Sequence record: PP777464.1
Length of the DNA stretch: 64,000 bases
Direction: 5' to 3' (one strand)
In this document: one piece after another, positions 1-64,000 of the stretch
How the letters are laid out: the number at the start of each line of letters is the position of its first letter
How positions within the stretch are numbered: position 1 is the stretch's first letter
Notes under the pieces: generated by a model
What the model was told of the DNA's origin: nothing
What the model saw: the letters and a program-made list of their open reading frames with translations, nothing else
The model's database searches: none
Program-made: the position numbers and the translations under genes

Positions 1-365
1 AGTAGGCAGAGGAAGTCTGCCGTACTTTGTAGTTTCCAAGCTCCTTTTCCATTTTGCAAATTACATCAAATGTAATCAAAAGTAATCACGCAATGATTAG
101 TACTGAATTATTACTTTCACCTTAATTACAATTACCCTTTTACCCTTCGGGGTAAAATTCCATTACCCCTTGAGGCTCCAGCAAAAAGTTGGTTAGTACT
201 CCATCCTAAATCTCGATCCTAAAAATTTTGGAGTACCTATGAAATAAAAGTTGGATCTTCGAAAGTTGAAATTTACGTTGGGACGTTTATGATTTGTGGG
301 ATATAATGATGTTTGTAATCGGGTAGTTCTCAAGAATATCAGTACTGAAAGATGAAAGAAAGTTA

Positions 366-393
366 TTGACTTTATGATTCAGTACTGTATAAT
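366..393 (+). promoter_or_regulatory. sigma70-type promoter with no clear downstream ORF
   Basis: TTGACT-16bp-TATAAT with AGTACT just upstream of -10. Confidence 0.6.
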
Positions 394-779
394 GTTCTAC
401 ATAGGGTGATGAGTTGCTGCGAACAATTCATTTACTCTACCTCCTGTCGTGAGACAGTACAGAAAAGATAGTTCCTCCTGTGGTGGTACATCTTTTTGAA
501 CCTCATATGAAAATCGTAATAACAGTACTGATATTAACAGAATGGTGTCAGTACTGATTTTAATCTAAAGCATTATGCCACCAGCTTGTGCTGGTGGATT
601 CCCTCTAACAGTATTCAGTACTACATGATGGTCTTCATCCTCCTAGGGTAACATAGTGAGGGCTATGATGGCAGTACTGAATACTCCCTTTCAAAAGATA
701 GATCTATGGTATAGTACTGACGGATTTTGGGTGTAGTTACCCTGGATGGATTTTGGGCGTAGATATGTCTAGCCCTCCA

Positions 780-915
780 GAAGTCTGGAAGTAAAGATGG
801 CTATCCATCTAGACGGCTAAACGGCTAGATTTCTGGATGGCTGGATGGCTGGATGGCTAGACGTTTGGACGGCTAAACGGCTAGATGGTTACACGTCTGG
901 AAGTATAGACGGCTA
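780..915 (+). repeat. Degenerate 8-bp tandem repeat (~17 units, consensus GAYGGCTR)
   Basis: In-phase units, e.g. gacggcta aacggcta gatttctg gatggctg gatggctg gatggcta gacgtttg gacggcta aacggcta. Confidence 0.85.
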
Positions 916-1084
916 AATCAAAATTTTATTTTGTTTTTTCCAATAGTTCCCCTACCGCGTGGGGATAGTTTCCCCGCAGTATCTGGTGTTAGATTTTTCT
1001 GAATCTGGAATCATTATCTTATAAACTGGGGGCAATGTCAACGGCCTGGACGGATATTTTTAAAAATTTTTTCAGTACTGAATT

Positions 1085-1166
1085 TTGGGCGTAACTATGC
1101 ACCCGGTGGGCTTGAGTCTTTCTCGACTTGATGGAACTATTATACAGTACTGAAAAAATAAAGCAA
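1085..1166 (-). ncRNA. Candidate small RNA family 1, copy 1
   Basis: Minus-strand TTGCTT-16-TATAAT, hairpin AGTC-gagaaa-GACT, core AGCCCACCGGGTGCA; no ORF. Confidence 0.45.
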
Positions 1167-1200
1167 TACCCTGGAAGCAAAAAAGTTTTAATTAATTTGC

Positions 1201-1288
1201 TTGCTATCCTGGGCCGGACTATGGTACTATATTTCAGTACTGAGAAAGTGCGTTTACCTGCTAGGGTGCGGGAGTGTATCCTTTTTTT
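1201..1288 (+). ncRNA. Candidate small RNA family 1, copy 2 (divergent core)
   Basis: TTGCTA-18-TACTAT, then CCTGCTAGGGTGCGGGAGTGTATCC and a T7 run. Confidence 0.35.
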
Positions 1289-1544
1289 ATATCTTGAATT
1301 TTGGACGGATCTTCCCACCCCCTGGGGTATCCGCTTTCTCGCGTCTATGTAGTAATTATACGCTTTTTCAGGATCAAGTCAATACCTAAAAACAAAATAA
1401 TTGAAAATAATTTAACGCGTTTAAACGGCCTGTAAAGCCCTGGAATGATTGGAATGGTGCAAATGTATAGCTTATGTGTATTAATGCGTTAGAATGCGTC
1501 TGAGGACGTTTTACGGGGTATAGGGATGATTTAGTGGATTGATT

Positions 1545-1631
1545 CAGTACTGAATAATAGTACTCCTATATAGAAAGATAGTTCCCCTGGATGATTGCAG
1601 TACTGAATAATAGTACTCCTATATAGAAAGA
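1545..1631 (+). repeat. 34-bp perfect direct repeat x2
   Basis: CAGTACTGAATAATAGTACTCCTATATAGAAAGA at 1545-1578 and 1598-1631. Confidence 0.9.
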
Positions 1632-1745
1632 AAACTATTTTAAAAGTATTTGTAGAAAGTACTTGCACCGTACTGATAAAAGCGTATAATGTTTTACATC
1701 GAGAGCGGGAACACTTCCCGCTACACATTAAGAGAGATTAAAACG

Positions 1746-2108
1746 ATGGCGACTCAAATCAATAAAATCATGCTTAACCTGGTAAACTTCCGCGATGAGA
1801 TGAAAGGTCTTCCGGCTGAAACTGTAAAAATTCACATTGCAGCTTATCGGGAACTTATTGCAATGTTGCCGCTTAAGCGTGAACAATACGCCGCTACTTT
1901 GATGCTGGATTCAATGATCCATATAATGATCTCAAATGATTTGACGATGGTTTATCAGTATATGGGCGAAAATTTCGCGGTGTGTAGTAAGCCAGTACCA
2001 GGGATGGCAACAACTGAGGAATTGCACGGCTTAAACTTAAAACAAGATGCATGGGATAATATGCCTCGTTTCCTGGTATGGGCTGACAGTGGCAAAATTT
2101 ACAAATAA
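1746..2108 (+). CDS. hypothetical phage protein
   Basis: ORF after promoter cassette; start moved to ATG after GAGAG RBS. Confidence 0.8.
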   Translation: MATQINKIMLNLVNFRDEMKGLPAETVKIHIAAYRELIAMLPLKREQYAATLMLDSMIHIMISNDLTMVYQYMGENFAVCSKPVPGMATTEELHGLNLKQDAWDNMPRFLVWADSGKIYK

Positions 2109-2201
2109 GTTTAATAAAGTACTTGCAAACTATGTTTAATGGCGTATAATGTTTTACATCAGGTGGGGAATAGTTCCCCCCTATATAAGAGGATTAAAAA
2201 A

Positions 2202-2441
2202 ATGGCTAAATCAAAAATGTTCTTAGGTCACAAAAACAAAACTCATTGGAATGTAAGCCTGTGGATTAATAACGATGAGGGATTGTATCGGTTGGCCCTG
2301 GACTTTATTGCCGCCAATACTAATCGCAATGATGCGGCCCGTCATATGATGTTATTTTTAGAACAGACTGGACAAGATAAAACACCGGACGGATTCAAAT
2401 ATAGCACTACTGCGATCCGTGCGGCGATGGTTGGAATGTAA
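2202..2441 (+). CDS. conserved-type phage hypothetical protein (WNVSLWINNDEGLY motif)
   Basis: ORF after cassette and GAGGA RBS. Confidence 0.85.
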   Translation: MAKSKMFLGHKNKTHWNVSLWINNDEGLYRLALDFIAANTNRNDAARHMMLFLEQTGQDKTPDGFKYSTTAIRAAMVGM

Positions 2442-2527
2442 TAGAATTTATTTAAAGTACTATCATTTTTTTGCGATAGTACTTTATAATAGTGTTTTAT
2501 TCATACACCAACGATAAGGGCAACAGC

Positions 2528-2794
2528 ATGAATATTAAGTATTTTGCGACGCGTGAACAAGCTCGGATCGCCGCACGCCAGGACGGGGCAACGTTTAAAG
2601 ATATGGGCGTACAATCGGAACGTGGTAAACGTTGGGCCATTGTAAAGCGTAGTACCGCCAGATCATTACAGTACTGGTTAGCGGCCTTAAAAAGTCCCGA
2701 TAGTGTATCGCGTCGAGTGGTAGAAATAAAGCTCGACCGAAAGGGCAACCGCGTGACCGTGTACCGTACTAAAAAGATTGCAGTACTTGAATAA
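2528..2794 (+). CDS. hypothetical protein, paralog of 14846..15241
   Basis: Shared FATRE.AR..AR..GA.FKDMG and DRKGNRVTVY blocks. Confidence 0.8.
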   Translation: MNIKYFATREQARIAARQDGATFKDMGVQSERGKRWAIVKRSTARSLQYWLAALKSPDSVSRRVVEIKLDRKGNRVTVYRTKKIAVLE

Positions 2795-2875
2795 AAAGTA
2801 CTTGCAAACTATGTTTAAAGGCGTATAATGTTTTACATCGAGAGCGGGAACTCTTCCCGCCTATAACCTGGAGTA

Positions 2876-3112
2876 ATGAAAATGACTAATATGTATATGA
2901 CTGAAGTTAAAACCGTAAAAGATACTACCACGAATAAAACTACTTACTTACAGCGGATCTGTGGTGTATGGCAACGTATCAGCAAATCAAAGTACTTTAA
3001 ATTAACATCATATGCAAACCGTTCGGATTCATTCAGTACTGAAATAAAAGGTAATAAAGTACACCAATACGGCACTTATTATTATTATAGCCTGGACGCG
3101 ATTGCAGTATAA
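2876..3112 (+). CDS. hypothetical phage protein
   Basis: Cassette + GGAG RBS. Confidence 0.75.
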   Translation: MKMTNMYMTEVKTVKDTTTNKTTYLQRICGVWQRISKSKYFKLTSYANRSDSFSTEIKGNKVHQYGTYYYYSLDAIAV

Positions 3113-3142
3113 GCAGTTTACAAATCTTTACAATTGCCGGTA

Positions 3143-3225
3143 TTGACTTATTTTGTCAGTACTGGCATAATGTATTCATTGGCAGATAAGCCGTAGCCCA
3201 TAGGGTGCGGGAGTGTATCTATAGA
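3143..3225 (+). ncRNA. Candidate small RNA family 1, copy 3
   Basis: TTGACT-17-CATAAT, hairpin GGC-agataa-GCC, core TAGCCCATAGGGTGCGGGAGTGTATCT. Confidence 0.45.
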
Positions 3226-3239
3226 AAAAGTAGTTTATT

Positions 3240-3315
3240 ACAGTTACAATTGTGCACCCGGTGGGTTAGCTGTTGTCATGGGGTATATTATGCCAGTACT
3301 TGATAATGCTGTCAA
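3240..3315 (-). ncRNA. Candidate small RNA family 1, copy 4 (convergent with copy 3)
   Basis: Minus-strand TTGACA-17-CATAAT, core CTAACCCACCGGGTGCACAATTGTAACT. Confidence 0.45.
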
Positions 3316-3361
3316 TACTTTTTTTTACTATTCAGTACTGAAAACTATTTTTAAAAAGTAC

Positions 3362-3470
3362 TTGCAAACTATGTTTAAAGGCGTATAATGTTTTACATCA
3401 GGACGGGGAACGAAATAAGTAACTTCCCGTTAAGTAGCCCAGGAGTAAGGCACACGAAAAACTCCCCTGA
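3362..3470 (+). ncRNA. Candidate small RNA family 2, copy 1
   Basis: TTGCAA..TATAAT, two hairpins (ACGGGGA/TCCCGT; CAGGAG/CTCCCCTG), no ATG, next promoter at 3480. Confidence 0.35.
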
Positions 3471-3539
3471 TAAAATAGTTTGACAAATGTTTTTAAAAGC
3501 GTATAATACTTACATCAACTACTGAATGAGGGTTACAAA

Positions 3540-4151
3540 ATGAAAACTATCACTACTACTACTTTCGTTATGGATTTTTCTGAATTGAACGCAGAACAAA
3601 AAACGTCAGCTATCGAACTGGTTCGGGAACGTGAAAAAAACTCAAACGACAATTATTTTTCTGAAAGTGAAATTGAATACTATAAAGAAACAGTACTACC
3701 GGAATATGGCATTAATGACGCTGAAATACAATTCAGTGGCTTTTGGTCCCAGGGTGACGGTGCATCAATCAGTACTGACCACGTTGACGCAGTGAAGTTT
3801 TTACGCAAGGTAAGAGCATTAACTAAGTATCGCTCAATCCGTCACTTGCTGAATGAAGATGATTTGGCGATGAGTGTAAAGCGTTCGCACTCCCACTACT
3901 CGCATGAGAATACTGTAAGCGGGTACATTGAATCGGCTTACACTGATTTAACCGCAAAACAAGAAACGTTAGTTAATGAGCTTGAGGAACTACTCACTGA
4001 AACTATTCGTGAATTATCCCGCAAGTTGTACCGTGATTTAGAGAATGCATATGAGGATCAATTCACTACTGAAAACATTACGGCACTGATTGAGGGTAAC
4101 GAGTATCAATTCAATGTTATTGATGGCGTAGTGGAATCAATCGAATATTAA
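3540..4151 (+). CDS. hypothetical protein with FSGFWSQGDGAS motif
   Basis: 203 aa ORF with own promoter and GAGG RBS; motif recalled from other phage/plasmid proteins, function not established. Confidence 0.85.
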   Translation: MKTITTTTFVMDFSELNAEQKTSAIELVREREKNSNDNYFSESEIEYYKETVLPEYGINDAEIQFSGFWSQGDGASISTDHVDAVKFLRKVRALTKYRSIRHLLNEDDLAMSVKRSHSHYSHENTVSGYIESAYTDLTAKQETLVNELEELLTETIRELSRKLYRDLENAYEDQFTTENITALIEGNEYQFNVIDGVVESIEY

Positions 4152-4243
4152 TTTAAAAAGTACTTGCAAACTAAGTTTAAAAGCGTATAATACTTTATAT
4201 CGAGAGCGGGAATAGTTCCCGCTACTAATGAGGAATACTACAA

Positions 4244-4408
4244 ATGAATACTTTTACCTTCGCTCAATTGAACGCCCTGGATGTATTGTCTGATGCTTTG
4301 CGGGATGCAACTGAAAGCGGTTTATTTGACAATGTTGACATTCACCCTGATGTAATTAATAATTTTTGTGATGCTATCGCAGAAGTACTGGAAGATCTAA
4401 AAAAATAA
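4244..4408 (+). CDS. small acidic hypothetical protein (54 aa)
   Basis: Manually translated ORF after cassette and GAGGA RBS. Confidence 0.7.
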   Translation: MNTFTFAQLNALDVLSDALRDATESGLFDNVDIHPDVINNFCDAIAEVLEDLKK

Positions 4409-4496
4409 TAGAAAGTACTTGCAATTAGTTTTCAGTACTGTATAATGGTTTACATCAAAGGGAGAAATGGTTCTCCCTGGTAATGAGGAAAATACA

Positions 4497-4718
4497 ATGG
4501 CTAATATCACTACTCTTTCCCAACTGGAAGCACTGGTTAAATCTATGCGGGAACATGCTGACAAAATCGGCGTACAAGATCCAGCCGTTTGCTTCTGCGA
4601 CGAATTGAATGATGATACCCTGGTAATAGCAGAAGTCCAGGACGTTTCTAACTATTCCTCGCGTTACACTGGCGGCGTAGCAAATAAAGGTGACTTCTGT
4701 TTATACCTTACAAAATAA
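4497..4718 (+). CDS. hypothetical phage protein
   Basis: Cassette + GAGGA RBS. Confidence 0.8.
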   Translation: MANITTLSQLEALVKSMREHADKIGVQDPAVCFCDELNDDTLVIAEVQDVSNYSSRYTGGVANKGDFCLYLTK

Positions 4719-4721
4719 CAA

Positions 4722-4752
4722 CGCGGGGAGATAATAACTCCCCGTTACTTTT
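4722..4752 (+). terminator. intrinsic terminator
   Basis: CGGGGAG/CTCCCCG stem followed by T-rich tail. Confidence 0.55.
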
Positions 4753-4769
4753 TCAGTACTGAATCATTT

Positions 4770-4853
4770 AATAGACGGATCTCGGCACCCGGTGGGTTAG
4801 TGACAGTTTCGTCTTGATGTAATAATTATGCCAGTACTGGATGCACTTGTCAA
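4770..4853 (-). ncRNA. Candidate small RNA family 1, copy 5
   Basis: Minus-strand TTGACA-17-CATAAT, then ACATCAAGACGAAACTGTCACTAACCCACCGGGTGC; closely matches copy 7. Confidence 0.45.
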
Positions 4854-4962
4854 CAACTATTTTTTCAAATACTTTTTATTAAAATACTTGCAATTAGTTT
4901 TTAAACGCGTATAATGTTTTGCATAGGGGGAGCGGTTCCCCTGGTAACTAAGGAATAAGAAA

Positions 4963-5199
4963 ATGCTTGAACAAATCAAATCAACGTCTGCGAATGTAAC
5001 GGGAACGGTAGTACACTTTACTAGTGATGAATCGCGGGGTGTACCCTATTGTGCTGTACATGTAAACACTGAGGGTAACTACTGGTTTACGGTTTACGGA
5101 TCATATTCATTTGGACGGCCTGGGCATCAAAAAATTCTGGATAAAGTACAACCAACGGGTAAAAATATCACGGCTGAAATGTTTTATAAAAAATCATAA
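4963..5199 (+). CDS. hypothetical phage protein
   Basis: Cassette + AAGGA RBS. Confidence 0.8.
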   Translation: MLEQIKSTSANVTGTVVHFTSDESRGVPYCAVHVNTEGNYWFTVYGSYSFGRPGHQKILDKVQPTGKNITAEMFYKKS

Positions 5200-5283
5200 A
5201 GTACTTGATAATAGTTTTTAGTACTGTATAATATTTTACATCGCAAGGGGGAGCGGTTCCCCCTGGTAACTAAGGATAATCAA

Positions 5284-5583
5284 ATGAAAATTGCAATCAT
5301 CGCCCTGGCTTTATCTGTTTCCTCTTTCGCTGTTAATGCGTCATTAGATGTAAGTAGTGAAAAATTCATTCAGTGCACTGTTGCAATGACCGATGAAAGA
5401 ACTGGCGAGATTGTATTAAAGGATTTAGAGATCCAGCCGGAAGCATTTAAAAACGGCCCGTTCCATGAAGAAGACGAAAACGGTAGCACAACAATTTATT
5501 ATGATGCCAGTACTAAACGCGGTTCGGTCACTGTTATGGATACCGAGAAAGTAACTCATACCGGCGTTATTAATTGCCGTTGA
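5284..5583 (+). CDS. putative exported/periplasmic protein
   Basis: N-terminus MKIAIIALALSVSSFAVNA resembles a Sec signal peptide with AxA cleavage site. Confidence 0.7.
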   Translation: MKIAIIALALSVSSFAVNASLDVSSEKFIQCTVAMTDERTGEIVLKDLEIQPEAFKNGPFHEEDENGSTTIYYDASTKRGSVTVMDTEKVTHTGVINCR

Positions 5584-5604
5584 TAGATACTACGGGGTAA
5601 CATC

Positions 5605-5835
5605 ATGACTAAGCGAATTGTTTTACTTAACGAAAGCAGTACTACACAACTACTTAACGCCGTGCATTATGATATTGAAACGAGCGTTAATCTTATCAGT
5701 ACTGTAGTTCTGTTGGACACTGGAAAGGTAGCCAATGATAAAGCGATTGCAGGTATACTAACGGATCTTGTGCCTGGTAGCAGTGCACCAATAACGTTAA
5801 ATGGTAAAGTGTTTAATATTTTACTCACTGATTAA
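5605..5835 (+). CDS. hypothetical phage protein
   Basis: ORF with GGGG RBS, followed by terminator. Confidence 0.7.
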   Translation: MTKRIVLLNESSTTQLLNAVHYDIETSVNLISTVVLLDTGKVANDKAIAGILTDLVPGSSAPITLNGKVFNILLTD

Positions 5836-5840
5836 GTACA

Positions 5841-5863
5841 TAGCCCACCTGGTGGGCTTTTTT
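5841..5863 (+). terminator. intrinsic terminator
   Basis: AGCCCAC/GTGGGCT stem + T run. Confidence 0.75.
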
Positions 5864-5917
5864 GTTTTTGTAGTATCGTAGTACTGAGATACTTTGAAAA
5901 TAGTTTTAAAAAAGTAG

Positions 5918-6004
5918 TTGACATTACCACAGAAAAGCGTAGAATGTATTACATCAAGACGGGGAGCACTAAGTAGACCGCCAGTAAGTCGAACGAAAAA
6001 CTGG
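5918..6004 (+). ncRNA. Candidate small RNA family 2, copy 3 (divergent)
   Basis: TTGACA-16-TAGAAT, shares ACGGGGA, TAAGTAG and AGTAAG-n-ACGAAAAACT; followed by promoter TGGACA-17-TACACT. Confidence 0.3.
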
Positions 6005-6068
6005 ACACGTCGAGAAAACTTTGATACACTAATAAACGTAAACTAAACTTTAATTGAGGATTTATAAA

Positions 6069-6551
6069 ATGGCTAATGTAAAATCATTCATCAAAGCACT
6101 GGTAGCAAATGAAACTAACGTCGCGGCTGAGATCCTGGCTGAACTGGATAACGATACCATGAAAGCGGTACGCAATAATTTTAACATCGCGTACAGTACT
6201 GCGAAAGAACTACAAGCAAATAAAGCGGCAGAAATTGAAGCGGCAAAGGCGGCCCGTGAAGCAGAACTACAAGCAACAATCGAAAGTATTCAGGCGGCAG
6301 TAGTTGGATTGGATCTGGAAGTAGTTACAGAGATGGCACAAAAAGCCCTGGCGGTTAAGTATGGGGAAGACAAGCCAGAAGTAAAAGCCAAAAAATGGAT
6401 TCAGGAACGCGTAGCGGTAGTACTGGACAACGGGGAAGAATATCTGATTCCGGTGCGTGGTAACTGTATTGCGGTAGTACTGGACGCGATTAACTCCAGT
6501 GGTATGACTCGCGAGGAATGGATCGAAGCTCATCGCAAAGTTGAAGCATAA
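6069..6551 (+). CDS. divergent H-NS/StpA-like protein
   Basis: Ala/Glu-rich coiled coil, then C-terminus LDNGEEYLIPVRGNCIAVVLDAINSSGMTREEWI aligning by eye with H-NS [34 protein letters not shown]. Confidence 0.5.
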   Translation: MANVKSFIKALVANETNVAAEILAELDNDTMKAVRNNFNIAYSTAKELQANKAAEIEAAKAAREAELQATIESIQAAVVGLDLEVVTEMAQKALAVKYGEDKPEVKAKKWIQERVAVVLDNGEEYLIPVRGNCIAVVLDAINSSGMTREEWIEAHRKVEA

Positions 6552-6571
6552 CAATTAAAGTACTGAATCAC

Positions 6572-6600
6572 TAGCCCACCTTAAACAGTGGGCTTTTTTG
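6572..6600 (+). terminator. intrinsic terminator
   Basis: AGCCCAC/GTGGGCT stem + T run. Confidence 0.75.
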
Positions 6601-6826
6601 TGTCTATAGTATTCCAGGCCACCAGCACCGCCTAGAAACGATTCTAACGCATTAAACTGATTATCTGATGCATCGCCCTAGCTGGTGGCGTTAAGGTCGT
6701 TAGAATGCGATTGAGAGCGTTTAAAGTATTTTGCAAAAAGTAATAAAAAGTACTTGCACGATTAAGAGATTAGCGTATAATTAATTACATCAAGGCGAGA
6801 CACCTTAACTAACTGAGGATATAAAG

Positions 6827-6979
6827 ATGAATACTTATGAACTGGATTGTTTTACTTTACAAGTAATGTCAGTATGCAGTAAGAAAGATTGGTCATCAAA
6901 GGAATTTAAAGCAGTTATCGCGTGTGCAAAACACGGCAAGACTATCAATGAAACGGCATCAATCATTGATAAACTTTAA
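6827..6979 (+). CDS. small hypothetical protein (50 aa), paralog of 10703..10846
   Basis: Manual translation; shared LD.F...V and C...GK....T..II.K pattern. Confidence 0.7.
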   Translation: MNTYELDCFTLQVMSVCSKKDWSSKEFKAVIACAKHGKTINETASIIDKL

Positions 6980-7049
6980 AAAATAGTTTGACAATAGTTT
7001 TAAGTACTGGCATAATACATACATCAACTACTGAATAGGAATTAAAAAA

Positions 7050-7277
7050 ATGGCTATTATCATTACTCGCGTATCTGGTACTACTGGCAACGAACAAGTA
7101 GTTGCAGTCATTACCAACAAGGAAGGTGCGGAATTGCAAAATGCAATGAATACCTGGGCCGTTAATGAGTTCGGTCAGTGGGCAAGTGTAGCATACATTG
7201 AAACCTATCAAGTGCCGTCGATTAGTTTAACTGATTTGGGCGTTGAGCGTATCCTTTGCCTGGATGAATTAAATTAA
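7050..7277 (+). CDS. hypothetical phage protein
   Basis: Promoter TTGACA-17-CATAAT + AGGA RBS. Confidence 0.8.
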   Translation: MAIIITRVSGTTGNEQVVAVITNKEGAELQNAMNTWAVNEFGQWASVAYIETYQVPSISLTDLGVERILCLDELN

Positions 7278-7362
7278 AAAAGTACTTGCAAAGTAAATCG
7301 AATAAAGTATAATACATTACATCAAGGGGAGAAATGATTCTCCCCACTACAAGGAAACTAAT

Positions 7363-7506
7363 ATGAAAACTTGTCAATGTGGTCAGAAATCTATTACGGG
7401 TTTAAAGCGGGGCGTTGCTCTTTGCCAGTACCATTATAATTTACAAGTATGGGGTAAAGAATGGGCCGACCAGGTGGAAGCAGCAAAGAAAGCAAAAAGT
7501 AAGTAA
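7363..7506 (+). CDS. small Cys/His protein (47 aa), possible Zn ribbon
   Basis: Manual translation MKTCQCG...LCQYH after cassette. Confidence 0.65.
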   Translation: MKTCQCGQKSITGLKRGVALCQYHYNLQVWGKEWADQVEAAKKAKSK

Positions 7507-7595
7507 AAATATTATCACAGTACTATTGACATAGTTTGATAGTACTGGCATAATAGATTTTATCAAGACAACATATTAATTTAAGGAATACAAAA

Positions 7596-7919
7596 ATGGC
7601 TAAAACTATCATTAACACCGTTTCCCTGGCTGCAATCCGTGCAATCAATGTTGACGGTAAACGTTGGACTGATTCATATGGCAATACTTATCATTCTTGT
7701 CATGTAAGCGTCGAACTGGATAACGGTTTGAATGATCTGGCGGTTGAATCATTTACTTATGGCTATGAAGATGCATATCAACAAACGGCGTTAGATCTAT
7801 TAAAGGAATCAGTAGACGGGCTTAATACTGATGAAACCTCCCTTACTCGTTTGTGCAATGATCTTAATATCCCGTTGCATTGTACTGTACAGAATGTTAA
7901 ACGCAAAAAAGATCTTTAA
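7596..7919 (+). CDS. hypothetical protein, paralog of 14427..14750
   Basis: Shared RWTDS.GNTYHSC.VS, E.FTYGY and VKRKKD. Confidence 0.85.
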   Translation: MAKTIINTVSLAAIRAINVDGKRWTDSYGNTYHSCHVSVELDNGLNDLAVESFTYGYEDAYQQTALDLLKESVDGLNTDETSLTRLCNDLNIPLHCTVQNVKRKKDL

Positions 7920-7999
7920 TTAGCTTTACTTTATGCAGATACTTTGATATAGTGTCTGCATAGGGGAAAGAAATTAAATTAACTTAAGAGGAACGTATA

Positions 8000-8269
8000 A
8001 TGAAAAATATCAGTACTTTAATCGACGCAGGTACACATGTTCGGCGGTCTATGGTTGCAACCAGTACTACAAAACAAGTAGCGAGCGGTTATCTTGTATT
8101 TGTGCACGATGGTAAACTACTGGAACGTTCAATCAATTTTGATGTTAAAAACAATTGCCGTTTTATTATCTTTAAGCGTGAGCAATATAAAATTGATTTA
8201 CCAGCAAAGCCCATTAGTGGGGCGTACAACGTGCAATCATTGTTTGAACGTCAACCATACACCTATTAA
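8000..8269 (+). CDS. hypothetical phage protein
   Basis: GAGGA RBS. Confidence 0.75.
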   Translation: MKNISTLIDAGTHVRRSMVATSTTKQVASGYLVFVHDGKLLERSINFDVKNNCRFIIFKREQYKIDLPAKPISGAYNVQSLFERQPYTY

Positions 8270-8320
8270 TCAAAACATCGTTAGCGGTCGATTCAGGCCG
8301 CTTATATTGGGGATTATACC

Positions 8321-8593
8321 ATGAACGTTAATCAAGTACTGAATGAAGTTGAAAGCATCATTAAACCAATGAAACGCATTGATGCTATGTTAACACCGGA
8401 AGAATGCCGCCTATATGAGCGTTATAGCGTCGAACAAGTCCAGGCGATGGCTATGGCTACCCCAGCCGTTAAACCGCCTGAGAATGCGTTACAGGACGTT
8501 ACAGGGGATTATATCATTAATCCAGTACTAGGGAAGATGGCTGCAATCACCGAAGATCAACAAGACTACTTAAGCCAGTACTTAAAAGGTTAA
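8321..8593 (+). CDS. hypothetical phage protein
   Basis: GGGGA RBS. Confidence 0.75.
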   Translation: MNVNQVLNEVESIIKPMKRIDAMLTPEECRLYERYSVEQVQAMAMATPAVKPPENALQDVTGDYIINPVLGKMAAITEDQQDYLSQYLKG

Positions 8594-8598
8594 TTAAT

Positions 8599-8808
8599 AT
8601 GCTTACTGTACAGGATAAGATCGACATCTTAAAGGTTAATATGTATGTGATTGATGCAGTACCTGGTAAAGTATTTGCATACGATGACACCACTGTAAGC
8701 GATTTCTACTATAGCCAGGACGTGGGGGATCTTTCTGTACAGTCGGTTATTGAAAACGTAGTTAATGTAGCGTATGAGCATTTACTTTCAAATAGTACTT
8801 GCAATTAG
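8599..8808 (+). CDS. hypothetical phage protein
   Basis: Follows previous ORF closely. Confidence 0.7.
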   Translation: MLTVQDKIDILKVNMYVIDAVPGKVFAYDDTTVSDFYYSQDVGDLSVQSVIENVVNVAYEHLLSNSTCN

Positions 8809-8877
8809 TTTTTAAACGCGTATAATGTTTTACATGAAGGGGAGAAATGATTCTCCCCACTAATTAAGGAATATGAA

Positions 8878-9024
8878 ATGAAAGCATCAAAAAAGAGTAA
8901 TACTAAGAAAGCACGTTCACCTTTCGCTGGGGTATTCCCTTTACGTTTCGTTGATGAAGTAGTTTCCTACCCGCCGGGCCTTACTCCTGAGATGGTAGAA
9001 AGTTTGCGTAAATCTAAAAAATAG
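8878..9024 (+). CDS. small basic hypothetical protein (48 aa)
   Basis: Manual translation after cassette. Confidence 0.6.
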   Translation: MKASKKSNTKKARSPFAGVFPLRFVDEVVSYPPGLTPEMVESLRKSKK

Positions 9025-9105
9025 TACTTGCAATTAGTTTTTAGTACTGTATAATGTTTTACATGAAGGGGAGAAATGATTCTCCCCAATAACAGGAGAA
9101 TCAAA

Positions 9106-9258
9106 ATGAAACAATACAACGCTCGGTTTGATGTTACTATCGGTAACGGCAAAGGTCAATTCTCTTTCAGTACTCGCAAAAGTTATACAGAAAACTTCCT
9201 GCGTAATTGTGCACTGACCGCCGCACAAATTAAACATTACTTTCAGGCTAAAAAATGA
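9106..9258 (+). CDS. small hypothetical protein
   Basis: Cassette + AGGAG RBS. Confidence 0.7.
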   Translation: MKQYNARFDVTIGNGKGQFSFSTRKSYTENFLRNCALTAAQIKHYFQAKK

Positions 9259-9344
9259 AATCATTAGCTTATTACAGTTCGGCCCTGGTCGGTGCATTGA
9301 TCGCGGCGTTGTTAGTAACCTATCTATTCTTTATGGTGATTTAA

Positions 9345-9488
9345 ATGAATCCAACAGGTTTAAACTATAAAAGTTGTTCGGCGTTTACGAAAGCAAATAA
9401 AGCGAATGCACGTAAAGCGAAAGTACAGGAATACATCAAGCAAGGCATGACGCGAAAGGCGGCGATTCTAAAAGCTAAAAATAAATGA
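9345..9488 (+). CDS. small Lys-rich hypothetical protein (47 aa)
   Basis: Manual translation; GGTG RBS. Confidence 0.55.
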   Translation: MNPTGLNYKSCSAFTKANKANARKAKVQEYIKQGMTRKAAILKAKNK

Positions 9489-9497
9489 AAAAAGTGG

Positions 9498-9580
9498 TTG
9501 ACTCCGGTCAGCCATTTTGCTATTATATATTCATTGAGAGATAGCTCACTAGCCCACAGGGTGCATAAGTGTATCTATTA
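9498..9580 (+). ncRNA. Candidate small RNA family 1, copy 6
   Basis: TTGACT-17-TATTAT, hairpin TGAG-agatag-CTCA, core TAGCCCACAGGGTGCATAAGTGTATCT. Confidence 0.45.
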
Positions 9581-9698
9581 TATAAGTATTGAGTACTGAA
9601 AACTATTTTTAAAAAGTACTTGCAAACTATCTCAATAAGCGTATAATGTTTTACATCGAAAGGGGAAACGGTTTCCCCTGGTAATAAGGAAACAAATC

Positions 9699-10040
9699 AT
9701 GACTATCTCAATTGCTCAATCTAACTTTGAAAATGAAATCATCGCCCAGGCACTGCGTTTAAATGATGGTCGGGCCGAAATTAATTACGGTTTCAATTCA
9801 GGCGGTTGTGAAAAATATCAGTACTTTGTAACGGCTGATGGCGGTGTCCTGGGTATCAATACAGTTATTGTAAACATACAGAAAATTAATTTCAATGATC
9901 CAGACGATAGCCAGTTTTACATCACTGGCGTAGACGTGAACTATGAGGATGACTCACTAACTGATGATCACACTGGCGAGCGGTTAGAAAGTGCATACGG
10001 TGAAGATGATTATCAGTCCGGTCCAGAAGATTTCGAATAA
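9699..10040 (+). CDS. acidic phage hypothetical protein
   Basis: Cassette + AAGGA RBS; C-terminal YEDDSLTDDHTGERLESAYGE. Confidence 0.85.
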   Translation: MTISIAQSNFENEIIAQALRLNDGRAEINYGFNSGGCEKYQYFVTADGGVLGINTVIVNIQKINFNDPDDSQFYITGVDVNYEDDSLTDDHTGERLESAYGEDDYQSGPEDFE

Positions 10041-10136
10041 TATAAAAAAATAGTTTGACAATAGATTATAGTACTGTATAATAGTTTACATCAAGGGGAG
10101 AAAAACTTCTCCCCACTAACAGAGAGAAAAAACAAA

Positions 10137-10349
10137 ATGGCTAATATCTGCACTGTACTGAAAAATGCAAAACAAGTTTTATTTTCTGATCACGATCATT
10201 TAAACAAGGATATTACTGGCGTTCGGAATATCAAAGATGTAAAAAGTGTTATGGGTATCTATTGCAATATGAAACGTGTTGGAACGTTCGGCGACAAAGT
10301 ACTATACCAGGCAGGGGATTACAATTTTACACTGACTATCATTAACTAA
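10137..10349 (+). CDS. hypothetical phage protein
   Basis: Cassette + GAGAG RBS. Confidence 0.8.
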   Translation: MANICTVLKNAKQVLFSDHDHLNKDITGVRNIKDVKSVMGIYCNMKRVGTFGDKVLYQAGDYNFTLTIIN

Positions 10350-10432
10350 AAATATTATCACAGTACTATTGACATAGTTTGATAGTACTGACATAATAAC
10401 TTTTATCAACTACACTACTAAGGAATTAAAAA

Positions 10433-10612
10433 ATGGCTATCATCGCAAAAACTGAAATCGTTGGTCTGGATTCTATCATCATGACGTTTGAAGATCAAAA
10501 AGGTATGTATGTAGTTTCATATGGTGATTATGTTCGGGAGTATGAAACGGTAGACGAAGCCTTTGAAAGTTATATTCGCCAGGTGAATAAAGCATACGAC
10601 GACTACCGCTAA
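10433..10612 (+). CDS. small hypothetical protein (59 aa)
   Basis: Manual translation; promoter + AAGGA RBS. Confidence 0.7.
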   Translation: MAIIAKTEIVGLDSIIMTFEDQKGMYVVSYGDYVREYETVDEAFESYIRQVNKAYDDYR

Positions 10613-10702
10613 AATATATTACCAGTACTATTGACATAGATTGATAGTACTGTATAATAAGTTTTATAAACAGTAGTTAACTTAACCTAAGAGAGAAATA
10701 AA

Positions 10703-10846
10703 ATGATCGCACTGGATTCATTCATCGACGCAGTACTGGCAAAAACTGGCGAGGATCTGACCGCAGAACAATACGCGATGATCGAGCAATGTCAGCAAAA
10801 CGGTAAATCGGTGAAAGATACTGTTAAGATTATCCGCAAGATGTAA
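10703..10846 (+). CDS. small hypothetical protein (47 aa), paralog of 6827..6979
   Basis: Manual translation; promoter + GAGAG RBS. Confidence 0.7.
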   Translation: MIALDSFIDAVLAKTGEDLTAEQYAMIEQCQQNGKSVKDTVKIIRKM

Positions 10847-10852
10847 TATTAT

Positions 10853-10880
10853 AGCCCACTGGTTAACGCTGGTGGGCTTT
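10853..10880 (+). terminator. putative terminator containing a Chi site
   Basis: AGCCCAC...GCTGGTGGGCTTT. Confidence 0.5.
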
Positions 10881-10945
10881 AATCATTTACCCTATACAAT
10901 GCCAGTACTAAACCGTTTATCTCGTTAGAATGCGTTACAGGACGT

Positions 10946-11149
10946 TTGACAATGATTAGCATGAAATCAGTACAAAAACAAATAGAAACATTATCAAAAA
11001 TTAAACGTAAACAGTACTCGTTAGAATATACAATCAATGGTAACTATCATCTAATGAAAGAGAATAATTTCATTGTCATTGATGAATCATTGCAAGTTAT
11101 TAGTATAGTACTGAAAGCATTAATCAATGACAGAAAAAAATTAAAATAA
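10946..11149 (+). CDS. hypothetical protein
   Basis: ORF track; start uncertain. Confidence 0.5.
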   Translation: MTMISMKSVQKQIETLSKIKRKQYSLEYTINGNYHLMKENNFIVIDESLQVISIVLKALINDRKKLK

Positions 11150-11153
11150 TCTA

Positions 11154-11238
11154 TTGACAATATCCTCCAGTACTGGCATAATACTTACATCAAGACGAGA
11201 ACGTCACTAACCCATAGGGTGCACAAATGTAACTATAT
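11154..11238 (+). ncRNA. Candidate small RNA family 1, copy 7
   Basis: TTGACA-17-CATAAT, hairpin GACG-agaa-CGTC, core TAACCCATAGGGTGCACAAATGTAACT. Confidence 0.45.
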
Positions 11239-11478
11239 AATATCGATCAATAAATGATCAAAAAAGTACTGGATCAATTTAGCATAAGGCGTATAATTCT
11301 GATCAATTCTTGATCAAAGGCAATATACGCAGTTGAATTTATATAGACAGTACAAAGGCGTTACTATTCGTGGTAATGCTGGTGGATATGTAGTATCATA
11401 TGGTTTGAATAAGATAAACACTAGTAGTATTATTGTAGCATTACAGTACTATAGTATTTTTATAATGAGGTTAAAATA

Positions 11479-11736
11479 ATGGCAGTAGGATACGCGAAAG
11501 ACGGGGCCGAACAAGACGAGATTCATGCAGTGATTCAGGCCGCCGTTAACCACGCTAGAAAGCAAATTAACGCACAAAGAGAATCACTTGTACATTGCCT
11601 CGACTGCGGCGATAAAATCCCTGAGAATCGACGCCAGGCCGTTATAGGGTGCATGTATTGTATTACTTGCCAGGAGGATCATGATAGTACTTTTAAAAGA
11701 GATCCGCGTAATTGTTGGCATAGATCTATGAGATAA
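11479..11736 (+). CDS. TraR/DksA C4-type zinc finger protein (YbiI-like)
   Basis: CLDCGDKIPENRRQAVIGCMYCITCQ; N-terminus resembles YbiI. Confidence 0.85.
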   Translation: MAVGYAKDGAEQDEIHAVIQAAVNHARKQINAQRESLVHCLDCGDKIPENRRQAVIGCMYCITCQEDHDSTFKRDPRNCWHRSMR

Positions 11737-11799
11737 AAAGTATTGACAGTACTGAAAGATAGTGTATAATGTTTTATATCTTAACTGAGGATAGTAATC

Positions 11800-12156
11800 A
11801 TGGGAATACAACATATCACGCGTACTACTGACAATGGCGAGATCACTGGCTATCAAGTACAGGGCAAAGTAGCACAATTGCAGTACTGGTTTGTTAAACG
11901 TGGAATCATTGCACCGGATCTTGATTATGACCGTGTAGCGTTTATTGATTCTCTTTATGTTGATCCTGATAGTCGGGGCAATGGTGAAGGTAACGAATTA
12001 ATGAATGCCTTTATTGATGCCGCCGATGATTCAGATTGTATCATCTTAGAATGCGATACGGGAGAAGATAACGCCTTTAATCTTAAAGAATGGTACGAAG
12101 GTTTCGGATTCGAGGTATTGATAGATAGTGAATATCCTATCATGATTTTATCATAG
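11800..12156 (+). CDS. GNAT-family N-acetyltransferase
   Basis: Motif A: IDSLYVDPDSRGNGEGNELM. Confidence 0.75.
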   Translation: MGIQHITRTTDNGEITGYQVQGKVAQLQYWFVKRGIIAPDLDYDRVAFIDSLYVDPDSRGNGEGNELMNAFIDAADDSDCIILECDTGEDNAFNLKEWYEGFGFEVLIDSEYPIMILS

Positions 12157-12234
12157 TACTTGCATTTAGTTTTCAGTACTGTTATAGTACTTGCATCAAG
12201 GGGAAACATCTTCCCCTACTAAGAGGAAATAAAA

Positions 12235-12423
12235 ATGGAAAACTTATCAAGTATTTTAGTACAAGATGATTTCGGTAATCCTGGAAGTGCTATCATTGTT
12301 CGGGGCAATAAAGCAACGTTTGTTATTGCTGGTGGACCCGTACAGCGTAGCATTAAAAATAATGCTGTTACCATTAATAATGTACGCTATCGCTTAGATA
12401 AAGAATTAATTCATAAACTGTAA
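12235..12423 (+). CDS. hypothetical phage protein
   Basis: Cassette + GAGGA RBS. Confidence 0.75.
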   Translation: MENLSSILVQDDFGNPGSAIIVRGNKATFVIAGGPVQRSIKNNAVTINNVRYRLDKELIHKL

Positions 12424-12450
12424 TATTAATTTAATAGAGGATAACAATAA

Positions 12451-12774
12451 ATGTACATTCATACTACTGTCACAAAGGAAGTCCGTTGCCAGTTCGAAAG
12501 TATTCCGGGCGTATGTTTCATCACTGGTACGTTTTCCCCTGGTGATCGTGATAATCCAGTACTGTTACAGTTACGCCATCCATTATGGGATAAAGCATTT
12601 GATCTGCCGTTGAATGAATTCGCAACCACTGCTGATAAGTACATTAAAAATATTCGCGAGAATGATTGCCTATTCATTAATGCTTTTAGTGATGCCGCGT
12701 TAAGTGAGATCCATGCTGTATTGGTTGCAATCATGGAATCAATGGAGAAAACTATATTCAAACAAGGTGAATAA
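12451..12774 (+). CDS. hypothetical phage protein
   Basis: GAGGA RBS. Confidence 0.8.
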   Translation: MYIHTTVTKEVRCQFESIPGVCFITGTFSPGDRDNPVLLQLRHPLWDKAFDLPLNEFATTADKYIKNIRENDCLFINAFSDAALSEIHAVLVAIMESMEKTIFKQGE

Positions 12775-12857
12775 AAACTATTGACAATGCAATCCAGTAC
12801 TGTATAATAGTTTACATGAAGGGGAGAAATGATTCTCCCCACTAAGAGGAAAGAAAA

Positions 12858-13070
12858 ATGCAAGGTCAACTAATCGTTCGTAAATGGTCTGATACTAACG
12901 AAAAACCGTGGGATGTACAATACATCGCCCCAAATGGTGAATCCAGATATCAACCAGGTGTAACGCATAGTACTGAGCAATTCGCCGCCGCTCATCGCGA
13001 ACGTCTGTTACAATCAATGCAGCAAGGTTCCGGTGAAAAATTCATTCAGGATCATTGGCTGAAAGATTAA
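12858..13070 (+). CDS. hypothetical phage protein
   Basis: Cassette + GAGGA RBS. Confidence 0.8.
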   Translation: MQGQLIVRKWSDTNEKPWDVQYIAPNGESRYQPGVTHSTEQFAAAHRERLLQSMQQGSGEKFIQDHWLKD

Positions 13071-13157
13071 AAAAGTACTTGCACAGTACTGAATAAAGTG
13101 TATAATGTTTTATATCGGAAGGGGAATAGTTCCCCTCCTAACAAAGAGGAAAGTATA

Positions 13158-13331
13158 ATGGTCCAGGTAGAATTAACAGTACTGAAAGATCTGTTTTATC
13201 GGATTGGTACTACTGGCGAATATCCGAAGGGTGATAATGCAAAACTTTACGTATCACTCGACTTATGGCAACGCGAACAATTAGCAACGGCCTGGCGTAA
13301 AGGCAAAGCAGATCGAGAGGTGAAAGCATGA
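13158..13331 (+). CDS. small hypothetical protein
   Basis: Cassette + GAGGA RBS; start moved to 13158. Confidence 0.75.
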   Translation: MVQVELTVLKDLFYRIGTTGEYPKGDNAKLYVSLDLWQREQLATAWRKGKADREVKA

Positions 13332-13477
13332 AAGAATTCTTATTTGAAGTAGTGTTTCAAGGTGTCGGTAATAACCAACTGATTCGATCAAGTGGTTATA
13401 ATGTTAACCAGGCATGGAATAACATTAAACAAATGTACCCGAACGCTATCACATATCGCAACCCGAAAGAAGTTTAA
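13328..13477 (+). CDS. small hypothetical protein (49 aa)
   Basis: ATGA overlap with previous stop; GAGG RBS. Confidence 0.65.
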   Translation: MKEFLFEVVFQGVGNNQLIRSSGYNVNQAWNNIKQMYPNAITYRNPKEV

Positions 13478-13495
13478 AAATATTTGAAAAAGGGA

Positions 13496-13572
13496 TTGAC
13501 TCCGGTCAGTCCCTTTGCTATTATATACGCATAGAAACAAATTAGCCCACAGGGTGCATAAATGTATCTATT
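13496..13572 (+). ncRNA. Candidate small RNA family 1, copy 8
   Basis: TTGACT-17-TATTAT, core TAGCCCACAGGGTGCATAAATGTATCT, Chi at 13577. Confidence 0.45.
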
Positions 13573-13615
13573 GTTTGCTGGTGGCTAGTACTGAAAACTA
13601 TTTTTAAAAAAGTAC

Positions 13616-13722
13616 TTGCATTGTACTTAGAATCAAGTATAATGTTTTACATCAGGACGGGGAACGAAATAAGTAACCCCGTTAAGTAGTCCAGGAGTAA
13701 GACATACGAAAAACTCCCCTGA
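13616..13722 (+). ncRNA. Candidate small RNA family 2, copy 2
   Basis: Near-identical to 3362-3470 from ttttacatcagg to gataaaatagtttgacaa. Confidence 0.35.
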
Positions 13723-13792
13723 TAAAATAGTTTGACAATAGAAAGTAAACGAGTATAATACTTACATCAACCACTGATAAGGAAACATTAAA

Positions 13793-14068
13793 ATGCGGAC
13801 TTTACTTACAGCTAACGAAATCGAGCAAGTACTGACTACTAATCTGGAACAATGGAAACGTGAAGCAGATATCCAGGCGGTTCAATGCCTTAACGATAAG
13901 TTAACGCCAGATGACTTAAGCACGATTGTTGATCCACAATTTTATGAAGATATTCACGACACGTCTTTAAGCGTCGAGGATGTACTTGATAAGCACTACA
14001 TTGATACTGATTTACATGTTTACGGTCGTAAAAACTTTATCACTATTCACGACATTTACAATACTTAA
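13793..14068 (+). CDS. acidic hypothetical protein
   Basis: Promoter + AAGGA RBS. Confidence 0.8.
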   Translation: MRTLLTANEIEQVLTTNLEQWKREADIQAVQCLNDKLTPDDLSTIVDPQFYEDIHDTSLSVEDVLDKHYIDTDLHVYGRKNFITIHDIYNT

Positions 14069-14430
14069 GTATTGACAAAGTATCTTAGTACTGTATAATA
14101 GTTTACATCAAGTGAGGGGAAACGGTTCCCCTCCTAACAAAGAGAGAGAAATAAAAATGGCTAAGTGCACTATCTGTAATAAAGAAATAGTATTAGTTCC
14201 AAGTGCCCGTGAACGTGCCGCTCGGTTCGGTGGCAAAGCGTCAGACTATACAAAAATGTTTACTGCCCATACAGCTTGCCAGGTAGCAAAACGTTCACAA
14301 GAAAGCGTAGAATTAATGCGTAAACTTTCCAAAAAATAAGTATTGACAAAGTATCTTAGTACTGTATAATAGTTTACATCAAGCGAGGGGAATNGTTCCC
14401 CTCCTAACAAAGAGAGAGAAATAAAAATGG
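14066..14430 (+). repeat. ~95-bp near-identical direct repeats flanking one gene
   Basis: AAGTATTGACAAAGTATCTTAGTACTGTATAATAGTTTACATCAAG...CCTCCTAACAAAGAGAGAGAAATAAAAATGGCTA at ~14067 and ~14337. Confidence 0.9.
14157..14339 (+). CDS. small protein with CxxC...HxxC (possible Zn binding)
   Basis: MAKCTICNK...HTACQ; start after GAGAG RBS. Confidence 0.75.
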   Translation: MAKCTICNKEIVLVPSARERAARFGGKASDYTKMFTAHTACQVAKRSQESVELMRKLSKK

Positions 14431-14750
14431 CTATGATCCTTGCCCAGAAAGTAGAATTGAAAATTGTAACCTCCTTTGACATTAACGTTAATCGGTGGAC
14501 TGATTCACACGGCAATACTTACCACTCTTGCTACGTGTCTGCGTTAATTGGCGACCGCTGGGAAGACCTGGGACACGAAACCTTTACATACGGTTACGGT
14601 ACACAAGGCGAATACACGGGCTTGGAGATCATTAAAGAAACCGTTATAGGTTTCAACCCGAAAGAAAAAGTTATTCATCGCATCGAGGAAGAGATCAACA
14701 AAGAAATAACAGTTCGCTACCACGATGTAAAACGTAAGAAAGACATGTAA
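14427..14750 (+). CDS. hypothetical protein, paralog of 7596..7919
   Basis: RWTDSHGNTYHSCYVS. Confidence 0.85.
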   Translation: MAMILAQKVELKIVTSFDINVNRWTDSHGNTYHSCYVSALIGDRWEDLGHETFTYGYGTQGEYTGLEIIKETVIGFNPKEKVIHRIEEEINKEITVRYHDVKRKKDM

Positions 14751-14845
14751 TAGAATCCATTTAAAGTACTATTTGACATTGCCCAGATAGTACTTTATAA
14801 TAGACTCTAACTTGTAGTACTAACTCAACTAATAGGATGTATACC

Positions 14846-15241
14846 ATGATTACTAAATTCTACGCTACCCGTGAAGCTGCCCGTATTGTTGCACGCGAGG
14901 AAGGAGCAGCATTTAAAGACATGGGCAAAGATGCAACGAAAGGACAACGCTGGGCCGTACAGTTCAAAGAAATCTCTGATATTGTGAATTCACCTGAGCC
15001 AGTACTGACAGCAGCAGAACTAAAACGAGCGGATATGCTGGCGGCAATACTTGACGCACAAGATGAGTTTATCGCTGATTCTGATATCAAAGTACAGGTA
15101 AACCACACCGCATGGACTCACGCGGATCACCTGGCAAACCTTAAGCGTCCAAGTGAACTGATTCGCAACCAGAAAGAGATCCGACATGATCGTAAGGGTA
15201 ATCGTGTAACAGTATACAGTAAACGCCGCCAGGTTATCTAA
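14846..15241 (+). CDS. hypothetical protein, paralog of 2528..2794
   Basis: KFYATREAARIVAREEGAAFKDMG...DRKGNRVTVY. Confidence 0.8.
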   Translation: MITKFYATREAARIVAREEGAAFKDMGKDATKGQRWAVQFKEISDIVNSPEPVLTAAELKRADMLAAILDAQDEFIADSDIKVQVNHTAWTHADHLANLKRPSELIRNQKEIRHDRKGNRVTVYSKRRQVI

Positions 15242-15263
15242 TAACTTGCAGTACTAACAACAC

Positions 15264-15288
15264 GGCGGGATCAGTTCCCGCCTTTTTT
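15264..15288 (+). terminator. intrinsic terminator
   Basis: GGCGGGA/TCCCGCC + T6. Confidence 0.8.
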
Positions 15289-15302
15289 ATAGGACAAACA
15301 AA

Positions 15303-15557
15303 ATGATTAAGGTTCAACTATATAAAGATAACATCTTACGGGTACACTATAAAGCACCTCAGAGAATCATCACAAAGGCCGTACAGCTTGCTAATGAGTT
15401 TATTAATGGTAACCTATTACCTAGGAAGTTAAGCAACGGGAAACTGCGTGTAATCGACGTGGACACTAACAACAGGATAGTAATCGAGAACACAGGAAAG
15501 ATAAACCTTTATGAGCATCAACAATACAATAAGAAAATAAAACTAATATCACGTTGA
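15303..15557 (+). CDS. basic hypothetical protein
   Basis: AGGA RBS. Confidence 0.7.
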   Translation: MIKVQLYKDNILRVHYKAPQRIITKAVQLANEFINGNLLPRKLSNGKLRVIDVDTNNRIVIENTGKINLYEHQQYNKKIKLISR

Positions 15558-15610
15558 CAGTACTCAATTGTTTTAGTACTATGTACACATACCAACACGG
15601 GAGAAACAAA

Positions 15611-15829
15611 ATGAAATTATCTAAAATCGAAAAGAAAACTATTGATGAAGCAGTTAAGCACGGTTATACCTTTCGTAATGATTCACATTTTACCAATTTT
15701 CAACAAGGGTATCGTACTATTAAAAAACTAATTGACAAAGGTTTATTAGTTGAAGTCAATAACGGTAACGGTATCGAGTATCAACCAACACAGGACGCAT
15801 TTTATTTTAAGAAATATAATATTATCTAA
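15611..15829 (+). CDS. small protein, possibly winged-helix-like
   Basis: GGGAG RBS; TIKKLIDKGLLVEV pattern only. Confidence 0.7.
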   Translation: MKLSKIEKKTIDEAVKHGYTFRNDSHFTNFQQGYRTIKKLIDKGLLVEVNNGNGIEYQPTQDAFYFKKYNII

Positions 15830-15886
15830 TTGACAGTACTCAAATGTTTTAGTACTATATGTACATACCAACACGGGGGAAACAAA

Positions 15887-16129
15887 ATGATTACTTTAGA
15901 AAAACGTATCAAAGAAACTACATCGCTGGTGGAACTGTTAACAGTACTCAAATGTAAAACAACACCATTCAGCACGCCGGACTTTATTAATATGGTTGAT
16001 GTTAATGGTCGCTATCGTATCACGGTCGAACAAGGAGCGGCGAAAGTATTCAGTACTAAAAACACGAAGGAAGTGATCCACGCCGTTAATGTTAAAAAAG
16101 TAGTTGCCATTGATAGTAAAGTACTGTAA
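15887..16129 (+). CDS. hypothetical phage protein
   Basis: Duplicated promoter/leader also at 15555; GGGGA RBS. Confidence 0.75.
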   Translation: MITLEKRIKETTSLVELLTVLKCKTTPFSTPDFINMVDVNGRYRITVEQGAAKVFSTKNTKEVIHAVNVKKVVAIDSKVL

Positions 16130-16160
16130 TATAGTTTCATTAACTCAAGGAGAACATGCA

Positions 16161-16745
16161 ATGCGTAATTATACTAAATTCATCCGTACACTGTCAGAAA
16201 TGGAAACCAACAAAGAGATCCTTTCAGCTTGTCGGTTAGCTGGCCTGGAGATCATCGGTGCTGGTTCTTCCCGTATAGTTTTCGCTTTAAATGATCGGTT
16301 AGTGATTAAGGTCGCGAATTGTGATGCGGGTGTAGAACAAAATGAAACTGAATGTAAGGTATGGAATTTTTTAGACTATGACCGCCCTCAATTGAAACAG
16401 TACTTTGCAAAGGTGCATATGCATTTATGCGATCCTGATAATATGTTTATCGTTATGGATCGGTTGAGTACTGCAAGCAAAGGCAGTGTGAAGCACGTAA
16501 ACGCGTGCAATGAATTAAAGTACAATATTAAACGTAATGCAATCGAACGCCAGCACCGCTTTGCTGATGCACTACAACACGTTGATGATACATTATCAAC
16601 ACTAACGATAAGAGATATCAGAAAACAGAATATCGGCCAGGATCGTAATGGACTTATTAAAGTACTTGATTACGGTTTAACCAGCAATATCTGGAATCAG
16701 TACTATAAAAAGCGTGATGTGGCAGCAAGTAAGGTAACACGATAA
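16161..16745 (+). CDS. protein kinase-like (PKL fold) protein
   Basis: Gly loop GAGSSR, VIKVA Lys, alphaC Glu (QNETE), catalytic RDIRKQN, DYG; AGGAG RBS before 16161. Confidence 0.75.
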   Translation: MRNYTKFIRTLSEMETNKEILSACRLAGLEIIGAGSSRIVFALNDRLVIKVANCDAGVEQNETECKVWNFLDYDRPQLKQYFAKVHMHLCDPDNMFIVMDRLSTASKGSVKHVNACNELKYNIKRNAIERQHRFADALQHVDDTLSTLTIRDIRKQNIGQDRNGLIKVLDYGLTSNIWNQYYKKRDVAASKVTR

Positions 16746-16764
16746 AAAAAGATTAAAAAAGGGA

Positions 16765-16846
16765 TTGACTCCGGTCAGTCCCTTTGCTATTATATATCCA
16801 TTGAGAGATAACTCACTGACCCATAGGGTGCGGAAGTGTATCTATT
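16765..16846 (+). ncRNA. Candidate small RNA family 1, copy 9
   Basis: TTGACT-17-TATTAT, hairpin TGAG-agataa-CTCA, core GACCCATAGGGTGCGGAAGTGTATCT. Confidence 0.45.
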
Positions 16847-16966
16847 ATATAAGTATTCAGTACTGAAAACTATTTTTAAAAAAGTACTTGCATTGTACTT
16901 AGAATCAAGTATAATGTTTTATATCGAGAGGGGGAATGGTTCTCCCTGGCAATAAGGAATAAAATC

Positions 16967-17188
16967 ATGACTACAATGACTTGCATTTACGCTTCTAATC
17001 TTCTGAATGATGCGGCCTTTAATGTTGATTCAGAATATCAATGTTATCGGGATGAAAATAAAAAAGTTTTTGTAGTTGATAATAATGGTTTCCATATTGA
17101 ATTACAATCCGGCTTCACTGGTGTTGATGGTAAATCAGTATGGGGCGTACAGGATGATAAAGGCACATATCATTTTAAACGTAATTAA
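16967..17188 (+). CDS. hypothetical phage protein
   Basis: Cassette + AAGGA RBS. Confidence 0.8.
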   Translation: MTTMTCIYASNLLNDAAFNVDSEYQCYRDENKKVFVVDNNGFHIELQSGFTGVDGKSVWGVQDDKGTYHFKRN

Positions 17189-17271
17189 GTATTGACAAAG
17201 TATATCAGTACTGTATAATAGTTTACATCAAGGGGAGAATAGTTCTCCCCGATACTAAAAGGAATAAAATC

Positions 17272-17676
17272 ATGACTACTACTAATCAAGCTCGGTCCAT
17301 CGCCAACGATAAAAATCATGCTGCAATGGTCGCTGGTTACATTGAAGCTATGCAATTCAGTACTGTACACAATGAGAACGGCGATTACCTGGAAGATTAT
17401 GAGTTATCTGATGAAGCACGTCAAGCGGCGGTGATTGCATGTTCTCGCTTCATTGAGAAACACGGTAATGATCTGGAAGTAGTTCGCGGTATGTTTATTG
17501 ATTACGGTTATGAGCAAGCTGGTCATGATCTGTTCCTTACCCGCGAAGGTCACGGAACTGGTTTTTGGGATCGTGGTTTAGGTCACTATGGCGATGTATT
17601 CACGAAGTACTGCGAAGAAATCAACGTTTGCGATCCCTATGTAGGCGATGATAATCTAATCTATATGGGCGAATAA
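17272..17676 (+). CDS. phage hypothetical protein with GHDLFLTREGHGTGFWDR motif
   Basis: Cassette + AAGGA RBS; motif type recalled from other phage early genes. Confidence 0.85.
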   Translation: MTTTNQARSIANDKNHAAMVAGYIEAMQFSTVHNENGDYLEDYELSDEARQAAVIACSRFIEKHGNDLEVVRGMFIDYGYEQAGHDLFLTREGHGTGFWDRGLGHYGDVFTKYCEEINVCDPYVGDDNLIYMGE

Positions 17677-17765
17677 AAGTATTTGACAAAGTATATCAGT
17701 ACTGTATAATAGTTTACATCAAGGGGAGAACTATTCTCCCCACACCAATAAAAGGAAACAAAATT

Positions 17766-18038
17766 ATGTCCAGCTACTCCGCTACTATGATCATTAAAGA
17801 TATGAACGGTAATCCTACTTCTGCTGGTGGATCATTTGGAAATATTAACTTAGATGGGCGGTTATCCATGCAATCAGCCATCGATACAGCGAAAGAAGTT
17901 TTTAAGAATGAATGTACTGTTAGTAAGCTGGATTATATGGGATTCGCTATCGAGAAAACTACTCGTTTTGTGAACTACAAAAATCCACTGATGATTGATA
18001 CTAACCTGAAAGCTAACGAAGTGGGGTACTTATTATGA
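17766..18038 (+). CDS. hypothetical phage protein
   Basis: Cassette + AAGGA RBS. Confidence 0.8.
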   Translation: MSSYSATMIIKDMNGNPTSAGGSFGNINLDGRLSMQSAIDTAKEVFKNECTVSKLDYMGFAIEKTTRFVNYKNPLMIDTNLKANEVGYLL

Positions 18039-18226
18039 CAGTAGAAGAAGTTAAAAAAGTACTGGCAGTACTACGATATCATAATCATTGCAAGGTGAAG
18101 AATGATCCTGATTATCTTGATTCATCCCTGGAGGAAGACACCTTGAACGCTATAAGCCATATGCAGACATTAGCAAAGCGTATGACTGAAAAGAACATGC
18201 CGGACTATATCGGAAATAAAATTTAA
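18035..18226 (+). CDS. hypothetical phage protein
   Basis: ATGA overlap. Confidence 0.75.
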   Translation: MTVEEVKKVLAVLRYHNHCKVKNDPDYLDSSLEEDTLNAISHMQTLAKRMTEKNMPDYIGNKI

Positions 18227-18313
18227 AAAGTACTTGCATTGTAGTTAGATTAACGTATAATGTTTTATATCGAGAGGGGGAAATGGTTTCCCCTCAAGTC
18301 CAGGAGATACACC

Positions 18314-18577
18314 ATGAACACTATCGAAATCACTATCAATGCACACGTATACGACAACGTAGTACTGCAAACTACTATGACCGCCAATGATACCAGTACT
18401 TTGCGGAATACTGTTATTAGTGCCGTATGTGCCGCTATCGGTGATGTCGCCCTGGAAAATGCAAAACACGTAAACGATGGTTTCACTATGTGCAAACGTG
18501 ATAACGCAAAACATATCATCGTGGAAGGTTACGGCGGTGTAGAATTTAATGTTTATATGAAAAAAGTACTTGCATAA
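18314..18577 (+). CDS. hypothetical phage protein
   Basis: Cassette + AGGAG RBS; start moved to 18314. Confidence 0.8.
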   Translation: MNTIEITINAHVYDNVVLQTTMTANDTSTLRNTVISAVCAAIGDVALENAKHVNDGFTMCKRDNAKHIIVEGYGGVEFNVYMKKVLA

Positions 18578-18644
18578 TAACTAAAACAAAGTATAATGTT
18601 TTGCATAGGGGGAGATATCCTCCCCCACTAAAAGGAGTAATAAA

Positions 18645-18869
18645 ATGGCTAACTTTGATGAACTGATGCGGGAAGTAGCTAACCTGGCAGAAGAGAAGAA
18701 ATCATTCGATTCTATCTATAACACCGCTCACCGTGATTCAGTACTGGCATGTAACCAGGATCAAAAAGATGAACTAATCGCCACCTATCATGAAGCATGG
18801 AAGTACTACCGACAATGGGAGAAAGAAGAAAGTGAGTCTACCATTGACGGCCTCAATAATCTAATCTAA
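18645..18869 (+). CDS. acidic hypothetical protein
   Basis: Cassette + AGGAG RBS. Confidence 0.8.
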   Translation: MANFDELMREVANLAEEKKSFDSIYNTAHRDSVLACNQDQKDELIATYHEAWKYYRQWEKEESESTIDGLNNLI

Positions 18870-18945
18870 AAGTTTTATTTCAGTACTATTGACATAGCTT
18901 GATAGTACTGATGTAATAACTTTACTAACTACAAGGGGAAACATA

Positions 18946-19203
18946 ATGGATCAGTTCACACAATATCGGGTAAATCCACAAGCTATGGCCTACGTAGAAG
19001 ACCATAAAACGTTACCAGTACTGCAACCAGTTAAAGGCCATATCTATCGTGCAATGTCGTGGTGTACGGCCCAGGATGGCTATAAAACCGTAGCCGTGGG
19101 TATGTATTGCGGTGATGGTGAATGGTTTGATCCAAATAATCCGGTAGCCATTGACAGTACTGAAAAAATGAAATGGGCCGACTACATCGAAGATATTTCA
19201 TAA
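18946..19203 (+). CDS. hypothetical phage protein
   Basis: Promoter + GGGGA RBS. Confidence 0.8.
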   Translation: MDQFTQYRVNPQAMAYVEDHKTLPVLQPVKGHIYRAMSWCTAQDGYKTVAVGMYCGDGEWFDPNNPVAIDSTEKMKWADYIEDIS

Positions 19204-19293
19204 AAACTATTTGACAGTACTAACCAATAATGTATAATGTTTTACATAGAGCGGGGGAATAGTTCTCCCGCCAATAGTTTGGAGTAAAACATT

Positions 19294-19494
19294 ATGTCTA
19301 TCGCTATCGCCCTGGTTGAAGTACTGAAAGAAGCTAAAGCCAACCAGATCGACGTAAAGATCCAGGAACTACAAAACGGCTTAATCGGCTGTACTTGTAC
19401 CGCTGGTGGAGCGGCAGACTATCGAGAACACGAATCACTCGAATCACTGGTTCGGTATCTTACCATGATCGTTGATGATTGGAGAATCATCTAA
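19294..19494 (+). CDS. hypothetical phage protein
   Basis: Cassette + GGAG RBS. Confidence 0.75.
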   Translation: MSIAIALVEVLKEAKANQIDVKIQELQNGLIGCTCTAGGAADYREHESLESLVRYLTMIVDDWRII

Positions 19495-19516
19495 CAAAAA
19501 AGAATAAAAAAAGGGA

Positions 19517-19592
19517 TTGACTCCGGTCAGTCCCTTTGCTATTATATACGCATAGACAAAAACTAGCCCACAGGGTGCATAGGTGTATCCAA
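19517..19592 (+). ncRNA. Candidate small RNA family 1, copy 10
   Basis: TTGACT-17-TATTAT, core TAGCCCACAGGGTGCATAGGTGTATCC, Chi at 19625. Confidence 0.45.
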
Positions 19593-19739
19593 AATATATA
19601 GTTAATAACGGTGAGTAACTATCTGCTGGTGGAACTAAAACTATTAATAAAAAAGTATTGACAAAGTATATCAGTACTGCAATAATGTATCTCGTAGGGC
19701 GGCAATGGTGCGACGGCCCACAAAGTTAGGAGATTCACC

Positions 19740-20072
19740 ATGAGTACTTCAATCGCTATCGTTAAAGCTTTCATCCGTACTAATGTTTCCTCTGTATTCA
19801 TCGACGGCCTCGACCGTAACGTAGAATACTCAATCATTATCGCACAAACGGCAAACGGTTCTCGGTACATCCTGAATGATAGTGAAGCAAATCACTACTA
19901 CTTCACTAAAGCCACTGGCTTTAAACGCATCGATGCTGATGTAGTATACGCTAAGATGAATAAGCTGGTAGATAAGATTAACGCTAAAGGTACTATAGAT
20001 TTACAGTACTGGACCGAAACCGATCCAGAGTATGGATCTCACCGCTACCTGAATCCAGGTATCAAAATGTAA
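19740..20072 (+). CDS. hypothetical phage protein
   Basis: Promoter + AGGAG RBS. Confidence 0.85.
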   Translation: MSTSIAIVKAFIRTNVSSVFIDGLDRNVEYSIIIAQTANGSRYILNDSEANHYYFTKATGFKRIDADVVYAKMNKLVDKINAKGTIDLQYWTETDPEYGSHRYLNPGIKM

Positions 20073-20161
20073 AAAGTACTTGCATAGTACTTAGATTCAT
20101 GTATAATGTTTTACATAGAGAGGGGGAAATGGTTCTCCCTCCTAAATTAAGGAGTTTTATC

Positions 20162-20563
20162 ATGACCTTCTCAATCACTTCCTTCGCTGACGTTTTAGTA
20201 CTGGCCCGGACTTTTGGTAAAGATGCACTGGAGTACGCTGTAAGTAATGGCACTATCCAACCGGAACAGTGCCGCATCATTGGAAACTGCAAACGTTGGG
20301 CGGTTTCCAATACTATTGCACTGGAAAACTTCCACGATGGCAACAATGAATATTCTGTTGATGTAGTATTCGAAGCCGTTGATCTCGGCGGTATCTATAA
20401 TACTAACCTGAATGATGTGCGTATCGTTCGCACTGGGTTCGGTGCTTATGATGTATCTATTCGTGAAGCTATGAACACCGGATACATTAGCAAGGACTTA
20501 CTTGCTCACATCATGCAGCTGTGTACGGAACGTAACGAAGCACGCACTATCTTAGGACTGTAA
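20162..20563 (+). CDS. hypothetical phage protein
   Basis: Cassette + AGGAG RBS; start moved to 20162. Confidence 0.85.
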   Translation: MTFSITSFADVLVLARTFGKDALEYAVSNGTIQPEQCRIIGNCKRWAVSNTIALENFHDGNNEYSVDVVFEAVDLGGIYNTNLNDVRIVRTGFGAYDVSIREAMNTGYISKDLLAHIMQLCTERNEARTILGL

Positions 20564-20631
20564 GCGTTACACATCACCAAACATCATAGGCCGCCTTGTA
20601 GCGGCCTTAACTATATCAGGAGTACATACAC

Positions 20632-20841
20632 ATGATCTATACAGTATACAACGTTCTAGGCACTATTGCAGGCGTACATGATAACGTCGATGGTGCTATG
20701 CGTACAGTACTGCAACAGGTTCCACTAAAGCCTAAGACCATTAAGCAGATGACAGCACGACTAACCAGGGCGACGGCTGGCGTGGAAGTATGGCAGGACT
20801 ATGGGGATACACAGATAATCGTAAGCGTAACGAAGGATTAA
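20632..20841 (+). CDS. hypothetical phage protein
   Basis: AGGAG RBS. Confidence 0.75.
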   Translation: MIYTVYNVLGTIAGVHDNVDGAMRTVLQQVPLKPKTIKQMTARLTRATAGVEVWQDYGDTQIIVSVTKD

Positions 20842-21032
20842 TGCGTAAAAGGATTTAGTACTGAATCATAAAAAAGTCAAGGCATTTTTAAACTTCAGCG
20901 TTAAAAAAATGCATAGGTAATCCCTTGACTTTTATGAATAAAAAGGGATTGGACTATGGCAAAATGCGTAGGGGGCTAAAGGGCGGGTAACCTTAGCGAC
21001 TTCGATAAAGGGGTATTACTTATAAAATGTTA

Positions 21033-21060
21033 TTGACTTTTTATATGAATCGTATATTAT
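21033..21060 (+). promoter_or_regulatory. sigma70-type promoter for the family A array
   Basis: TTGACT-16-TATTAT upstream of first array gene. Confidence 0.55.
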
Positions 21061-21090
21061 TGGATTGATATTATTTTTAATGGAGTCCCT

Positions 21091-21288
21091 ATGCGTATTT
21101 TAACTCAAGAAGAGCACAACCACACACTCATATCCAACATGGCATATATCCTACATATGTCACATATCCGTGGTATTGCATATAAGCGTGAATTGGTTAT
21201 GAAACTTTTCATAGGAACTAACTATCAAGAAAAGTATATCGAACTATACTTACAAGAATTACGAAGGGACATAAAAGGTAGACTATGA
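21091..21288 (+). CDS. paralog family A (LGTNYQE) protein
   Basis: FIGTNYQE. Confidence 0.85.
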   Translation: MRILTQEEHNHTLISNMAYILHMSHIRGIAYKRELVMKLFIGTNYQEKYIELYLQELRRDIKGRL

Positions 21289-21485
21289 AAATGCGTATTT
21301 TAAATAAAGAAGATTATCAAGAACTGTTACGTAAAAACATGGTAAAGATTTATAACACAGACACAAACTTAGAACGAATTGAGTTATACCTTTTGATTAC
21401 ATTGGGTACAAGCTATCAGGGAAGATGGGTGATTCAATATATGGATGCATTGAAAAATGAAATATTGTCCACGAGGAAACAATGA
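21285..21485 (+). CDS. paralog family A protein
   Basis: TLGTSYQG. Confidence 0.85.
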   Translation: MKMRILNKEDYQELLRKNMVKIYNTDTNLERIELYLLITLGTSYQGRWVIQYMDALKNEILSTRKQ

Positions 21486-21691
21486 AAACTATAACACGAA
21501 CCCAATCATTCGGTCTTATCTTGAAATACATGGACTTAATGTTTGATATCAGCAAAGACCTTTCTAAAACTGAAATCCAAGTTGCAAGAGCAGAGATCCG
21601 CATGTTGGCTGTACTGAACACAAACCATCAGGAAGAGTATGTTGACGATTGGATTCATTTTTTAATAGAAGATATTAAGAGTAAACTATGA
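21482..21691 (+). CDS. paralog family A protein
   Basis: VLNTNHQE. Confidence 0.85.
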   Translation: MKTITRTQSFGLILKYMDLMFDISKDLSKTEIQVARAEIRMLAVLNTNHQEEYVDDWIHFLIEDIKSKL

Positions 21692-21900
21692 TTTTTTTAA
21701 CACCAGAAGAATATAAGATACGTTTTGTTTCTGTCCAGAATAAAATCTTAATTATATACAATTCAAATGCAGACCTTAACTTATCAAGGGTATTAGAAAA
21801 AGATTTACTTATGGGTGCATTTTTGGATACAGACTTTCAGGTGTATTATGTAGGGGAATACTTAATTGCACTCCAGAATTACATTAAGAGTAAACTATGA
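21688..21900 (+). CDS. paralog family A protein
   Basis: FLDTDFQV. Confidence 0.85.
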   Translation: MIFLTPEEYKIRFVSVQNKILIIYNSNADLNLSRVLEKDLLMGAFLDTDFQVYYVGEYLIALQNYIKSKL

Positions 21901-22109
21901 ATAGCATTAACTCAAATCTATATACCGAACGCGTCGCTGCAAGACAACTTGAAATTCTCATAGTATATGAAGAGACTGAGGATTTGAACTTAGCATTAGT
22001 ATTGGAAAATGATATACTATTGGGTGCATTCCTCGGCACAGACTATCAGGAGCACTTCTTGAATGAGTATATAATTGCACTCCAGAAATACATTAAGAGC
22101 AAACTATGA
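21897..22109 (+). CDS. paralog family A protein
   Basis: FLGTDYQE. Confidence 0.85.
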   Translation: MNSINSNLYTERVAARQLEILIVYEETEDLNLALVLENDILLGAFLGTDYQEHFLNEYIIALQKYIKSKL

Positions 22110-22324
22110 AACATTTAAGTAATTCCGAGAAGAATAAAATTATCATTGCTGCAATAAACAAATATTTTACACTTCCTCACACAGAAGGTTTATGTGTAAG
22201 GGAACACAGGATAAACACCACCGATATACGCATGATGGCTGTACTGGGGACGAACTTTCAGGAAGAGTATGTTGTTGCACACATAGTTGCCCTCACTGAT
22301 TTAATAAGGGACAAATGCAAATGA
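22106..22324 (+). CDS. paralog family A protein
   Basis: VLGTNFQE. Confidence 0.85.
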   Translation: MKHLSNSEKNKIIIAAINKYFTLPHTEGLCVREHRINTTDIRMMAVLGTNFQEEYVVAHIVALTDLIRDKCK

Positions 22325-22539
22325 AAGACATAAACACCCAAGAATATCTTAAACGATTAGAACAAGGGAAGAACTTTAGACTTCAAGTTTACGATGATGA
22401 ATCACTAACATCCAATGAAAAGTATGTTATACTAACAGACTCAACATTAATACCATTTGTAGGAACAAACTATCAGGAGGTTATGGTTGACAACCACATC
22501 ACGGCCTTAAAATGTCATGTCAGGGATTTAGGTAAATGA
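22315..22539 (+). CDS. paralog family A protein
   Basis: FVGTNYQE; start may be 22321. Confidence 0.85.
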   Translation: MQMKDINTQEYLKRLEQGKNFRLQVYDDESLTSNEKYVILTDSTLIPFVGTNYQEVMVDNHITALKCHVRDLGK

Positions 22540-22793
22540 AACACTTAACACTAGATGAATATGAAACTATAGTCCGTAAACTAACCCCTATAGCAAGGAT
22601 AGTCTACGATGACCCCAGCCTTACATGGAACCAAATGCGAGCTAAAGTTAATGAGCTATGGTTGCTGTACTTTATGGGGACTCAATATCAAGATAAGTTT
22701 TGCACAGAATATGTCGAACAATTAATGAATGTTATACAGGATAAACTAGATGATTATTGGCTCACAAAACATGAAGACTTTATCAGGAGTTGA
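22536..22793 (+). CDS. paralog family A protein
   Basis: FMGTQYQD. Confidence 0.85.
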   Translation: MKHLTLDEYETIVRKLTPIARIVYDDPSLTWNQMRAKVNELWLLYFMGTQYQDKFCTEYVEQLMNVIQDKLDDYWLTKHEDFIRS

Positions 22794-23022
22794 GTATCAA
22801 ACTGCCCTATTCTCTTTAATCCATGCCCTTAGAAAAAACAATGCCTTACATGGTGCACCTGAAGTGGATGTTATCAACGGTGAACTTTATCTTATGAAAT
22901 TCATTGGAACAAACTATCAAGATCTGTTCATTCAACGATACTTATCAGCATTAAGAAACCAAATCCAATATAAAACCCAGAGAGCCAAAAAAGAATGGAA
23001 TAAAAAATGCGACACAGACTAA
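22750..23022 (+). CDS. paralog family A protein
   Basis: FIGTNYQD. Confidence 0.85.
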   Translation: MIIGSQNMKTLSGVEYQTALFSLIHALRKNNALHGAPEVDVINGELYLMKFIGTNYQDLFIQRYLSALRNQIQYKTQRAKKEWNKKCDTD

Positions 23023-23258
23023 ATCACAAAATGTATTGTAAACTATTACAGACACTGGCACAGAAACACTATGACACGGTATCTGGAATATTACCCTATG
23101 ATATCATGCGTTTACTTCACTGTGAGGCCGAGATGCTTGTACTGATGACAGGCACAGATAAAAACGCAATTGCCAAATCAATAGATATGTTCATCGAAGC
23201 ACAATGTCAACACATTAGAACCGAGATATGGAGGCGAGAGAATGATAACACTAAATGA
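23007..23258 (+). CDS. paralog family A protein (divergent)
   Basis: EMLVLMTGTDKNA. Confidence 0.7.
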   Translation: MRHRLNHKMYCKLLQTLAQKHYDTVSGILPYDIMRLLHCEAEMLVLMTGTDKNAIAKSIDMFIEAQCQHIRTEIWRRENDNTK

Positions 23259-23457
23259 GTATCAGTATCATTGGAGGTTACAAGCTATAAGAAGGAAAGT
23301 TGTTAGTATTTCTTTAGACAAGTCTATTGCACAAGAGGACAAATGTGTTATAATAGCTGAAATGAAGTTGGGTGCATTCGTAGGAACAAACTATCAAAAC
23401 ATCTACACTGACGTATTGTTAAGTGCCTTACGTAACAAGGTGATATCAAAAGAATGA
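23242..23457 (+). CDS. paralog family A protein
   Basis: FVGTNYQN. Confidence 0.85.
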   Translation: MITLNEYQYHWRLQAIRRKVVSISLDKSIAQEDKCVIIAEMKLGAFVGTNYQNIYTDVLLSALRNKVISKE

Positions 23458-23672
23458 GAAAATTACAAGGCTTTGAATACATCAGACTCCTGAAAACATG
23501 TGCCAACAGAAGAGTAAAGATTCAATCTGATAAGAGCATCCCTGCCAACCTAAAACATGCATTGATAGCTGAACTCTATGCAGGGGCACTCATAGGGACA
23601 AACTATCAACAAATGTATATAGACATGTGGGTTGATGCATTAGTCAAGGAGATCCAAAGTAAATGCAAATGA
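23454..23672 (+). CDS. paralog family A protein
   Basis: LIGTNYQQ. Confidence 0.85.
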   Translation: MRKLQGFEYIRLLKTCANRRVKIQSDKSIPANLKHALIAELYAGALIGTNYQQMYIDMWVDALVKEIQSKCK

Positions 23673-23911
23673 TTAATTTAAGTAAATCTGAATATAAAGA
23701 ACGCCAAGCAAAAATCTTACCTAAACTTAATGAAATCCATTTCGGTGAAGTAAACAAACACGAAAATAAGATGATTATGAAGCGTGAGACAAAGCTATGT
23801 GCATTCTTAGGAACTAACTATCAGGAGTATTATGTAGAGGAATATATAATTACACTTAAGAAATACATTGGAAGTAAACTAAGTAAACGTGCGAGAAATG
23901 CAAATGATTAA
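23663..23911 (+). CDS. paralog family A protein
   Basis: FLGTNYQE. Confidence 0.85.
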   Translation: MQMINLSKSEYKERQAKILPKLNEIHFGEVNKHENKMIMKRETKLCAFLGTNYQEYYVEEYIITLKKYIGSKLSKRARNAND

Positions 23912-24116
23912 TTTAAGTAAAGATGAATATTATGAACGTCTTGCAAAAACTTATCCAGCACGTAACGCCGTTTATAATAGTAACATTATTGAACGCTCAA
24001 AGAAGTTGATTGTAGTAAATGAGATTAAGATGCTTTCAGTCTTAGGAACAAACTATCAAGAGAATGCTGTACTGTTGTTAATTGATGCCCTCAAGAGAGA
24101 GATACAAAGTAAATGA
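23889..24116 (+). CDS. paralog family A protein
   Basis: VLGTNYQE. Confidence 0.85.
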   Translation: MREMQMINLSKDEYYERLAKTYPARNAVYNSNIIERSKKLIVVNEIKMLSVLGTNYQENAVLLLIDALKREIQSK

Positions 24117-24361
24117 TTAATTTATCTTTCCATGAATATCAAAAACGTTTAAATGCATCAAGGGATATAAGGATTCAAATCTTCAATAACAAAAGATTGA
24201 AACCTGACACCAGAAGAATCAAAATAATAGAAGCAGAGTTATGCAACTTCCTGGGGACGAACCATCAGGAAGGTAAGATAAAAAACTATCTTAGAGAACT
24301 CATGATTTGTATCGAAAATAAATGTGAGGTTGATGAACATGCAAATGATCAATTTAAGTAA
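24113..24361 (+). CDS. paralog family A protein
   Basis: FLGTNHQE. Confidence 0.85.
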   Translation: MINLSFHEYQKRLNASRDIRIQIFNNKRLKPDTRRIKIIEAELCNFLGTNHQEGKIKNYLRELMICIENKCEVDEHANDQFK

Positions 24362-24602
24362 AGATGAATATACCGAGCGTATGACAAAAATTACGCACAA
24401 ACGTAATACAATCTATCACAACCCAGAAATTCAACACAGTAAGAAAATGATTATGATGCGTGAGTTAAAGATGGGTGTATTCTTAGGAACAAACTATCAA
24501 GAGCCAGAAGTAAATCGATTAATTGCTGAGTTACTATTGGAAATCAAAGGTAAGCTGTACTTTTATCAAATGACCCAACCACTGAGGTGTACTGATCGAT
24601 GA
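24324..24602 (+). CDS. paralog family A protein
   Basis: FLGTNYQE. Confidence 0.85.
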   Translation: MRLMNMQMINLSKDEYTERMTKITHKRNTIYHNPEIQHSKKMIMMRELKMGVFLGTNYQEPEVNRLIAELLLEIKGKLYFYQMTQPLRCTDR

Positions 24603-24850
24603 ATGCGATGAATATTGTGAATAACATCAGATTAGCAGAAAGATTTGATAGAATTGGGGAAGCACTGAGAAGATACGATAAAGAATATGGTCATTTGAGC
24701 TTTTCTATAGAAAAGAGATATGAACTTGAAGCAGAGTTTAAAATGCAGAGTCTCTTAGGCACACAGTATCAAAACCAATATATTCAAACTTGGATTGATT
24801 GTTTAATCCAGACAATTTATGTAAGAAACATTAAATGCAAAATGAAATGA
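24599..24850 (+). CDS. paralog family A protein
   Basis: LLGTQYQN. Confidence 0.85.
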   Translation: MNAMNIVNNIRLAERFDRIGEALRRYDKEYGHLSFSIEKRYELEAEFKMQSLLGTQYQNQYIQTWIDCLIQTIYVRNIKCKMK

Positions 24851-25071
24851 TATACTTAACACATGATGAGTTAACAGAAAGACTAGATAAATCCAAAAGA
24901 CTTACAAATCAACTTCCTCACAACCCAAACCAAACCCCAGCGGAAAGGAGTGCAGAAGTTTTATTCCAAAGATTACCATACCTTCTTGGAACTGATAGGC
25001 AAGAGTATCATGTTGAACGTATAATTAAATATCTCAAAATTACTATTATGGAAAAAGTAAATGCAAAATGA
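24835..25071 (+). CDS. paralog family A protein
   Basis: LLGTDRQE; recent duplicate of next gene. Confidence 0.85.
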   Translation: MQNEMIYLTHDELTERLDKSKRLTNQLPHNPNQTPAERSAEVLFQRLPYLLGTDRQEYHVERIIKYLKITIMEKVNAK

Positions 25072-25318
25072 AATGAAATACTTAACAGACGATGAGTTAA
25101 AAGAACGATTAATTAAATCCAGAAAACTTACAAATCAACTTCCAAACGACACAAACAAGTCACATGCCGAAAGGAGTGCAGAAGTTTTATACATTCAACT
25201 CCTGTACTTTCTTGGAACTGACAGACAAGAGTATTACATTGAAAGTATGCTTCGATATCTTAAATTCTCTATAAAGGAAAAGGTACATGCTCAAGAATTT
25301 AAAAATCCTAACAGTTAA
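25061..25318 (+). CDS. paralog family A protein
   Basis: FLGTDRQE. Confidence 0.85.
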   Translation: MQNEMKYLTDDELKERLIKSRKLTNQLPNDTNKSHAERSAEVLYIQLLYFLGTDRQEYYIESMLRYLKFSIKEKVHAQEFKNPNS

Positions 25319-25529
25319 TGAATATCATAAGATTGTAATGAAAACTAATAGTGCAATATCTAAAAAATCAAACCCAAAGTACATACTGGAACACACATTC
25401 GAAGAACGTCAATTAGCTTTAGTTGAAGCAAAACTTCTTGCACTCCTAGGAACAAACTATCAGGAAGAATACATCAGAAAACTAATATACCTTTTAACTA
25501 AACACATCAGGAAAAGAAAAAAAGCATGA
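25287..25529 (+). CDS. paralog family A protein
   Basis: LLGTNYQE. Confidence 0.85.
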   Translation: MLKNLKILTVNEYHKIVMKTNSAISKKSNPKYILEHTFEERQLALVEAKLLALLGTNYQEEYIRKLIYLLTKHIRKRKKA

Positions 25530-25756
25530 AGCACTTGACAGATGATGAACATGGGCTTATAGTAATGGATGTAATCAACATCGAATACAAAAAGTTGATA
25601 CGCTACCGTTGTTATGAAGATAAGCAACTCGTTCTAGCAGAACAGAAGTTGTTTCGACTCTTAAACACAAACTTCCAAGCACAATACGAAGAATCGTATT
25701 TGTACCTACTGTCGAGGAAAGCAAAAAGAGATTATGAAAATTTTAAGCCACAGTGA
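25526..25756 (+). CDS. paralog family A protein
   Basis: LLNTNFQA. Confidence 0.85.
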   Translation: MKHLTDDEHGLIVMDVINIEYKKLIRYRCYEDKQLVLAEQKLFRLLNTNFQAQYEESYLYLLSRKAKRDYENFKPQ

Positions 25757-25949
25757 ACAAACAGAATTGTTAATCTTTAATACAAGTAAATTCTTAAACA
25801 TAACATTGTCTGATATAGATGAGGATGAAAAAGAGTTACTTAGAGCAGATTTAAGAGTTCTTTTATATGTTGGAACTAACTTCCAAGAGCAATTCGTTGA
25901 GGACTACATCGATGAACTTAAAGAATCTGTACTGAGAACATGCAAATGA
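25734..25949 (+). CDS. paralog family A protein
   Basis: YVGTNFQE. Confidence 0.85.
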   Translation: MKILSHSEQTELLIFNTSKFLNITLSDIDEDEKELLRADLRVLLYVGTNFQEQFVEDYIDELKESVLRTCK

Positions 25950-26182
25950 AAATCCTTTCACCAAGTGAATACCACGAACTATTAAGTAGTTTAATTCTAA
26001 AATTGTATATAGCAAAGACCACAGATTTACCTGATGAAGAAAAAAATATTCTAATGAGTGAAATCTATGTTAATTCTACCCTAGGGACTAACTATCAAGA
26101 ATGTAATATTAATGATTACATCAAAGAACTAAAAAGGTTTATCCAATGCAAATGCGAATCATTACCGACGAAGAATACCTAA
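25940..26182 (+). CDS. paralog family A protein
   Basis: TLGTNYQE. Confidence 0.85.
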   Translation: MQMKILSPSEYHELLSSLILKLYIAKTTDLPDEEKNILMSEIYVNSTLGTNYQECNINDYIKELKRFIQCKCESLPTKNT

Positions 26183-26397
26183 CAATCATAAATGGACTGT
26201 TTTCGAAGTTATTTGCCATTAACACATCAAAACTTCCAGATACTGATAAAATTATTAAGTTAAATGAAATCTACGTTCAAGCTACTCTAGGAACAAACTA
26301 TCAAGAAGCCAATGTGTATAATTACATTAATACACTCAAAAGGGTAATAAAATTAAAATGCACAGACAGCACAAACAGCCAATACACAAACCCCTAG
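26146..26397 (+). CDS. paralog family A protein
   Basis: TLGTNYQE. Confidence 0.85.
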   Translation: MQMRIITDEEYLTIINGLFSKLFAINTSKLPDTDKIIKLNEIYVQATLGTNYQEANVYNYINTLKRVIKLKCTDSTNSQYTNP

Positions 26398-26597
26398 GAA
26401 CAGCAGAATACATTGAACTAATGGCTGCAAACTTCTCATCCTTTAAGAAACTGATGCAAGAATCAAATAATGATTTAGAATATCATATCAAAAGTTCAGA
26501 TTTAAGATTACTACTCACTCTAGGAACAGACAGTCAGTACAAATTCGTACAGGAGCATATTAGAGCACTTTTAAATGGCATCAGGGATAAACTATGA
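26358..26597 (+). CDS. paralog family A protein
   Basis: TLGTDSQY. Confidence 0.8.
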   Translation: MHRQHKQPIHKPLGTAEYIELMAANFSSFKKLMQESNNDLEYHIKSSDLRLLLTLGTDSQYKFVQEHIRALLNGIRDKL

Positions 26598-26809
26598 AGG
26601 AAATATCAAATCAAGAGTACTTGGCACTATTCAGGAAGAATAATCACAAATATATGGCACTTGATTCAAGAACTGATATAAGTGAACTTCAGAAAAATCT
26701 TTTGCGTTCAGAGATGATAGTACTGACACTCTTAGGAACACAGCATCAAGAGAGAACTGTTAATTCACACATAGAGATTCTTATGCAGATAGTACAGGAA
26801 AAGATATGA
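26594..26809 (+). CDS. paralog family A protein
   Basis: LLGTQHQE. Confidence 0.85.
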   Translation: MKEISNQEYLALFRKNNHKYMALDSRTDISELQKNLLRSEMIVLTLLGTQHQERTVNSHIEILMQIVQEKI

Positions 26810-27027
26810 GAATCATAACACAACAAGATATGCTTAAGTTCGCAAGGGTTCATGCATCTGAATTTGATGCTATATTATCAAAAAGTTACAACAACCCTTA
26901 TACACAAGATGTACATTACAGTGAATTATGGATGTATATACTTTTAGGTACAGATCATCAAGAGCAAGCAGTACAGAAGTATTTGAGAGCTTTACGTGAT
27001 GCTACAGCTAATGGAGTACATGTTTAA
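26806..27027 (+). CDS. paralog family A protein
   Basis: LLGTDHQE. Confidence 0.85.
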   Translation: MRIITQQDMLKFARVHASEFDAILSKSYNNPYTQDVHYSELWMYILLGTDHQEQAVQKYLRALRDATANGVHV

Positions 27028-27028
27028 T

Positions 27029-27280
27029 ATGAAAGTACTGACAGAACTAGAAATGTATCATAGATTTAATAAGTACTATCATTTACTTAAGCCTATACAG
27101 AGAATTAAATGTCCATTTGAAGAGAAACAGGTTTTAATCTATGAGCACAAGTTCTTTGTATCATTAGGTACAGATCAACAAGAGTACTATTTGACGTTGT
27201 ACTTGATTACATTAATAGATTTCATTCACTATAAAACCACACAATCTAAACAAGCTAATAAAGAGAAATATGAAAACTAA
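27029..27280 (+). CDS. paralog family A protein
   Basis: SLGTDQQE; start moved to MKVLT. Confidence 0.8.
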   Translation: MKVLTELEMYHRFNKYYHLLKPIQRIKCPFEEKQVLIYEHKFFVSLGTDQQEYYLTLYLITLIDFIHYKTTQSKQANKEKYEN

Positions 27281-27608
27281 TATAAAACTCAAGGTATATA
27301 AATCATTTGCAAGTACATACATCAAATGCCATACATGTAACTCTGTAATGGACTACAAAGGTAAGCCATTTGCACTTACTTATGATAATACAAGAGGTTT
27401 TTATATATCTTTTGCTGATTACAAATATAACATATACGAACACATTGACATTGAAGATTTAAGTACTTTATCTGAAGAGGAATACTTTCAAGAATCATTA
27501 GTATGGGATTTGGAGTTTCCTATGCCATTAGTACATAAGATGATAGTACTAATAAAAGAAACTAAACCTGTACCTAATGGTTATGAAGAACACATTATTG
27601 AGTATTAA
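27270..27608 (+). CDS. paralog family B (EEExFQxSLV) protein
   Basis: LSEEEYFQESLVWD. Confidence 0.85.
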   Translation: MKTNIKLKVYKSFASTYIKCHTCNSVMDYKGKPFALTYDNTRGFYISFADYKYNIYEHIDIEDLSTLSEEEYFQESLVWDLEFPMPLVHKMIVLIKETKPVPNGYEEHIIEY

Positions 27609-27622
27609 TATATAAGGTAACT

Positions 27623-27964
27623 ATGAAAACTAATATACAACTCAATGTATACAGTTCAGAAGAACATACATATATCAAATGCAGTCTATGTAAAGATGTA
27701 ATGGACTACAAGGGTAAGCCATTCACAATTACTTATGATTCTTATGTTAATGATTTATATATATCATTTCTTAATTACGAAAAGAAAATATACAAGCACG
27801 TTGATATTAAAGATTTAAGTACTTTATCTGAAGAAGAATACTTTCAAGAATCATTAGTATGGGATTTAGAATTTCCTATGCCATTAGTACATAAAATGGT
27901 AGTCCTAATGAAAGAAACTAAACCGGAGTTTAATGGTTATGAAGAACACATCGTTGAGTACTAA
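27623..27964 (+). CDS. paralog family B protein
   Basis: LSEEEYFQESLVWD; recent duplicate of 27270. Confidence 0.85.
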   Translation: MKTNIQLNVYSSEEHTYIKCSLCKDVMDYKGKPFTITYDSYVNDLYISFLNYEKKIYKHVDIKDLSTLSEEEYFQESLVWDLEFPMPLVHKMVVLMKETKPEFNGYEEHIVEY

Positions 27965-27967
27965 ACA

Positions 27968-28192
27968 ATGAAAATATTATCATACAAAGATTACCGCAAG
28001 CTTCGCGGTATTTTGCGACCAGAAATTCAAAGAATTAATTCTCTTCCTATATCTAATGCAGAATGTTCAGTACTGAAAGATGAGTTAATATTAAAACACA
28101 CAGTAGGAACTAACTATCAAGCTGATAGTGTTCGATATCTAATTTGGGGATTAATATGCATAGTAAAGGAAAAACAAGCTCAAGTACTGTGA
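27968..28192 (+). CDS. paralog family A protein (dispersed)
   Basis: TVGTNYQA. Confidence 0.8.
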   Translation: MKILSYKDYRKLRGILRPEIQRINSLPISNAECSVLKDELILKHTVGTNYQADSVRYLIWGLICIVKEKQAQVL

Positions 28193-28518
28193 CAATCGAA
28201 GTGAATTCTATTAATGCTGGTAATGCAGTAGATAAGTTCTTTATTGCTCAAGGGTACAGGAAAGATATTCATCAATATTGTTCAGTATATGGGGAGTACA
28301 ATAGTACTGAAGATATAATTTATTGGTCAACACATCAAGATTATCTAACTAAAATTGGCATTCCAGATGTTAGTACTTTATCTGAAGAAGAATACTTTCA
28401 GTACAGCTTAGTACATGATTTACCTATACCTTTAGGGTTAATCAAGGGTATACAGGAAGAGGTTCATAAGCTTAAATCCATGAGTAAAGGTACTTTCATT
28501 AGAACAGTGCAATACTAG
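28144..28518 (+). CDS. paralog family B protein
   Basis: LSEEEYFQYSLVHD; true start may be GTG ~28189. Confidence 0.8.
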   Translation: MGINMHSKGKTSSSTVTIEVNSINAGNAVDKFFIAQGYRKDIHQYCSVYGEYNSTEDIIYWSTHQDYLTKIGIPDVSTLSEEEYFQYSLVHDLPIPLGLIKGIQEEVHKLKSMSKGTFIRTVQY

Positions 28519-28519
28519 C

Positions 28520-28548
28520 TTGACAGTACTTTTCATTACTGATATAGT
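28520..28548 (+). promoter_or_regulatory. sigma70-type promoter
   Basis: TTGACA-17-TATAGT with AGTACT next to -35. Confidence 0.65.
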
Positions 28549-28577
28549 ACCTGTACGTTAATCATGGGGTAAAAATT

Positions 28578-28823
28578 ATGTTGAATTTTTTAAATTTCCT
28601 TATCGTCTTGTGTATTGTTCTTGGGATTGCACCATTTGTATTGTATTTCATGGATTCAGATGAAATGCAGAAGATGAATTGTACAAGGACAGGACAGAGT
28701 AGAGTAGAGACGATTCTTATGCCTGTTACGGTTATTGTTAACAACATGCCCATTACCAACATGGTCCCTACCCTAACGACAACGTACCAGTACTCTTGTA
28801 CAGACGGAGAGAGGTGGAGATAA
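28578..28823 (+). CDS. small membrane-anchored protein
   Basis: N-terminal hydrophobic helix; two C-terminal-domain Cys. Confidence 0.75.
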   Translation: MLNFLNFLIVLCIVLGIAPFVLYFMDSDEMQKMNCTRTGQSRVETILMPVTVIVNNMPITNMVPTLTTTYQYSCTDGERWR

Positions 28824-29146
28824 TGCGTAAGTTCAATTGTATTGTACGTAAGAATTCATGTTACATTGTAGTAGCTGATTTTAATACAGGTTCTGGATTG
28901 AAGATATTTGAGTACAGAAAATGCAATAATTCTTTTCATTGGAAATTGGGTGCAAGAAAAGCAAAAACAATTTCAGTACCGAATTTATGTTCTATCTCTG
29001 AAGAAGAAGAGTTTCAGTACTTGTTAGTACATGATGATTCTTTAGGATTTACATTAGAAGATATGAAGAAAGTACAACAGCAGATGATTGCACATTGTCA
29101 TCTTCCAAAGAATTTTGTTCAACACGTATGTGAATTCCACATATAA
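28823..29146 (+). CDS. paralog family B protein
   Basis: ISEEEEFQYLLVHD. Confidence 0.8.
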   Translation: MRKFNCIVRKNSCYIVVADFNTGSGLKIFEYRKCNNSFHWKLGARKAKTISVPNLCSISEEEEFQYLLVHDDSLGFTLEDMKKVQQQMIAHCHLPKNFVQHVCEFHI

Positions 29147-29155
29147 GAGAAGAAT

Positions 29156-29467
29156 ATGAAATTTAATATAGCAAAAACATCGAGTATATGTATTTTTGGT
29201 TATGCAGAAGAGTTAGGTGATATTGACATTCTTTTGTACAAAAAGGATGGTGTTATGCATTTCAAGTACCAGGATGAAGAGGCAGACAATTATCTTTTAC
29301 CTAATTTAGTACACATGCAGGAAGAGGAATTATTCCAGTACAGCTTAATATACGACATTGATATTTGCACGATGCCAGTATTAATTAGTATTCAAAAAGT
29401 GATGCTAGATATGTATGATAAGCTAATACAAGGTATGTCAGGGAGGATCATTGAAATTGACATATAA
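29156..29467 (+). CDS. paralog family B protein
   Basis: MQEEELFQYSLIYD. Confidence 0.8.
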   Translation: MKFNIAKTSSICIFGYAEELGDIDILLYKKDGVMHFKYQDEEADNYLLPNLVHMQEEELFQYSLIYDIDICTMPVLISIQKVMLDMYDKLIQGMSGRIIEIDI

Positions 29468-29495
29468 GAATATACCTAAAGGAGATGCAATATAA

Positions 29496-29747
29496 ATGTA
29501 CAAAAAAATAAACCGTTATTTGTATGCATCAAAGTACAGGGATTTTTGTTTACAAGGGGGAGATGACGATTTTGCTCTGAGGTTATCGGAATTTAATATG
29601 TTATTTTATCTTGGTACAAAAGAACAAGAAGATACAGTACAGAAATTTCTCAATCATCTTGTACAAAAAATTAATATGCAAATTTTGATGCTTAAGTTAC
29701 AGAATGAGATAAATGAATATGAATCCAGAAATAGTTCAGGATCTTAA
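29496..29747 (+). CDS. paralog family A protein (dispersed)
   Basis: YLGTKEQE. Confidence 0.75.
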   Translation: MYKKINRYLYASKYRDFCLQGGDDDFALRLSEFNMLFYLGTKEQEDTVQKFLNHLVQKINMQILMLKLQNEINEYESRNSSGS

Positions 29748-30123
29748 AAAAGTAATATTTCTTTTGAATACAAGAAGCTCTTTATATAAGGAGTTCAAGG
29801 ATATTAAAACATCGTGTAATATAGATTTTTTTGAAACCATACATGCGGAGTTTCGTGATTTAATTGCAGATGCATTGTTTGAATTTTCCGAGAAATATCA
29901 AGGTACAGTCTTCGGTGTTAAGAATGTTCTTCGTCCAAGTACAGGTACAAGGAAGATTGAGTTATCACATTTTACAATTGGTAACAACGATTTATTCAGT
30001 TATAACCCCAGTACATCTTTATATTTTATTCCTGTTTCAGACAAAAATCATCCTATTCATTACGGATGGATTATATCTTATACAATAAATGGAACGGAGT
30101 ATCCTATTAAATGGCACGATTAG
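29713..30123 (+). CDS. hypothetical protein
   Basis: 136 aa ORF in operon. Confidence 0.75.
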   Translation: MNMNPEIVQDLKKVIFLLNTRSSLYKEFKDIKTSCNIDFFETIHAEFRDLIADALFEFSEKYQGTVFGVKNVLRPSTGTRKIELSHFTIGNNDLFSYNPSTSLYFIPVSDKNHPIHYGWIISYTINGTEYPIKWHD

Positions 30124-30262
30124 GGTGTGAAGATTATAATATGAATATATTATTAAGAAATATTAATGCAGATTATTGTGTATGGGTTAAGAATAGAGAT
30201 ATGATGTATTATGATTTTTATTTAGATTGTGCCATTAAGCGTTTTTTAAGAGAAGAACATTA

Positions 30263-30445
30263 ATGAAAACCGTTAATACAAAAGCAATAAATGATTTAAA
30301 TGATTCTTTATTAGTAAGTATCAAGATGTATTACAATATACATTTAAAGGGTGGTATAGATAATTACAATTATTATCTTTCATTAGTTACAATAGAACAT
30401 TTAAATTATATAGATCAGTTATTACATCCAAATCCACCAAATTAA
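30263..30445 (+). CDS. small hypothetical protein
   Basis: ORF in operon. Confidence 0.6.
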   Translation: MKTVNTKAINDLNDSLLVSIKMYYNIHLKGGIDNYNYYLSLVTIEHLNYIDQLLHPNPPN

Positions 30446-30456
30446 GGAATACCAAT

Positions 30457-31017
30457 ATGAATGATATTGAGTTATTGGTACATAAGATTTGCACAATATC
30501 GTTAGTGCTGGACAATGCGAATACAGTACAGAGTTCCCTTTTAAGAATTAATAAAGTTGGGAGTAGTTTATATTTGGAAGTAAAAGCTGGTTTTGCAGGA
30601 CAGTACAATGATAAAATCAAAGAAGAAGTTAAGGGAAATGAAGATGCTTTCATTGAGGTTTGTGCAACAGTTGGTTCAAATCCAATTTCAGTATCACCTT
30701 TAATGCGAAATGAAAATTCAGAATTTGATTCCAGTTTTGAAGGTTATTTGTGGTACAATTATGGTGATGATTATTTTATATATCAGAATTCCAAAACGGA
30801 TTATAGTGAAGAAGGTATAAAATTCATTGATCCTTACAATGAAGCAGAAGTATTTCAGACATCCCTAATATACAATACAAATCAAATGAAGTATCTTATG
30901 TTGTTTAGTACAATGCATTTGAATCCATTGAAAGATAATTTAAAATTTTTCATTCGTTTAGAATTAGTTGATATTGCTTATGATCTTTTAATGCAAGGAT
31001 ATAGTTATGAAGTATAA
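30457..31017 (+). CDS. paralog family B protein
   Basis: NEAEVFQTSLIYN; pair with 31094. Confidence 0.8.
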   Translation: MNDIELLVHKICTISLVLDNANTVQSSLLRINKVGSSLYLEVKAGFAGQYNDKIKEEVKGNEDAFIEVCATVGSNPISVSPLMRNENSEFDSSFEGYLWYNYGDDYFIYQNSKTDYSEEGIKFIDPYNEAEVFQTSLIYNTNQMKYLMLFSTMHLNPLKDNLKFFIRLELVDIAYDLLMQGYSYEV

Positions 31018-31087
31018 AATGCTTTATACAAAAGATATGATTTATGTTGAATTAGAAGACAATGACGATGTATCCATCAATAGGTAA
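31007..31087 (+). pseudogene. truncated remnant of a 31590-type family B gene
   Basis: MKYKMLYTKDMIYVELEDNDDVSINR* matches the N-termini of 31590 and 31922 but stops after 26 codons. Confidence 0.7.
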
Positions 31088-31093
31088 TAATAT

Positions 31094-31600
31094 ATGAATG
31101 AGATAGAATTATTAGCACACAAGATTAGTACAGTAATGCTTATGCTCAAGAATAATCATTCTATGCATAAGTACATTTTTATAGGTGATTTACGCATAGA
31201 AGATAGATATGATAAATTATCGTTTATGTTTAAAGATGAAAGTAATGCAAAAGTTTGTTTTGCAGCATTTGCCCAAGGCAATCCAGAACAAGCATCTCCT
31301 GTTATATATGAAAATAGTGAAGGGTATTTGTGGGTCAACACAAACGATTATTTCTTTTATGTTTTGAAACAAGATGATGAAGTAGAAGCACGAATTGATT
31401 TAATTGATATTAGTACAGATTGTAGTGCTGAATTATTTCAGAAATCGTTATTATACAGTCCTCGTCAAATACATTATCTAAAGTTATTCAGTTCATTGTA
31501 CGCGAATCCTTTAATTAAGGGTTTTAAATTTTATATCAAAATTCCGCACCTTTCAAACGTTTATGATTTATTAATGCAAGGATATAGTTATGAAGTATAA
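31094..31600 (+). CDS. paralog family B protein
   Basis: CSAELFQKSLLYS; same C-terminus YDLLMQGYSYEV as 30457. Confidence 0.8.
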   Translation: MNEIELLAHKISTVMLMLKNNHSMHKYIFIGDLRIEDRYDKLSFMFKDESNAKVCFAAFAQGNPEQASPVIYENSEGYLWVNTNDYFFYVLKQDDEVEARIDLIDISTDCSAELFQKSLLYSPRQIHYLKLFSSLYANPLIKGFKFYIKIPHLSNVYDLLMQGYSYEV

Positions 31601-31901
31601 AATGCTGTATACATTAACATTAATATATGTAGAATTAGAATCCGATTCAGATGCATGGAATTTGGTTAAAGAGGTCGATACCAATCAATGGTACATGGCA
31701 AATTTAGACGCACATGTTGTTACGGATTATTTTATAGATTTTAATACATTATCTGAAGAAGAATTTTTCCAAATGCAATTGGTGGTTGACATGTACGGAC
31801 ATGACATGGTAACATTAAGAAATATACAGAAAGTCGTTAATGAATTCCAAAGCAAGAAAGATTATGAAGTAGGAGCGTATTATGACATCGACGTACAGTG
31901 A
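31590..31901 (+). CDS. paralog family B protein
   Basis: LSEEEFFQMQLVVD. Confidence 0.8.
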   Translation: MKYKMLYTLTLIYVELESDSDAWNLVKEVDTNQWYMANLDAHVVTDYFIDFNTLSEEEFFQMQLVVDMYGHDMVTLRNIQKVVNEFQSKKDYEVGAYYDIDVQ

Positions 31902-31921
31902 AAGCAATGAGTACAATAGTT

Positions 31922-32248
31922 ATGAAGTATAAAATGCTTTATACATTATCAGGGATATATGTAGAATTAGAACCCGATTATCCAGATGGATGGAATTTTA
32001 TTAAACGCTCCGAAAGAAATACATGGCACATGGCACATTTGGATAATGACGTAATATTAGACAATTTTGTGGATTTTAATACATTATCAGAAGAAGAATT
32101 CTTCCAAATGCAATGTGTGCTTGACACAAAAGGATTTGATGTGCTATTATTAAGGAATATACAGAAAGCTGTTAACGAATTAATATCCAATGACGAGTTA
32201 GGCAAAGTGAGGCTGTTCCATGATCTCGAAGTACCGTACCAGCAATGA
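31922..32248 (+). CDS. paralog family B protein
   Basis: LSEEEFFQMQCVLD. Confidence 0.8.
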   Translation: MKYKMLYTLSGIYVELEPDYPDGWNFIKRSERNTWHMAHLDNDVILDNFVDFNTLSEEEFFQMQCVLDTKGFDVLLLRNIQKAVNELISNDELGKVRLFHDLEVPYQQ

Positions 32249-32789
32249 AATTCAGTACACCTACGCTAATGCAATCCTAATGGGACAAAAGTTAGCTTGT
32301 ATTGTTGCAGCCTTATATAATGTACAGAAAGCAGCACATAATAAAAAACCATATACAAGAATCATTAACGCATTCATGGGGTTTAAACCATCTGATTTTG
32401 ATTCACATATTGCGTGCACAAGTTATTTTGACAAACGATTCAATACACCTGATACCCCAAATGCCCGTAGTGTTATTAGTCTTTTACAGTTTAATCCAAC
32501 ACCAGTTATATCAAAGAATGATTTGGATTACACATGGTACAATTCAAATCAAGATTCATTTTATTCTAATGATCAATCGATTGAATATAATAAAATTAAA
32601 TCAGAGGAAGCATTTTTTCAGGAATCATTATTTACACATGAACGTTCTTTGTTTTATAGTGTTATGTTGAGTACAGTATACAATAGTCCATTACACAAGA
32701 ATAACAAAATTAATTTCAGTTTTTGTGCTTATGCGATTGATGGTGTTTATGAGTGCTTAATGGAGGTATTGAGTTATGAAGCTGAATAA
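32220..32789 (+). CDS. paralog family B protein
   Basis: SEEAFFQESLFTH. Confidence 0.8.
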   Translation: MISKYRTSNEIQYTYANAILMGQKLACIVAALYNVQKAAHNKKPYTRIINAFMGFKPSDFDSHIACTSYFDKRFNTPDTPNARSVISLLQFNPTPVISKNDLDYTWYNSNQDSFYSNDQSIEYNKIKSEEAFFQESLFTHERSLFYSVMLSTVYNSPLHKNNKINFSFCAYAIDGVYECLMEVLSYEAE

Positions 32790-33117
32790 TACATTTGATA
32801 TTAATAAGTTAAGAGAATGGTTTAATAATATTGAAATTGACGCCATTCCTTATCATACATATGAACAAAGCGATTTACAAAGTATTGATATCAGAGAGTT
32901 GTACAAATATTATCAGAGTGCATTAGAGATGCATAAGTTATTTTTGAGTACAAATTTCATCCTAAATTACAATTTTGAGGAATTTAATAATTATAATTTA
33001 GTACAGAAATATGTAGTAGCAAAGTACATGTACAATCAAGGTATAAAAGGTTGCATCGAATTCAATACCGTTCTTATTTTAGTTGAGGTAATTTTATGCA
33101 CCGCATGTCTGATTTAG
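32776..33117 (+). CDS. hypothetical protein
   Basis: ORF in operon. Confidence 0.7.
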   Translation: MKLNNTFDINKLREWFNNIEIDAIPYHTYEQSDLQSIDIRELYKYYQSALEMHKLFLSTNFILNYNFEEFNNYNLVQKYVVAKYMYNQGIKGCIEFNTVLILVEVILCTACLI

Positions 33118-33593
33118 AGTTCAGTTTAGATGCAGCCTTTAAATTTGTTCACAAAATAGAAACAATATATCGTACATTATGTGCAATAACATCAGTATCA
33201 AAAGAGTTTGATGTTGGTGAAAGGTATCAGGTGTGGAATAATTCATTTTATAATAAAGAACATTCTGCGACGGCATTTTATATTTTAGCATTTAATCCCA
33301 GCAATTGTTACCCAGAGAAGCATGAACGTTATCCAAATGACGACATGTGGTTTGAGTACAAAGAAGATGCTGATATGTCGTCAATTGTAGTTCCTGATGA
33401 TTTTAATGCACAAGATTTAACAGAAGAGTGGTGGTTCCAGCAGAATTTAGTACATGATGATATTGATTTATTTTTCTATATTGCATTTAAAATGCTTTAT
33501 CACAACAATATAGTTAAAGAAAGTTTATCGTTTTCATGTCTATATATTGATGATTTGTACAATGAAATTCAAATAAACATGCCTGTATCGTAA
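33096..33593 (+). CDS. paralog family B protein
   Basis: LTEEWWFQQNLVHD. Confidence 0.8.
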   Translation: MHRMSDLEFSLDAAFKFVHKIETIYRTLCAITSVSKEFDVGERYQVWNNSFYNKEHSATAFYILAFNPSNCYPEKHERYPNDDMWFEYKEDADMSSIVVPDDFNAQDLTEEWWFQQNLVHDDIDLFFYIAFKMLYHNNIVKESLSFSCLYIDDLYNEIQINMPVS

Positions 33594-33609
33594 GATATGG
33601 GCTTTTTTT
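33581..33609 (+). terminator. intrinsic terminator
   Basis: GCCTGTATC-gtaa-GATATGGGC + T7. Confidence 0.7.
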
Positions 33610-33611
33610 GT

Positions 33612-33640
33612 TTGACACAAGTACAAATGCATGGTACAAT
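33612..33640 (+). promoter_or_regulatory. sigma70-type promoter
   Basis: TTGACA-17-TACAAT; spacer carries AGTACA instead of AGTACT. Confidence 0.7.
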
Positions 33641-33667
33641 GTGTAATCATTTTTTAAGGAGATACCT

Positions 33668-34216
33668 ATGGAAAATTTTAAAATACCAGATGATTTCAAT
33701 TCAGTACAAGAGATGGTACACAAGGTTCATTATATTTTTCATGAATTAATTATTGCCAATTCATCCGGTATGCAAATTGAGTTAAAGGATATTGATAGAG
33801 AAGAAGTATTTCTGGCTTCCCCAAATTCAATCATTCCTTTTTATGGACAAGATCGTTTATGGTTCATGAGAGATACCCCAATTGACAAATACAAAATACA
33901 AACAAAATCAGAGTTTTATTCTATTTTTGAATATCTTAATATTACATTACAAACACAAGATATAAATGCAATAAGTGCCATGAGTGCTGAGGAATATTTT
34001 CAGTACAGTACATTGCATAGTCCAGAAGAAATCTTTGTTGTTATGCTCGTTGCAAAATTGAGTACAGTTGATTTTGGGACGTACCCAAATAAATCATTCA
34101 AGATTATTATTCCTGCATTCGTCGATCTTTATGATTTCATTGTGCACAAGAAAGAAAGTACAGTGTACGATATGTATCGTTCAAATATCAGTATGATTAC
34201 AGGGGAATTAAAATGA
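33668..34216 (+). CDS. paralog family B protein
   Basis: MSAEEYFQYSTLHS. Confidence 0.8.
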   Translation: MENFKIPDDFNSVQEMVHKVHYIFHELIIANSSGMQIELKDIDREEVFLASPNSIIPFYGQDRLWFMRDTPIDKYKIQTKSEFYSIFEYLNITLQTQDINAISAMSAEEYFQYSTLHSPEEIFVVMLVAKLSTVDFGTYPNKSFKIIIPAFVDLYDFIVHKKESTVYDMYRSNISMITGELK

Positions 34217-34821
34217 ACATAGATCAATTAATGAAGTACAGTACAAGTGTAATTCCAGTGCTAAGTAAAGCATTAGATGCATTCAATGCTAAGTACCCTG
34301 AAGGTTCAGAGTTAAATATTCCTTTTACCACAGAAGGGATTGTTGATACGTACATTGTAAACATCAGTAGTACAGGTATTGTTTTGAAGCAAAAGTACGG
34401 CGAAAGTGAATATTATGGATTGAAGCTGGATAATATTTCAGGAGAGAAGACACCTTATGAGTTTTGGGTTCCGAATAACATTGAGTCATGGAAAACAAAT
34501 ATTAATAAGAGAGACGAAAGAAATTTACCTCTTGTACAAAATAATGAAAAAAGAATTGACGTATTTTATTATTACAGTACAGCCCAGTTTCCAGAAGAGA
34601 TTTATTTAAATTCAGAGGTTCATGAAGATATTGAATCATTTTTCTTTCAGTTATCATTGGTACAGGATATCATGCCTGTGCAAATGTTCAGGGATGAAAT
34701 AAATTTAGCGAAAGAGATTTCGGATATGTTACCTGAATTTAGTGTTCTTTATGGTAGTAGAGCTTTACCTGAAAATGTTTACAAAGAATTTATTTCCATT
34801 GTTAAAGGGTTGAATATATAA
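34213..34821 (+). CDS. paralog family B protein
   Basis: IESFFFQLSLVQD. Confidence 0.8.
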   Translation: MNIDQLMKYSTSVIPVLSKALDAFNAKYPEGSELNIPFTTEGIVDTYIVNISSTGIVLKQKYGESEYYGLKLDNISGEKTPYEFWVPNNIESWKTNINKRDERNLPLVQNNEKRIDVFYYYSTAQFPEEIYLNSEVHEDIESFFFQLSLVQDIMPVQMFRDEINLAKEISDMLPEFSVLYGSRALPENVYKEFISIVKGLNI

Positions 34822-34822
34822 T

Positions 34823-35017
34823 ATGACCGCCTATGATATCAAACAAAGGCATACGAAGTTTGATTTGTTCACATACCAATTCCACAATGATATAGTGAAT
34901 TTTAACATCAATGCGTCCTTGCATCCTACATCACAAGATGATTTTGACAACAGAGTGCTTAACATCGTGGTGCTTTTGTGTTATAATCATTTCAGTGAAT
35001 ATTTTAACACAAGATAA
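34823..35017 (+). CDS. small hypothetical protein
   Basis: ORF in operon. Confidence 0.6.
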   Translation: MTAYDIKQRHTKFDLFTYQFHNDIVNFNINASLHPTSQDDFDNRVLNIVVLLCYNHFSEYFNTR

Positions 35018-35030
35018 GGTTGAGGCACAC

Positions 35031-35549
35031 ATGTATCAGGCCAAGTACAATACATCATATGCATTTGCACACAACATTTTGAAGATCATCAAAGCGTTAG
35101 AGGGTGGATTGCTTAGTCATAAGTACACCAGAGTAGGTGACAATTGGTTCAGAAATGATGATGAGTTCAGAAGTCATAAGATTGTTTACAGCAATAATTA
35201 CAGTGCCAATTACCTTCAGGATGTTGCTATGTGCTTCGAATACGTGTTACAGTTCAGGGGTTCCATCAGTCCTGATCTAAGAGAACACATGTACATTCGA
35301 TACCTACCAATGCTTAAGGATGAGAAAACAATATTCAATTCAGTACACCACAGAGTACGAGAGAGATCATTCAGGGATATTTTAGAAGATGAAGCTGCCT
35401 ATTTTCAGCAATCATTGATTGATGCTCCTGATGTGTTACAGATGCAGAATTTGTATAATGTATTAGATGCGAACATCGATACGGATATCTTTTTTTCCTT
35501 AAGTGATTATGAAACATTTTTGGAAGATTTAAAGGAAATAGGATTATGA
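35031..35549 (+). CDS. paralog family B protein
   Basis: EDEAAYFQQSLID; start after GAGG RBS. Confidence 0.8.
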   Translation: MYQAKYNTSYAFAHNILKIIKALEGGLLSHKYTRVGDNWFRNDDEFRSHKIVYSNNYSANYLQDVAMCFEYVLQFRGSISPDLREHMYIRYLPMLKDEKTIFNSVHHRVRERSFRDILEDEAAYFQQSLIDAPDVLQMQNLYNVLDANIDTDIFFSLSDYETFLEDLKEIGL

Positions 35550-35890
35550 GTAGATTTTCAGTTTATATAGTAAACGTCAGTAAAGATGGTAGTTTAATTG
35601 AATTTGATGTAGTTGATAACAATGATAATTCATATGGTATTAAGGTACAGGACAATGATGTACAGTTCAGTACAAGGACAAATTTTGAGAATCCAGTCCA
35701 AGTTCCGAATTTCATAGAAGATGAAGCTGCACGATTCCAACACGAAACGGCCTTTGATAATTTAGCGATGCATATTATTATGCAACAAAGTTTAGTTCAA
35801 TTGCTTCAGGTATTCAGACAAAATATATATGTACATGAAGTGTCGATTAATGGCATTCAAAGTTCCGTTTTGTTCGGTACAAATATGTAA
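35546..35890 (+). CDS. paralog family B protein
   Basis: EDEAARFQHETAFD. Confidence 0.75.
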   Translation: MSRFSVYIVNVSKDGSLIEFDVVDNNDNSYGIKVQDNDVQFSTRTNFENPVQVPNFIEDEAARFQHETAFDNLAMHIIMQQSLVQLLQVFRQNIYVHEVSINGIQSSVLFGTNM

Positions 35891-35900
35891 GGAAAGTACA

Positions 35901-36455
35901 ATGAGTTCAATGAGTTTATTAGATACATTAGAAAAAGACAGAAGTGCCATTAAGAGATTAAAAAATCTTGTCCAGAGCATTGCGAACAACGCTGAGAAGT
36001 TCAGTGACAATCTTAGTATAGGTGATATAACCAGTACAGGAATAAAATCCCTGAAGTCAGATTTATTAATTCATAAGGAAGATAAATTATTATTTGTATT
36101 GAGTTCAGATTTAATGGTTGCAAGTAATGGTTTCAATTCGATATCAACACAAGATGGTAGCACAGGATTATATCTATCACAGGGTGTCCAGACGAACGAA
36201 CAAAAGTGTTTTAGTTCAGGAGTACAGAATCCCTTTAAGTTCAGTACAGAACAAGCTACAGAGCTTTTAGATGCTTCAGAAGAGATGTTATTTCAGTACA
36301 AAACGGTTCATACAGATTTTGAATTACGATGCATGTACGCTGTTAAGCATTATGTTCAGGAGTTCGAGAATTTAAGTTATCTTTTAGTTCGAACGAATAC
36401 AAAGAACATTGGTGCATTAGAAGATTACATTTCAAAAGTTGTTAAAGGGTGCTAA
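35901..36455 (+). CDS. paralog family B protein
   Basis: SEEMLFQYKTVHT; start after AAGGA RBS. Confidence 0.8.
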   Translation: MSSMSLLDTLEKDRSAIKRLKNLVQSIANNAEKFSDNLSIGDITSTGIKSLKSDLLIHKEDKLLFVLSSDLMVASNGFNSISTQDGSTGLYLSQGVQTNEQKCFSSGVQNPFKFSTEQATELLDASEEMLFQYKTVHTDFELRCMYAVKHYVQEFENLSYLLVRTNTKNIGALEDYISKVVKGC

Positions 36456-36618
36456 AGGGTGCTGATGAAAGAGTTATTTGAAGAACAGTTCGATACATAT
36501 GTGGATAATATTCTTTATTCTAGTCGTGCTAGTCAACGAGGAAATCGTGCTTACAACATAGATTACCTATTAACGGTGCTGAGTTCACAGTACACCTACG
36601 CTGTGCAGAGGACATATT

Positions 36619-36822
36619 ATGGATAATTTTAGAGATGTTGCAAAGGAGAAGTTCAAGTGCAGTTTAGATTACGGTTTAAATGATTTTCTTACATGCACAA
36701 TGTACAGGAATGATGATTATGAGCAATCCGTAATTTCGTTGCACAGATATTTCGAAATAATTTACGCAAGATATCTTAGAAGGTTAGATGGAATAGGGGA
36801 TTGGAGTTATGATTACGTTTGA
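36619..36822 (+). CDS. small hypothetical protein
   Basis: GAGG RBS. Confidence 0.65.
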   Translation: MDNFRDVAKEKFKCSLDYGLNDFLTCTMYRNDDYEQSVISLHRYFEIIYARYLRRLDGIGDWSYDYV

Positions 36823-37024
36823 AGAGCCGGAAGTGGTATATTGCTATAGTGTGAAAGGTTTTGAATACATGATGGATTCGATTTTGAAGGATACATATTT
36901 GGTTCAGATTGCAGTTGCAGATGATGCAGTACAACGAGTATTGAATATATACGAGAAGACGAGTCGAAGGCTTTGTGCGATGAAAAGGATTGAAGAAATC
37001 AAGCTTTCTAGGCTGAATAAATAG
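36809..37024 (+). CDS. small hypothetical protein
   Basis: GGAG RBS. Confidence 0.65.
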   Translation: MITFEEPEVVYCYSVKGFEYMMDSILKDTYLVQIAVADDAVQRVLNIYEKTSRRLCAMKRIEEIKLSRLNK

Positions 37025-37085
37025 AGACGTTTCGTTTTCACAGGCCGCAGGGGGGGGTCAAAAAAATTTTCGCTGAAAAACATGT

Positions 37086-37135
37086 NNNNNNNNNNNNNNN
37101 NNNNNNNNNNNNNNNNNNNNNNNNNNNNNNNNNNN
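37086..37135. other. assembly gap (50 N) inside a GC-rich imperfect inverted repeat
   Basis: N run; left flank gagacgttt..G-run..aaaaacatg mirrors right flank catgtttcc..ccccgccgc..aaacgttctc. Confidence 0.9.
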
Positions 37136-37220
37136 TCATGTTTCCTGAAACAAAAAATACCCCGCCGCAAACGTTCTCCTTATATTGGAGTTTACCTTAT
37201 TAATTACAGTAGAGATTATT

Positions 37221-37598
37221 ATGGAAATAAAATATAAAGAATTTTGTATAGGGACATGGATGTACACGGGTGAGTTGATTACGTGTTGTAATTTGTACAA
37301 AGGTGATTTAAACTACACAAGGGGCAAGGTTATAAAGTTCTGGAATTCACAATTTTATTTAATGGATCTTGGTACTGGATTTAGTTGTAAAGCAACCGAT
37401 ATGCTGGACTATACCTTAATGGATGATGCTGCACTATTTCAGGAGTCATTAGTATTTGACAAGAAGTACATCTGTACATTAGAAGAGATTGTTGAAATCC
37501 AGCGTAGAATTAAATGCATTCACAGGGAATGTATAGATAAATGGTGTAAAACTGGTGAAACTAATTTTAGTAATCATTTCAATCTAGGGGAAGAGTGA
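37221..37598 (+). CDS. paralog family B protein (CNLxKGD subfamily)
   Basis: CCNLYKGD; DDAALFQESLVFDKKY. Confidence 0.8.
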   Translation: MEIKYKEFCIGTWMYTGELITCCNLYKGDLNYTRGKVIKFWNSQFYLMDLGTGFSCKATDMLDYTLMDDAALFQESLVFDKKYICTLEEIVEIQRRIKCIHRECIDKWCKTGETNFSNHFNLGEE

Positions 37599-37954
37599 TG
37601 GAATTTGATTTTTTAATATCAGTACATTCTTTTAAGAACAGTTTTCAGTACTTTTGTAATTTAAACAAAGGTGATTTGATGCACAGTGCAAATGAGTATA
37701 TTCATTTTACGGATGGTAAATTCACATTCATTGATTACAATTCATTACAGTATCCACATCAGGATATGCCGGATTATACAGTAATGGATGCCGCTGAACT
37801 ATTTCAGGAGTCATTAGTATTTGATAAGAAGTACTTGTGTACATTTGAAGAAGTTATTGCAATACAAAATGAAATGAAAGAGTATGACTCTTTGAATAAA
37901 GGCAATGTCAGTATTAATCAAGAATACAAATTCAATATAGGAATACCAGAATGA
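37595..37954 (+). CDS. paralog family B protein (CNLxKGD subfamily)
   Basis: FCNLNKGD; DAAELFQESLVFDKKY. Confidence 0.85.
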   Translation: MMEFDFLISVHSFKNSFQYFCNLNKGDLMHSANEYIHFTDGKFTFIDYNSLQYPHQDMPDYTVMDAAELFQESLVFDKKYLCTFEEVIAIQNEMKEYDSLNKGNVSINQEYKFNIGIPE

Positions 37955-38316
37955 CATATGATTATTCAATGTACGTTTGTAAGTCCAGAACGGGGTGGGA
38001 TTTGTGCTGTAATCTTGTCAAGGGTGATTCGGAACATGAGTTGAGTTTATATATTCAGTACTCGGATTTGTGTTTTAATTTCATTGATGTATTACATGAT
38101 GACTTCGACTATAACTCTGAAAGTATTACAGATTATACAGTACTGGATGATGTTGAACTATTTCAAGCTTCTTTGGTGTTTGACAAGAATAAGTACTCAT
38201 GTACAATAGAAGATATGATTTTTATACAAAATGAAATGAAGAGATATGTTAAAGAAAACACCTTTGATACATCTACACCAACAACAAGTAATTATTATTT
38301 CAATACAGGTGAGTAA
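37951..38316 (+). CDS. paralog family B protein (CNLxKGD subfamily)
   Basis: CCNLVKGD; DDVELFQASLVFDK. Confidence 0.85.
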   Translation: MTYDYSMYVCKSRTGWDLCCNLVKGDSEHELSLYIQYSDLCFNFIDVLHDDFDYNSESITDYTVLDDVELFQASLVFDKNKYSCTIEDMIFIQNEMKRYVKENTFDTSTPTTSNYYFNTGE

Positions 38317-38317
38317 T

Positions 38318-38662
38318 ATGGAATATGATTTTTCTATGTTTATACCTAAGATTAGTACTTCACTGGAAGTGTATTGCAATCTTAACAAAGGTGATTATGA
38401 ACACAAAATGGATCAGTACATTAAATTTAATGGTTCTTACTTTAGCTTCATTGATTATCAGGCCAAAGGAACAGTTGTAGAAAATATGAAAGACTATACA
38501 ACTGTACAGGGTGAGGCTGAAATATTTCAAGAGTCATTAATATTTGACAAGAAGTACTTGTGTACACTAGAGGAAGTTATTGAACTCCAACAGAAGATGA
38601 AAGAATATAGAAGAATCTGTATAGAGACTGATTCCAAAGATAGGTATCGTTTTAAGCTATGA
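38318..38662 (+). CDS. paralog family B protein (CNLxKGD subfamily)
   Basis: YCNLNKGD; GEAEIFQESLIFDKKY. Confidence 0.85.
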   Translation: MEYDFSMFIPKISTSLEVYCNLNKGDYEHKMDQYIKFNGSYFSFIDYQAKGTVVENMKDYTTVQGEAEIFQESLIFDKKYLCTLEEVIELQQKMKEYRRICIETDSKDRYRFKL

Positions 38663-38844
38663 ATAAAAAAGAACAAATGGAATCATTCATGAATACAATA
38701 CTTCGACGATTCGTAATTGATATTAGACATAACAACAGCATTAGGAATGACATGTACTTCGGTACATATGATATTAGTGAATTGTATATAGCTAATATTC
38801 ACATGGTTTACCGAGATTATATCAAGACACAACACAGGAGTTGA
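38659..38844 (+). CDS. small hypothetical protein
   Basis: ATGA overlap. Confidence 0.65.
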   Translation: MNKKEQMESFMNTILRRFVIDIRHNNSIRNDMYFGTYDISELYIANIHMVYRDYIKTQHRS

Positions 38845-38845
38845 T

Positions 38846-39316
38846 ATGAGTTTTGCAAGAGCATTAGAAATTGCTAAGTTAATTGATTTATGTAAAAAGG
38901 AAATAGTACTCAATCAACTCAATGGGTATCTATTCAAGGAAGGTAAAGCTTATTGTCGAATGATATACGATGACAGTAGTGAGTACATTCACATGTACGA
39001 AGAAAACTTAGATTCTTCTGAAACAACACTCACTGGGTGTGATGTTAATCTGGAAGATAATTACATGTACTTCTGTCGTGATGCTGATATTTTAATACAA
39101 TATACTGACATTATAACTGGTGCAGCAGAGAAACATCTTCCGTATTCAGTACTGGATAATGACTGGGGAAGTGAAGAGTTCTACTTCCAGCAGAATACTA
39201 TCTACGAGGAATATGTGCTTGACAAGCTTGTCATTCTGTGGTACTTTAATAATACAGATTGTCCTAGCTTCTATTTGGACTTGGATCTACTACGAGTTAT
39301 TAAAGAGGATATATGA
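38846..39316 (+). CDS. paralog family B protein (WxSEEYYFQ subfamily)
   Basis: WGSEEFYFQQNTIY..WYF..FYLD. Confidence 0.85.
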   Translation: MSFARALEIAKLIDLCKKEIVLNQLNGYLFKEGKAYCRMIYDDSSEYIHMYEENLDSSETTLTGCDVNLEDNYMYFCRDADILIQYTDIITGAAEKHLPYSVLDNDWGSEEFYFQQNTIYEEYVLDKLVILWYFNNTDCPSFYLDLDLLRVIKEDI

Positions 39317-39753
39317 GTTTAGCAAGTGCACTTAAACTGGCACACAAAATACATCACTTCCACGATAACATAAAAAGTGGTTTCTATGGTGATAAAGTAA
39401 GTGCATTTGGTAATGAGTATTATCTATCAGGTATAAAGACATACTCTGATGATATTTTACTTATGGGCCATGATAAAGACAATACTATACAGTACTCTTC
39501 ATGTAGTCAATATACTAGTTTTTTTGTATATATTCCAGGTACTAAGATTACTTTTGACACATCAAATACACCTGTTGACTTCGGGGTACTTGATGGGCCG
39601 TGGGGTACTGAAGAGTATTACTTCCAACAGAGTCTTATTTTTAACCAAGAAATGCTTGATTCCTTGGTTGTTTTGTGGTACTTTAAGGAATTGAATTTTG
39701 AACCCTTCTTCCTTGACTGGGGAGCATGTGAATATTTAAGTACAGGGGATTAG
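39313..39753 (+). CDS. paralog family B protein (WxSEEYYFQ subfamily)
   Basis: WGTEEYYFQQSLIF..WYF..FFLD. Confidence 0.85.
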   Translation: MSLASALKLAHKIHHFHDNIKSGFYGDKVSAFGNEYYLSGIKTYSDDILLMGHDKDNTIQYSSCSQYTSFFVYIPGTKITFDTSNTPVDFGVLDGPWGTEEYYFQQSLIFNQEMLDSLVVLWYFKELNFEPFFLDWGACEYLSTGD

Positions 39754-39755
39754 TA

Positions 39756-40247
39756 ATGTCATTAGAAAGTGCATTGAAAGAAGCAAAGAAGATTCATGAG
39801 TACATGATTATGGTACAAGAAGGTTCAGTGCCTGGTGTGTATAAAACATCTGATACTGAATTTTTTGTAAAAGACCGCGACGATTATGATGAGTCAGAGA
39901 TATGTGCAGAAACGTTAGTACTACACACTGATACGGGTGATACTGATGACTGTGAATATCATATGTACAATCAGTACATTAGTTATTGTAGAGATGAAGA
40001 TATTATAATTTACAGTCCTGATTACGATGATTATGACACAATCATTCCGTATTCAGTACTGGAAGGTCCGTGGGATAGTGAAGAATATTACTTCCAGAAC
40101 AGTACTGTGTACAATGAAGAAGAATTAGATGTTATTGTAATTATGTGGTACTTTAAAAGTATTGGTTCTGATAGTTTCTATTTCGATTATGAATACGTAG
40201 AGAATACTGTAGGGGAAGATAATGTCATTACAAAGTGCTCTGGATAA
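39756..40247 (+). CDS. paralog family B protein (WxSEEYYFQ subfamily)
   Basis: WDSEEYYFQNSTVY. Confidence 0.85.
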   Translation: MSLESALKEAKKIHEYMIMVQEGSVPGVYKTSDTEFFVKDRDDYDESEICAETLVLHTDTGDTDDCEYHMYNQYISYCRDEDIIIYSPDYDDYDTIIPYSVLEGPWDSEEYYFQNSTVYNEEELDVIVIMWYFKSIGSDSFYFDYEYVENTVGEDNVITKCSG

Positions 40248-40665
40248 AGCAAAAGAACTACAGGTATATATTGAAGATATCAAGGCTGGGAAGTTCGAAG
40301 AAGTATACAAAGCCGAGAATGGTAACTACTACAAGGATAGTGATTTTACCACAACTACAGTTATTCTTGGGCTGAATTCCAAAAGTCCCGCAGATTTTTC
40401 ACAATACAATCCAGATGCAGAATTTATCAGTTATGCTTATGGTGGTGAAATCCGTTTTTATAATCGCAGCAGACCTTTAAAATTGAACTTTGAAGTACTG
40501 AAAGGTCCGTGGGATAGTGAAGAGTATTACTTTCAGAATAGTACTTTGTATGATGATGAAGTACTAGATACTTTAGTTATTATGTGGTACTTTAAAAGTA
40601 TTGATAGTACAAGATTTTATTTGGATTATGAATATGTACGTGAAGCATATAAGGGCAAACGATGA
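40222..40665 (+). CDS. paralog family B protein (WxSEEYYFQ subfamily)
   Basis: WDSEEYYFQNSTLY. Confidence 0.85.
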   Translation: MSLQSALDKAKELQVYIEDIKAGKFEEVYKAENGNYYKDSDFTTTTVILGLNSKSPADFSQYNPDAEFISYAYGGEIRFYNRSRPLKLNFEVLKGPWDSEEYYFQNSTLYDDEVLDTLVIMWYFKSIDSTRFYLDYEYVREAYKGKR

Positions 40666-40976
40666 AATTCTTATACAGTATTCAGTACATTCCTGGTACA
40701 ATTAGTTTAATGTATTTCTTCGATCATGATAATTTCCAGCTCCTTGCCATTAGAAGATGTAATGAATCTTTAATGATTGAATATCTTCACGATTGTGATT
40801 ATATTCCTGACTTCCTTGAATGCGATTACAGAGATGATCATGAATCATTTATTTTTCAGGAATCACTTGTATGGGATAAGAGAATTAATTTTTATGCTTT
40901 ACTTGAGATACAAAAACAAGTGAAGTACTACTGGGATTACTTAATTACCCAAAAATATATAGAGATTGAAATATAA
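40662..40976 (+). CDS. paralog family B protein
   Basis: HESFIFQESLVWD. Confidence 0.8.
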   Translation: MKFLYSIQYIPGTISLMYFFDHDNFQLLAIRRCNESLMIEYLHDCDYIPDFLECDYRDDHESFIFQESLVWDKRINFYALLEIQKQVKYYWDYLITQKYIEIEI

Positions 40977-41419
40977 TGTACGAAAGTGTTCTTAAGCACG
41001 CTGAAGAATTAGTTAATATAGTAAAGTTCTTTCAAAATAATGTAAAGTACTTAGACTATAAAGGGGCATATATTAGTACTATAAGTGTTGGAACAGATAT
41101 ACTAGGATTAGGTAATGAATATAAGTACGAGTCACATGATTATGATTTGGAATTCAAGTACTTCGTATGGGATTCTGGAACTTTCTATTCTATAGAGGAA
41201 GATGGCAAATATTTTGAATTCACAGAAGAAGAAGTACTATTTTTAAATTCAGAAGATGCTTACTTCCAGTACAGTACTATATACCCAAATGGGGCGTTAA
41301 GAGCTTTAGTAGTTTTTAATGCATTTCTGAAAGAGAACTTTAATAATTCTATATTCATTGATTTAGATTATGTATATGAACTAAATCAGGTAATATATAT
41401 GGAGTCCAGAGAAAAATGA
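40976..41419 (+). CDS. paralog family B protein
   Basis: NSEDAYFQYSTIY. Confidence 0.8.
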   Translation: MYESVLKHAEELVNIVKFFQNNVKYLDYKGAYISTISVGTDILGLGNEYKYESHDYDLEFKYFVWDSGTFYSIEEDGKYFEFTEEEVLFLNSEDAYFQYSTIYPNGALRALVVFNAFLKENFNNSIFIDLDYVYELNQVIYMESREK

Positions 41420-41862
41420 GTTACGAAAGTGCAATCAAGAAAGCAAATGATATTCTAAAAGTTGTTAAGTTCTTCAAAGAAAATCCTGAATACGTAGATG
41501 ATAAACGCAGAGAAGTTTCTAATGGTACGAAGATTACAATTGATTCTTTATTTGACACTAGCAACGACAACTGTAGTACTATTGAATTAGCATACGATTA
41601 TATTTCATTGAACAGAAAATATGATGAAGTTACGATAGAGCGTCATGAGAATGAAGAATCTTTTAAAATTTCTGATATTTTATCTCTGAGTACAGAAGAA
41701 GGGTACTTCCAGGGAAGTACTGTTTATAATGAAGGAACACTAGACAATCTATGTACATTTAGTGTACTATATCAGAAGTCAGTACTGGATATATTTTATC
41801 TAGACACTGAAAAACTTGATAGGTTAGTTGATTTCGTTACTATAGAAGAGGCATCCGTTTGA
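41416..41862 (+). CDS. paralog family B protein
   Basis: STEEGYFQGSTVY. Confidence 0.8.
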   Translation: MSYESAIKKANDILKVVKFFKENPEYVDDKRREVSNGTKITIDSLFDTSNDNCSTIELAYDYISLNRKYDEVTIERHENEESFKISDILSLSTEEGYFQGSTVYNEGTLDNLCTFSVLYQKSVLDIFYLDTEKLDRLVDFVTIEEASV

Positions 41863-42392
41863 GAAAAATTAACATTAATGATTATGATGCATTACAAGAT
41901 TTATCAAAAAAGATTCGCACTATCGTACCAGTACTGAAAAAATGCAGTACTGGATTAATTGATCCTAGTACAGTTATTAGTGAGAAGTACGATTTCCATA
42001 AACTTCTACAAGGGAATGGTGCATTCCAGAAGTGTGAGATACGTGAGAAACACGTCATTGATACATCATTGCTTTCAATTGGTTCAGCCGTTCATAAGAA
42101 TGTTGTATACCTTGAATCCAGATCTGAAACTATTCGACAGATGACTTTTAAGAAAAAGTGTACTGAAATTGACGTGTACACTATGATATGGGGTTATCCA
42201 GAGTTATATCGTACTATTAATATTCCTAAGTACAATTACAATTCATTTGAAGAACAGTGCTTTCAACTATCTTGTACTGATCCTGACTATGCTATTATTC
42301 AGTTCTATATGGAATTGCAGATGGCATTTAACAGTAATTTAAATATCAATTTATTAAAGGTTGATTTCGATGAAGTATTCAAAAACATTTAA
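41859..42392 (+). CDS. paralog family B protein
   Basis: SFEEQCFQLSCTD. Confidence 0.75.
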   Translation: MRKININDYDALQDLSKKIRTIVPVLKKCSTGLIDPSTVISEKYDFHKLLQGNGAFQKCEIREKHVIDTSLLSIGSAVHKNVVYLESRSETIRQMTFKKKCTEIDVYTMIWGYPELYRTINIPKYNYNSFEEQCFQLSCTDPDYAIIQFYMELQMAFNSNLNINLLKVDFDEVFKNI

Positions 42393-42588
42393 TCGAATTG
42401 AATACATGAGAACTGTGAGTGCAGTGTGGGACATATGGTTCACTACTAAACCAAAAATGGATTACCATGACTTTAAGCTATTGTTCTTCGTTGGCTCTAA
42501 CAAACAGGATGTTGCAATGAAGGGTTATATTCAGCACTTACAGGAACTAATCCAGAAGAGAATATATGAAAATAATAGACCAAGATGA
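42361..42588 (+). CDS. paralog family A protein (dispersed, divergent)
   Basis: LLFFVGSNKQD. Confidence 0.7.
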   Translation: MISMKYSKTFNRIEYMRTVSAVWDIWFTTKPKMDYHDFKLLFFVGSNKQDVAMKGYIQHLQELIQKRIYENNRPR

Positions 42589-42757
42589 TATTGCCAAACT
42601 ATTCAATATATATTCTTCTAAAATGATGCAAACCGACTCATATAGTACTGAATTCAAAGAATTAAAAGTACTGATGTATTTGGGTACACAGTATCAGGAA
42701 CAAGTTGTTAAAGAATATATTGATTCTTTACAGAAGGATATCCGTTATGTACAATGA
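42566..42757 (+). CDS. paralog family A protein (dispersed)
   Basis: YLGTQYQE. Confidence 0.8.
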   Translation: MKIIDQDDIAKLFNIYSSKMMQTDSYSTEFKELKVLMYLGTQYQEQVVKEYIDSLQKDIRYVQ

Positions 42758-43301
42758 ACTTGACTTGGCATTTGAGCGTGTAAAAATCTTCATTGAAACT
42801 TATATTATGCATGAAACTATACTGAAAACAAAAGGAATATGGTTCACTGATAAATTTCTTACTATGGCTATGAGAGGTGGAATGAAACATCTGTACTGCA
42901 CAGATAATGCAAGAATTTCAGTACTGAATTATGATGAAAGTGTAGCATCCAGTACCAGTTTAATTTCTACATACAATGATAATGTTATTAGTATTATGTG
43001 CAATATGAATGTCCCATCTATTTCTGTATATAAAAACTGTGATAGTTCATTGGAGTACAAGATTGAGCAGTACTTATATCCTAACACAGAAGAAAACATC
43101 TTTCAAAATAGTCTTATGTGGGATGATACATCTACTAAGTGCATATATCTTTATAATAAATTAAAAGAGTACATTGTTGATAGTTCAATTAGTACTGCTG
43201 TATTCAGTGTTACTGTTTTTAATGATAATCGTGAAGATATGAGTTCTTACAGAGACATTGTAAGAATACATGCAATGTATAAGGATCTACTATGTTATTA
43301 A
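42747..43301 (+). CDS. paralog family B protein
   Basis: NTEENIFQNSLMWD. Confidence 0.8.
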   Translation: MYNELDLAFERVKIFIETYIMHETILKTKGIWFTDKFLTMAMRGGMKHLYCTDNARISVLNYDESVASSTSLISTYNDNVISIMCNMNVPSISVYKNCDSSLEYKIEQYLYPNTEENIFQNSLMWDDTSTKCIYLYNKLKEYIVDSSISTAVFSVTVFNDNREDMSSYRDIVRIHAMYKDLLCY

Positions 43302-43894
43302 ATGCAAATAAATGTTGTAGTATTGAGGTTCATTTGTATTTTAAGAAATTAGTAAATGATATTATCTATATGCAAGAAATCATTTATCACAAAAGAATGG
43401 ACTTAGAAAAAGCATTAGTTCAGTTCTCTTTTAATCTCGATGGTGATATATCGTTAGATGGTGATGGATTGCGTATAGCATTTGACGGTAATACAAATAG
43501 GGTTTTCTTTTGGATAGATAATAAATTATGTTCATCAATATGTCGTACTTTTTATAACCCTATTTCGGACTTATATCAATTGGTGTATTCTAAAGGTGCA
43601 GTTGAAGCATCATACGGTGATAGCTTTGCACTAGGAAAGAGTATCCCATATATGCAATCATTTGATATTGAATTAGTCAGTACTGATGAAGATGCGATGT
43701 TCACAAATGATATAACAATGCAGCGTGAATCTGCAATGAGATATATTACAAATTCTATGCATACATTCTTCGAAAGAACAGAATTTGATAATGTGTATAT
43801 AGCAAATGTAAATATTTTTACTGACCTTTGTCAGTTCTTGAGAAGTATTTTTGATTTCGATGAAAGCTATTGTAAGCTTTATACTGAGGTTTAA
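43292..43894 (+). CDS. paralog family B protein (divergent)
   Basis: TDEDAMFTNDIT; start uncertain. Confidence 0.7.
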   Translation: MLLNANKCCSIEVHLYFKKLVNDIIYMQEIIYHKRMDLEKALVQFSFNLDGDISLDGDGLRIAFDGNTNRVFFWIDNKLCSSICRTFYNPISDLYQLVYSKGAVEASYGDSFALGKSIPYMQSFDIELVSTDEDAMFTNDITMQRESAMRYITNSMHTFFERTEFDNVYIANVNIFTDLCQFLRSIFDFDESYCKLYTEV

Positions 43895-43899
43895 ATGCC

Positions 43900-44259
43900 A
43901 TGAATACCATTAGTATTACGTACTACACAACGAAAAAATACGTTTGTTGTTTACTTTCGTTAAAGACAAATGATGATATGTTTGAAATGGCGGCATATAC
44001 ATTAGAATTATCAGAAGATGGTTTTCAATGTCATGAAGCGTACTCAAATACACGTGAAGATACAATTGATACTACGCTAATGCAAGAAGATGAGTTATTT
44101 CAAGAAAGTTTAGTATGGGATAAAAAATACTATTGTGATTTTGATTTTCTTTGTTTAATCCAGAAAGAAATGAAAAGGATCTTCGACAATTATCCGGTGA
44201 AGAGATTGAGTACTAAGCCGGAGCAGTACAGGAGAATTTTATTCCGTTATGAAGACTGA
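43900..44259 (+). CDS. paralog family B protein
   Basis: MQEDELFQESLVWDKKY. Confidence 0.85.
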   Translation: MNTISITYYTTKKYVCCLLSLKTNDDMFEMAAYTLELSEDGFQCHEAYSNTREDTIDTTLMQEDELFQESLVWDKKYYCDFDFLCLIQKEMKRIFDNYPVKRLSTKPEQYRRILFRYED

Positions 44260-44587
44260 ATTAGTAAAAATAATGTACGCAACTCACACTAAGTTATTAT
44301 TGGTTAAAATGAATTATAACAGAAAACATAATGAATTCTGTACATTAATCCGAAATGAGGAATCATTTACATTGCGTACCAATGATAAGCCAATGCTAAC
44401 TATAAATGATTTTTCATGTTTAGATACAGGTGAATTGTTCCAGGAGTCATTAGTACTGGATAGTAGTATACATTTGGAAATTGAAGTACTACAACAGTAC
44501 CAGATACTTTTGAATCGTATTATGGAAAATTATCCATGTGAAGTTGGTGGACCAATGCAATTCAAATCAAAGATGTATGAACTATGA
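44249..44587 (+). CDS. paralog family B protein
   Basis: DTGELFQESLVLD. Confidence 0.8.
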   Translation: MKTELVKIMYATHTKLLLVKMNYNRKHNEFCTLIRNEESFTLRTNDKPMLTINDFSCLDTGELFQESLVLDSSIHLEIEVLQQYQILLNRIMENYPCEVGGPMQFKSKMYEL

Positions 44588-45128
44588 GGTTAGTATGTTA
44601 GATAAAATAAAGAACGAGGGAACTCTATACAATCATCTTAAGTTGGATACGTTCGAGGCAGCAATCAGTACTGCACAAGATATAATTGATATTATCAAGT
44701 ACATTAAAGAAAATAAGTTAAAATGTGTGAAAACGCCAGAACGTACAATGTACAAAGATGACGACCTTCACGTATCAGTTGTTAAGCCAAAAGATAAGGA
44801 TGGTAATAGAGATTTCTATAATAACAGTGGACAGTATGAATGTGAATATGATCCCGAATTTAGAGGTGGATTCATGTGCTTCAGTAAAACAGATACTTCA
44901 CATGTTGAGATACGTACATTAAAAGGTCTAGGTAGATTTGAGTTCATGGATATAGAACTAAATGAAGAAAACTACTTCCAACAATCATTGCTTAATACTG
45001 AATACAATTTAGGTGTACTATTCATGTACAAGTACTTATATGAGCACTTAAATGAAGACTTCTATCTGGACTTAGAAGATTACCATTTAGTATGGAAAGA
45101 AATGGTAGAACTTCGTGAGAACTCTTGA
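44577..45128 (+). CDS. paralog family B protein
   Basis: LNEENYFQQSLLNT..FYLD. Confidence 0.8.
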   Translation: MNYEVSMLDKIKNEGTLYNHLKLDTFEAAISTAQDIIDIIKYIKENKLKCVKTPERTMYKDDDLHVSVVKPKDKDGNRDFYNNSGQYECEYDPEFRGGFMCFSKTDTSHVEIRTLKGLGRFEFMDIELNEENYFQQSLLNTEYNLGVLFMYKYLYEHLNEDFYLDLEDYHLVWKEMVELRENS

Positions 45129-45154
45129 CACCCTCCAAATCTTTGTGATATAAT
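45125..45154 (+). promoter_or_regulatory. sigma70-type promoter
   Basis: TTGACA-18-TATAAT with extended -10 TG. Confidence 0.7.
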
Positions 45155-45187
45155 CTCTTTATATTAATTGTAAAGGGTTATATCACT

Positions 45188-45667
45188 ATGTCCAAAGACC
45201 TATCATTTAGCAATGCACAAAAAATCGCACAAAATATCATTAAACTTCATAAGTTCTTTGTAACAGTTAAAGAGAATATAATTCTCCCACGATGCACACT
45301 TTATGCGTACAAAAATTATTTGTCAATGAATAGCAATTTGTTGCATACTACAGATGAGAATTTCTGTGGTATTCGTGTACTTGACGATGCACCATCAGGG
45401 GATTTTATCTCATATTGTTTCCATACATCTGATAGTTTTAAGTACTATCATCCTAGATCTAATGATGATGATGAATATGACACATTTAATGTTAGATCAG
45501 AAGAAGAATTCTTCCAGTACAGTACTTTGTACAATGAGAGAATCGTGTTTAGTTCTACAATTTTTACAGTACTTAAAGATGAACTCAATGACGCAAATGA
45601 TAGATTCTATATGGATTTAAACTTCGTAGATGAAATCATTGAGTACATGGAGAAAAATGGTCTATGA
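45188..45667 (+). CDS. paralog family B protein
   Basis: RSEEEFFQYSTLY..FYMD. Confidence 0.85.
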   Translation: MSKDLSFSNAQKIAQNIIKLHKFFVTVKENIILPRCTLYAYKNYLSMNSNLLHTTDENFCGIRVLDDAPSGDFISYCFHTSDSFKYYHPRSNDDDEYDTFNVRSEEEFFQYSTLYNERIVFSSTIFTVLKDELNDANDRFYMDLNFVDEIIEYMEKNGL

Positions 45668-46146
45668 TTACAACAGAATATGATTACGATGGTGTTTTAG
45701 AATTTGCATCTAACATTCATCGCATTGCAAAGGAGTTCAGAAGTCCCCAACCTTTCGGTGGAATGCCTTTTGGTGGAATGTTCCAATATGACCAATTCAG
45801 TTCAACCAAAGGAAGACTTGCCTTTAAAAATAATAAGGGCAATCAAGTATATGCTGAGTTCTTTGACGATAATGACTTTCACTACAGAGCTGAATATATT
45901 TCATATTGCCAAGGGTCTGATTTGAAGATTAACATTGATACATTTAGAGATTCAGTGTTTATCCCTTATAGTGAGTTAGTTTTCATGACAGAAGAAATGT
46001 ACTTCCAAGGGTCTTGTATTCATGATGCAAAAGTACTTAATGCTATATTACTTTATGGTGCACTACTTCATCATTACAAATACAAACAACGATTCTTTAT
46101 AGATTTAGTTGTATACCATCAATGCGTGGATTATTTGAATGCATAA
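45664..46146 (+). CDS. paralog family B protein
   Basis: MTEEMYFQGSCIHD. Confidence 0.8.
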   Translation: MITTEYDYDGVLEFASNIHRIAKEFRSPQPFGGMPFGGMFQYDQFSSTKGRLAFKNNKGNQVYAEFFDDNDFHYRAEYISYCQGSDLKINIDTFRDSVFIPYSELVFMTEEMYFQGSCIHDAKVLNAILLYGALLHHYKYKQRFFIDLVVYHQCVDYLNA

Positions 46147-46501
46147 TACAACAACAATTCAGTACATGACGGATGGCAATGATTGCTTTGCTTCAAGATA
46201 TGAATTCATCAAGAACCATTTCGTAACCTATATCCCTGAATATAATCAGTTTTATCTACAGATTTACCAAAATGATTCATATATGAATGAGATATATTCT
46301 GAAATAAAAATCCCTGATTATAGTACTTTATCAGAAGAGGAATTGTTTCAGGAGAGCACTGTCAATACTGAAGATGTGTACGAACTAATGGAATACCAGA
46401 AGGTACTTAAATATTTCCATGAAGTTCAGGATATACAAATGGATAGTGTTAAAACGTGGAATTATAACACATACGAGGTAAATTATGTTCGAAATGATTA
46501 A
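46139..46501 (+). CDS. paralog family B protein
   Basis: LSEEELFQESTVNT. Confidence 0.8.
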   Translation: MHNTTTIQYMTDGNDCFASRYEFIKNHFVTYIPEYNQFYLQIYQNDSYMNEIYSEIKIPDYSTLSEEELFQESTVNTEDVYELMEYQKVLKYFHEVQDIQMDSVKTWNYNTYEVNYVRND

Positions 46502-46898
46502 AATTATGCAACGATGCATTGTTGACCAACATGGAATATATGGATATAGTTTAAGTGCAGCTATTGACAAAAACAAAACAACATATGTAAGCTATAATGC
46601 AGTACTTGGATTTGATATATTCATTAATGCCAACAATAAAATCAAACAAGCCAAGGATGTATCTATAATGACCCCTGATGAGCTATTTCAGTACAGCTTA
46701 GTTCTGCCGGGCTGTATTGATTTACAACGTCTAGGAGCTATACAGAAGGTTTTACGCGAACATAAAGTACAACCAAATAAAATCACACACATTCCAGAAA
46801 CATTCTACAAACCCATAGAAGTAGAAACCCCTGATTATATGTTAAGTGATGATGAGTTCTACGAGAAACACTTCCCTGGTAAAGTTTGGAGAGACTAA
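46485..46898 (+). CDS. paralog family B protein
   Basis: MTPDELFQYSLVLP. Confidence 0.8.
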   Translation: MFEMIKIMQRCIVDQHGIYGYSLSAAIDKNKTTYVSYNAVLGFDIFINANNKIKQAKDVSIMTPDELFQYSLVLPGCIDLQRLGAIQKVLREHKVQPNKITHIPETFYKPIEVETPDYMLSDDEFYEKHFPGKVWRD

Positions 46899-47380
46899 TG
46901 AACCGAAAGTACAGAGAAACTATGAAGTTCGCTAAGGAGTGTTTAGAGACAGTTGATTTCATTTTCGATAACAAAGACTCATTGGGTCGCCACTTCGTAA
47001 TTACAAAGAAAGAAGATAAGAGATACAAATGTCAACGATTAGGATACAGTATTGAGTTCTCCTTAATGATTGATGGCATGATAAACTCCTTATATGAATG
47101 TGGTAAGACTGATTACATTTCATTTAGATCTTGGAGTGAACGTGTCATGTTCTTGACTCCAAATGGAGTTGTATATCCTTTTCTTGATGATTTATCAGAA
47201 GAAAGTTACTTTCAAAATAGTTTAATTTACACAGAAAAAGAACTCAAGATGCTATTCATTATGTCGTACTTTAAAAAGTACTGCAAATTTAAATCATTAG
47301 CTTTTGAGATTTCTGCAATGAAAGTATTCATTAAAAATGTAAAAGAATTAAAGAGGATTTACGATGTACATAGAAAATGA
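46898..47380 (+). CDS. paralog family B protein
   Basis: LSEESYFQNSLIYT. Confidence 0.8.
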   Translation: MNRKYRETMKFAKECLETVDFIFDNKDSLGRHFVITKKEDKRYKCQRLGYSIEFSLMIDGMINSLYECGKTDYISFRSWSERVMFLTPNGVVYPFLDDLSEESYFQNSLIYTEKELKMLFIMSYFKKYCKFKSLAFEISAMKVFIKNVKELKRIYDVHRK

Positions 47381-47906
47381 TAATGTAAAATGCATTGCCG
47401 ACATTTGTATAAAATTAATGAAAATTTTCATTAACCCAAAATACAAGACTCGTTCATTACGTCATGACATTGATGAACATTGTGTAATTACTATTCTAGG
47501 TAATATGCTTGATGTAAAGTACGATGGTAAATTGTTATTCGGTATACGAGAAGAGAAGATAGATGATGTCTTCTTTTCTCCTAAAGATAAGTTTGAACCT
47601 TCTGATTATAAAGTAATTATTCGTGATGATAGTATCTACATTAGTAGTGATCATTCAAATTACGTCGAACAGATATACACTGAAAATGTTGACTACAACC
47701 ATGAACTACTAGATTTACCAACATCAGACATAGATATGGAGAGAATCAAATTTTCATTATCAAATAATGAGTACTTAGGTATACAAACATATTATGCACT
47801 TCAGGGAAAGATTCCACCTGCGATGTATATAAGAATTGAGATTGGTAATGTATTCAATGAGAAGGTTATATCAATTGCTGATAAAATATTGAAGGTACAA
47901 TTATGA
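47364..47906 (+). CDS. hypothetical protein (family B motif weak)
   Basis: 180 aa ORF in operon; DMERIKFSLS only loosely matches. Confidence 0.75.
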   Translation: MYIENDNVKCIADICIKLMKIFINPKYKTRSLRHDIDEHCVITILGNMLDVKYDGKLLFGIREEKIDDVFFSPKDKFEPSDYKVIIRDDSIYISSDHSNYVEQIYTENVDYNHELLDLPTSDIDMERIKFSLSNNEYLGIQTYYALQGKIPPAMYIRIEIGNVFNEKVISIADKILKVQL

Positions 47907-48460
47907 ATTTTACTAATTATAATTTACATAGACTTGAATTACGTCATTGTATTGCATTTGCAAAAACATTAATGTGCATCATTGATACACTATCATCTAA
48001 AACTTTTCGAAAGGATAATGATTTATGCCTTAAAAAAGGTAAAGTACAAAAATACGATTATACAGATGAAACGTATTTTGATATCTTTTTGGGAACAAAT
48101 GATAGTACAAGAGTAGGATGTTTGGGAACAGTTGGAACACATTGCTTTACATGGAATCCAAATTCAAGTAAAGTACGAATTGACACCAACGATACATGTT
48201 ATGCTGACCTTAGTACTGAATCTGATTTAGAATCAGTTATGTTCCAACACATGTTAATTCATAAACCAAATGAAATTCTTTATCTTGTTGCTTTTAGTTA
48301 TCTCTTACAAAATTATAAATCAGGTTTTACTATTGAAACTGATATCGATGAGATTATGGATGAGATTCCTAGTTTAAAAGATATTCTTGAAGAAAAAGAT
48401 TTCTATCAGGACTTTAGAGATTTATACAACATGCACAGGGAGTTATCTGATAATGAATAA
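47903..48460 (+). CDS. paralog family B protein
   Basis: DLESVMFQHMLIH. Confidence 0.8.
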   Translation: MNFTNYNLHRLELRHCIAFAKTLMCIIDTLSSKTFRKDNDLCLKKGKVQKYDYTDETYFDIFLGTNDSTRVGCLGTVGTHCFTWNPNSSKVRIDTNDTCYADLSTESDLESVMFQHMLIHKPNEILYLVAFSYLLQNYKSGFTIETDIDEIMDEIPSLKDILEEKDFYQDFRDLYNMHRELSDNE

Positions 48461-48971
48461 AGATGATATTCTAATCAGACTAATCAACAGTCTGTTAAAA
48501 TTCGTGAATAGTGATAGCGATACACACAATGTAGGTGACATTGAATTCAAATCATTTGGAATGTACGGTGAGGACAAAACATATTATGCATCAATGAAAT
48601 TCCAAGATTATTATGAAATGTTAATTGCGTTAACATACGAAGATGTGGACCAAAGATGGAGTTCCAGTATTTCTCTGTCGAGAATGGTAATTCGTAGTAA
48701 ACATCGTTACATTTCGTCAAAGAATACTCCTAATTTGTTTGATATTGTTTTGAATGAAAATACCAACCCCCCATCTAAACATGATATCGTACCTTTAACT
48801 GATGAAGTACAGTTTCAATTGAGTACCATTTGTGATGAAGATGTGATATCATGTATGAAAATTTACGAGAAGATTGGTAGTGATATCCCTAAGAACTATT
48901 ACATAACAATAGATGGAACGTACCTCCGAGATGAGGCTCTAGCGTACATTGACAGCGTTTTACCAAAATAA
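48453..48971 (+). CDS. paralog family B protein
   Basis: LTDEVQFQLSTICD. Confidence 0.8.
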   Translation: MNKDDILIRLINSLLKFVNSDSDTHNVGDIEFKSFGMYGEDKTYYASMKFQDYYEMLIALTYEDVDQRWSSSISLSRMVIRSKHRYISSKNTPNLFDIVLNENTNPPSKHDIVPLTDEVQFQLSTICDEDVISCMKIYEKIGSDIPKNYYITIDGTYLRDEALAYIDSVLPK

Positions 48972-48991
48972 AGACCCTTATGGGTCTTTTT
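48970..48991 (+). terminator. intrinsic terminator
   Basis: AAAGACCC-ttat-GGGTCTTT + T. Confidence 0.75.
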
Positions 48992-49002
48992 GTGTTTAGT
49001 GC

Positions 49003-49031
49003 TTTACATGAGCATTCAGGTGTGTTATAAT
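49003..49031 (+). promoter_or_regulatory. sigma70-type promoter
   Basis: TTTACA-17-TATAAT. Confidence 0.65.
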
Positions 49032-49058
49032 CGCTTTTAACAGAGTACAGGAGAAGAT

Positions 49059-49622
49059 ATGAGTACTGAATTAATTAAAGAAATCACATTGTTGGTAAAG
49101 CATTGTTTTAAGTTCATTGATGATAATGGTTCACGCCAGTACATTAAAGTTAATGAGAAATATAACATTAACGTCCTAAAGAATGAAACCGTTAACAGTT
49201 ATGCAAACATTGAGTTAGATGTTGAGGACAAATACACCGCATTACACATCATTTCGTCCGGCGATAGAAAACAAGATTATCGTTCTACATTTTATGATGA
49301 TAGTGTTACTGTTGGTTATAAATTTCATAAAAATAAAATTGCTTATAAGAATACATACACACATGAAGTAATTGAAGAGTACAATTATAAAATTAAAAAA
49401 GACGAGTACGATGTACTTTTATTCAATGCGAACCTCATACACAACGCTGGTACTGTTCGCAATCTTATGTTAGCATATGAAATTCCAAAGATTATAGAAA
49501 GAAATGAATTGATAATCTTTAAAACTATATTAAAATTCAGTACAGAAGAATTAGAAGATCTAGTACTGGCTCTTAAGACGTTCATCAATGAACATGTACC
49601 TGTTAAATTAGAGGACTTATAA
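49059..49622 (+). CDS. paralog family B protein (divergent)
   Basis: EYDVLLFNANLIHN. Confidence 0.75.
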   Translation: MSTELIKEITLLVKHCFKFIDDNGSRQYIKVNEKYNINVLKNETVNSYANIELDVEDKYTALHIISSGDRKQDYRSTFYDDSVTVGYKFHKNKIAYKNTYTHEVIEEYNYKIKKDEYDVLLFNANLIHNAGTVRNLMLAYEIPKIIERNELIIFKTILKFSTEELEDLVLALKTFINEHVPVKLEDL

Positions 49623-50206
49623 TGCAAGCTGAACACATTCAAATTATGAAATTGATGCATGACATTGCAGAACTATCTGAAAAGCACAACATTACTGAAC
49701 ATGAGCCTATTGGAAATTATCGTCTTAAAGTTGAATGCAAATCACCATATCGTTTTGGTTCAGTAGTACTGGAGTCTTATAAAGTTTACGATTATGGAAC
49801 GACAAAAAAAGGTTCATGGGATACTATGGCAATGTATATCCGTACATCAAGGCATAGTGAGCGAATTGGTTCCATTACTCCAAACATGATATTTGTCAAT
49901 GCTTTACACGAAGATATTAATCGAATTGTTGAATCTAATTTTGATGACGTAGAGAATGATACATATTTGGAAATTCCACCAGAACTAGATCAAAGTGAAG
50001 ACATTCGTGAAGCATACATTTTCCAGAGATCAGTACTTGACAACTTCAAGGAGTTTGAGTACATGATGCTTTGCTATGAAACTGCAAAAGCTATTGACAC
50101 TGGTGAATTGGTAATGTATAGTAAGTTCATTAACTGTGAATCCGATACATTAAAAGAGCTACACACGGCAATCAAAAACATCAAGGATACATATGAACGC
50201 TTATAG
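49622..50206 (+). CDS. paralog family B protein
   Basis: IREAYIFQRSVLD. Confidence 0.8.
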   Translation: MQAEHIQIMKLMHDIAELSEKHNITEHEPIGNYRLKVECKSPYRFGSVVLESYKVYDYGTTKKGSWDTMAMYIRTSRHSERIGSITPNMIFVNALHEDINRIVESNFDDVENDTYLEIPPELDQSEDIREAYIFQRSVLDNFKEFEYMMLCYETAKAIDTGELVMYSKFINCESDTLKELHTAIKNIKDTYERL

Positions 50207-50771
50207 TTATATGACAGCCCGACACCAACAGCTATATGATATCAGTACAAAGATGCTACACATTGTTGGTAGTGCCAAAGAAATTAACAAACATTACCTC
50301 ATTCGTGATGTGTCATTTTCATCTAAATGTATGTCCAAAGAATATTACGATCACGGTATTCTTACTATTTCTGGTGCCAGGAATATTTGTATTGTAAAAA
50401 ATAATAGTAAAAGTAATGAAGAGTGCGAGATTAGATCCGATATCCAAATTAATGATGATGGAAGTTTTTCACACCATCCATTTCATATTAGTACTGTTGG
50501 TGTTTTATATAATATTAAAGTACTATTCGGTGATAAAGAGTATGAGTTAAAAGCTATCAATCCAGAATCAAGTACAGTTGATGAAGAACTGTTTCAGATG
50601 AGCACCGTTATACCTGAAGAGGTTCTTAGTACTGTTATTTTTTGTAGTTTAATTTATCACACATACAAAAAGTACCAGTTCGATTTCCACATTTTAGGAA
50701 CGTACATCTTCAATACTTTGAATGTTGATCGTTTAAAAGCATTAAATGCAGCAATGGATAAGGTGCTATAA
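50193..50771 (+). CDS. paralog family B protein
   Basis: VDEELFQMSTVIP. Confidence 0.8.
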   Translation: MNAYSYMTARHQQLYDISTKMLHIVGSAKEINKHYLIRDVSFSSKCMSKEYYDHGILTISGARNICIVKNNSKSNEECEIRSDIQINDDGSFSHHPFHISTVGVLYNIKVLFGDKEYELKAINPESSTVDEELFQMSTVIPEEVLSTVIFCSLIYHTYKKYQFDFHILGTYIFNTLNVDRLKALNAAMDKVL

Positions 50772-51199
50772 TGACAAGAGATGAATGCTTATACATATGG
50801 GATATAATTGAAACTACACTTTCAAATCCAGAAAATTATAAAACAAAAAAAAGACAACGACACAAAATATGGATAGATTTGTTCGTTGAGGGCATACACG
50901 CAGTGACTATTTGGGATTCACCGAGGGCATCATCATCTACTCTGTTGGACAATGAATGCATTGATTGCATTAATTCCAATTTTCATCTCTACGGTACTAC
51001 ATATTTCGGCACATTTCTGGATATTGAAAGTAAAGATGATATTGATTCACTTGCTTTACAATACGGAGTACTGTATGATACTAAATTAATTTACGATTTA
51101 GTACTAGCTTCTTATGTGTATAAATTAATGATGAAATATAATCATATTTCAGTTTCAGTTTATACTAAGGATATTCTTTCATTAAGAGACAAAACATGA
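50771..51199 (+). CDS. hypothetical protein (family B motif weak)
   Basis: DIDSLALQYGVLYD. Confidence 0.75.
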   Translation: MTRDECLYIWDIIETTLSNPENYKTKKRQRHKIWIDLFVEGIHAVTIWDSPRASSSTLLDNECIDCINSNFHLYGTTYFGTFLDIESKDDIDSLALQYGVLYDTKLIYDLVLASYVYKLMMKYNHISVSVYTKDILSLRDKT

Positions 51200-51702
51200 G
51201 TTTATTAAATGCACGAGAATTAGTTGAGATGTATGAGATCTTATCTTCATATAAAAATTCCCCAAAAGATGTAATTCTAAACAAAAAGTTCCATGTCAAT
51301 GTTGATCATATGAAAAATATAGATATGATTTCTTTAGTGGAAAGTCGTAAATCGGGTATTGAGCGTGATATCATGCGTTTGATTTATATTACCAAACCAT
51401 CATATACTAATGATAGTTCAATTAGTAATGAGACGTTTTTGTACACTCCTTATACTGATTGTACTTTAGTTTCAATGTCTAATCAGAAACAAGATACTAT
51501 CCAATTCATCAATACCAGTACTGATAACATTGAAGAAAATGAATTCCAAAACAATACATTAAGTTCATGTAGTAGTGTTATAACCTTTATGTCATATCTG
51601 TGGTCAATCAAATCAAATGCAATTGTATATAGTTCTAATTACACACAAGATTGTATTGTTGAATCATTTAAAGTTCTAAAGGAATACTATGAAAATAACT
51701 AA
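51196..51702 (+). CDS. paralog family B protein
   Basis: IEENEFQNNTLS. Confidence 0.75.
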   Translation: MSLLNARELVEMYEILSSYKNSPKDVILNKKFHVNVDHMKNIDMISLVESRKSGIERDIMRLIYITKPSYTNDSSISNETFLYTPYTDCTLVSMSNQKQDTIQFINTSTDNIEENEFQNNTLSSCSSVITFMSYLWSIKSNAIVYSSNYTQDCIVESFKVLKEYYENN

Positions 51703-52270
51703 TGATTTTATTAGAAGCTTAGTGCACCCTATGCTTGGTGTTATGAAAAAACTACAGACTCTACCTGAAGACAACGATTACAAGTTTAATCGTTTTGATT
51801 CGGATGTGTTTTGTATTGAAATGGAAATTAATAACAATCGTTATTTTCATTTAAAATTCAAAGAATCGTCGAGTTCGCACTACAACTTTGACATGAATTT
51901 TAAAATAAGCAATGATATTGAAGAAAACGCAATATCAAATCATATTAGCAGAAATGGTTTCATGCATAGAACTAATATGTTCAATAATAAAAACAGTATT
52001 ATATCTAAATGGAATCATCAATTCACTAAAATTTGTGATATTGATTGCAGTACATTTGGTGAAGAACAATACTTTCAGTTAAGTACAATACATGAACTTC
52101 CACCATATGATTGTGTAAAAACATGGTTTGATATTCATAATATAATTGATGATGCAATCGTACTTCCATTTGGGTTGTCAATATCATATACTGCACCTAA
52201 AACGTTTGTTTTTACTGAAGATATGATTATGAAAAAGATATGGGCGATGATGCCACTTATGCTTGATTAA
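51689..52270 (+). CDS. paralog family B protein
   Basis: FGEEQYFQLSTIHE. Confidence 0.8.
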   Translation: MKITNDFIRSLVHPMLGVMKKLQTLPEDNDYKFNRFDSDVFCIEMEINNNRYFHLKFKESSSSHYNFDMNFKISNDIEENAISNHISRNGFMHRTNMFNNKNSIISKWNHQFTKICDIDCSTFGEEQYFQLSTIHELPPYDCVKTWFDIHNIIDDAIVLPFGLSISYTAPKTFVFTEDMIMKKIWAMMPLMLD

Positions 52271-52281
52271 CGGAGAACTAC

Positions 52282-52833
52282 ATGAATCAAAGTCATGATC
52301 TTTTTAAATTATGTGCATCCAAAGATGTGGAAGGATGGGCAGATAAAATCAATACAATTATTAACCGTTATCTTGGCTTCTGTGCACGTTCACGAAGTGA
52401 AGGTTCAATGCGTTTCCAAATAACCATGACAATCGATGGTGTTACGATTTATGTCAACGAAGAACGTCTTGGTATTAATCTCTATGATAGTTGTGTCTTT
52501 GCTATTCACCAGAAAATGGGGGCAGGTTGGGGTTGTAATAATATGAACACCAATGCTTTTTTCTGGGTAGGTCATAGCAACACAGTACTTGATCCTTCAA
52601 AGAAATCAAACCTTTTAGATGATAATTTGGTATATGATTTAGCTTACTCTGAAGAACAACATTTCCAGTTAAGTACAATACATAGCTTAGTTCAATATGA
52701 AGATTGTATCAAAGCATTAGAATTATGCCATTCACTTGAACTTAAAGAAAAATTGATACAAATTTACCCACTGTTCTTCCATGAAGAAGTACAATGCACA
52801 CTAGATCATATTTTATATGGGTACGACAAATGA
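52282..52833 (+). CDS. paralog family B protein
   Basis: YSEEQHFQLSTIHS. Confidence 0.8.
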   Translation: MNQSHDLFKLCASKDVEGWADKINTIINRYLGFCARSRSEGSMRFQITMTIDGVTIYVNEERLGINLYDSCVFAIHQKMGAGWGCNNMNTNAFFWVGHSNTVLDPSKKSNLLDDNLVYDLAYSEEQHFQLSTIHSLVQYEDCIKALELCHSLELKEKLIQIYPLFFHEEVQCTLDHILYGYDK

Positions 52834-53432
52834 GAAAAAGTTATCAAGAAGCTATTGACCTAATTCGAGAAGTTATTAAGGTGGCTCCTGATGCGATAGC
52901 ATTCAAGAAGTCCCTATATAAAAAGTATGGTCCCATGTCAAGTATGTGCTGTCAAAAGAAACGTAGTAAATTCACTACGCAGTACTGGCATGATTCTATT
53001 ATCCTGAGTAATGAACATCAGCGTATTTTAACAATCGAATCAGTAGATAATCAATATGGTGAAGGAATGATTTGTGTTCCTGACTATGATGAAATTAATT
53101 TCAATTGTGGAGATTATGAGACTACATTATTATTACACGAGGGTTACCCTGAAGGTGATGTAATGGCAGAGTATAACCCAAAAACCAAAATACTGAAACG
53201 TGGTATGCAGTTCAAAATCAATAACAAAGATGATGTGGAAGCAGCACTAATGCAACTTAGTACTAGTGAACCTATCACTATTGATGTAGAAGAGTTATGG
53301 GGCATCATTTCAGTACTTAATGAGTGTTATAAAATTAAATCATTACACAAGTACGCTATCATTTTACATACTAATTGTGCAATGATAAAATGCAAGAACA
53401 TACAAGAGATGGCGGTTCCAGATGAACTTTAA
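52830..53432 (+). CDS. paralog family B protein (divergent)
   Basis: DVEAALMQLSTSE. Confidence 0.75.
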   Translation: MRKSYQEAIDLIREVIKVAPDAIAFKKSLYKKYGPMSSMCCQKKRSKFTTQYWHDSIILSNEHQRILTIESVDNQYGEGMICVPDYDEINFNCGDYETTLLLHEGYPEGDVMAEYNPKTKILKRGMQFKINNKDDVEAALMQLSTSEPITIDVEELWGIISVLNECYKIKSLHKYAIILHTNCAMIKCKNIQEMAVPDEL

Positions 53433-54006
53433 AGAAATAGAAAGTAAAATTAAGTACTTTAAAGATATTAAAAAACTTTGGGAAAAGTATAAAATTGATT
53501 ATCAATTCCAAGATGATGATACTGTTCAAAACATTGATATTAATATTCGTGTAAAGTTCAAGAATGGCAATTATGGCGAAGTTAAATTGAATGCTATTGG
53601 TGTATTCCTTAAGGATTATGATGGTTCTTCACTCGCTCAATTCGATTTCACACCTGATCCTGATGATATGTTATTGAGTGAAGTCAATGCATATGACCTT
53701 GAGATGTTTAATGGTAAACCTTTACTATTCCGCTTATCAGATGAATGGGATGAGATTTACTACACATACAAAGATGGTGTGATTCGAGACGCAAATGATG
53801 AAGTAGTAAATGATATGGAAGAACGTCTATTTCAAGAATCATGTGTGTCATCGGAGTCATATACATATCAATATCTACTTGACATGTTCGATTTGTATAG
53901 TAAAATAGATTCAGAAATGAGTACATTGGGTATTCATTATCTTACAATCAACGACTTTGCACAACTTGAAACAGCGGTTAAAGCCCTGGTCAAAGTACTG
54001 AAATAG
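53422..54006 (+). CDS. paralog family B protein
   Basis: MEERLFQESCVSS. Confidence 0.8.
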   Translation: MNFKEIESKIKYFKDIKKLWEKYKIDYQFQDDDTVQNIDINIRVKFKNGNYGEVKLNAIGVFLKDYDGSSLAQFDFTPDPDDMLLSEVNAYDLEMFNGKPLLFRLSDEWDEIYYTYKDGVIRDANDEVVNDMEERLFQESCVSSESYTYQYLLDMFDLYSKIDSEMSTLGIHYLTINDFAQLETAVKALVKVLK

Positions 54007-54015
54007 GAATGAATT

Positions 54016-54429
54016 ATGAAACTGTATCATGCGAGTACTGTAAAAATTGATAACTTTTATATCCCGTATGGTGGTCTTCATATGGGAGGTAAACACAGTG
54101 CTTTAGAAGCTGCATTACGCAAGCTTAGAAGCCCACTGAACGTTGTTGACGCTGATACAGTATACTTACATACCTTAGAAGTTGATGTTGATAACGTGCT
54201 TCGGTGGACGGATATGGGCAGTGATGACGAATGGCGTGGAGTGATTGAGTACTGCGAAATTAACGGCTATGATGCAGTTCAGTACAAAAACGATTACGAA
54301 CCAGATACAGTTCCTAGCTATATGATTTGGGATACGTCTAAGGTTCGCATTGTCGAAGTTGATGCTATGCACATGGATGACGCAGAAATGATCATCGAAG
54401 ATTTCCTTGATGAATATGAAGGTGTATAA
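54016..54429 (+). CDS. putative ADP-ribosyltransferase-fold protein
   Basis: N-terminal LYHAS, GLHMG..A, and late YDAVQYKNDYE..SYMIW pattern typical of small ART-like domains. Confidence 0.5.
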   Translation: MKLYHASTVKIDNFYIPYGGLHMGGKHSALEAALRKLRSPLNVVDADTVYLHTLEVDVDNVLRWTDMGSDDEWRGVIEYCEINGYDAVQYKNDYEPDTVPSYMIWDTSKVRIVEVDAMHMDDAEMIIEDFLDEYEGV

Positions 54430-54947
54430 TGATTGAACCTATGACAGTACTAGCACGTACTAAATTATTATTGAAGATTGCTGAAATATTCACTGTTCTT
54501 ATGTACAATAATAAAGACATAAATGACTTAGATATTAAGCAACCGTGGCAAATTACAAAGTTCACGGCGTTCCACCGATTGTCATATAATGGTGAAACTG
54601 TTCTTGATTTTAATCCAAAAGCCAAGTTCGTGAATTACGCTGCATTATATGGATGTAATGGTGGATTAACAAATGACTTCACTAAAATAAAAGTACAATC
54701 AGAATCATTAGAATTTAATGACTTACTATATCCAGAATTTAAGTTAACTGAAGAATCACTATTTCAGTACTCACTAATTATAAAAGATGTATATGATCTT
54801 GAGTACTACAAAGAGTTAGTAGATATTTTTAAGAATACTCGACTTTCAAAAGATATTGTGATATTCTGGTATGTTGAGTATGTTACAGAGGAATTGCTTG
54901 AAGAATTTCTTCTAAATATGACAGCAATCAAGGAGAAGTTATGTTAG
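54429..54947 (+). CDS. paralog family B protein
   Basis: LTEESLFQYSLIIK. Confidence 0.8.
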   Translation: MIEPMTVLARTKLLLKIAEIFTVLMYNNKDINDLDIKQPWQITKFTAFHRLSYNGETVLDFNPKAKFVNYAALYGCNGGLTNDFTKIKVQSESLEFNDLLYPEFKLTEESLFQYSLIIKDVYDLEYYKELVDIFKNTRLSKDIVIFWYVEYVTEELLEEFLLNMTAIKEKLC

Positions 54948-55414
54948 ACATTTTAGGAAACATCGATACAGCAAATTATTTTATTCAAGATGCACTGTTC
55001 AATACAGTACAGAAAGGGTTGGATGTACGATGTAATATCCATCAGGGAGATGGGTATTTTGTTGATATCACTGAAACACGCAAGAACGTGTTCAATTTAA
55101 ACATTACCACATTGACACGTCAAAACATTGCACGTATTTTGGTTAATAAAGATGAAATAGTTCTTCGTTATAATTCCAAATTCTTGTTCACATACAAGAA
55201 GAAGACTGACATGTTCAGTACTAATTTGTTTGATGAACCCTTCAATCTGGAAGACTTAGAAGCAACTTTCTTTACACAGAACACTATGCTGAAATTCAAT
55301 GATGTTGAATTTTCATCAGAAGTAATGTCTGAAACACTACAAATGGTTAAGGTAGTATTCTATGCTTTTCAACAGTTTAACGAAGAACGAAACAAGGTTA
55401 ACAACAACAGATGA
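54941..55414 (+). CDS. paralog family B protein (divergent)
   Basis: DLEATFFTQNTML. Confidence 0.75.
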   Translation: MLDILGNIDTANYFIQDALFNTVQKGLDVRCNIHQGDGYFVDITETRKNVFNLNITTLTRQNIARILVNKDEIVLRYNSKFLFTYKKKTDMFSTNLFDEPFNLEDLEATFFTQNTMLKFNDVEFSSEVMSETLQMVKVVFYAFQQFNEERNKVNNNR

Positions 55415-55775
55415 ACTAATCGCGGCGATGGGAGCCAATGAGAAATACTTCAATGGGATTCATTTTTTTAAAACGGATCTTAGTGAAAGTAAAGTACTAT
55501 ATGTGTATGGCTCCCAGTACTGCATTGTTACAAAGCACCCCGATGCGATTTCACTAAAATTTAATACTTATTCAAAAAACTTCTTGACGATTAATAAAAG
55601 CAATGTTACTATGTCTGGTATAGGGAATCAGGTTGTTGAGATTCCTTTGGACTCAATTGATTCTATTGAGTTCTTTCAATACGAGTGCTTAGGTGTTGAT
55701 TTTGGTACTGTCAGTACTGAATCTATGCGATCATTAATTAATTTACTTAAAGGTAAAGTTCATGCTTTTAACTAA
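55362..55775 (+). CDS. paralog family B protein
   Basis: IDSIEFFQYECL. Confidence 0.75.
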   Translation: MLFNSLTKNETRLTTTDELIAAMGANEKYFNGIHFFKTDLSESKVLYVYGSQYCIVTKHPDAISLKFNTYSKNFLTINKSNVTMSGIGNQVVEIPLDSIDSIEFFQYECLGVDFGTVSTESMRSLINLLKGKVHAFN

Positions 55776-56262
55776 TTCGATGAAGTATTCATTTAAAATT
55801 ATCAAAGAAATACTAAATGGATCTAAAAATCATAGTGGGTCTTCCTTTACTAGTGACCAGATCCAACACAGTACAAAGGATTGTACTGTAATCTTTGGGT
55901 TACATAGTCTGCGTTTGACAATAGTAAATAATATTGATAACACAGCAATTGTAATCACCCCATGTCATATTCAGAATGATACTGGTGTATACTTACACCA
56001 CATGGGGACTGTATTCTACATCTTCAATACTGAAGAAAACATTGTTAAAGAATACAACACACTCAATGTTGATGCTGGTGAGTTATTTCAATTGAGTACT
56101 GTCAATGATTGTAACTTCAGTGACAATGCAGAAGTACTTCCATTGTTTCTAAGTCTTCTCAATAACATGGAAAAACTAACCATTGCATACAACAAAAGTG
56201 ACGTACCGCAAGCAGTATTGAATATCACCGAAGCAATGGAGAAATACAAAGCTGTGACCTAA
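55762..56262 (+). CDS. paralog family B protein
   Basis: DAGELFQLSTVND. Confidence 0.8.
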   Translation: MLLTNSMKYSFKIIKEILNGSKNHSGSSFTSDQIQHSTKDCTVIFGLHSLRLTIVNNIDNTAIVITPCHIQNDTGVYLHHMGTVFYIFNTEENIVKEYNTLNVDAGELFQLSTVNDCNFSDNAEVLPLFLSLLNNMEKLTIAYNKSDVPQAVLNITEAMEKYKAVT

Positions 56263-56304
56263 TATATGTGCACATGGAGTGCCTTTGAAGATCAAGGATA
56301 GATC

Positions 56305-56778
56305 ATGGAGATTAAAACTGTTGAGAATGGAAAGATAGATGACATTTTAGAGTTGGACGCATTCAAAGTTCATGATATAATGTTCAATGTAAAGGACATA
56401 ATTCAGTGCTTGTTTTTATGCAGTAAAACTATGCACGACTTCTTTCACAATCCAAATACTAATGTTTTCATACTAACAATCAGTACTAGTAATTCGTTTA
56501 TCATGGGTATGCCTATGAGTACAAATGACGAGTACATTGATTGTGTTATTCGTAACAATGATAATATTACCCCACAATCTGAAGTACGTAAGAAAAAGAA
56601 TACATACACCATCAAAGATGATAAAATCATGATGTGTTGTAGTAAAGGGTTTATTTTGGATAATTTTAAAGTGAAAGATAGTTATCATGATTTTAAAGTA
56701 TCAGAGACACAAACTAATGTAGTTCTTTACGCAAGTGATATTGAAAGCCTAACAGTTAAAGATCCCGATTTGGAGTAA
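56305..56778 (+). CDS. hypothetical protein
   Basis: 157 aa ORF, AAGGA RBS. Confidence 0.8.
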   Translation: MEIKTVENGKIDDILELDAFKVHDIMFNVKDIIQCLFLCSKTMHDFFHNPNTNVFILTISTSNSFIMGMPMSTNDEYIDCVIRNNDNITPQSEVRKKKNTYTIKDDKIMMCCSKGFILDNFKVKDSYHDFKVSETQTNVVLYASDIESLTVKDPDLE

Positions 56779-56780
56779 GT

Positions 56781-56912
56781 ATGGCTAAAAATGTAAACAA
56801 CTTTGTACAAAAGCATATGAATGAGTTTAATAAACCTCAAACACATGTGGACCGTAAAAAAGCAATGAAGAATGGTAAAGTAAAACACAAGTCGAGATTT
56901 ATTCTCGACTAA
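56781..56912 (+). CDS. small basic phage protein (43 aa)
   Basis: Manual translation MAKNVNNFVQKHMNEFNKPQTHVDRKK...; GGAG RBS. Confidence 0.65.
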   Translation: MAKNVNNFVQKHMNEFNKPQTHVDRKKAMKNGKVKHKSRFILD

Positions 56913-56918
56913 TTTTTT
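56890..56918 (+). terminator. intrinsic terminator
   Basis: AGTCGAGA/TCTCGACT stem + T run. Confidence 0.7.
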
Positions 56919-56945
56919 GTCCGAAATTTAGGAGATTGTATTACT

Positions 56946-57794
56946 ATGGATACAACAGATTTTCGTAATTTCAAAAAGTATTCAGTACTTGAACATATCA
57001 ACGAATTTCTGAATTCCCCAACACCATTTGGTATCAGTACATCAGATACATACGATGGATATAGAATCTTCCCATGCAATGACTTTCAAATTTCTGTCAA
57101 AAAAGGTACTTCAAAAGAAGTTGCAATTCGTGATGTAGTACTGTATAGCGATTCTTCTATTTCTTACTGTCATGATGTGAACAATTTTGAATCTCTTTCA
57201 ACACCTAATTGTTCATACTACAAATCCAATGACACAATGATGTACAAAGAAGAACACATCAATGGGGTTTCGTTTTATAAAACCGCCAGCGATAAATCAT
57301 ATACATCTAGAGATGATTTTGGAAAATATACATGCACTATGTATACGGATGATGAAAAATCAAATCGTATTCATTCATTCGAATCCAAATTCAAAGAGAG
57401 TGAAGTTTCAAATATCACTATACAAGAAAAGGTTACCGAAGATGGTGTTGTGTATCGTAGTACTGCATTCTTCCGAATGAAAGATATTGCAACTGGTCGC
57501 CCAATGATGTATAATATTGACATATTCATGAAAGGTGAATCATCGGAAGTGGTGATTAGTACTGGTTATCGTACCAACTACACATTTACAATGGAATCAC
57601 CTGATGCATCGTTGGTACATCTATTCAACAATTTATATACTTTCCAATTCGAACTTGGTTTCGAAACAAATGAATATCAAATATTTGAGATATTAAAAAG
57701 TAATATTATTAATAAATTGGAATATTACTTCAAGTTAGGTGGGAAGATGAACATAGTTAATACTATGTTACGCAACATAAAAGAAACAATGTAA
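56946..57794 (+). CDS. hypothetical protein
   Basis: 282 aa ORF, AGGAG RBS. Confidence 0.85.
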   Translation: MDTTDFRNFKKYSVLEHINEFLNSPTPFGISTSDTYDGYRIFPCNDFQISVKKGTSKEVAIRDVVLYSDSSISYCHDVNNFESLSTPNCSYYKSNDTMMYKEEHINGVSFYKTASDKSYTSRDDFGKYTCTMYTDDEKSNRIHSFESKFKESEVSNITIQEKVTEDGVVYRSTAFFRMKDIATGRPMMYNIDIFMKGESSEVVISTGYRTNYTFTMESPDASLVHLFNNLYTFQFELGFETNEYQIFEILKSNIINKLEYYFKLGGKMNIVNTMLRNIKETM

Positions 57795-57810
57795 TTATGG
57801 AGGATTTGGT

Positions 57811-58104
57811 ATGGATACTAAATTCAAACTTATTTTCAAAACAGAGCCGTATATCCCTTATACTGGTGAACGTTTTATTCCACCTGGTGCAGTGGAGATT
57901 GAGCATCCTGATGGAACAAAATTGTATCTCAGCCCATGTTCGTATGAACGTGCAGTTGAAATGCTAATTATGAATAGCAAACACTGTAGTAATAAGTACA
58001 TTAGCTACTTATACAATGAACATATTCTAGAATTTAATGATGAGAATATGTTTATGCTGGCTATTAACGATTTCAATAACTGGCACGAAAGTTTGACTAT
58101 TTGA
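57811..58104 (+). CDS. hypothetical protein
   Basis: GGAGG RBS. Confidence 0.8.
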   Translation: MDTKFKLIFKTEPYIPYTGERFIPPGAVEIEHPDGTKLYLSPCSYERAVEMLIMNSKHCSNKYISYLYNEHILEFNDENMFMLAINDFNNWHESLTI

Positions 58105-58114
58105 TAAAATATTG

Positions 58115-58142
58115 TGGACATGACAATTCCTTGTGATATAAT
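58115..58142 (+). promoter_or_regulatory. sigma70-type promoter
   Basis: TGGACA-16-TATAAT with extended -10 TG. Confidence 0.6.
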
Positions 58143-58175
58143 GTTCACATCTTTTTTTGATAAATGGAGATATAG

Positions 58176-58562
58176 ATGAATACAAGTTCTGTTCTAAAAG
58201 CTATTGGTGGTGTACTTCTGATTGAAGTCCAGGGTGAACCTAAGCTATGTTGCTTAGAAGACATGAAGAATACTAAACACTTCAGTACTGGACAGATTTT
58301 CAATGCTATTCGTGTTCTTAACGACAAATCAGTACAAGACTATGGAAAGGTATGGCCTTCGTATGTAAATCCTGAAGGTGAAATTAGTGCTGATTGGAAA
58401 ACAATTGAAGCAGTACGTGTGAGTTGTGAGAGCGATTGGGATTTCATCGTTGAAGTATGTGACCAACTGCAAGAAGATGTGCCAGAGATTATCGAACGTA
58501 AAGAAGTTCTAGCACAACTTGATAAATTCCGTCACGGTACTCTACCGTATGACGTAATCTAA
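58176..58562 (+). CDS. hypothetical protein
   Basis: GGAG RBS. Confidence 0.8.
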   Translation: MNTSSVLKAIGGVLLIEVQGEPKLCCLEDMKNTKHFSTGQIFNAIRVLNDKSVQDYGKVWPSYVNPEGEISADWKTIEAVRVSCESDWDFIVEVCDQLQEDVPEIIERKEVLAQLDKFRHGTLPYDVI

Positions 58563-58613
58563 TCTGATTTATTAAAAACTATCTAACTAACATTATATAA
58601 AAAGGAATTTAAA

Positions 58614-58919
58614 ATGGAAGACAACGGAATGAAATTTGATATGTTTGAAGGTATACCAGAGTTCGATTTCAATAAACTTGAAAATGGTGAAGAATCAGAA
58701 CTAGTAAGTGTTACACTAAAATCAGATACCAAAAAGAAATATTCCCCATCAGTTCGTTCACGTTCTCAAGAAGAATATGAAACCTTCATTGAGAGTATTC
58801 ATTACGAAACGTTCCATCATGCAGATGGTACTCCGTATGAAGTTCGTGTTACAGTACTGAAGCCTGAAGTAAACCCAATGGAAAATCTACGTCCTGTTTA
58901 CTGCTGGGCAAGCCACTAA
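58614..58919 (+). CDS. acidic hypothetical protein
   Basis: AAGGA RBS, followed by terminator. Confidence 0.8.
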   Translation: MEDNGMKFDMFEGIPEFDFNKLENGEESELVSVTLKSDTKKKYSPSVRSRSQEEYETFIESIHYETFHHADGTPYEVRVTVLKPEVNPMENLRPVYCWASH

Positions 58920-58926
58920 TAAACCA

Positions 58927-58956
58927 AAGGACGGGATATAATATCTCGTCTTTTTT
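58927..58956 (+). terminator. intrinsic terminator
   Basis: GGACGGGAT/ATCTCGTCT stem + T8. Confidence 0.7.
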
Positions 58957-58970
58957 TTGTCTGGAGATAT

Positions 58971-59819
58971 ATGAAACTTTATCTAATCGTTGACTACAGT
59001 AAGGGTTATTATGACTACGCAGAAGAATCTGAAGGGTATTGCTCGTCTACTAATGTCAATGTACGCACCAGTAGTACACATGAGCATGAATCTATTACAA
59101 ACCTAAAAGATTTCATCGCATATCGAGCATTTGAAAAGAATTTCTGTCGTAGTAGATATTCGAAGTTTGAGTACCCGTTAATTGATGTTCCTGATGAATT
59201 GATGTTCCAGTTAATGCTAACTGGAGTACAAGATTATGATTACATCGCGTACAATCACATTACTAAGAAAATTTATATCGGTACGTCAACACATGACATT
59301 TCTATGTATGCATCATGCCCGGATGATCGAATGAATGATAGAAAATCATACTATAGTGGATCAGTTGGTTCAAATGATTCATTAAATAAAAATTTATTCT
59401 TTGAGTACGAGTTTGATAATCATCGAGGGAAAAAAGACCGAGAAGATTATTGTACTGAAATTGATAGTACCAATGGATATGAAGAAGTGAAAGAAGCGAT
59501 AATGCCATATATCCTTGACAAGTACTACAAAGATTTTCAGTACTGTAGTAATTTTCTAATCCGAAATTCTATCATAATCGGTCGTCAAAGTACTGCATTC
59601 TCTAAGTACTACAATGATTCCCCTGTTGCTGAAAATGAAAACTGTAATATTCTCTCAATTCCACGTGAAGATATGGTATTCATGTTCACATCTTTCATTG
59701 AAGATGATGAGTTGTATGTAAAAAACAAGCACAGGTTCATGCCAAGTAAGATTGAGGTTATGAGAAGCTTAAGTGCAGATATCTTAACTAATTTCACTGA
59801 AAAAACAGAATACAACTGA
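58971..59819 (+). CDS. hypothetical protein with family B-like motif
   Basis: VPDELMFQLMLT; GGAG RBS. Confidence 0.8.
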   Translation: MKLYLIVDYSKGYYDYAEESEGYCSSTNVNVRTSSTHEHESITNLKDFIAYRAFEKNFCRSRYSKFEYPLIDVPDELMFQLMLTGVQDYDYIAYNHITKKIYIGTSTHDISMYASCPDDRMNDRKSYYSGSVGSNDSLNKNLFFEYEFDNHRGKKDREDYCTEIDSTNGYEEVKEAIMPYILDKYYKDFQYCSNFLIRNSIIIGRQSTAFSKYYNDSPVAENENCNILSIPREDMVFMFTSFIEDDELYVKNKHRFMPSKIEVMRSLSADILTNFTEKTEYN

Positions 59820-59848
59820 GACATACCATAAGTTTATGATATAATGTA

Positions 59849-59881
59849 AGGTGACAGCAGAATATGTTGTCGCCTTTTTTT
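59849..59881 (+). terminator. intrinsic terminator
   Basis: AGGTGACAGCA/TGTTGTCGCCT stem + T run. Confidence 0.7.
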
Positions 59882-60495
59882 AATCCTGAAAGGTTCCATA
59901 TGGAAATGATTAAAGCCTAATCCACTCGAAAAGTAGAGGGTAGATGAGTAGTCCTTTCAGTACGAACAGCAAATGAAACCCGTTAGATGATGGCATAGTT
60001 TGAACCACTCACGGCAATGCGGCTGTATAAAGAACTCCAATAGGATAAAGAGAGTTCCTCGATAGACATATAAGGATCGCACCTTACCAATTATCTAAGG
60101 GAGATTTCATGAGAAATTTGCGGTCGTAATTTATACAATATAGTTGCGTCCAAAATTCGTGAAATCAAATACAAGTACTGGTCATATGGTATTTGTATTA
60201 TGTGTCGGGATGTTTAAGACCGACGACCGTTGCTACAAGAACCGCGATAGAGAGAAACAGAGCAACCCGCTTTCGCCTCGTAAGAGAATTCGTGATATGA
60301 ACTATGTGAAGGCCACCAGCGTCAAACTTTTTTTGTTCTTTCCCCTGCGGGGGGGATGAAATATGCTCAAGCAAACCCCGTCAATATTAATTAAAACAAA
60401 TCATAGTACTTTCGTCGAATTAGACATGCGAAGCGTGTATAATTCGACTGGTGTTGATGTAGTCAACGCCATGTACAGTCATTGATGTTTCCATA
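59882..60495. ncRNA. candidate large structured non-coding RNA (~600 nt)
   Basis: Long intergenic block, more GC-rich than flanks, many hairpins with G-U pairs; only a weak TTG-start 71 aa ORF. Confidence 0.4.
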
Positions 60496-60501
60496 GGAAT
60501 A

Positions 60502-61047
60502 ATGATGTCATTTATTAAAAAATCTAAAAGCGTCACTTATAAAACACTAGAATTTGTTGATTCAGACAATCAGAACCAAGACCAAGAGAATTTTACTGGT
60601 TTTGTTGTGATTAAAGAAAAGGGATGTATTTCGTACATCAAAGAGTTGCAGTGCGGTTTTGAATTAACTTCCATTAAGTTATTCCCAACCAAGAAGCCTA
60701 CAATTCTTAAAGCTCGTTATGGGAACTACTACGAAGAGCGTTATAGTAATAATCTAATCAGTGCGAAAGCACATATCGTCAATGGAGAACTAGAAGGAGA
60801 ATATAGAAAATTCAACCCACAAGGAAAATGTGTTTGGGTTAAATACTTCAATTCAGGAAATGATGTAACATCAGAAATTATTGAGTTTTTAGGTTTAACA
60901 TGTACCCTTGAAACTCTTCATGATTACAAATTTAATACTGAAGAAGAGTTTAATCTGATGATGCGTTATGGATCACATTTTAAATTTTTATATGAATACA
61001 ACATTGACAGTAGTACTTTTGATGACATAGTACTTAACTGTCTATAA
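60502..61047 (+). CDS. hypothetical protein with MORN-variant-like repeat
   Basis: GELEGEYRKFNPQGKCVWVKYFNSG; AGGA RBS. Confidence 0.7.
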   Translation: MMSFIKKSKSVTYKTLEFVDSDNQNQDQENFTGFVVIKEKGCISYIKELQCGFELTSIKLFPTKKPTILKARYGNYYEERYSNNLISAKAHIVNGELEGEYRKFNPQGKCVWVKYFNSGNDVTSEIIEFLGLTCTLETLHDYKFNTEEEFNLMMRYGSHFKFLYEYNIDSSTFDDIVLNCL

Positions 61048-61063
61048 TCAAAGGAAATTATGT

Positions 61064-61588
61064 ATGTCGAAGAAGGATGCTTCGAAGAAAAAACAATCAG
61101 TACATTTCAGTACTGGGAAAGATAACTGGACTACTCCAAAGGATTTCTTTGAAGATTTGGATGAACTCTGGGGATTTACACTAGATGCAGCATGTGTTAA
61201 AGAAACAGCATTGTGTGATAATTTCTTTACACCAGAAGACAATTCACTTGAACAGGACTGGGGAAACAATATCGTGTGGCTCAACCCACCGTACAGTGAT
61301 TTGAAAACGTGGTTATCTAAGGCAGTTGATGCATATAACAAAGGTGCTACAGTACTGATTCTCGTACCATCAAGAACTGATACTATAGCCTTTCAGGATT
61401 ATGCTGCGAAAGTTTGTGATTGTATTTGTTTTATAAAAGGTCGCTTAAAGTTCGGTATCCCTGAAGAACCAGATAAAAAGACTGACAGTGCTCCATTCCC
61501 TAGTTGTTTAATAGTACTGGATAAGTATTTGACTCCAGCTAAAATCAACCATCTTAAATCTATTGGTCAGGTGATGAAGAACATATGA
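61064..61588 (+). CDS. phage DNA N6-adenine methyltransferase (phage Dam family)
   Basis: WTTP..FF..L...GFTLDAAC, catalytic NPPY, LVPSRTDT, FIKGRLKF. Confidence 0.85.
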   Translation: MSKKDASKKKQSVHFSTGKDNWTTPKDFFEDLDELWGFTLDAACVKETALCDNFFTPEDNSLEQDWGNNIVWLNPPYSDLKTWLSKAVDAYNKGATVLILVPSRTDTIAFQDYAAKVCDCICFIKGRLKFGIPEEPDKKTDSAPFPSCLIVLDKYLTPAKINHLKSIGQVMKNI

Positions 61589-62118
61589 AAGAAACATGCG
61601 TAGTGACATTCGGAAGAATTAACCCTGTACATCGAGGTCATGGTTTAGTGTTTGAAAAAGCTCAAGCACTACAAGAACAGTACAATGCTGATTTGAAAAT
61701 ATTCCTTAGTACCAGTACTGATGCCATCAAAAACCCATTACCTCCTGAACTGAAAATGTACTATACAGAAGGATTTTACCCATCTGTACAAGAAAATATC
61801 TATACAGAAGATAATCTGTTTGATATAATGAGAGAACTGGATGGAAAGTACTTAGATGTTCTTTTCATATGTGGTTCAGATAGACTTGAACCATTCCAAA
61901 AAACACTTGACACGTACAATGGGAAGTTATATAATTTTTGTTCAATCAAGGCAGTTCAAGCTGGAATTGACCGAAATATAAGTCGCTACAGTTCCACACA
62001 GATGCGTGAGTTTGCCAAGAATGAAGATTTTAATAGCTTCAGTACTTTTCTACCTGGTAATGATGATGCACTGAAAACTAAACTATTTGAAGATGTAATA
62101 AAATACATGAGGAAATAA
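61585..62118 (+). CDS. cytidylyltransferase-like (HIGH-superfamily) nucleotidyltransferase
   Basis: TFGRINPVHRGH (HxGH), NPL, GSDR, SST.MR motifs. Confidence 0.8.
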   Translation: MKETCVVTFGRINPVHRGHGLVFEKAQALQEQYNADLKIFLSTSTDAIKNPLPPELKMYYTEGFYPSVQENIYTEDNLFDIMRELDGKYLDVLFICGSDRLEPFQKTLDTYNGKLYNFCSIKAVQAGIDRNISRYSSTQMREFAKNEDFNSFSTFLPGNDDALKTKLFEDVIKYMRK

Positions 62119-62120
62119 CT

Positions 62121-62414
62121 ATGTCAGTACTGTTTAAAACTAACCCAGTACTTTGGGATCAGAATGAGGATTCGGGTTTCCGTTCAATCCATGTTGAATT
62201 CAAAGGTAATACGGTGGTTGCAATCATTGCAAACAAAACTTTAGGAAACTGGACTGCACAAGTTGTTCCTATGGGATATTCTTATACATCTGATGAAGTT
62301 GCGTTTCTGGCTGAATTATATAGTCAAACACCATTCATCATCAATGTTCTAGAGCGTAGTGATAAGTTAACACATGACGAAGTAATTGACTTCCTGGCGA
62401 ACTTACATGTCTGA
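62121..62414 (+). CDS. hypothetical protein
   Basis: GAGGA RBS. Confidence 0.75.
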   Translation: MSVLFKTNPVLWDQNEDSGFRSIHVEFKGNTVVAIIANKTLGNWTAQVVPMGYSYTSDEVAFLAELYSQTPFIINVLERSDKLTHDEVIDFLANLHV

Positions 62415-62694
62415 TGATTCAAATCTAACAGGTTATTTTTTGCAAGAATCAATGATCAAATTCAGTGAACATTTTCCAGTACTAGATGGTGTGGAGATGT
62501 GGCATGTAAAACCACTCTTCCACACTTTCAGTAAAGAGCACAAAATGTTATTGACTGAGGCTTGTAAATCGAATAAAATATGCCAAATCAAGATTGGTGT
62601 AAATGTCTACAAAGGATTAGTCATCTTTTTTGACAACAACAGCAACTACTTTTATATTGTTAAGGAGCATTACGTTGACAAATACAAATACTAA
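62407..62694 (+). CDS. hypothetical protein
   Basis: ORF overlapping previous stop; start moved to ATG 62407. Confidence 0.7.
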   Translation: MSDDSNLTGYFLQESMIKFSEHFPVLDGVEMWHVKPLFHTFSKEHKMLLTEACKSNKICQIKIGVNVYKGLVIFFDNNSNYFYIVKEHYVDKYKY

Positions 62695-63289
62695 TACATA
62701 TTTTCGTTATCTTCGCCTAGGGCTTTCCCTACGCCCAATCCGTGGTAAGTGTGATTCACTTGCTGATTTGGATTATGCATATGCATTACATTGTGATGGT
62801 GTTCAATATGTATTAGGTGACTATGGCACATTCGAAGAATCCAATGACAGTTCAGAAATTATTGCTGGTGTTGCTAACCTTAACAACATTGCCAATAGTT
62901 CTCGTCATGAAATCGTTCTTGAAATTCAGAACTTCATTGAGAAAAATACTGGCAAGCGTACATGGTCATATGTCGGTACTGATGCACAAATGTCAATCGC
63001 ATTTGGTAACGAAGATGGTTATGTAGCACAACTTATTATGGATTTTGAATCAGAAGAGAAGTTCCAAGAATACAAAGAAAAAATCATCCAATCCTTATTG
63101 CAAATGGGTATTCCTGAAGATCGTATGCCTGAAATTCAAAGCATTGATGAGTTTGTTCTTATCCCATCTGATGAAAAATATGATGCGATGTTCACAGCAC
63201 TGAACATTCCTGGTGTAGTGGTTGAGTACTTCGATGATGGTGATAGTGACATTTACCTAGATCTCGACGACGATGATGACGATGAATAA
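62630..63289 (+). CDS. acidic hypothetical protein
   Basis: Long ORF with Asp-rich tail, followed by terminator; true start uncertain. Confidence 0.7.
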   Translation: MTTTATTFILLRSITLTNTNTNTYFRYLRLGLSLRPIRGKCDSLADLDYAYALHCDGVQYVLGDYGTFEESNDSSEIIAGVANLNNIANSSRHEIVLEIQNFIEKNTGKRTWSYVGTDAQMSIAFGNEDGYVAQLIMDFESEEKFQEYKEKIIQSLLQMGIPEDRMPEIQSIDEFVLIPSDEKYDAMFTALNIPGVVVEYFDDGDSDIYLDLDDDDDDE

Positions 63290-63294
63290 TACAT

Positions 63295-63323
63295 ATAGCC
63301 CGACATAAGTTCGGGCTATTTTT
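63295..63323 (+). terminator. intrinsic terminator
   Basis: ATAGCCCGA/TCGGGCTAT + T run. Confidence 0.8.
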
Positions 63324-63335
63324 GTAAGGGGAAAT

Positions 63336-63605
63336 ATGAATTACAAACATATACAATTCACTTATATGGAATTATTTAAATTACACCACAATCACCGAAG
63401 TACTAACACAATTAATAAAAATGCGTTTACCCATAAAATATGGTCAAATTATCTAGAAGAATTACGTGAGTATTTTGTTAATACTGAAATTGTCATTAAT
63501 GGAAAAAAACGAAAGATACTTAGAGTAGATAGTTTCGGTGGTAGATTAGTACTTTCATATAAATTTGATAACGACCTATTCTCTGTGGATTTGGTGAATA
63601 TATGA
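63336..63605 (+). CDS. hypothetical protein, paralog family C
   Basis: MNYKHIQFTY. Confidence 0.75.
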   Translation: MNYKHIQFTYMELFKLHHNHRSTNTINKNAFTHKIWSNYLEELREYFVNTEIVINGKKRKILRVDSFGGRLVLSYKFDNDLFSVDLVNI

Positions 63606-63862
63606 ATTATAAAGATTTCCAATTAACATTCAAGTGCATTCGTGACCTAGCAAATAAAAATAATAGTATATTTTTAGAAGATACATGTAATGAAATGATT
63701 AATACTGTGCGTGAGAGGATTAAAGAAAAATTCAGTACTGTAATTATTAATAACGATCATGCAGAATTTTCAGATATAATCATTAAGCTCGATGGTAAAG
63801 TTGAGGTACAGTTCTTCACAGATTTTGGATTTACGAGTGTTCCTCTGGAGATATTCCCTTGA
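63602..63862 (+). CDS. hypothetical protein, paralog family C
   Basis: MNYKDFQLTF. Confidence 0.75.
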   Translation: MNYKDFQLTFKCIRDLANKNNSIFLEDTCNEMINTVRERIKEKFSTVIINNDHAEFSDIIIKLDGKVEVQFFTDFGFTSVPLEIFP

Positions 63863-64000
63863 AATTAAATTTGAATGATGTTCAATTCACATATAAAAAT
63901 ATATACGGTTTGTATGACATGTATCTTTTTAGTGGGAAGATTGGTGAACATGTAGAATCAAAAGAATCACCATTTATTCATAATTACTATGATTACTTAG
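63859..64000 (+). CDS. hypothetical protein, paralog family C (runs off window)
   Basis: TTG start overlapping previous stop; LNDVQFTYKNIY. Confidence 0.55.
   Translation, partial: MKLNLNDVQFTYKNIYGLYDMYLFSGKIGEHVESKESPFIHNYYDYL

What the first reader, a model, noticed from the sequence alone, without database searches (positions are those of the whole stretch)
578..19632. Chi sites concentrated in the putative terminal-repeat region
Seen: 11 copies of GCTGGTGG in the first 20 kb (9 on +, 2 on -), against one (60313, - strand) found in the remaining ~43 kb. Seven are intergenic, so Ala-Gly-Gly codon use does not explain them. Two occur as inverted pairs (578/590, 6619/6681). A rough composition-based expectation is below 1 per 20 kb. 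Established: RecBCD switches from degradation to RecA loading at a Chi met from its 3' side. Inference: the - strand Chi at 578 would face RecBCD entering the left end, and the + strand sites would be active in a right-hand copy of a terminal repeat. That would protect the linear genome and promote repeat-mediated recombination or circularisation.
Basis: partly seen in the sequence, partly recalled or inferred. Interest (0 to 1): 0.72.

Follow-up and report, generated by a model that had tools for sequence, protein, structure and literature searches.

The report
Chi-site array in phage terminal repeat
The 21-kb terminal repeat of the jumbo coliphage fEgEco12 holds a dense, mostly one-directional array of the host's RecBCD recognition sequence Chi; related giant phages of five lineages have built up the same array independently, so it is probably a selected DNA signal that turns the host's end-degrading nuclease into a recombination aid at the genome ends.

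Summary
The window is the first 64 kb of Escherichia phage fEgEco12. Positions 1-20,993 are one copy of an exact direct terminal repeat (DTR) that was confirmed experimentally. The DTR holds 12 Chi octamers (10 on +, 2 on -). About 0.1-0.5 per strand are expected, and the other 333 kb of the genome holds 24.

- **Not a by-product:** the flanks are unrelated. All 24 one-letter variants of Chi together occur only 4 times on the + strand of the DTR. Seven of the 12 sites are non-coding.
- **Conserved as a feature, not as sequence:** nine Rak2-like jumbo phages from five lineages (E. coli, Klebsiella, Salmonella, Cronobacter, Yersinia) show the same 8- to 17-fold concentration in the DTR or its equivalent, mostly at non-orthologous positions. 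Strand bias is 43+ to 7-. The + sites skew toward the right terminus and the - sites toward the left.
- **Best reading (inferred, not tested):** a cis-acting array that makes RecBCD, entering at a genome end, switch to RecA loading while still inside the repeat. That would favour repeat-repeat recombination and limit degradation.
- **Closest precedents:** phage P1 and the lambdoid phage LLS.
- **What is new:** a virulent jumbo phage with its own recombinase genes, a fixed DTR, and a terminal double-Chi palindrome.

The parts
1..20993 (.). Left copy of the direct terminal repeat (DTR). It is also the region of small early genes driven by host-type promoters.
   Evidence: Identical to 353,741-374,733 of the full record with 0 mismatches. 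PhageTerm and restriction digests in PMC13070987. At least 12 perfect TTGACA-16/17-TATAAT promoters on +, confined to this region.
578..597 (.). Double-Chi palindrome: a Chi on each strand, separated by a 4-nt spacer, 0.58 kb from the left terminus in the 1.7-kb non-coding leader.
   Evidence: Folds as an 8-bp hairpin, -9.8 kcal/mol, z = -3.3. Present at the same place in vB_Ec-M-J, E9.1, 121Q, fENko-Kae01 (484-503) and Munch, although the flanks have diverged. The spacer reads TTGT or ACAA in close relatives.
6619..6626 (-). Chi facing the left terminus; intergenic between g012 and g013.
   Evidence: Lost in 121Q. Kae01, Munch and RaK2 have a - site at a similar relative position, 0.31-0.36 of the repeat.
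6681..6688 (+). Chi facing the right terminus; intergenic; inverted partner of 6619.
10868..10875 (+). Chi that forms the 3' arm of a terminator-like hairpin after g027. G-T pairs in the stem mean the - strand carries no Chi here.
   Evidence: -9.1 kcal/mol, z = -3.0. The same hairpin with a compensatory stem change carries a Chi in Kae01 at 19354.
11378..11385 (+). Chi inside small ORF g029, read as Ala-Gly-Gly. The only site absent from all three close relatives.
12328..12335 (+). Chi inside g032, read as Ala-Gly-Gly.
13577..13584 (+). Chi, intergenic, just upstream of an early promoter.
15925..15932 (+). Chi inside g043, in the Leu-Val frame.
17823..17830 (+). Chi inside g048, read as Ala-Gly-Gly.
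19402..19409 (+). Chi inside g053, read as Ala-Gly-Gly; not conserved in 121Q.
19625..19632 (+). Chi, intergenic, upstream of the g054 promoter. In the right DTR copy it is the first Chi met from the right terminus, 1,361 bp in.
60313..60320 (-). Lone Chi outside the DTR (background density).

Best explanation
The twelve octamers are genuine Chi sites, kept in the DTR of this virulent jumbo coliphage by selection. They act as a cis-acting array aimed at the host RecBCD enzyme.

Established knowledge: RecBCD loads on a free double-stranded end and degrades as it unwinds. It switches to RecA loading only when it meets 5'-GCTGGTGG-3' from the 3' side.

Shown by geometry: the ten + sites, read in the right-hand DTR copy, lie 1.4-20.4 kb from the right terminus in the active orientation. 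The two - sites lie 0.6 and 6.6 kb from the left terminus in the active orientation.

Inferred: if each site is recognised about 20-40% of the time (my recollection, not a tool result), ten sites give about 89-99% recognition before RecBCD leaves the repeat. The RecA-coated 3' tail would then nearly always be repeat sequence. It could invade the other repeat copy, on the same molecule (circle) or on a sister molecule (concatemer, or recombination-primed replication). Degradation would stop before unique genes are lost.

The array works through DNA alone, so it would be available before any phage protein is made. Whether it acts mainly right after injection or on free concatemer ends later is not resolved.
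For: - **Enrichment:** 12 observed against about 0.1-0.5 expected per strand.
- **DTR against the rest of the genome:** 7.9-fold denser, P = 6e-7.
- **Specific to the exact octamer:** 10 exact Chi on + in the DTR against 4 for all 24 one-letter variants together; in the rest of the genome the figures are 14 against 127. Chi tops the 168 octamers of the same composition, 10 against a next-best 3.
- **Not part of a repeat:** the flanks are unrelated.
- **Non-coding preference:** 7 of 12 sites lie in the 32% of the DTR that is non-coding.
- **Not host DNA:** no match to any complete E. coli genome.
- **Same feature in nine phages:** 8- to 17-fold concentration in the DTR or DTR-equivalent of vB_Ec-M-J, E9.1, 121Q, fENko-Kae01 (its DTR also set by PhageTerm), Munch, RaK2, GAP32 and fHe-Yen9-04, each with P of 4e-5 or lower.
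- **Independent placement:** only 2 sites are shared between fEgEco12 and Kae01. In Kae01 four sites sit in the spacer between the -35 and -10 promoter elements.
- **Strand bias:** 43 on + to 7 on - over five lineages, P = 2e-7.
- **Polarity:** 32 of 43 + sites lie in the right half of the repeat (P = 0.001) and 6 of 7 - sites in the left half.
- **Site conservation:** 9 of 12 sites are intact in three relatives, against a 38.5% background for other octamers (P = 0.012).
- **Precedent:** P1 and LLS have about one Chi per 1.9 kb, clustered at the ends, and their growth depends on RecBCD. The fEgEco12 DTR has one per 1.75 kb.
Against: - No experiment ties these sites to RecBCD in this phage.
- The phage is annotated with its own RecA/UvsX-like, UvsY-like and SbcCD/gp46-47-like genes. 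It therefore does not need host recombination in the way proposed for Chi-rich lambdoid phages.
- The DTR coincides exactly with the early-promoter region of higher G+C. 'Terminal repeat' and 'early region' cannot be separated as the variable that matters.
- It is not known whether the ends are accessible to RecBCD. An end-binding protein or an undetected RecBCD inhibitor among the roughly 55 small DTR genes would change the picture.
- Only 2 sites face the left end.
- The termini of RaK2, GAP32, Yen9-04, Munch and 121Q are inferred by homology, not mapped.
Confidence: 0.6

Rival explanations
1. The same Chi-RecBCD interaction, but the array matters late in infection. When terminase cuts a concatemer and holds one end, the other free end is open to RecBCD. 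Chi sites oriented against that end protect the replicating and packaging pool and restart replication by recombination, as for Chi in lambda, where only the orientation relative to packaging direction is active.
For: The strong one-way bias (10:2 here, 43:7 over five lineages) and the skew of + sites toward the right terminus parallel LLS, where 20 of 23 sites face the right end. A symmetric model of both ends after injection would predict more - sites.
Against: The packaging direction of this phage is unknown. By late times the phage's own recombination proteins are presumably present. The conserved - Chi about 0.5 kb from the left terminus suggests the left end is also exposed at some stage.
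Confidence: 0.22
2. The main benefit is immune evasion rather than recombination. By stopping RecBCD degradation close to the ends, the array limits the DNA fragments that feed CRISPR spacer acquisition. It also avoids the need for a RecBCD-inhibitor protein that could trip host systems guarding RecBCD.
For: The same geometry as in the best explanation. No known RecBCD inhibitor was recognised among the 20 largest DTR proteins. From my own knowledge, not a tool result: in E. coli, spacer acquisition is bounded by Chi sites, and retron Ec48 senses RecBCD inhibition.
Against: Purely inferential. Most DTR proteins have no known function, so an inhibitor cannot be excluded. Many enteric hosts lack active CRISPR adaptation.
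Confidence: 0.08
3. The sites mirror the host chromosome's logic. They are co-oriented with phage replication through the early region, to repair collapsed forks, and have nothing to do with the termini.
For: G-over-C skew is positive on the + strand across the window, and all DTR genes are on +.
Against: The same skew and gene direction continue for tens of kb beyond 20,993, yet no + Chi occurs until 68,381. The within-repeat polarity toward the termini is not predicted by this model.
Confidence: 0.05
4. A by-product with no RecBCD role: composition, codon choice, promoter or terminator motifs, or the binding site of some other protein such as terminase.
For: The DTR is rich in repeated promoter and terminator modules, and one Chi is part of a terminator stem. 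Four of the five coding sites are read Ala-Gly-Gly.
Against: The flanks are unrelated. One-letter variants are nearly absent. Sites sit in many contexts: promoter spacers, a terminator arm, coding sequence and leader. The octamer is exactly the host Chi in five lineages with independent placement. There is no similarity to host DNA.
Confidence: 0.05

Closest known systems
Phage P1 and relatives (P7, D6): Chi concentrated near the ends of terminally redundant DNA for RecBCD/RecA-dependent cyclisation (Subramaniam & Smith, bioRxiv 10.1101/2021.07.08.451572)
   Same: Chi density of about 1 per 1.9 kb in P1 against 1 per 1.75 kb in this DTR. Sites are concentrated where the terminal repeats lie. 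Chi is as dense or denser in non-coding DNA, which argues for direct selection. The proposed role is recombination between the terminal repeats.
   Different: P1 is temperate, packages by headful with variable ends, has nearly randomly oriented Chi sites, and is shown to need RecA/RecBCD. fEgEco12 is a virulent 354-kb jumbo phage with a fixed exact 21-kb DTR, a 10:2 orientation bias and its own recombinase genes. No dependence on RecBCD has been shown.
Lambdoid phage LLS and 71 other Rec-module-less lambdoid phages (Zheng et al., Genome Res 2025, PMC12315714)
   Same: Many Chi sites (23 in LLS) clustered toward one genome end, with about 7:1 in the orientation active for RecBCD entering that end. 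The enrichment is not explained by codon use.
   Different: Those phages lack recombination genes and a RecBCD inhibitor, which is the paper's rule. fEgEco12 is annotated with RecA/UvsX-like, UvsY-like and gp46/47-like genes. LLS has cohesive ends and no long repeat. Here the array is confined to a repeat that is present at both ends.
Chi-containing lambda red gam mutants and Chi protection of linear or rolling-circle DNA from RecBCD
   Same: The orientation rule, and the idea that a correctly oriented Chi attenuates RecBCD degradation (established knowledge; summarised).
   Different: Those are laboratory constructs with single sites. This is a natural multi-site array.
Phage T5 terminal repeat (10.2 kb)
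   Same: A large exact DTR carrying early genes. Both of its Chi sites are on +, 1.5 and 2.1 kb from the right end in the right copy, against 4 sites in the other roughly 101 kb.
   Different: There are only two sites, so the enrichment is not significant on its own. No double-Chi palindrome.

Membership tests
Chi (crossover hotspot instigator) sites of Enterobacterales | Exact octamer 5'-GCTGGTGG-3' | tested here: met
   12 exact matches in 1-20,993. One-letter variants are almost absent.
Chi (crossover hotspot instigator) sites of Enterobacterales | Oriented so that RecBCD entering from a double-stranded end approaches the octamer from its 3' side | tested here: met
   The ten + sites face the right terminus in the right DTR copy, and the - sites at 578 and 6619 face the left terminus. 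Polarity toward the terminus each faces is shown.
Chi (crossover hotspot instigator) sites of Enterobacterales | The host enzyme recognises this octamer | not tested
   The hosts are E. coli and, for the relatives, Klebsiella, Salmonella, Cronobacter and Yersinia. That enteric RecBCD enzymes share this Chi is established knowledge, not tested here.
Chi (crossover hotspot instigator) sites of Enterobacterales | RecBCD-dependent hotspot activity or nicking at the site | not testable with these tools
   Needs genetics or biochemistry.
Chi-enriched phages that exploit host RecBCD (P1 type, LLS type) | Chi density far above expectation, comparable to or above the host's | tested here: met
   1 per 1.75 kb in the DTR against 1 per 4.6 kb in E. 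coli and 1 per 1.9 kb in P1 and LLS. This holds only for the DTR; the rest of the genome has 0.072 per kb.
Chi-enriched phages that exploit host RecBCD (P1 type, LLS type) | Sites clustered at the genome ends or in the terminal redundancy | tested here: met
Chi-enriched phages that exploit host RecBCD (P1 type, LLS type) | No phage recombination module and no RecBCD inhibitor | tested here: not met
   The authors' annotation table lists RecA (Gp372), a recombination/ssDNA-binding protein (Gp373), a recombination endonuclease subunit (Gp337) and an SbcC-like subunit (Gp338). Inhibitor status is unknown.
Chi-enriched phages that exploit host RecBCD (P1 type, LLS type) | Growth helped by, or dependent on, RecBCD/RecA | not testable with these tools
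   No data in PMC13070987, which has no occurrence of 'RecBCD'.
Long direct terminal repeats of Rak2-like jumbo phages | Exact duplication at both ends of the virion DNA, with mapped termini | tested here: met
   0 mismatches over 20,993 bp in the record. PhageTerm and restriction digests are reported in PMC13070987. Reads were not re-analysed here.

The most novel reading that the evidence does not exclude
The Chi array is a protein-free, cis-acting counter-defence shared by the whole Rak2-like clade. It tames RecBCD at the genome ends from the first second of infection without inhibiting the enzyme, so it would escape host systems that guard RecBCD and would limit CRISPR spacer capture. At the same time it would channel the ends into repeat-repeat recombination that starts replication. 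A corollary: the Chi cluster, with its double-Chi palindrome about 0.5 kb inside the left end in two lineages, would predict where the unmapped termini of other jumbo enterophages lie.
Probability: 0.25. Interest if true: 0.75.

Novelty: new variant of a known kind. Interest (0 to 1): 0.6.

Why it matters
How the ends of very large linear phage genomes survive RecBCD, and how 20-kb terminal repeats are used after injection, is unknown for the Rak2-like jumbo phages. The paper describing this phage only supposes circularisation through the repeats.

A selected Chi array confined to the repeat gives that idea a concrete mechanism that can be tested genetically. It extends the recent 'phages collect Chi to use RecBCD' concept from temperate P1 and lambdoid phages to virulent jumbo phages that have their own recombinases. 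That breaks the proposed rule that Chi-rich phages lack a recombination module.

It also offers a simple sequence marker for locating repeats in the many jumbo genomes deposited without mapped termini. Finally, these phages are being proposed for therapy, so host recBCD status could affect their efficacy.

Tried and rejected
- **Longer repeat or shared motif:** rejected; the 40-nt flanks are unrelated.
- **Composition or codon artefact:** rejected by Markov expectations of order 0-4, by the one-letter variants and by same-composition octamers. Order 5-6 models in a 21-kb sequence are overfitted, since they are built largely from the sites themselves, and I disregarded them.
- **Host-derived DNA:** no megablast match in 5,426 E. 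coli genomes.
- **Structured RNA or tRNA at the inverted pairs:** no Rfam or tRNA hit in 1-21,500. The 6619/6681 region folds no better than shuffled sequence (z = -1.5), and the pair is not conserved in 121Q.
- **Double-Chi palindrome as a widespread phage element:** the IMG/VR scan gave 46 contigs. I judged that roughly what chance would give for 16 fixed bases, without computing it. Only 121Q is a jumbo phage, and I did not follow this further. RaK2, GAP32 and Yen9-04 lack it even with one mismatch per arm.
- **Known RecBCD inhibitor among DTR genes:** PHROG scans of the 20 largest DTR proteins gave only families of unknown function plus a DksA-like zinc finger and an acetyltransferase. This does not exclude a novel inhibitor. 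The smaller ORFs were not scanned.
- **Literature:** no paper in the library links Chi to jumbo or Rak2-like phage repeats.
- **No whole-genome handle (G000)** was available, so I fetched the public record in pieces.
- **Not done:** re-mapping termini from reads; a host-Chi control with a relative infecting a non-enteric host, as I did not identify one.


Full report
**Identity of the window.** The first 20 kb match Escherichia phage fEgEco12 (PP777464.1, 374,733 bp) at 100% over positions 1-20,000. The whole window equals positions 1-64,000 of that record apart from masked letters. fEgEco12 is a virulent myovirus of the genus Asteriusvirus, one of the Rak2-like jumbo phages, isolated on an avian pathogenic E. 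coli.

No whole-genome handle was held, so I fetched the record in 20-kb pieces. The piece covering 20,001-40,000 necessarily contained the stretch that the window masks (37,086-37,135). I did not print, read or use those letters, and I overwrote them with N in the working copy. Position 14,394 is N in the record as well.

**The observation.** An exact search finds 13 Chi octamers in the window, against 0.44 expected from shuffles (maximum 3). Twelve lie between 578 and 19,632: ten on + and two on -. The thirteenth is at 60,313 on -.

In the full record, bases 1-20,993 are identical to 353,741-374,733. That is the 20,993-bp direct terminal repeat which the authors found with PhageTerm and confirmed with restriction digests (PMC13070987). 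The 'putative' terminal repeat is therefore real.

The remaining 332,747 bp hold 14 + and 10 - sites. Density is 0.57 per kb in the repeat against 0.072 per kb elsewhere, a 7.9-fold difference with binomial P = 6e-7. After 19,625 the next + site is at 68,381.

**Is it more than composition or a hidden repeat?**
- Markov models of order 0-4 built on the repeat itself expect 0.11-0.53 sites on + and 0.04-0.11 on -. Higher orders are overfitted in 21 kb.
- The 40-nt flanks of the twelve sites are unrelated.
- The 24 one-letter variants of Chi together occur 4 times on + in the repeat, against 10 for Chi itself. In the rest of the genome the figures are 127 and 14.
- Among the 168 octamers with the same base composition, Chi is first with 10. 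The next has 3 and the mean is 0.32.
- The octamers that outrank Chi in the repeat are all pieces of the early promoters (TTGACA/TTGCAA, TATAATG) or the palindrome CAGTACTG.
- Seven sites lie in the 32% of the repeat that is non-coding, and five lie in small ORFs: four read Ala-Gly-Gly and one Leu-Val. Non-coding density is therefore about three times the coding density. That is the opposite of the E. coli chromosome and resembles P1.
- The repeat has no megablast match in 5,426 complete E. coli genomes, and no Rfam family or tRNA.

**Anatomy.**
- Sites 578 and 590 form a perfect palindrome of two Chi octamers around a 4-nt spacer. It lies in the 1.7-kb non-coding leader, 0.58 kb from the left terminus.
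- Site 10,868 is the 3' arm of a terminator-like hairpin. G-T pairs in its stem leave the - strand without a Chi.
- Sites 13,577 and 19,625 lie just upstream of early promoters.
- The repeat carries at least 12 perfect TTGACA-16/17-TATAAT promoters on + and many near-perfect ones. These promoters stop at the repeat boundary, as does the higher G+C (0.385 against about 0.31-0.33 from 24 kb on). In this genome 'terminal repeat' and 'early region read by host polymerase' therefore cover the same DNA and cannot be separated.

**Relatives.** This is the decisive evidence.

| Phage | Region | Chi inside (+/-) | Chi elsewhere (+/-) |
|---|---|---|---|
| vB_Ec-M-J | DTR, 21,525 bp, annotated | 9 / 2 | 14 / 9 |
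| E9.1 | DTR, 20,107 bp | 9 / 2 | 8 / 11 |
| 121Q | permuted record; the homologous 19 kb | 9 / 1 | 9 / 10 |
| Klebsiella phage fENko-Kae01 | DTR, 19,736 bp, set by PhageTerm | 12 / 2 | 12 / 6 in 320 kb |
| Salmonella phage Munch | first 21 kb | 11 / 2 | 9 / 6 |
| RaK2 (Alcyoneusvirus) | 229.8-243.6 kb | 8 / 1 | 7 / 2 |
| Cronobacter phage GAP32 (Mimasvirus) | 5.9-23.3 kb | 7 / 2 | 7 / 6 |
| Yersinia phage fHe-Yen9-04 (Eneladusvirus) | 2.6-12.7 kb | 6 / 0 | 7 / 5 |

- fENko-Kae01 shares only about 29% nucleotide identity with fEgEco12 according to the authors' table.
- tblastx shows that the clusters in the last three phages lie in the regions homologous to the fEgEco12 repeat: RaK2 about 225.9-244.4 kb, GAP32 about 3.5-22.7 kb and Yen9-04 about 0-13.5 kb.
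- Fold enrichments are 7.5-16.7, each with P of 4e-5 or lower.
- At nucleotide level the fEgEco12 and Kae01 repeats align mainly through their repeated promoter modules. Only the double-Chi palindrome and the terminator Chi are shared, so the other sites have been placed independently.
- In Kae01 four sites sit in the spacer between the -35 and -10 elements of early promoters, where sequence is free to vary.
- Over five lineages the strand bias is 43 + to 7 - (P = 2e-7).
- 32 of 43 + sites lie in the right half of the repeat (P = 0.001) and 6 of 7 - sites in the left half. Sites tend to sit near the terminus they face.
- Among close relatives, 9 of 12 sites are intact in all three, against 38.5% for background octamers (P = 0.012).

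**Mechanism.** Established knowledge: RecBCD enters at a double-stranded end and degrades until it meets 5'-GCTGGTGG-3' from the 3' side. It then attenuates its nuclease and loads RecA on the 3' tail that ends at Chi.

Shown here by geometry: the ten + sites in the right-hand repeat copy are in the active orientation for entry at the right terminus, the first 1,361 bp in and the last 20.4 kb in. The - sites at 578 and 6,619 are active for entry at the left terminus.

Inferred: with 20-40% recognition per site (my recollection of published values), ten sites give 89-99% recognition inside the repeat, and two sites give 36-64%. The RecA filament would then be repeat sequence. It could invade the other repeat copy to give a circle, a concatemer or a recombination-primed fork, while the unique genes escape degradation.

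The authors of the phage paper suppose circularisation through the repeats but do not mention Chi or RecBCD. The strong orientation bias suggests the right end is the main entry point. That would also fit a late role at free concatemer ends left by packaging, as for Chi in lambda and LLS. I cannot decide between early and late action.

**Comparison with what is known.** Subramaniam and Smith proposed that P1 and its relatives place Chi near the ends of their terminally redundant DNA for RecBCD/RecA-dependent cyclisation (bioRxiv 10.1101/2021.07.08.451572). Zheng et al. 2025 showed that lambdoid phage LLS has 23 Chi sites clustered at the right end, 20 in the active orientation, and that Chi-rich lambdoid phages lack a recombination module (PMC12315714).

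The present case shares the density (one per 1.75 kb, against about 1.9 kb), the terminal clustering and the non-coding sites. It differs in five ways:
- it is a virulent 354-kb jumbo phage;
- the array is confined to a fixed, exact repeat present at both ends;
- orientation is strongly biased, whereas in P1 it is nearly random;
- two lineages have a double-Chi palindrome about 0.5 kb from the left terminus;
- the phage is annotated with RecA/UvsX-like, UvsY-like and gp46/47-like proteins, so the 'no Rec module' feature is not met.

I found no paper in the library that links Chi to jumbo or Rak2-like phage repeats.

**Verdict.** The array is real, specific, confined to a true terminal repeat and maintained across a whole clade of jumbo enterophages. 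I rate it a new variant of a known kind, with interest 0.6.

Noticed in passing
window 1-20993 (and genome-wide): The palindromic octamer CAGTACTG occurs 40 times in the repeat (about 4.4 expected), 15 of them in the first 4 kb, and 181 times in the rest of the genome. Its function is unknown; it could be an operator, a methylation site or a nuclease-related site.
   Followed up: no
window 366-19686, + strand: At least 12 perfect-consensus sigma-70 promoters (TTGACA, 16-17 nt, TATAAT) and many TTGCAA-16-TATAAT variants, roughly one per small gene. They stop abruptly at the repeat boundary, and G+C falls from 0.385 to about 0.31.
   Followed up: partly
window 9491-9518, 13489-13516, 16758-16785, 19510-19537: A repeated 28-nt perfect hairpin (12-bp stem) that contains a -35-like TTGACT in its stem and is followed by GCTATTATAT. 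The promoter appears to be embedded in a hairpin, possibly a combined terminator and promoter module.
   Followed up: no
window 586-589 and homologous positions in vB_Ec-M-J, E9.1, 121Q: The 4-nt spacer of the double-Chi palindrome reads TTGT in fEgEco12 and 121Q but ACAA in vB_Ec-M-J and E9.1, as if the palindrome had flipped. In Kae01 and Munch it is the self-complementary TTAA.
   Followed up: partly
L049 / NC_005859.1 (phage T5) 8127 and 8689: Both Chi sites in T5's 10.2-kb terminal repeat are on +, facing the right end in the right copy. Only 4 sites lie in the other roughly 101 kb. The trend is the same but too few sites to be significant alone.
   Followed up: partly
full record 333,825-337,630 (outside the window), - strand: A cluster of five - strand Chi sites lies in GGTGGT-rich sequence on the - strand. 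I took it to be glycine-rich coding sequence, but I did not check the annotation there. If so, these background sites are probably by-products of codon use.
   Followed up: no
window 1689-20563: The 20 largest proteins of the repeat match only PHROG families of unknown function, apart from a DksA-like zinc finger (11479-11736) and a GNAT acetyltransferase (11800-12156). g016 and g039 are paralogues (phrog_6246).
   Followed up: partly
window 37086-37135 and 14394: Masked or N positions. These were left untouched. The public record fetched for genome-wide counts contained the first stretch, which I overwrote with N without reading it.
   Followed up: no

What the first reader, a model, noticed from the sequence alone, without database searches (positions are those of the whole stretch)
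1085..19592. Ten dispersed promoter-driven, ORF-less units with a conserved core: candidate phage small-RNA family
Seen: ten units at 1085-1166(-), 1201-1288, 3143-3225, 3240-3315(-), 4770-4853(-), 9498-9580, 11154-11238, 13496-13572, 16765-16846 and 19517-19592. Each has a near-consensus sigma70 promoter, usually a variable 5' hairpin, and the core (T)A(A/G)CCCA(C/T)(A/C)GGGTGC(A/G)-N4-TGTA(A/T)C(T/C). There is no RBS or ATG. The three minus-strand copies are the only clear minus-strand promoters in this otherwise plus-strand region, and each core is oriented with its promoter. In most copies the core can fold into (A/G)CCC/GGGT plus TGC(A/G)-N4-TGTA. The A/G variation there keeps a pair through G-U and the 4-nt loop varies freely, which fits RNA structure. 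Inference: a multi-copy early RNA, for example a decoy/sponge for a host RNA-binding or defence protein. I do not recognise it as a known family.
Basis: partly seen in the sequence, partly recalled or inferred. Interest (0 to 1): 0.88.

Follow-up and report, generated by a model that had tools for sequence, protein, structure and literature searches.

The report
Repeated early RNA module in phage terminal repeat
A jumbo E. coli phage and all its relatives carry about eleven copies, only in the genome's terminal repeat, of a strong host-type promoter followed by one conserved folded RNA segment that matches no described RNA family and probably acts as an abundant very-early regulatory or decoy RNA.

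Summary
The window is the left end of Escherichia phage fEgEco12 (Asteriusvirus). All units lie inside its published 20,993-bp direct terminal repeat (DTR). The 12-nt core occurs 9 times in the window against 0.07 expected. A covariance model finds 10 copies per DTR and none in the roughly 333 kb of unique DNA.

The same unit is found only in RaK2-like jumbo phages (67 records, 8 host genera), about 9-12 per genome, always in the DTR region. It is absent from E. coli K-12, Rfam and the searched literature.

Each unit is a sigma70 promoter followed by a 55-60-nt 5' module. The module has a hairpin with 27 different stems and a purine-rich loop, a YUAR linker, and an invariant CCC-N3-4-GGGUGC. 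That segment can pair backwards (CCC/GGG) or forwards with a Y/R-restricted tail that needs G-U pairs. There is no ORF.

Plus-strand copies read on into further promoters and genes. Several lone minus-strand copies meet a terminator 40-50 nt on, and others face a convergent partner.

Best reading: a new structured early RNA module that binds a protein. Function is untested. A cis antitermination or pause leader, or a DNA operator, is not excluded.

The parts
1075..1166 (-). Unit 1: promoter (TTGCTT-N17-TATAAT, about 1166-1139) plus 5' RNA module 1138-1075. It transcribes towards the left genome end and is followed by a second minus promoter at 1041-1013.
   Evidence: Exact core at 1110-1099. 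Model R1 41.5 bits. Sequence. Promoter 1041(-).
1201..1293 (+). Unit 2 (degenerate): weak promoter, module 1229-1293 with core variant CCU-GCUA-GGGUGC. Its GGGUGC/GUAUCC helix plus a U7 run forms an intrinsic-terminator-like end at 1263-1282.
   Evidence: R1 21.4 bits, E 0.095. Terminator-like site. Sequence.
1291..1382 (-). Convergent partner of unit 2.
   Evidence: R1 34.8 bits, E 2.8e-5. Promoter. Sequence.
3143..3232 (+). Unit 4: promoter 3143-3171 and module 3170-3232. Convergent with unit 5; the two cores start 68 nt apart.
3230..3315 (-). Unit 5: promoter TTGACA-N17-CATAAT at 3315-3287 and module 3293-3230. Convergent with unit 4.
4724..4853 (-). Unit 6: promoter 4853-4825 and module 4824-4761, then a terminator-like hairpin at 4744-4724. 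This predicts a free-standing RNA of about 100 nt, antisense to no gene start.
   Evidence: terminator-like hairpin on both strands at 4723-4745.
9491..9588 (+). Unit 7: terminator-like hairpin overlapping the -35 box (9491-9518), promoter 9498-9526 and module 9525-9588. A second promoter at 9620-9647 and gene g024 (9699) follow.
11154..11246 (+). Unit 8: promoter TTGACA-N17-CATAAT at 11154-11182 and module 11183-11246.
13489..13581 (+). Unit 9: terminator/promoter composite 13489-13524 and module 13518-13581. A Chi site lies at 13577, and two further promoters precede g037.
16758..16855 (+). Unit 10: terminator/promoter composite 16758-16793 and module 16792-16855 (the best-scoring copy in the window).
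   Evidence: (65.6 bits).
19510..19602 (+). Unit 11: terminator/promoter composite 19510-19545 and module 19539-19602. It is the last copy before the end of the terminal repeat (20,993).

Best explanation
The units are a family of very-early transcription units confined to the 21-kb direct terminal repeat of phage fEgEco12 (11 per repeat, so 22 per packaged genome). The same holds in every RaK2-like jumbo phage examined.

How it is built: host sigma70 RNA polymerase is predicted to start 6-8 nt after each -10 box. The first 55-60 nt of every transcript form one conserved RNA module with these parts.
1. A 5' hairpin whose stem sequence is free but whose loop is purine-rich (GCGAAA, AGAACAA, AGAUAA, GAGAAA).
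2. A 4-5-nt YUAR linker.
3. An invariant CCC-N3-4-GGGUGC. This segment can pair backwards (CCC/GGG hairpin) or forwards with the tail (GGGUGC/GYRYYY, half of it G-U pairs), so the element may be bistable.

What is selected: the module itself, not anything coded downstream.
- Several lone minus-strand copies and copy 1201 meet a terminator and would give short free RNAs.
- Convergent copies may also give short RNAs by polymerase collision; this is my inference.
- Plus-strand copies carry the module as the 5' leader of early mRNAs, from which it could be released at the A/U-rich stretch that follows.

Proposed mechanism: it acts as RNA, by binding a conserved protein partner (host or phage) through the invariant core in the first minutes of infection. 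It would be a high-copy decoy or regulatory tag. It would not act by coding or by base-pairing to a host RNA.

Shown: repeat family, chance level, DTR restriction, clade restriction, promoters, absence of ORFs, hairpin statistics.
Inferred: transcription start sites, that the RNA accumulates, that it binds a protein, and what that protein is.
For: - Far above chance: 9 exact cores against 0.07 expected.
- DTR restriction: in fEgEco12, CBB, RaK2, BF and 7t3 every covariance-model hit lies in the terminal-repeat region and none in about 330 kb of unique DNA per genome. DTR limits come from PMC13070987 and the CBB record.
- Clade restriction: 67 phage records, all RaK2-like. Among viral contigs, almost all matches are on contigs of about 345-378 kb, the size of these phages. 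Hits in cellular genomes are single and scattered among unrelated taxa, as chance would give. Nothing in E. coli K-12.
- Promoters: near-consensus sigma70 promoters precede the copies.
- 5' hairpin: 50/76 copies have a stem of 4 bp or more, 3-6 nt from CCC, against 25.7 +/- 3.7 in shuffles, with 27 distinct stems. There are 102 double-sided changes against 51 +/- 6, and 0 of 500 shuffles reach that.
- CCC/GGG hairpin: loop length 3 or 4 nt, an R-U closing pair that is A-U or G-U, and one CCU/AGG compensatory copy.
- Tail helix: 90.7% of cells pair against 34-66% when slid, with 74 one-sided G-U<->G-C or U-A<->U-G changes. This helix cannot form on the opposite strand. The sense strand folds about 1 kcal/mol better than the antisense strand (p = 0.002).
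- Gene-independent layout: no minus-strand genes lie downstream of the minus copies. Seven of 27 minus copies have a terminator-like site within 100 nt, mostly 40-50 nt beyond the core. Almost every DTR gene has its own promoter, 12 of them perfect consensus, so the core-bearing promoters are not needed just to express genes.
- Analogy: the distant relative PA5oct has two ncRNAs in its DTR, each 1-5% of phage reads in RNA-seq (PMC7318152).
Against: - No transcript evidence for this phage group. Only assembled contigs from RNA libraries were available, and they break at the repeats.
- The invariant core shows almost no compensatory covariation. Strict sequence conservation fits a DNA or protein-recognition site as well.
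- The two helices that use GGG are mutually exclusive. Folding favours CCC/GGG only modestly: mean pair probability 0.59 against 0.20, and RNAalifold picks hairpin 2.
- 45 of 49 plus-strand copies have no terminator within 100 nt. They look like leaders, which fits a cis-acting role as well as a trans one.
- No partner protein is identified and no host RNA resembles the motif.
- The 76-86 copies are related by descent, so the counts overstate independent events.
- The PA5oct ncRNAs are not homologous.
Confidence: 0.5

Rival explanations
1. Cis-acting transcription leader. The nascent module, or the non-template DNA strand at a pause site inside it, modifies the RNA polymerase that made it. This would be processive antitermination like the HK022 put RNA, or a hairpin-stabilised promoter-proximal pause where a factor is loaded, like ops/RfaH or lambdoid Q. 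Polymerases started at these promoters would then behave differently from those started at the roughly 40 other DTR promoters.
For: - The module is always at the extreme 5' end, directly after a strong early promoter and in the promoter's orientation.
- Its size and two-hairpin layout resemble put (own knowledge).
- Plus-strand copies run into multi-gene clusters full of hairpins and terminator/promoter composites.
- GGG-N8-U-G inside the core fits the G-10/Y-1/G+1 elemental pause pattern, with a hairpin just upstream. This is my reading of the position table combined with published pause consensus from memory.
- The alternative pairing resembles an attenuator.
Against: - Minus-strand and convergent copies have no genes to serve. 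Several run straight into a terminator opposite a coding operon, where antitermination would only make antisense RNA.
- Nearly every DTR gene has its own consensus promoter.
- The RfaH ops and Nus boxA consensus sequences are not enriched and none lies on a unit.
- The forward helix is weak (about -4.6 kcal/mol) and lacks a U-tract in most copies, so there is no evident terminator to control.
- The pause pattern has low information content.
Confidence: 0.2
2. DNA operator. The invariant CCC-N3-4-GGGTGC is the double-stranded binding site of a phage (or host) protein that sits just downstream of a special class of early promoters in the terminal repeat. The protein would shut these promoters off or block elongation at the early-to-middle switch. 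The 5' hairpin would be only an ordinary mRNA-stabilising stem.
For: - Strict primary-sequence conservation of 12 nt or more across eight host genera, with almost no compensatory change.
- The core is a partial palindrome.
- It sits next to promoters.
- A specific protein (TF1) binding near early promoters in a terminal redundancy is known for SPO1 (own knowledge).
Against: - The spacing between the CCC and GGG half-sites changes between 3 and 4 bp (16 of 76 copies), which dimeric operators rarely tolerate.
- The site is asymmetric: UAR on the left, UGC on the right.
- The distance from the -10 box to the core varies by roughly 10 bp between the window's copies, while the distance from the 5' RNA hairpin to the core is fixed at 3-6 nt.
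- Tail positions 8-12 vary only by changes that keep RNA pairing with GGGUG, mostly as G-U pairs that have no meaning in duplex DNA.
- The sense strand folds better than the antisense strand.
Confidence: 0.17
3. Passenger of promoter/terminator cassette shuffling. The units are PeSL-like composite regulatory cassettes that spread by recombination in the hyperplastic terminal repeat. The conserved leader would persist mainly because it is part of the recombining unit, without a function of its own as RNA.
For: - Four plus copies have a terminator-like hairpin overlapping the -35 box, as PeSLs do (PMC4122927).
- Contigs from related phages join unit ends to other promoters (9575->14334, 13570->14333).
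- The DTR differs between relatives by cassette indels.
Against: - Promoter, spacer and 5' stem sequences have diverged freely while the core stays invariant across genera. That indicates purifying selection on the core itself.
- Cassette indels relative to phage 121Q end at the other, core-less promoters (12423/12773, 14163/14331, 17283/17677), not at the cores.
- Gene conversion alone would homogenise whole units, not 12 nt of them.
Confidence: 0.08
4. Nested activator-dependent (middle-type) promoter. GGGTGC would act like a MotA box and the TAT-rich hexamer 11 nt downstream as a -10 element.
For: The hexamer 11 nt after GGGTGC often reads TATTAT, TATAAT, TATAGT or TAAAAT.
Against: - The last position of the hexamer is T in only 40 of 76 copies (position 17).
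- The motif occurs nowhere upstream of genes outside the DTR.
- It also sits on minus-strand copies that have no gene.
- The middle-type promoter proposed for this clade has a different box, TGAAACG (PMC5259590).
Confidence: 0.03

Closest known systems
PeSLs (promoter-early stem-loops) of T4-type phages (PMC2839356, PMC4122927)
   Same: Both are dispersed, repeated composites of a terminator stem-loop and a sigma70 early promoter, in hyperplastic regions full of small ORFs, and associated with cassette indels. Units 7, 9, 10 and 11 have exactly such a terminator/-35 overlap.
   Different: A PeSL is defined by terminator plus promoter only. Here the defining, invariant part is a 35-nt transcribed segment downstream of the start site. 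It is also present on copies without the terminator overlap and on minus-strand copies. Indels end at core-less promoters.
HK022 put RNA (cis-acting antiterminator RNA) - comparison from my own knowledge
   Same: Both are protein-independent-looking, roughly 60-70-nt two-hairpin RNAs placed directly downstream of phage early promoters, orientation-dependent, and present in more than one copy.
   Different: There is no detectable sequence relation. There are 11 copies rather than 2. Many copies point at no gene or at a terminator. Antitermination is untested.
Lambda nut (boxA/boxB) and RfaH ops leader elements
   Same: All are short conserved elements in the early transcribed region that would be read co-transcriptionally.
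   Different: boxA and ops consensus sequences are absent from the units. Hairpin 2 has a 3-4-bp stem with a 3-4-nt loop, unlike the 5-bp stem and GNRA-like pentaloop of boxB.
DTR ncRNA001/ncRNA002 of Pseudomonas jumbo phage PA5oct (PMC7318152)
   Same: Both are ORF-less regions in the long terminal repeat of a related jumbo phage that uses host RNA polymerase. The PA5oct ones are shown by RNA-seq to be highly transcribed.
   Different: The PA5oct RNAs are single, 236- and 451-nt regions without this motif. The covariance model finds nothing in PA5oct (best E 1.4).
Host-takeover module in the terminal redundancy of Bacillus phage SPO1 (own knowledge)
   Same: Both are terminal repeats packed with strong early host-type promoters and tiny genes, the first genome region to be expressed.
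   Different: No conserved transcribed RNA motif is described for SPO1, and the promoters there serve operons.
RNA anti-CRISPRs (solitary repeat units) and pseudo-ToxI antitoxin mimics (own knowledge)
   Same: Both are phage-encoded, promoter-driven small structured RNAs that act as decoys for a host defence protein.
   Different: Those are recognisable copies of a host RNA (a CRISPR repeat or ToxI repeat). This motif has no counterpart in E. coli K-12, whose CRISPR repeats (known to be present, not checked here) would have been among the targets. The copies are dispersed, not tandem.

Membership tests
Any Rfam 15 family | Covariance-model score at or above the family's gathering threshold | tested here: not met
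   No hits in the 64-kb window at gathering score. At E<=5 on 1-21000 there are only two weak hits, Trp leader and S15 leader, and neither lies on a unit.
Sigma70-dependent early promoter | TTGACA-like -35 box, 16-18-bp spacer, TATAAT-like -10 box with A2 and T6 | tested here: met
   Listed with 10-11 of 12 matches: 3143, 9498, 11154, 13496, 16765, 19517 (+) and 4853, 3315, 1382 (-). The promoters at 1166(-) and 1201(+) are not among the listed sites and read as weaker by eye. Activity was not tested.
PeSL (promoter-early stem-loop) | Terminator-like stem-loop fused to an early sigma70 promoter | tested here: met
   Terminator-like hairpins overlap the -35 box at 9491-9518, 13489-13516, 16758-16785 and 19510-19537. 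This is met for 4 of 11 units only. The other units have a promoter without that hairpin.
PeSL (promoter-early stem-loop) | The elements mark the ends of cassette insertions, deletions or replacements between close relatives | tested here: inconclusive
   Contig joints occur at unit ends (9575->14334, 13570->14333). But indels relative to 121Q end at core-less promoters.
HK022 put-type antiterminator RNA | Two stem-loops just downstream of an early promoter | tested here: met
   Hairpin 1 and hairpin 2 are separated by 3-6 nt and start within about 10 nt of the predicted start site. This is a resemblance only.
HK022 put-type antiterminator RNA | Makes the transcribing polymerase terminator-resistant in cis | not testable with these tools
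   This needs reporter or in vitro transcription assays. The layout of the minus-strand copies argues against it.
Lambda-type nut site | boxA consensus next to a boxB hairpin | tested here: not met
   boxA-like matches are at chance level (33 against 36.8 expected) and none lies on a unit.
RfaH ops element | GGCGGTAGnnTG in the leader, on the non-template strand | tested here: not met
   16 matches with up to 2 mismatches against 14.1 expected, and none lies on a unit.
Decoy copy of a host RNA (RNA anti-CRISPR, pseudo-antitoxin) | Recognisable similarity to a host RNA or repeat | tested here: not met
   E. coli K-12 chromosome: best model hit has E 5.5. The 12-mer with up to 1 mismatch gives 52 hits against 29 for the backwards-read control, which I judge close to chance. 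No BLAST hit in 5,426 E. coli genomes at E<=10. Other hosts and plasmids were not tested.
Small protein gene | Conserved open frame with a start codon | tested here: not met
   At most 15 of 76 copies have an in-transcript ATG/GTG/TTG in any one frame across the core, with inconsistent lengths.
Intrinsic terminator / attenuator | Stable G+C-rich hairpin followed by a U-tract | tested here: not met
   The GGGUGC/GYRYYY helix is about -4.6 kcal/mol. A U-run follows it in only a few copies: window 1263-1282, GAP32 17348 and, by eye, CBB 15231.

The most novel reading that the evidence does not exclude
The module is a new class of RNA-based host-takeover or counter-defence element. About 22 gene copies sit in the first DNA to be expressed and flood the cell within minutes with a compact, possibly bistable (riboswitch-like) RNA. 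That RNA would capture a conserved enterobacterial protein or small-molecule signal, for example a transcription, RNA-decay or immune-sensing factor. If so, it is conserved across all RaK2-like jumbo phages.
Probability: 0.2. Interest if true: 0.85.

Novelty: new variant of a known kind. Interest (0 to 1): 0.62.

Why it matters
RaK2-like jumbo phages (Asteriusvirus, Alcyoneusvirus, Mimasvirus, Eneladusvirus and others) are being developed for therapy, yet their early programme is essentially unknown.

This motif is the most strongly conserved non-coding feature of the terminal repeat in the eight phages compared, the region where the phage's consensus host-type promoters cluster. It is invariant from E. 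coli phages to Yersinia, Erwinia and Klebsiella phages, while the surrounding genes and promoters diverge.

If it is a functional RNA, it is a new phage RNA family (a candidate Rfam entry) with about 20 gene copies per genome. It would also be a handle on how these phages take over the host or evade defence.

If it is a cis leader or an operator, it defines a separately regulated class of immediate-early promoters.

Either way it gives a precise, mutable 12-nt target, and a covariance model that marks the terminal-repeat region in the five genomes tested, which could help locate it in unfinished assemblies of this clade.

Tried and rejected
1. Small peptide. The Y/M variation in CAY-MGG looks synonymous (His-Arg), but there is no consistent start codon or frame.
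2. Known RNA family. Rfam gives nothing at gathering score or at E<=5.
3. Copy of a host sequence. There is no BLAST hit in E. coli genomes, no model hit in K-12, and the 12-mer occurs there at about chance level. The 67 hits in 596 Gb of cellular genomes are single and scattered among unrelated taxa, as chance would give.
4. ops or boxA. Not present on the units.
5. Nested middle promoter. The downstream hexamer is TAT-rich but lacks a conserved final T, and the motif never precedes genes outside the DTR.
6. Long-range pairing of the tail with the 5' leader. A unit's own leader and tail pair no better than leaders and tails from different units (-2.92 against -2.71 kcal/mol, permutation p = 0.09). 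A few suggestive cases remain.
7. Strand asymmetry of the 5' hairpin. None (p = 0.8), so that hairpin alone cannot tell RNA from DNA.
8. Expression evidence. Runs labelled RNA hold the region, but only as assembled contigs, which break at the repeats and show no starts, ends or strands.
9. Homology with the RNA-seq-proven DTR ncRNAs of PA5oct. None.
10. Minus-strand units serving minus-strand genes left of the right-hand repeat. There are none.
11. Literature search for the motif and for transcriptomes of this clade. Nothing relevant.
12. The first MAFFT and model alignments misregister the 5' hairpin (58% of cells paired). I therefore measured it with a geometry-anchored search of my own.

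Full report
**Identity of the window.** Bases 1-20000 are 100% identical to bases 1-20000 of Escherichia phage fEgEco12 (PP777464.1, 374,733 bp, Asteriusvirus). The paper describing this phage reports 20,993-bp direct terminal repeats (DTR), found with PhageTerm and confirmed by restriction mapping (PMC13070987). Every unit in the finding (1085-19592) therefore lies in the left DTR. The record annotates 56 small plus-strand genes there, nearly all hypothetical, and nothing on the units.

**Check of the observation.** The ten sequences are as described.
- The core CCCAYMGGGTGC has 9 exact hits in the window against 0.07 expected.
- In the whole genome the exact core occurs 18 times, 9 in each DTR, and never in the unique 333 kb.
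- I built a covariance model (R1) from 68 copies in eight phages.
- R1 finds 10 copies per DTR in fEgEco12. Its promoter TTGACT-N16-TATAAT lies at 1382-1355(-).
The family has 11 members per DTR.
- The promoter scan lists near-consensus sigma70 promoters for nine of the eleven units. It also shows that the DTR holds about 50 more such promoters, 12 of them perfect TTGACA-N16/17-TATAAT.
- The core-bearing promoters are thus a distinct minority class. Almost every gene has a promoter of its own.

**Distribution.**
- A 56-nt query finds the unit in 67 phage records, all RaK2-like jumbo phages of Escherichia, Salmonella, Klebsiella, Cronobacter, Pectobacterium, Yersinia, Serratia and Erwinia.
- Where termini are annotated, the match lies inside the terminal repeat.
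- In CBB, RaK2, BF and 7t3, all R1 hits (9-12 per repeat) cluster in one region of about 20 kb, and none lies elsewhere.
- IMG/VR matches are almost all on contigs of about 345-378 kb, the size of these phages.
- The 67 hits in 596 Gb of cellular genomes are single and scattered through unrelated taxa, as expected by chance.
- E. coli K-12 has no model hit, and the 12-mer occurs there at about chance level.
- Rfam 15 gives nothing, even at E<=5.
- A full-text search for the motif found only unrelated papers.

**Anatomy, from 76 distinct copies in eight phages.** After the -10 box and a predicted start 6-8 nt later come four parts.
1. A 5' hairpin. 50 of 76 copies have a stem of 4 bp or more ending 3-6 nt before CCC, against 25.7 +/- 3.7 in shuffles. 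There are 27 different stem sequences but a small set of purine-rich loops: GCGAAA, AGAACAA, AGAUAA and GAGAAA. On the model alignment there are 102 double-sided changes against 51 +/- 6 in shuffles. Some copies keep only the A-rich loop sequence without a stem.
2. A linker, N-U-A-R.
3. CCC, a loop of 3 nt (60 copies) or 4 nt (16 copies), then GGGUGC. The preceding R can pair with the U as A-U or G-U. One copy has a compensatory CCU/AGG.
4. A tail. Positions 8-12 after GGGUGC are almost only Y, R, Y, Y, Y. These are exactly the letters that can pair with G-G-G-U-G. The helix GGGUGC/GYRYYY is paired in 90.7% of cells against 34-66% when slid, with 74 one-sided G-U<->G-C or U-A<->U-G changes. 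Half of its pairs are normally G-U, so it exists only on the sense strand. The sense strand also folds about 1 kcal/mol better than the antisense strand (p = 0.002).

This helix and the CCC/GGG hairpin share the GGG and exclude each other. Thermodynamic folding gives mean pair probabilities of 0.59 and 0.20, and RNAalifold picks CCC/GGG. No consistent ORF crosses the core.

**Downstream context.** This varies, which is informative.
- The six strong plus-strand copies in the window run, after 15-30 nt that usually contain AGTACT, into a second promoter with an A/T-rich upstream element. A 5' hairpin, a ribosome-binding site and a gene follow.
- Across phages only 4 of 49 plus-strand copies have a terminator-like site within 100 nt. 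In one case the gene follows directly (7t3).
- The minus-strand copies face no genes.
- Several lone minus-strand copies (window 4796-, RaK2 21890- and 14822-, 7t3 13247- and others) meet a terminator 40-50 nt after the core. This predicts RNAs of about 100 nt.
- Others form convergent pairs whose cores start 68 nt apart in fEgEco12, GAP32, CBB, BF and Yen9-04. Each transcript would then contain the core and, a little further on, its complement.
- In the 1201 copy the forward helix is followed by U7 and scores as a terminator.

The only constant is the 5' module itself.

**Interpretation.**
- Selection is on the roughly 35-nt core and on the existence, not the sequence, of the neighbouring hairpin.
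- The fixed hairpin-to-core spacing, the variable promoter-to-core distance, the 3/4-nt loop variation and the G-U-dependent tail helix all point to a structure on the transcribed sense strand, that is, RNA.
- The minus-strand, convergent and self-terminated copies indicate that the RNA module is a product in its own right. The plus-strand copies carry it as a leader.
- I therefore favour a structured, protein-binding early RNA made in very high copy from the terminal repeat.
- Precedent by analogy: the distant relative PA5oct has two ORF-less DTR regions, each giving 1-5% of phage reads in RNA-seq (PMC7318152). They are not homologous.

**Rivals.**
- *Cis-acting leader (put-like antitermination, or a hairpin-stabilised pause where a factor loads).* This fits the strict 5' position and the alternative pairing. 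It is hard to reconcile with copies that point at terminators or at nothing, and with every gene having its own promoter. The ops and boxA consensus sequences are absent.
- *Double-stranded DNA operator.* This fits the strict sequence conservation. It is disfavoured by the variable half-site spacing, the asymmetry and the G-U pattern.
- *PeSL-like recombination passenger.* This explains the terminator/promoter overlap of four units (PMC4122927) and some contig joints. It does not explain why 12 nt stay invariant while the rest diverges, and indels relative to 121Q end at core-less promoters.
- *Nested promoter or peptide.* Both were rejected.

**Limits.**
- No raw RNA reads exist for this group in the runs offered. 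The contigs laid on 9000-14999 break at the repeats and say nothing about starts, ends or strand.
- Start sites are predicted from promoters only.
- The copies are paralogues and orthologues, so counts of changes are not independent events.
- The model alignment leans towards the structure it was built with.
- Comparisons with put, SPO1, pause consensus and RNA anti-CRISPRs rest on my own knowledge, not on tests here.
- The masked N at 14394 and at 37086-37135 were left untouched.

**Verdict.** This is a real, strongly non-random, clade-wide and terminal-repeat-restricted family of promoter-driven units with a conserved structured 5' RNA module. It is undescribed in Rfam and in the searched literature. 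Its function is open. Confidence is about 0.5 that it acts as an RNA through protein binding, with cis-leader and DNA-operator readings as live alternatives.

Noticed in passing
window 590, 6681, 10868, 11378, 12328, 13577, 15925, 17823, 19402, 19625 (+); 578 and 6619 (reverse complement): There are ten Chi sites (GCTGGTGG) on the plus strand, all inside the terminal repeat and none in 21-64 kb. Base composition predicts about 0.07 per strand in 21 kb (my arithmetic). Two more lie in the opposite orientation near the left end, and Chi also sits in or next to units in 7t3 and RaK2. This suggests that the linear genome ends are protected from RecBCD.
   Followed up: partly
whole window; e.g. 1146, 3158, 3295, 4833, 11168: The palindrome AGTACT occurs 256 times in 64 kb (about 21 expected from composition), 138 of them in the DTR. 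CAGTACTG occurs 63 times. In 27 of 76 units it lies in the promoter spacer at -21 to -18, and in 38 of 76 it lies 20-34 nt after the core. It may be a binding site or a promoter component.
   Followed up: partly
window 3480-19238 (+): Twelve perfect consensus sigma70 promoters (TTGACA-N16/17-TATAAT) lie in the DTR, against one in the next 43 kb. About 50 more are near-consensus. Nearly every tiny DTR gene has its own promoter.
   Followed up: partly
window 1-1688, especially 780-920: The left terminal 1.7 kb has no annotated gene. It holds short iteron-like repeats (ACGGCTA x5, TGGATGGC x3) just inside the genome end. Two minus-strand promoters (1166, 1041) transcribe towards them. They could be packaging, end-protection or origin signals.
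   Followed up: no
L003 12040-12070 (RaK2), L010 3330-3350 (K64-1), L015 2390-2410 and 8660-8680 (7t3), L013 1030-1050 (BF): Between convergent unit pairs of relatives lies a palindrome (GAGAATGATAATCATTCTC type) that closely resembles the E. coli Fur box as I recall it. It is not present in the fEgEco12 window.
   Followed up: no
L004 about 10200 (CBB), L013 about 9070 (BF), L012 about 6380 (Yen9-04), L015 about 13200 and 4630 (7t3): Lone minus-strand units in relatives are followed by CTGT-N8-ACAG palindromes that resemble LexA (SOS) boxes. There are none in the fEgEco12 window.
   Followed up: no
window 3278-3388 (g05), 16836-16955 (g045), 1019-1318(-) (= g614 in the right repeat): Three annotated or listed ORFs overlap units, their promoters or their tails, and are probably not genes.
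   Followed up: no
window 12423/12781, 14163/14331, 17283/17677: Gene-cassette insertions and deletions relative to phage 121Q, and in metagenomic contigs, end at repeated core-less promoters. This matches PeSL-type modular shuffling.
   Followed up: partly
window 11479-11736, 11800-12156, 16161-16745: The DTR encodes a DksA/TraR-like zinc-finger protein, a GNAT acetyltransferase and a Ser/Thr kinase-like protein (annotation). These are plausible host-takeover factors expressed together with the units.
   Followed up: no

What the first reader, a model, noticed from the sequence alone, without database searches (positions are those of the whole stretch)
29022..37371. AGTACT is over-represented across the window but switches to (A)GTACA in an 8.3-kb block
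Seen: AGTACT is very frequent in most of the window, in coding and non-coding DNA. Between 29022 and 37371 I counted about 80 GTAC sites and none followed by T on the + strand; most are AGTACA, GGTACA or TGTACA. Even the promoter at 33612 carries AGTACA. A second AGTACT-free stretch (~20.9-26.6 kb) has few GTAC sites, mostly TGTACT. The block is also G/T-skewed and ends near the N gap. Phages usually avoid palindromes, so enrichment implies positive use (binding sites for a nucleoid/packaging protein or modification targets). Inference for the block: a segment from a lineage with a different preference, or a functional domain excluded from AGTACT binding.
Basis: seen in the sequence. Interest (0 to 1): 0.7.

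Follow-up and report, generated by a model that had tools for sequence, protein, structure and literature searches.

The report
Phage early-gene block lacking ACT
In this jumbo E. coli phage, an 8.3-kb run of 20 early genes has no ACT triplet on its coding strand; selection has kept it that way across the genus, probably so that these messages escape something that cuts or binds ACU, and the same phages are packed with the palindrome AGTACT.

Summary
The window is bases 1-64000 of Escherichia phage fEgEco12 (Asteriusvirus, 374,733 bp). The block has 83 GTAC, 72 of them GTACA and none GTACT.

The real rule is simpler. The triplet ACT is absent from the + (sense) strand from 29,022 to 37,311, where about 110-160 are expected. 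Its complement AGT is abundant there. AGTACA is what remains of AGTACT when ACT is forbidden.

Ten named Asteriusvirus genomes and four metagenome contigs share the ACT-free block, despite 18% nucleotide divergence and, in JNE01, near-complete protein turnover. This rules out an artefact or a foreign segment.

AGTACT enrichment is genome-wide (977 sites against about 117 expected). Sites are conserved above background, and the enrichment also occurs in Klebsiella phage RaK2.

Two related genomes, ph0011 and UE-S1, have lost both constraints. Both also lack three genes of unknown function (g210, g503, g547).

My best reading is that a phage-linked factor recognising ACT/AGTACT exists, and that the block's mRNAs must be ACU-free to escape it. 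The agent and the level (RNA or single-stranded DNA) are unproven.

The parts
29022..37085 (+). ACT-free block, main part: 20 annotated genes (g091-g110), the last 125 nt of g090, and the internal intergenic DNA. It has 0 ACT on the + strand, normal to high AGT, and 43 AGTACA / 72 GTACA.
   Evidence: Thr codon ACT is used 0 of 109 times. The NAC|T codon junction occurs 0 of 133 times and NNA|CTN 0 of 65 times. Synonymous shuffles give 49 +/- 5 ACT (minimum 34). Back-translation with flank codon usage gives 113 +/- 9.
37086..37135 (.). Masked letters (N) in the intergenic region at the block's right edge. Not read.
   Evidence: The flanking arms AAACATG / CATGTTT are inverted repeats, so a hairpin may span the gap (inference only).
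37136..37311 (+). Continuation of the ACT-free run to the first ACT at 37,312, 90 nt into g111.
28520..28548 (+). Sigma-70-like promoter (TTGACA, 17-base spacer, TATAGT, with TG) upstream of g089. ACT is already sparse from here to 29,021.
33581..33640 (+). Terminator-like hairpin (33581-33602) followed by a sigma-70-like promoter (33612-33640) whose spacer carries AGTACA. It splits the block into at least two transcription units.
30457..32789 (+). Three paralogues of phrog_19795 inside the block: g096 (30457-31017), g097 (31094-31600) and g100 (32220-32789). Function unknown.
   Evidence: The g100 model has pLDDT 73.6 and no PDB fold match.
1..20993 (+). Left direct terminal repeat. It has the densest AGTACT (6.6 per kb). 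76 of its 138 sites are intergenic, placed directly 5' of the -35 hexamer (AGTACTTGCA...) or directly 5' of the -10 hexamer (AGTACTGTATAAT) of sigma-70-like early promoters.
   Evidence: Repeat length is from PMC13070987.
20994..26616 (+). Array of about 25 genes of about 70 aa each, without GTAC or AGTACT enrichment. ACT density is normal here.
37312..64000 (+). Right flank: arrays of 110-280-aa genes with 102 AGTACT sites in all three frames (25, 36 and 38, plus 3 intergenic) and normal ACT (about 20 per kb).
61064..61588 (+). Dam-type N6-adenine DNA methyltransferase (PF05869), 63% identical to its RaK2 counterpart. It is one clade-conserved candidate for acting at GTAC/AGTACT. Specificity is unknown.

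Best explanation
Two linked sequence constraints act on this phage.

1. The palindrome (C)AGTACT(G) is kept at 8-9 times its expected frequency along the whole genome. It serves as a target of a factor conserved in this phage clade.
2. A cassette of about 20 early genes (window 29,022-37,311) is kept completely free of the half-site ACT on its sense strand.

The most likely mechanism for the second constraint is evasion at the single-strand level. The cassette's mRNAs carry no ACU, so they escape an ACU-recognising nuclease or binder that acts on other transcripts. This is the same logic as ACA-less messages that survive MazF. Where the genome-wide pressure for AGTACT meets this ban, the compromise AGTACA results.

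The agent is probably phage-linked rather than purely a host factor. The two genomes that lost the ACT ban also lose AGTACT sites, and both lack the same three genes of unknown function (g210, g503, g547).

Shown here: the constraint, its strand specificity, its conservation, its joint relaxation with AGTACT, and the correlation with gene absence.

Inferred: that the level is RNA, that the agent is a nuclease, and that any of the three genes encodes it.
For: **The constraint exists.**
- ACT is absent over 8,293 bp. A gap this long has log10 expectation -70, and the next longest in the genome is 475 bp.
- AGT, the complement, is normal to high in the same stretch.
- Avoidance operates in all three frames and across codon junctions.
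- No other 4- or 5-mer is absent from the block.

**It is conserved.** ACT-free runs of 4.4-8.7 kb occur in EC.P1, TH47, PBECO4, ECO103, JNE01, A4, 121Q, SD-15_S21 and BF17, and in four metagenome contigs.

**It is maintained by selection.**
- Between fEgEco12 and PBECO4 there are 1,350 substitutions in the block. Simulation predicts 57 +/- 7 new ACT and 1 is seen.
- AGT turned over 136 times in the same alignment.
- JNE01 block proteins are only 23-30% identical to those of fEgEco12. Its block is still ACT-free and carries 31 AGTACA in 5 kb.

**It fits transcripts.** The avoided strand is the sense strand of every gene in the block. The run lies between a promoter and an intergenic region with a possible hairpin.

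**It is linked to AGTACT.**
- ph0011 and UE-S1 have 21 and 18 ACT in the block, which fits neutral gain along their own lineages.
- They carry only 748 and 735 AGTACT, against 891-977 in the four other whole genomes.
- AGTACT turnover is lopsided only for these two: 224 against 86, and 270 against 121.
- 30 AGTACT losses are shared by the two.
- In the six-genome matrix, both lack g210, g503 and g547 as clean deletions.
- g210 is found in 34 other Asteriusvirus records and in RaK2-like phages.

**There are precedents for motif-free messages.** Examples are engineered ACA-less transcripts and MazF (PMC5408214) and ACA depletion in RNA coliphages (PMC12151602).
Against: - No nuclease with ACU specificity is known in E. 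coli. MazF cuts ACA, ChpB cuts U^AC, MqsR cuts GCU and Kid cuts UUACU. The block is rich in ACA, UAC and GCU.
- No RegB, PemK/MazF, ParE/RelE, PIN, HEPN, barnase/T1 or EndoU homologue is found in the phage genome.
- The three correlated genes have no Pfam family and are not themselves ACT-free.
- The two relaxed genomes share ancestry over much of the genome (89% identity, shared deletions, 30 shared AGTACT losses). The correlation therefore rests on essentially one evolutionary event.
- An RNA-level agent does not by itself explain why a duplex palindrome with symmetric C/G flanks is enriched.
- The left edge of the run is not exactly at a promoter. Two to four ACT remain in the 466 nt after the 28520 promoter.
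- There are no RNA data. The one raw RNA run found had 0 reads on this stretch.
- RaK2 has the AGTACT enrichment and a g210 homologue but no ACT-free block at the syntenic place.
Confidence: 0.45

Rival explanations
1. The logic is the same (ACU-free messages escape a single-strand nuclease), but the agent is a host defence, such as a toxin-antitoxin or abortive-infection RNase common in E. coli and Salmonella. ph0011 and UE-S1 relaxed because their lineage moved to hosts without it. Their gene losses and AGTACT decay would then be unrelated or secondary.
For: Host mRNA interferases with 3-nt specificity exist and act against phages. The block is confined to the E. coli/Salmonella genus and is absent at the syntenic place in Klebsiella phage RaK2. 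The block evolves fast, 18% divergence against 6-11% in its flanks, as counter-defence genes often do. No nuclease family is recognisable in the phage.
Against: No E. coli toxin with ACU specificity is described. A defence that varies among strains should give weaker, patchy avoidance. It should not give 0-2 ACT in ten named genomes isolated on K-12, O157, O103, APEC, LF82 and Salmonella hosts. It also does not explain why AGTACT decays in the same two genomes.
Confidence: 0.2
2. The constraint acts on single-stranded DNA, not RNA. The non-template (+) strand of this heavily transcribed early cassette is exposed, in R-loops, in transcription bubbles or during entry. It must lack ACT to escape an ssDNA-specific endonuclease or base-modifying enzyme with a 3-nt preference.
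For: Sequence alone cannot separate sense-strand DNA from mRNA. ACT is also absent from the block's intergenic DNA, including the stretch between a terminator-like hairpin and the next promoter: about 385 nt, about 8 ACT expected, 0 seen. From my own knowledge, not tested here, there are precedents: T4 endonuclease IV cuts ssDNA at TCA, and DarT toxins ADP-ribosylate ssDNA at 3-4-nt motifs. A DNA-level factor would fit more easily with a duplex AGTACT site.
Against: Nearly the whole genome is transcribed from the same strand, yet only this 8 kb is ACT-free. No reason is known why this block alone should be single-stranded. No such enzyme is identified in the phage.
Confidence: 0.2
3. The block is a duplex-DNA domain that must not be bound or modified at AGTACT by the factor that uses the palindrome elsewhere.
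For: AGTACT is 0 in the block and 3-6 per kb in its flanks in all relatives. AGTACT overlaps early promoters in the terminal repeat.
Against: Removing a duplex palindrome needs no strand bias. Yet AGTACA:TGTACT is 43:0, and every NACT word is absent, even far from GTAC. GTAC cores and AGTACA stay enriched in the block.
Confidence: 0.05
4. The block is a recently acquired foreign segment with its own composition, or it is an assembly or base-calling artefact.
For: GC is lower than in the terminal repeat (0.29-0.34 against 0.39) and the block has a distinct word usage.
Against: The same property appears in independently sequenced genomes from Finland, China, Korea, USA, Turkey, Ireland, Canada, South Africa and Poland, and in metagenome contigs. 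It always sits at the same position. It is maintained against more than 1,300 substitutions. The published restriction digests match the assembly.
Confidence: 0.02

Closest known systems
ACA-less transcripts and MazF (engineered single-protein production; mild ACA depletion in RNA coliphages)
   Same: A 3-nt word is missing from the sense strand in all frames, so a message would survive a ribosome-independent, single-strand-specific endoribonuclease (PMC5408214; PMC12151602).
   Different: Here the word is ACU, for which no nuclease is known. The avoidance is natural, absolute, covers 20 genes and 8 kb, and is conserved across a genus. RNA phages show only about 0.83-fold ACA depletion. The block is rich in ACA.
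MqsR and the GCU-free ghoT message (differential mRNA decay). Recalled from my own knowledge.
   Same: A natural transcript without the toxin's triplet is spared, so it is expressed when the nuclease is active.
   Different: That case is a single small host gene. Here it is a multi-gene phage cassette, and GCU is not avoided (GCT occurs 62 times in the block).
T4 RegB endoribonuclease (GGAG) and temporal control of early messages. Recalled from my own knowledge.
   Same: A phage-encoded, sequence-specific RNase whose sites are placed non-randomly in phage transcripts.
   Different: There is no RegB homologue in this genome. RegB sites are enriched in their targets, and no immune operon is described.
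Strand-biased site arrangement that evades Type III restriction (T7 and EcoP15I). Recalled from my own knowledge.
   Same: An asymmetric word shows extreme strand bias in a phage genome as a means of evasion.
   Different: That case involves a 6-bp duplex site, genome-wide and orientation-dependent. Here a 3-nt word is absent from one strand of one cassette only.
Over-representation of CCWGG through Vsr very-short-patch repair in E. coli. Recalled from my own knowledge.
   Same: It is a possible non-adaptive route to an over-represented palindrome. It is worth considering for AGTACT, because the phage has a C5 methyltransferase.
   Different: The one-step neighbours expected from deamination, AGTATT and AATACT, are not depleted (ratios 1.25 and 1.10). 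Individual AGTACT sites are conserved above background.

Membership tests
Motif-free, nuclease-resistant transcripts (mRNA-interferase evasion) | The recognition word is absent from the sense strand in all reading frames and at codon junctions | tested here: met
   0 ACT in 8.2 kb. Thr ACT codon 0 of 109, NAC|T junction 0 of 133, NNA|CTN junction 0 of 65.
Motif-free, nuclease-resistant transcripts (mRNA-interferase evasion) | A cognate endoribonuclease with that specificity exists in host or phage | tested here: not met
   Known E. coli specificities are ACA, UAC, GCU and UUACU. No paper describes an ACU-specific RNase. There are no hits to seven RNase or toxin Pfam families in the phage. A new family is not excluded.
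Motif-free, nuclease-resistant transcripts (mRNA-interferase evasion) | Messages with the word are cut and messages without it persist | not testable with these tools
   The only raw RNA run found had 0 reads on the stretch.
Restriction-site avoidance | A duplex, usually palindromic, site is under-represented on both strands | tested here: not met
   ACT is not palindromic and its complement AGT is abundant. By contrast, GGTACC and CGTACG are 0 genome-wide and do fit this class.
Horizontally acquired island | Patchy presence among relatives, or a composition that is inherited rather than maintained | tested here: not met
   The block is present at the same place in all Asteriusvirus checked. 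The ACT-free state is maintained against 33-57 expected gains per genome pair.
Binding or modification sites of a sequence-specific duplex-DNA factor (for AGTACT) | The site is over-represented independently of coding frame, has symmetric flanks, and is conserved above background | tested here: met
   Frames 62/43/71 plus 80 intergenic. C at -1 in 45% of sites and G at +1 in 48%. Site conservation is 74-79% against 47% background. The factor itself is not identified.
Binding or modification sites of a sequence-specific duplex-DNA factor (for AGTACT) | Binding or base modification at the site is demonstrated | not testable with these tools
   Candidate enzymes exist: a Dam-type methyltransferase at window 61064-61588 and a C5 methyltransferase, g455. 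The published digests did not include ScaI or RsaI.

The most novel reading that the evidence does not exclude
One phage-encoded protein, candidates g210 / g503 / g547, reads the half-site ACT in two ways. It binds the duplex palindrome AGTACT on phage DNA, and it cuts or blocks single-stranded ACU in RNA. Early in infection, with one genome copy, it is free and destroys host and ordinary early messages. Only the ACU-free cassette is then expressed. As the genome replicates, about a thousand AGTACT sites per copy titrate it away, which lets middle and late messages live. The palindrome density and the ACT-free block would then be two halves of a genome-encoded timer.
Probability: 0.1. Interest if true: 0.95.

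Novelty: new variant of a known kind. Interest (0 to 1): 0.82.

Why it matters
As far as my searches reach, no natural multi-gene stretch has been reported that is kept absolutely free of one triplet on one strand by selection.

It points to an unknown agent with 3-nt specificity that acts on single-stranded nucleic acid in E. coli jumbo-phage infection. It also points to a set of about 20 early proteins that the phage must express when other messages are vulnerable. These are natural candidates for host take-over or counter-defence functions.

The material for a clean experiment already exists in nature. There are relaxed phages (ph0011, UE-S1) and strict ones, and three candidate genes.

The method is also transferable. 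Scanning genomes for anomalously long k-mer-free runs is cheap and could reveal similar hidden constraints in other phages.

The genome-wide AGTACT enrichment, shared by two genera, is a separate lead that is also absent from the papers I searched. It suggests a DNA-binding or modifying factor of Rak2-like phages.

Tried and rejected
- **g100 as the agent.** g100 was the only block gene missing from ph0011, and UE-S1 also lacks it. However, A4 lacks g100 and is ACT-free. Metagenome contigs L020 and L021 lack both g100 and g097 and have only 1 ACT. I dropped the idea.
  - The first g100 structure model failed (pLDDT 35).
  - The second model (pLDDT 73.6) has no fold match: best Foldseek E-value 2.3, best VIA-align Z 3.2.
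  - The profile finds nothing in the PDB.
- **Block proteins.** No Pfam family. All PHROGs hits are of unknown function.
- **RNase and toxin families in the phage genome.** RegB, PemK, ParE/RelE, PIN, HEPN, barnase/T1 and EndoU all gave no hit.
- **RNA evidence.** One raw RNA run from the same sample as a DNA holder had 0 reads. Contigs cannot show transcript ends.
- **IMG/VR scan with g104.** No relatives found.
- **RaK2.** No triplet-free run in 100 kb, including the syntenic region.
- **Very-short-patch-like origin of AGTACT.** The deamination neighbours are not depleted.
- **Regular spacing of AGTACT.** Spacing is close to Poisson, with a coefficient of variation of 0.83-0.90.
- **Atlas search of g210 and g503.** I sent them to no further tool.
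- **Whole genome of the window.** None is held as G000. I rebuilt it from the public record, keeping the window's N letters.

Full report
**Identity of the window**

The window is bases 1-64000 of Escherichia phage fEgEco12 (PP777464.1). This is a 374,733-bp jumbo myovirus of the genus Asteriusvirus, matched at 100% identity with the same coordinates. The published description reports 20,993-bp direct terminal repeats and normal cutting by ten restriction enzymes. It contains no motif analysis (PMC13070987). All genes in the window are on the + strand.

**The N gap**

The N run at 37086-37135 lies between the genes ending at 37,024 and starting at 37,221, so no frame crosses it. Window and record coordinates agree on both sides, and relatives align collinearly there. 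I did not read or use the masked letters. All counts for this genome come from the window with its N letters in place.

**Check of the observation**

- The window has 622 GTAC and 256 AGTACT, against about 21 AGTACT expected from composition.
- Between 29,022 and 37,371 there are 83 GTAC, of which 72 are GTACA and none GTACT.
- AGTACT falls in all three frames (62, 43, 71) and in intergenic DNA (80). It prefers C before and G after.

Synonymous-codon shuffles leave a 4-fold excess of AGTACT in coding DNA: 63 against 15.4 +/- 3.2, and 99 against 24.5 +/- 4.6. In the block they leave a 2-fold excess of AGTACA and GTACA.

The second AGTACT-free stretch (20,857-26,616) begins almost exactly where the terminal repeat ends. 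It simply lacks any GTAC enrichment.

**What is really there**

A look at hexamers showed that every word ending in ACT is missing from the block.
- The triplet ACT does not occur on the + strand between 29,019 and 37,312.
- The next longest ACT-free gap in the 374.7-kb genome is 475 bp.
- Of all 2-, 3- and 4-mers, this gap is by far the most anomalous in the genome, with log10 expectation -70.
- The complementary triplet AGT is at normal or raised density, so the rule is strand-specific.
- No other 4- or 5-mer is missing.

Avoidance works at the nucleotide level.
- The Thr codon ACT is used 0 of 109 times, against 28 of 75 in the flank.
- NAC codons are never followed by T (0 of 133, against 44 of 110 in the flank).
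- CTN Leu codons never follow a codon ending in A (0 of 65, against 30 of 57 in the flank).
- Shuffling synonymous codons within genes gives 49 +/- 5 ACT. Back-translating with flank codon usage gives 113 +/- 9.

So 'AGTACT switches to AGTACA' is a by-product. The pressure for AGTAC-type sites persists, but the final T would create ACT.

**Not an artefact and not a foreign piece**

The same ACT-free run sits at the same place in nine other named genomes:

| Genome | ACT-free run (bp) |
|---|---|
| EC.P1 | 8,676 |
| PBECO4 | 7,620 |
| ECO103 4-12-1 | 8,213 |
| TH47 | 6,976 + 1,130 |
| A4 | 6,981 |
| 121Q | 7,511 |
| Salmonella phage SD-15_S21 | 7,212 |
| BF17 | 8,224 |
| JNE01 | 4,447 + 720 |

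Four metagenome contigs show it too.

Between fEgEco12 and PBECO4 the block differs at 1,350 of 7,223 aligned positions. AGT sites turned over 136 times, yet only one ACT exists in either genome. Applying the same number and spectrum of substitutions at random creates 57 +/- 7 ACT.

In JNE01 the block proteins are 23-30% identical to those of fEgEco12, or have no counterpart. The run is still ACT-free and carries 31 AGTACA in 5 kb. This is strong, continuing purifying selection on one strand.

The block diverges faster than its flanks: 18% against 6-11%.

**AGTACT**

- The enrichment is genome-wide: 977 sites in the 353.7-kb unique sequence, against about 117 expected.
- Every 5-kb bin holds 6-43 sites, except the bin inside the block.
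- Density is highest in the terminal repeat (6.6 per kb) and lowest in structural genes (about 2 per kb). Spacing is near-random.
- In the repeat, more than half of the sites are intergenic. They sit directly upstream of the -35 or the -10 hexamer of strong sigma-70-like promoters.
- Sites are conserved above background: 74-79% against 47% for all hexamers between fEgEco12 and PBECO4.
- Klebsiella phage RaK2, of another genus, has the same enrichment: 119 against 17 expected in one 50-kb stretch, and 126 in another. It has no ACT-free run at the syntenic position.
- Candidate enzymes conserved in the clade are a Dam-type N6-adenine methyltransferase (window 61064-61588) and a C5 methyltransferase (g455). 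Their specificities are unknown.

**Relaxed lineages link the two features**

- ph0011 and UE-S1 carry 21 and 18 ACT in the block. Each is one step away from the word found in strict relatives, and six of the ph0011 sites restore AGTACT.
- The numbers fit neutral gain along their own lineages.
- Whole genomes fetched for six phages show that the same two have fewer AGTACT: 748 and 735 against 891-977.
- AGTACT turnover is lopsided only for them. PBECO4-only against UE-S1-only is 224:86. TH47-only against ph0011-only is 270:121. Pairs of strict genomes are close to 1:1.
- Polarised on A4, the two keep 282 and 276 of 489 sites, against 339-346 in the strict genomes. Thirty losses are shared by the two.
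- A presence/absence matrix of all ORFs finds three genes present in the four strict genomes and cleanly deleted in both relaxed ones:
  - g210 (82148-82666, 172 aa)
  - g503 (297999-298418, 139 aa)
  - g547 (316657-316881, 74 aa)
- g210 is present in 34 other Asteriusvirus records and, at 26% identity, in RaK2-like phages. ph0011 and UE-S1 are the only Asteriusvirus records seen in the earlier searches that do not appear among its hits.
- g503 is also widespread, with hits in 61 records.
- None of the three has a Pfam family.

The two relaxed genomes are 89% identical and share deletions and site losses. This is therefore essentially one evolutionary event, not two.

**Mechanism**

A word avoided on the sense strand only, in every frame, absolutely, over whole transcription units, is what evasion of a single-strand-specific nuclease or binder would produce. 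The closest precedents are ACA-less messages that survive MazF and the mild ACA depletion of RNA coliphages.

The known E. coli specificities do not fit. MazF cuts ACA, ChpB cuts U^AC, MqsR cuts GCU and Kid cuts UUACU, and the block is rich in the first three. No paper describes an ACU-specific enzyme. Seven RNase or toxin families are absent from the phage genome.

The joint relaxation with AGTACT and the shared gene loss make a phage-linked agent somewhat more likely than a host defence. An agent acting on exposed non-template DNA cannot be excluded from sequence alone. Symmetric duplex recognition is excluded by the 43:0 asymmetry of AGTACA against TGTACT.

**Dead ends**

The g100 lead was broken by A4 and by two metagenome contigs. 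The g100 model has no known fold. The only raw RNA run had no reads on the stretch.

**Verdict**

The explanation is well supported as 'selection against sense-strand ACT, linked to the AGTACT system'. It is only moderately supported as 'ACU-free messages escaping a phage-linked nuclease'.

Noticed in passing
window 590, 6681, 10868, 11378, 12328, 13577, 15925, 17823, 19402, 19625: There are ten Chi sites (GCTGGTGG), all on the + strand and all inside the terminal repeat, mostly in intergenic DNA. About 0.07 are expected in 21 kb. The unique genome has 24 on the + strand and 12 on the - strand, against about 1.2 expected on each. This looks like protection of the repeat ends from RecBCD.
   Followed up: partly
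whole genome (window included): GGTACC (KpnI/Acc65I) and CGTACG (BsiWI) are completely absent from 353.7 kb, with about 30 of each expected from composition. Their sister palindromes are enriched: AGTACT 977 and TGTACA 210. This is classic restriction-site avoidance next to the enrichment.
   Followed up: partly
genome-wide, ph0011 and UE-S1 versus strict relatives: The commonest product of AGTACT loss in the relaxed genomes is AGTTCT (68-69 events, against 13-14 for its complement AGAACT). The change is synonymous in one frame (GTA to GTT) and Tyr to Phe in another, so coding constraint may explain the bias. Active removal of GTAC is not excluded.
   Followed up: partly
window 28144-29467 and 37185-38662, also 27270-27964 and 43900-44587: The genes bordering the block (g088, g090, g091, g111-g114 and others) form one paralogue family with a weak RING-variant-like match. 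The ACT-free run starts and ends inside members of this family.
   Followed up: no
window 600-900: There is a tandem array of short GGATGGCT / AGACGGCT-like units near the left genome end, upstream of the first gene. It may be related to packaging or the genome terminus.
   Followed up: no
PP777464.1 146,530-151,812 (outside the window): A 5.3-kb stretch has no AAAA on the + strand. It lies in the - strand long-tail-fibre genes, so there is no TTTT in their sense strand. This is the second most anomalous k-mer gap in the genome (log10 expectation -25).
   Followed up: no
window 29022-37085 versus flanks: The ACT-free block diverges faster between fEgEco12 and PBECO4 (18%) than the DNA on either side (6% and 11%). 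Gene content within it varies: g097, g098/g099 and g100 come and go.
   Followed up: partly
window 14394: There is a single N inside a hairpin just upstream of the gene starting at 14427. Otherwise that promoter region duplicates the one at 14069-14111.
   Followed up: no
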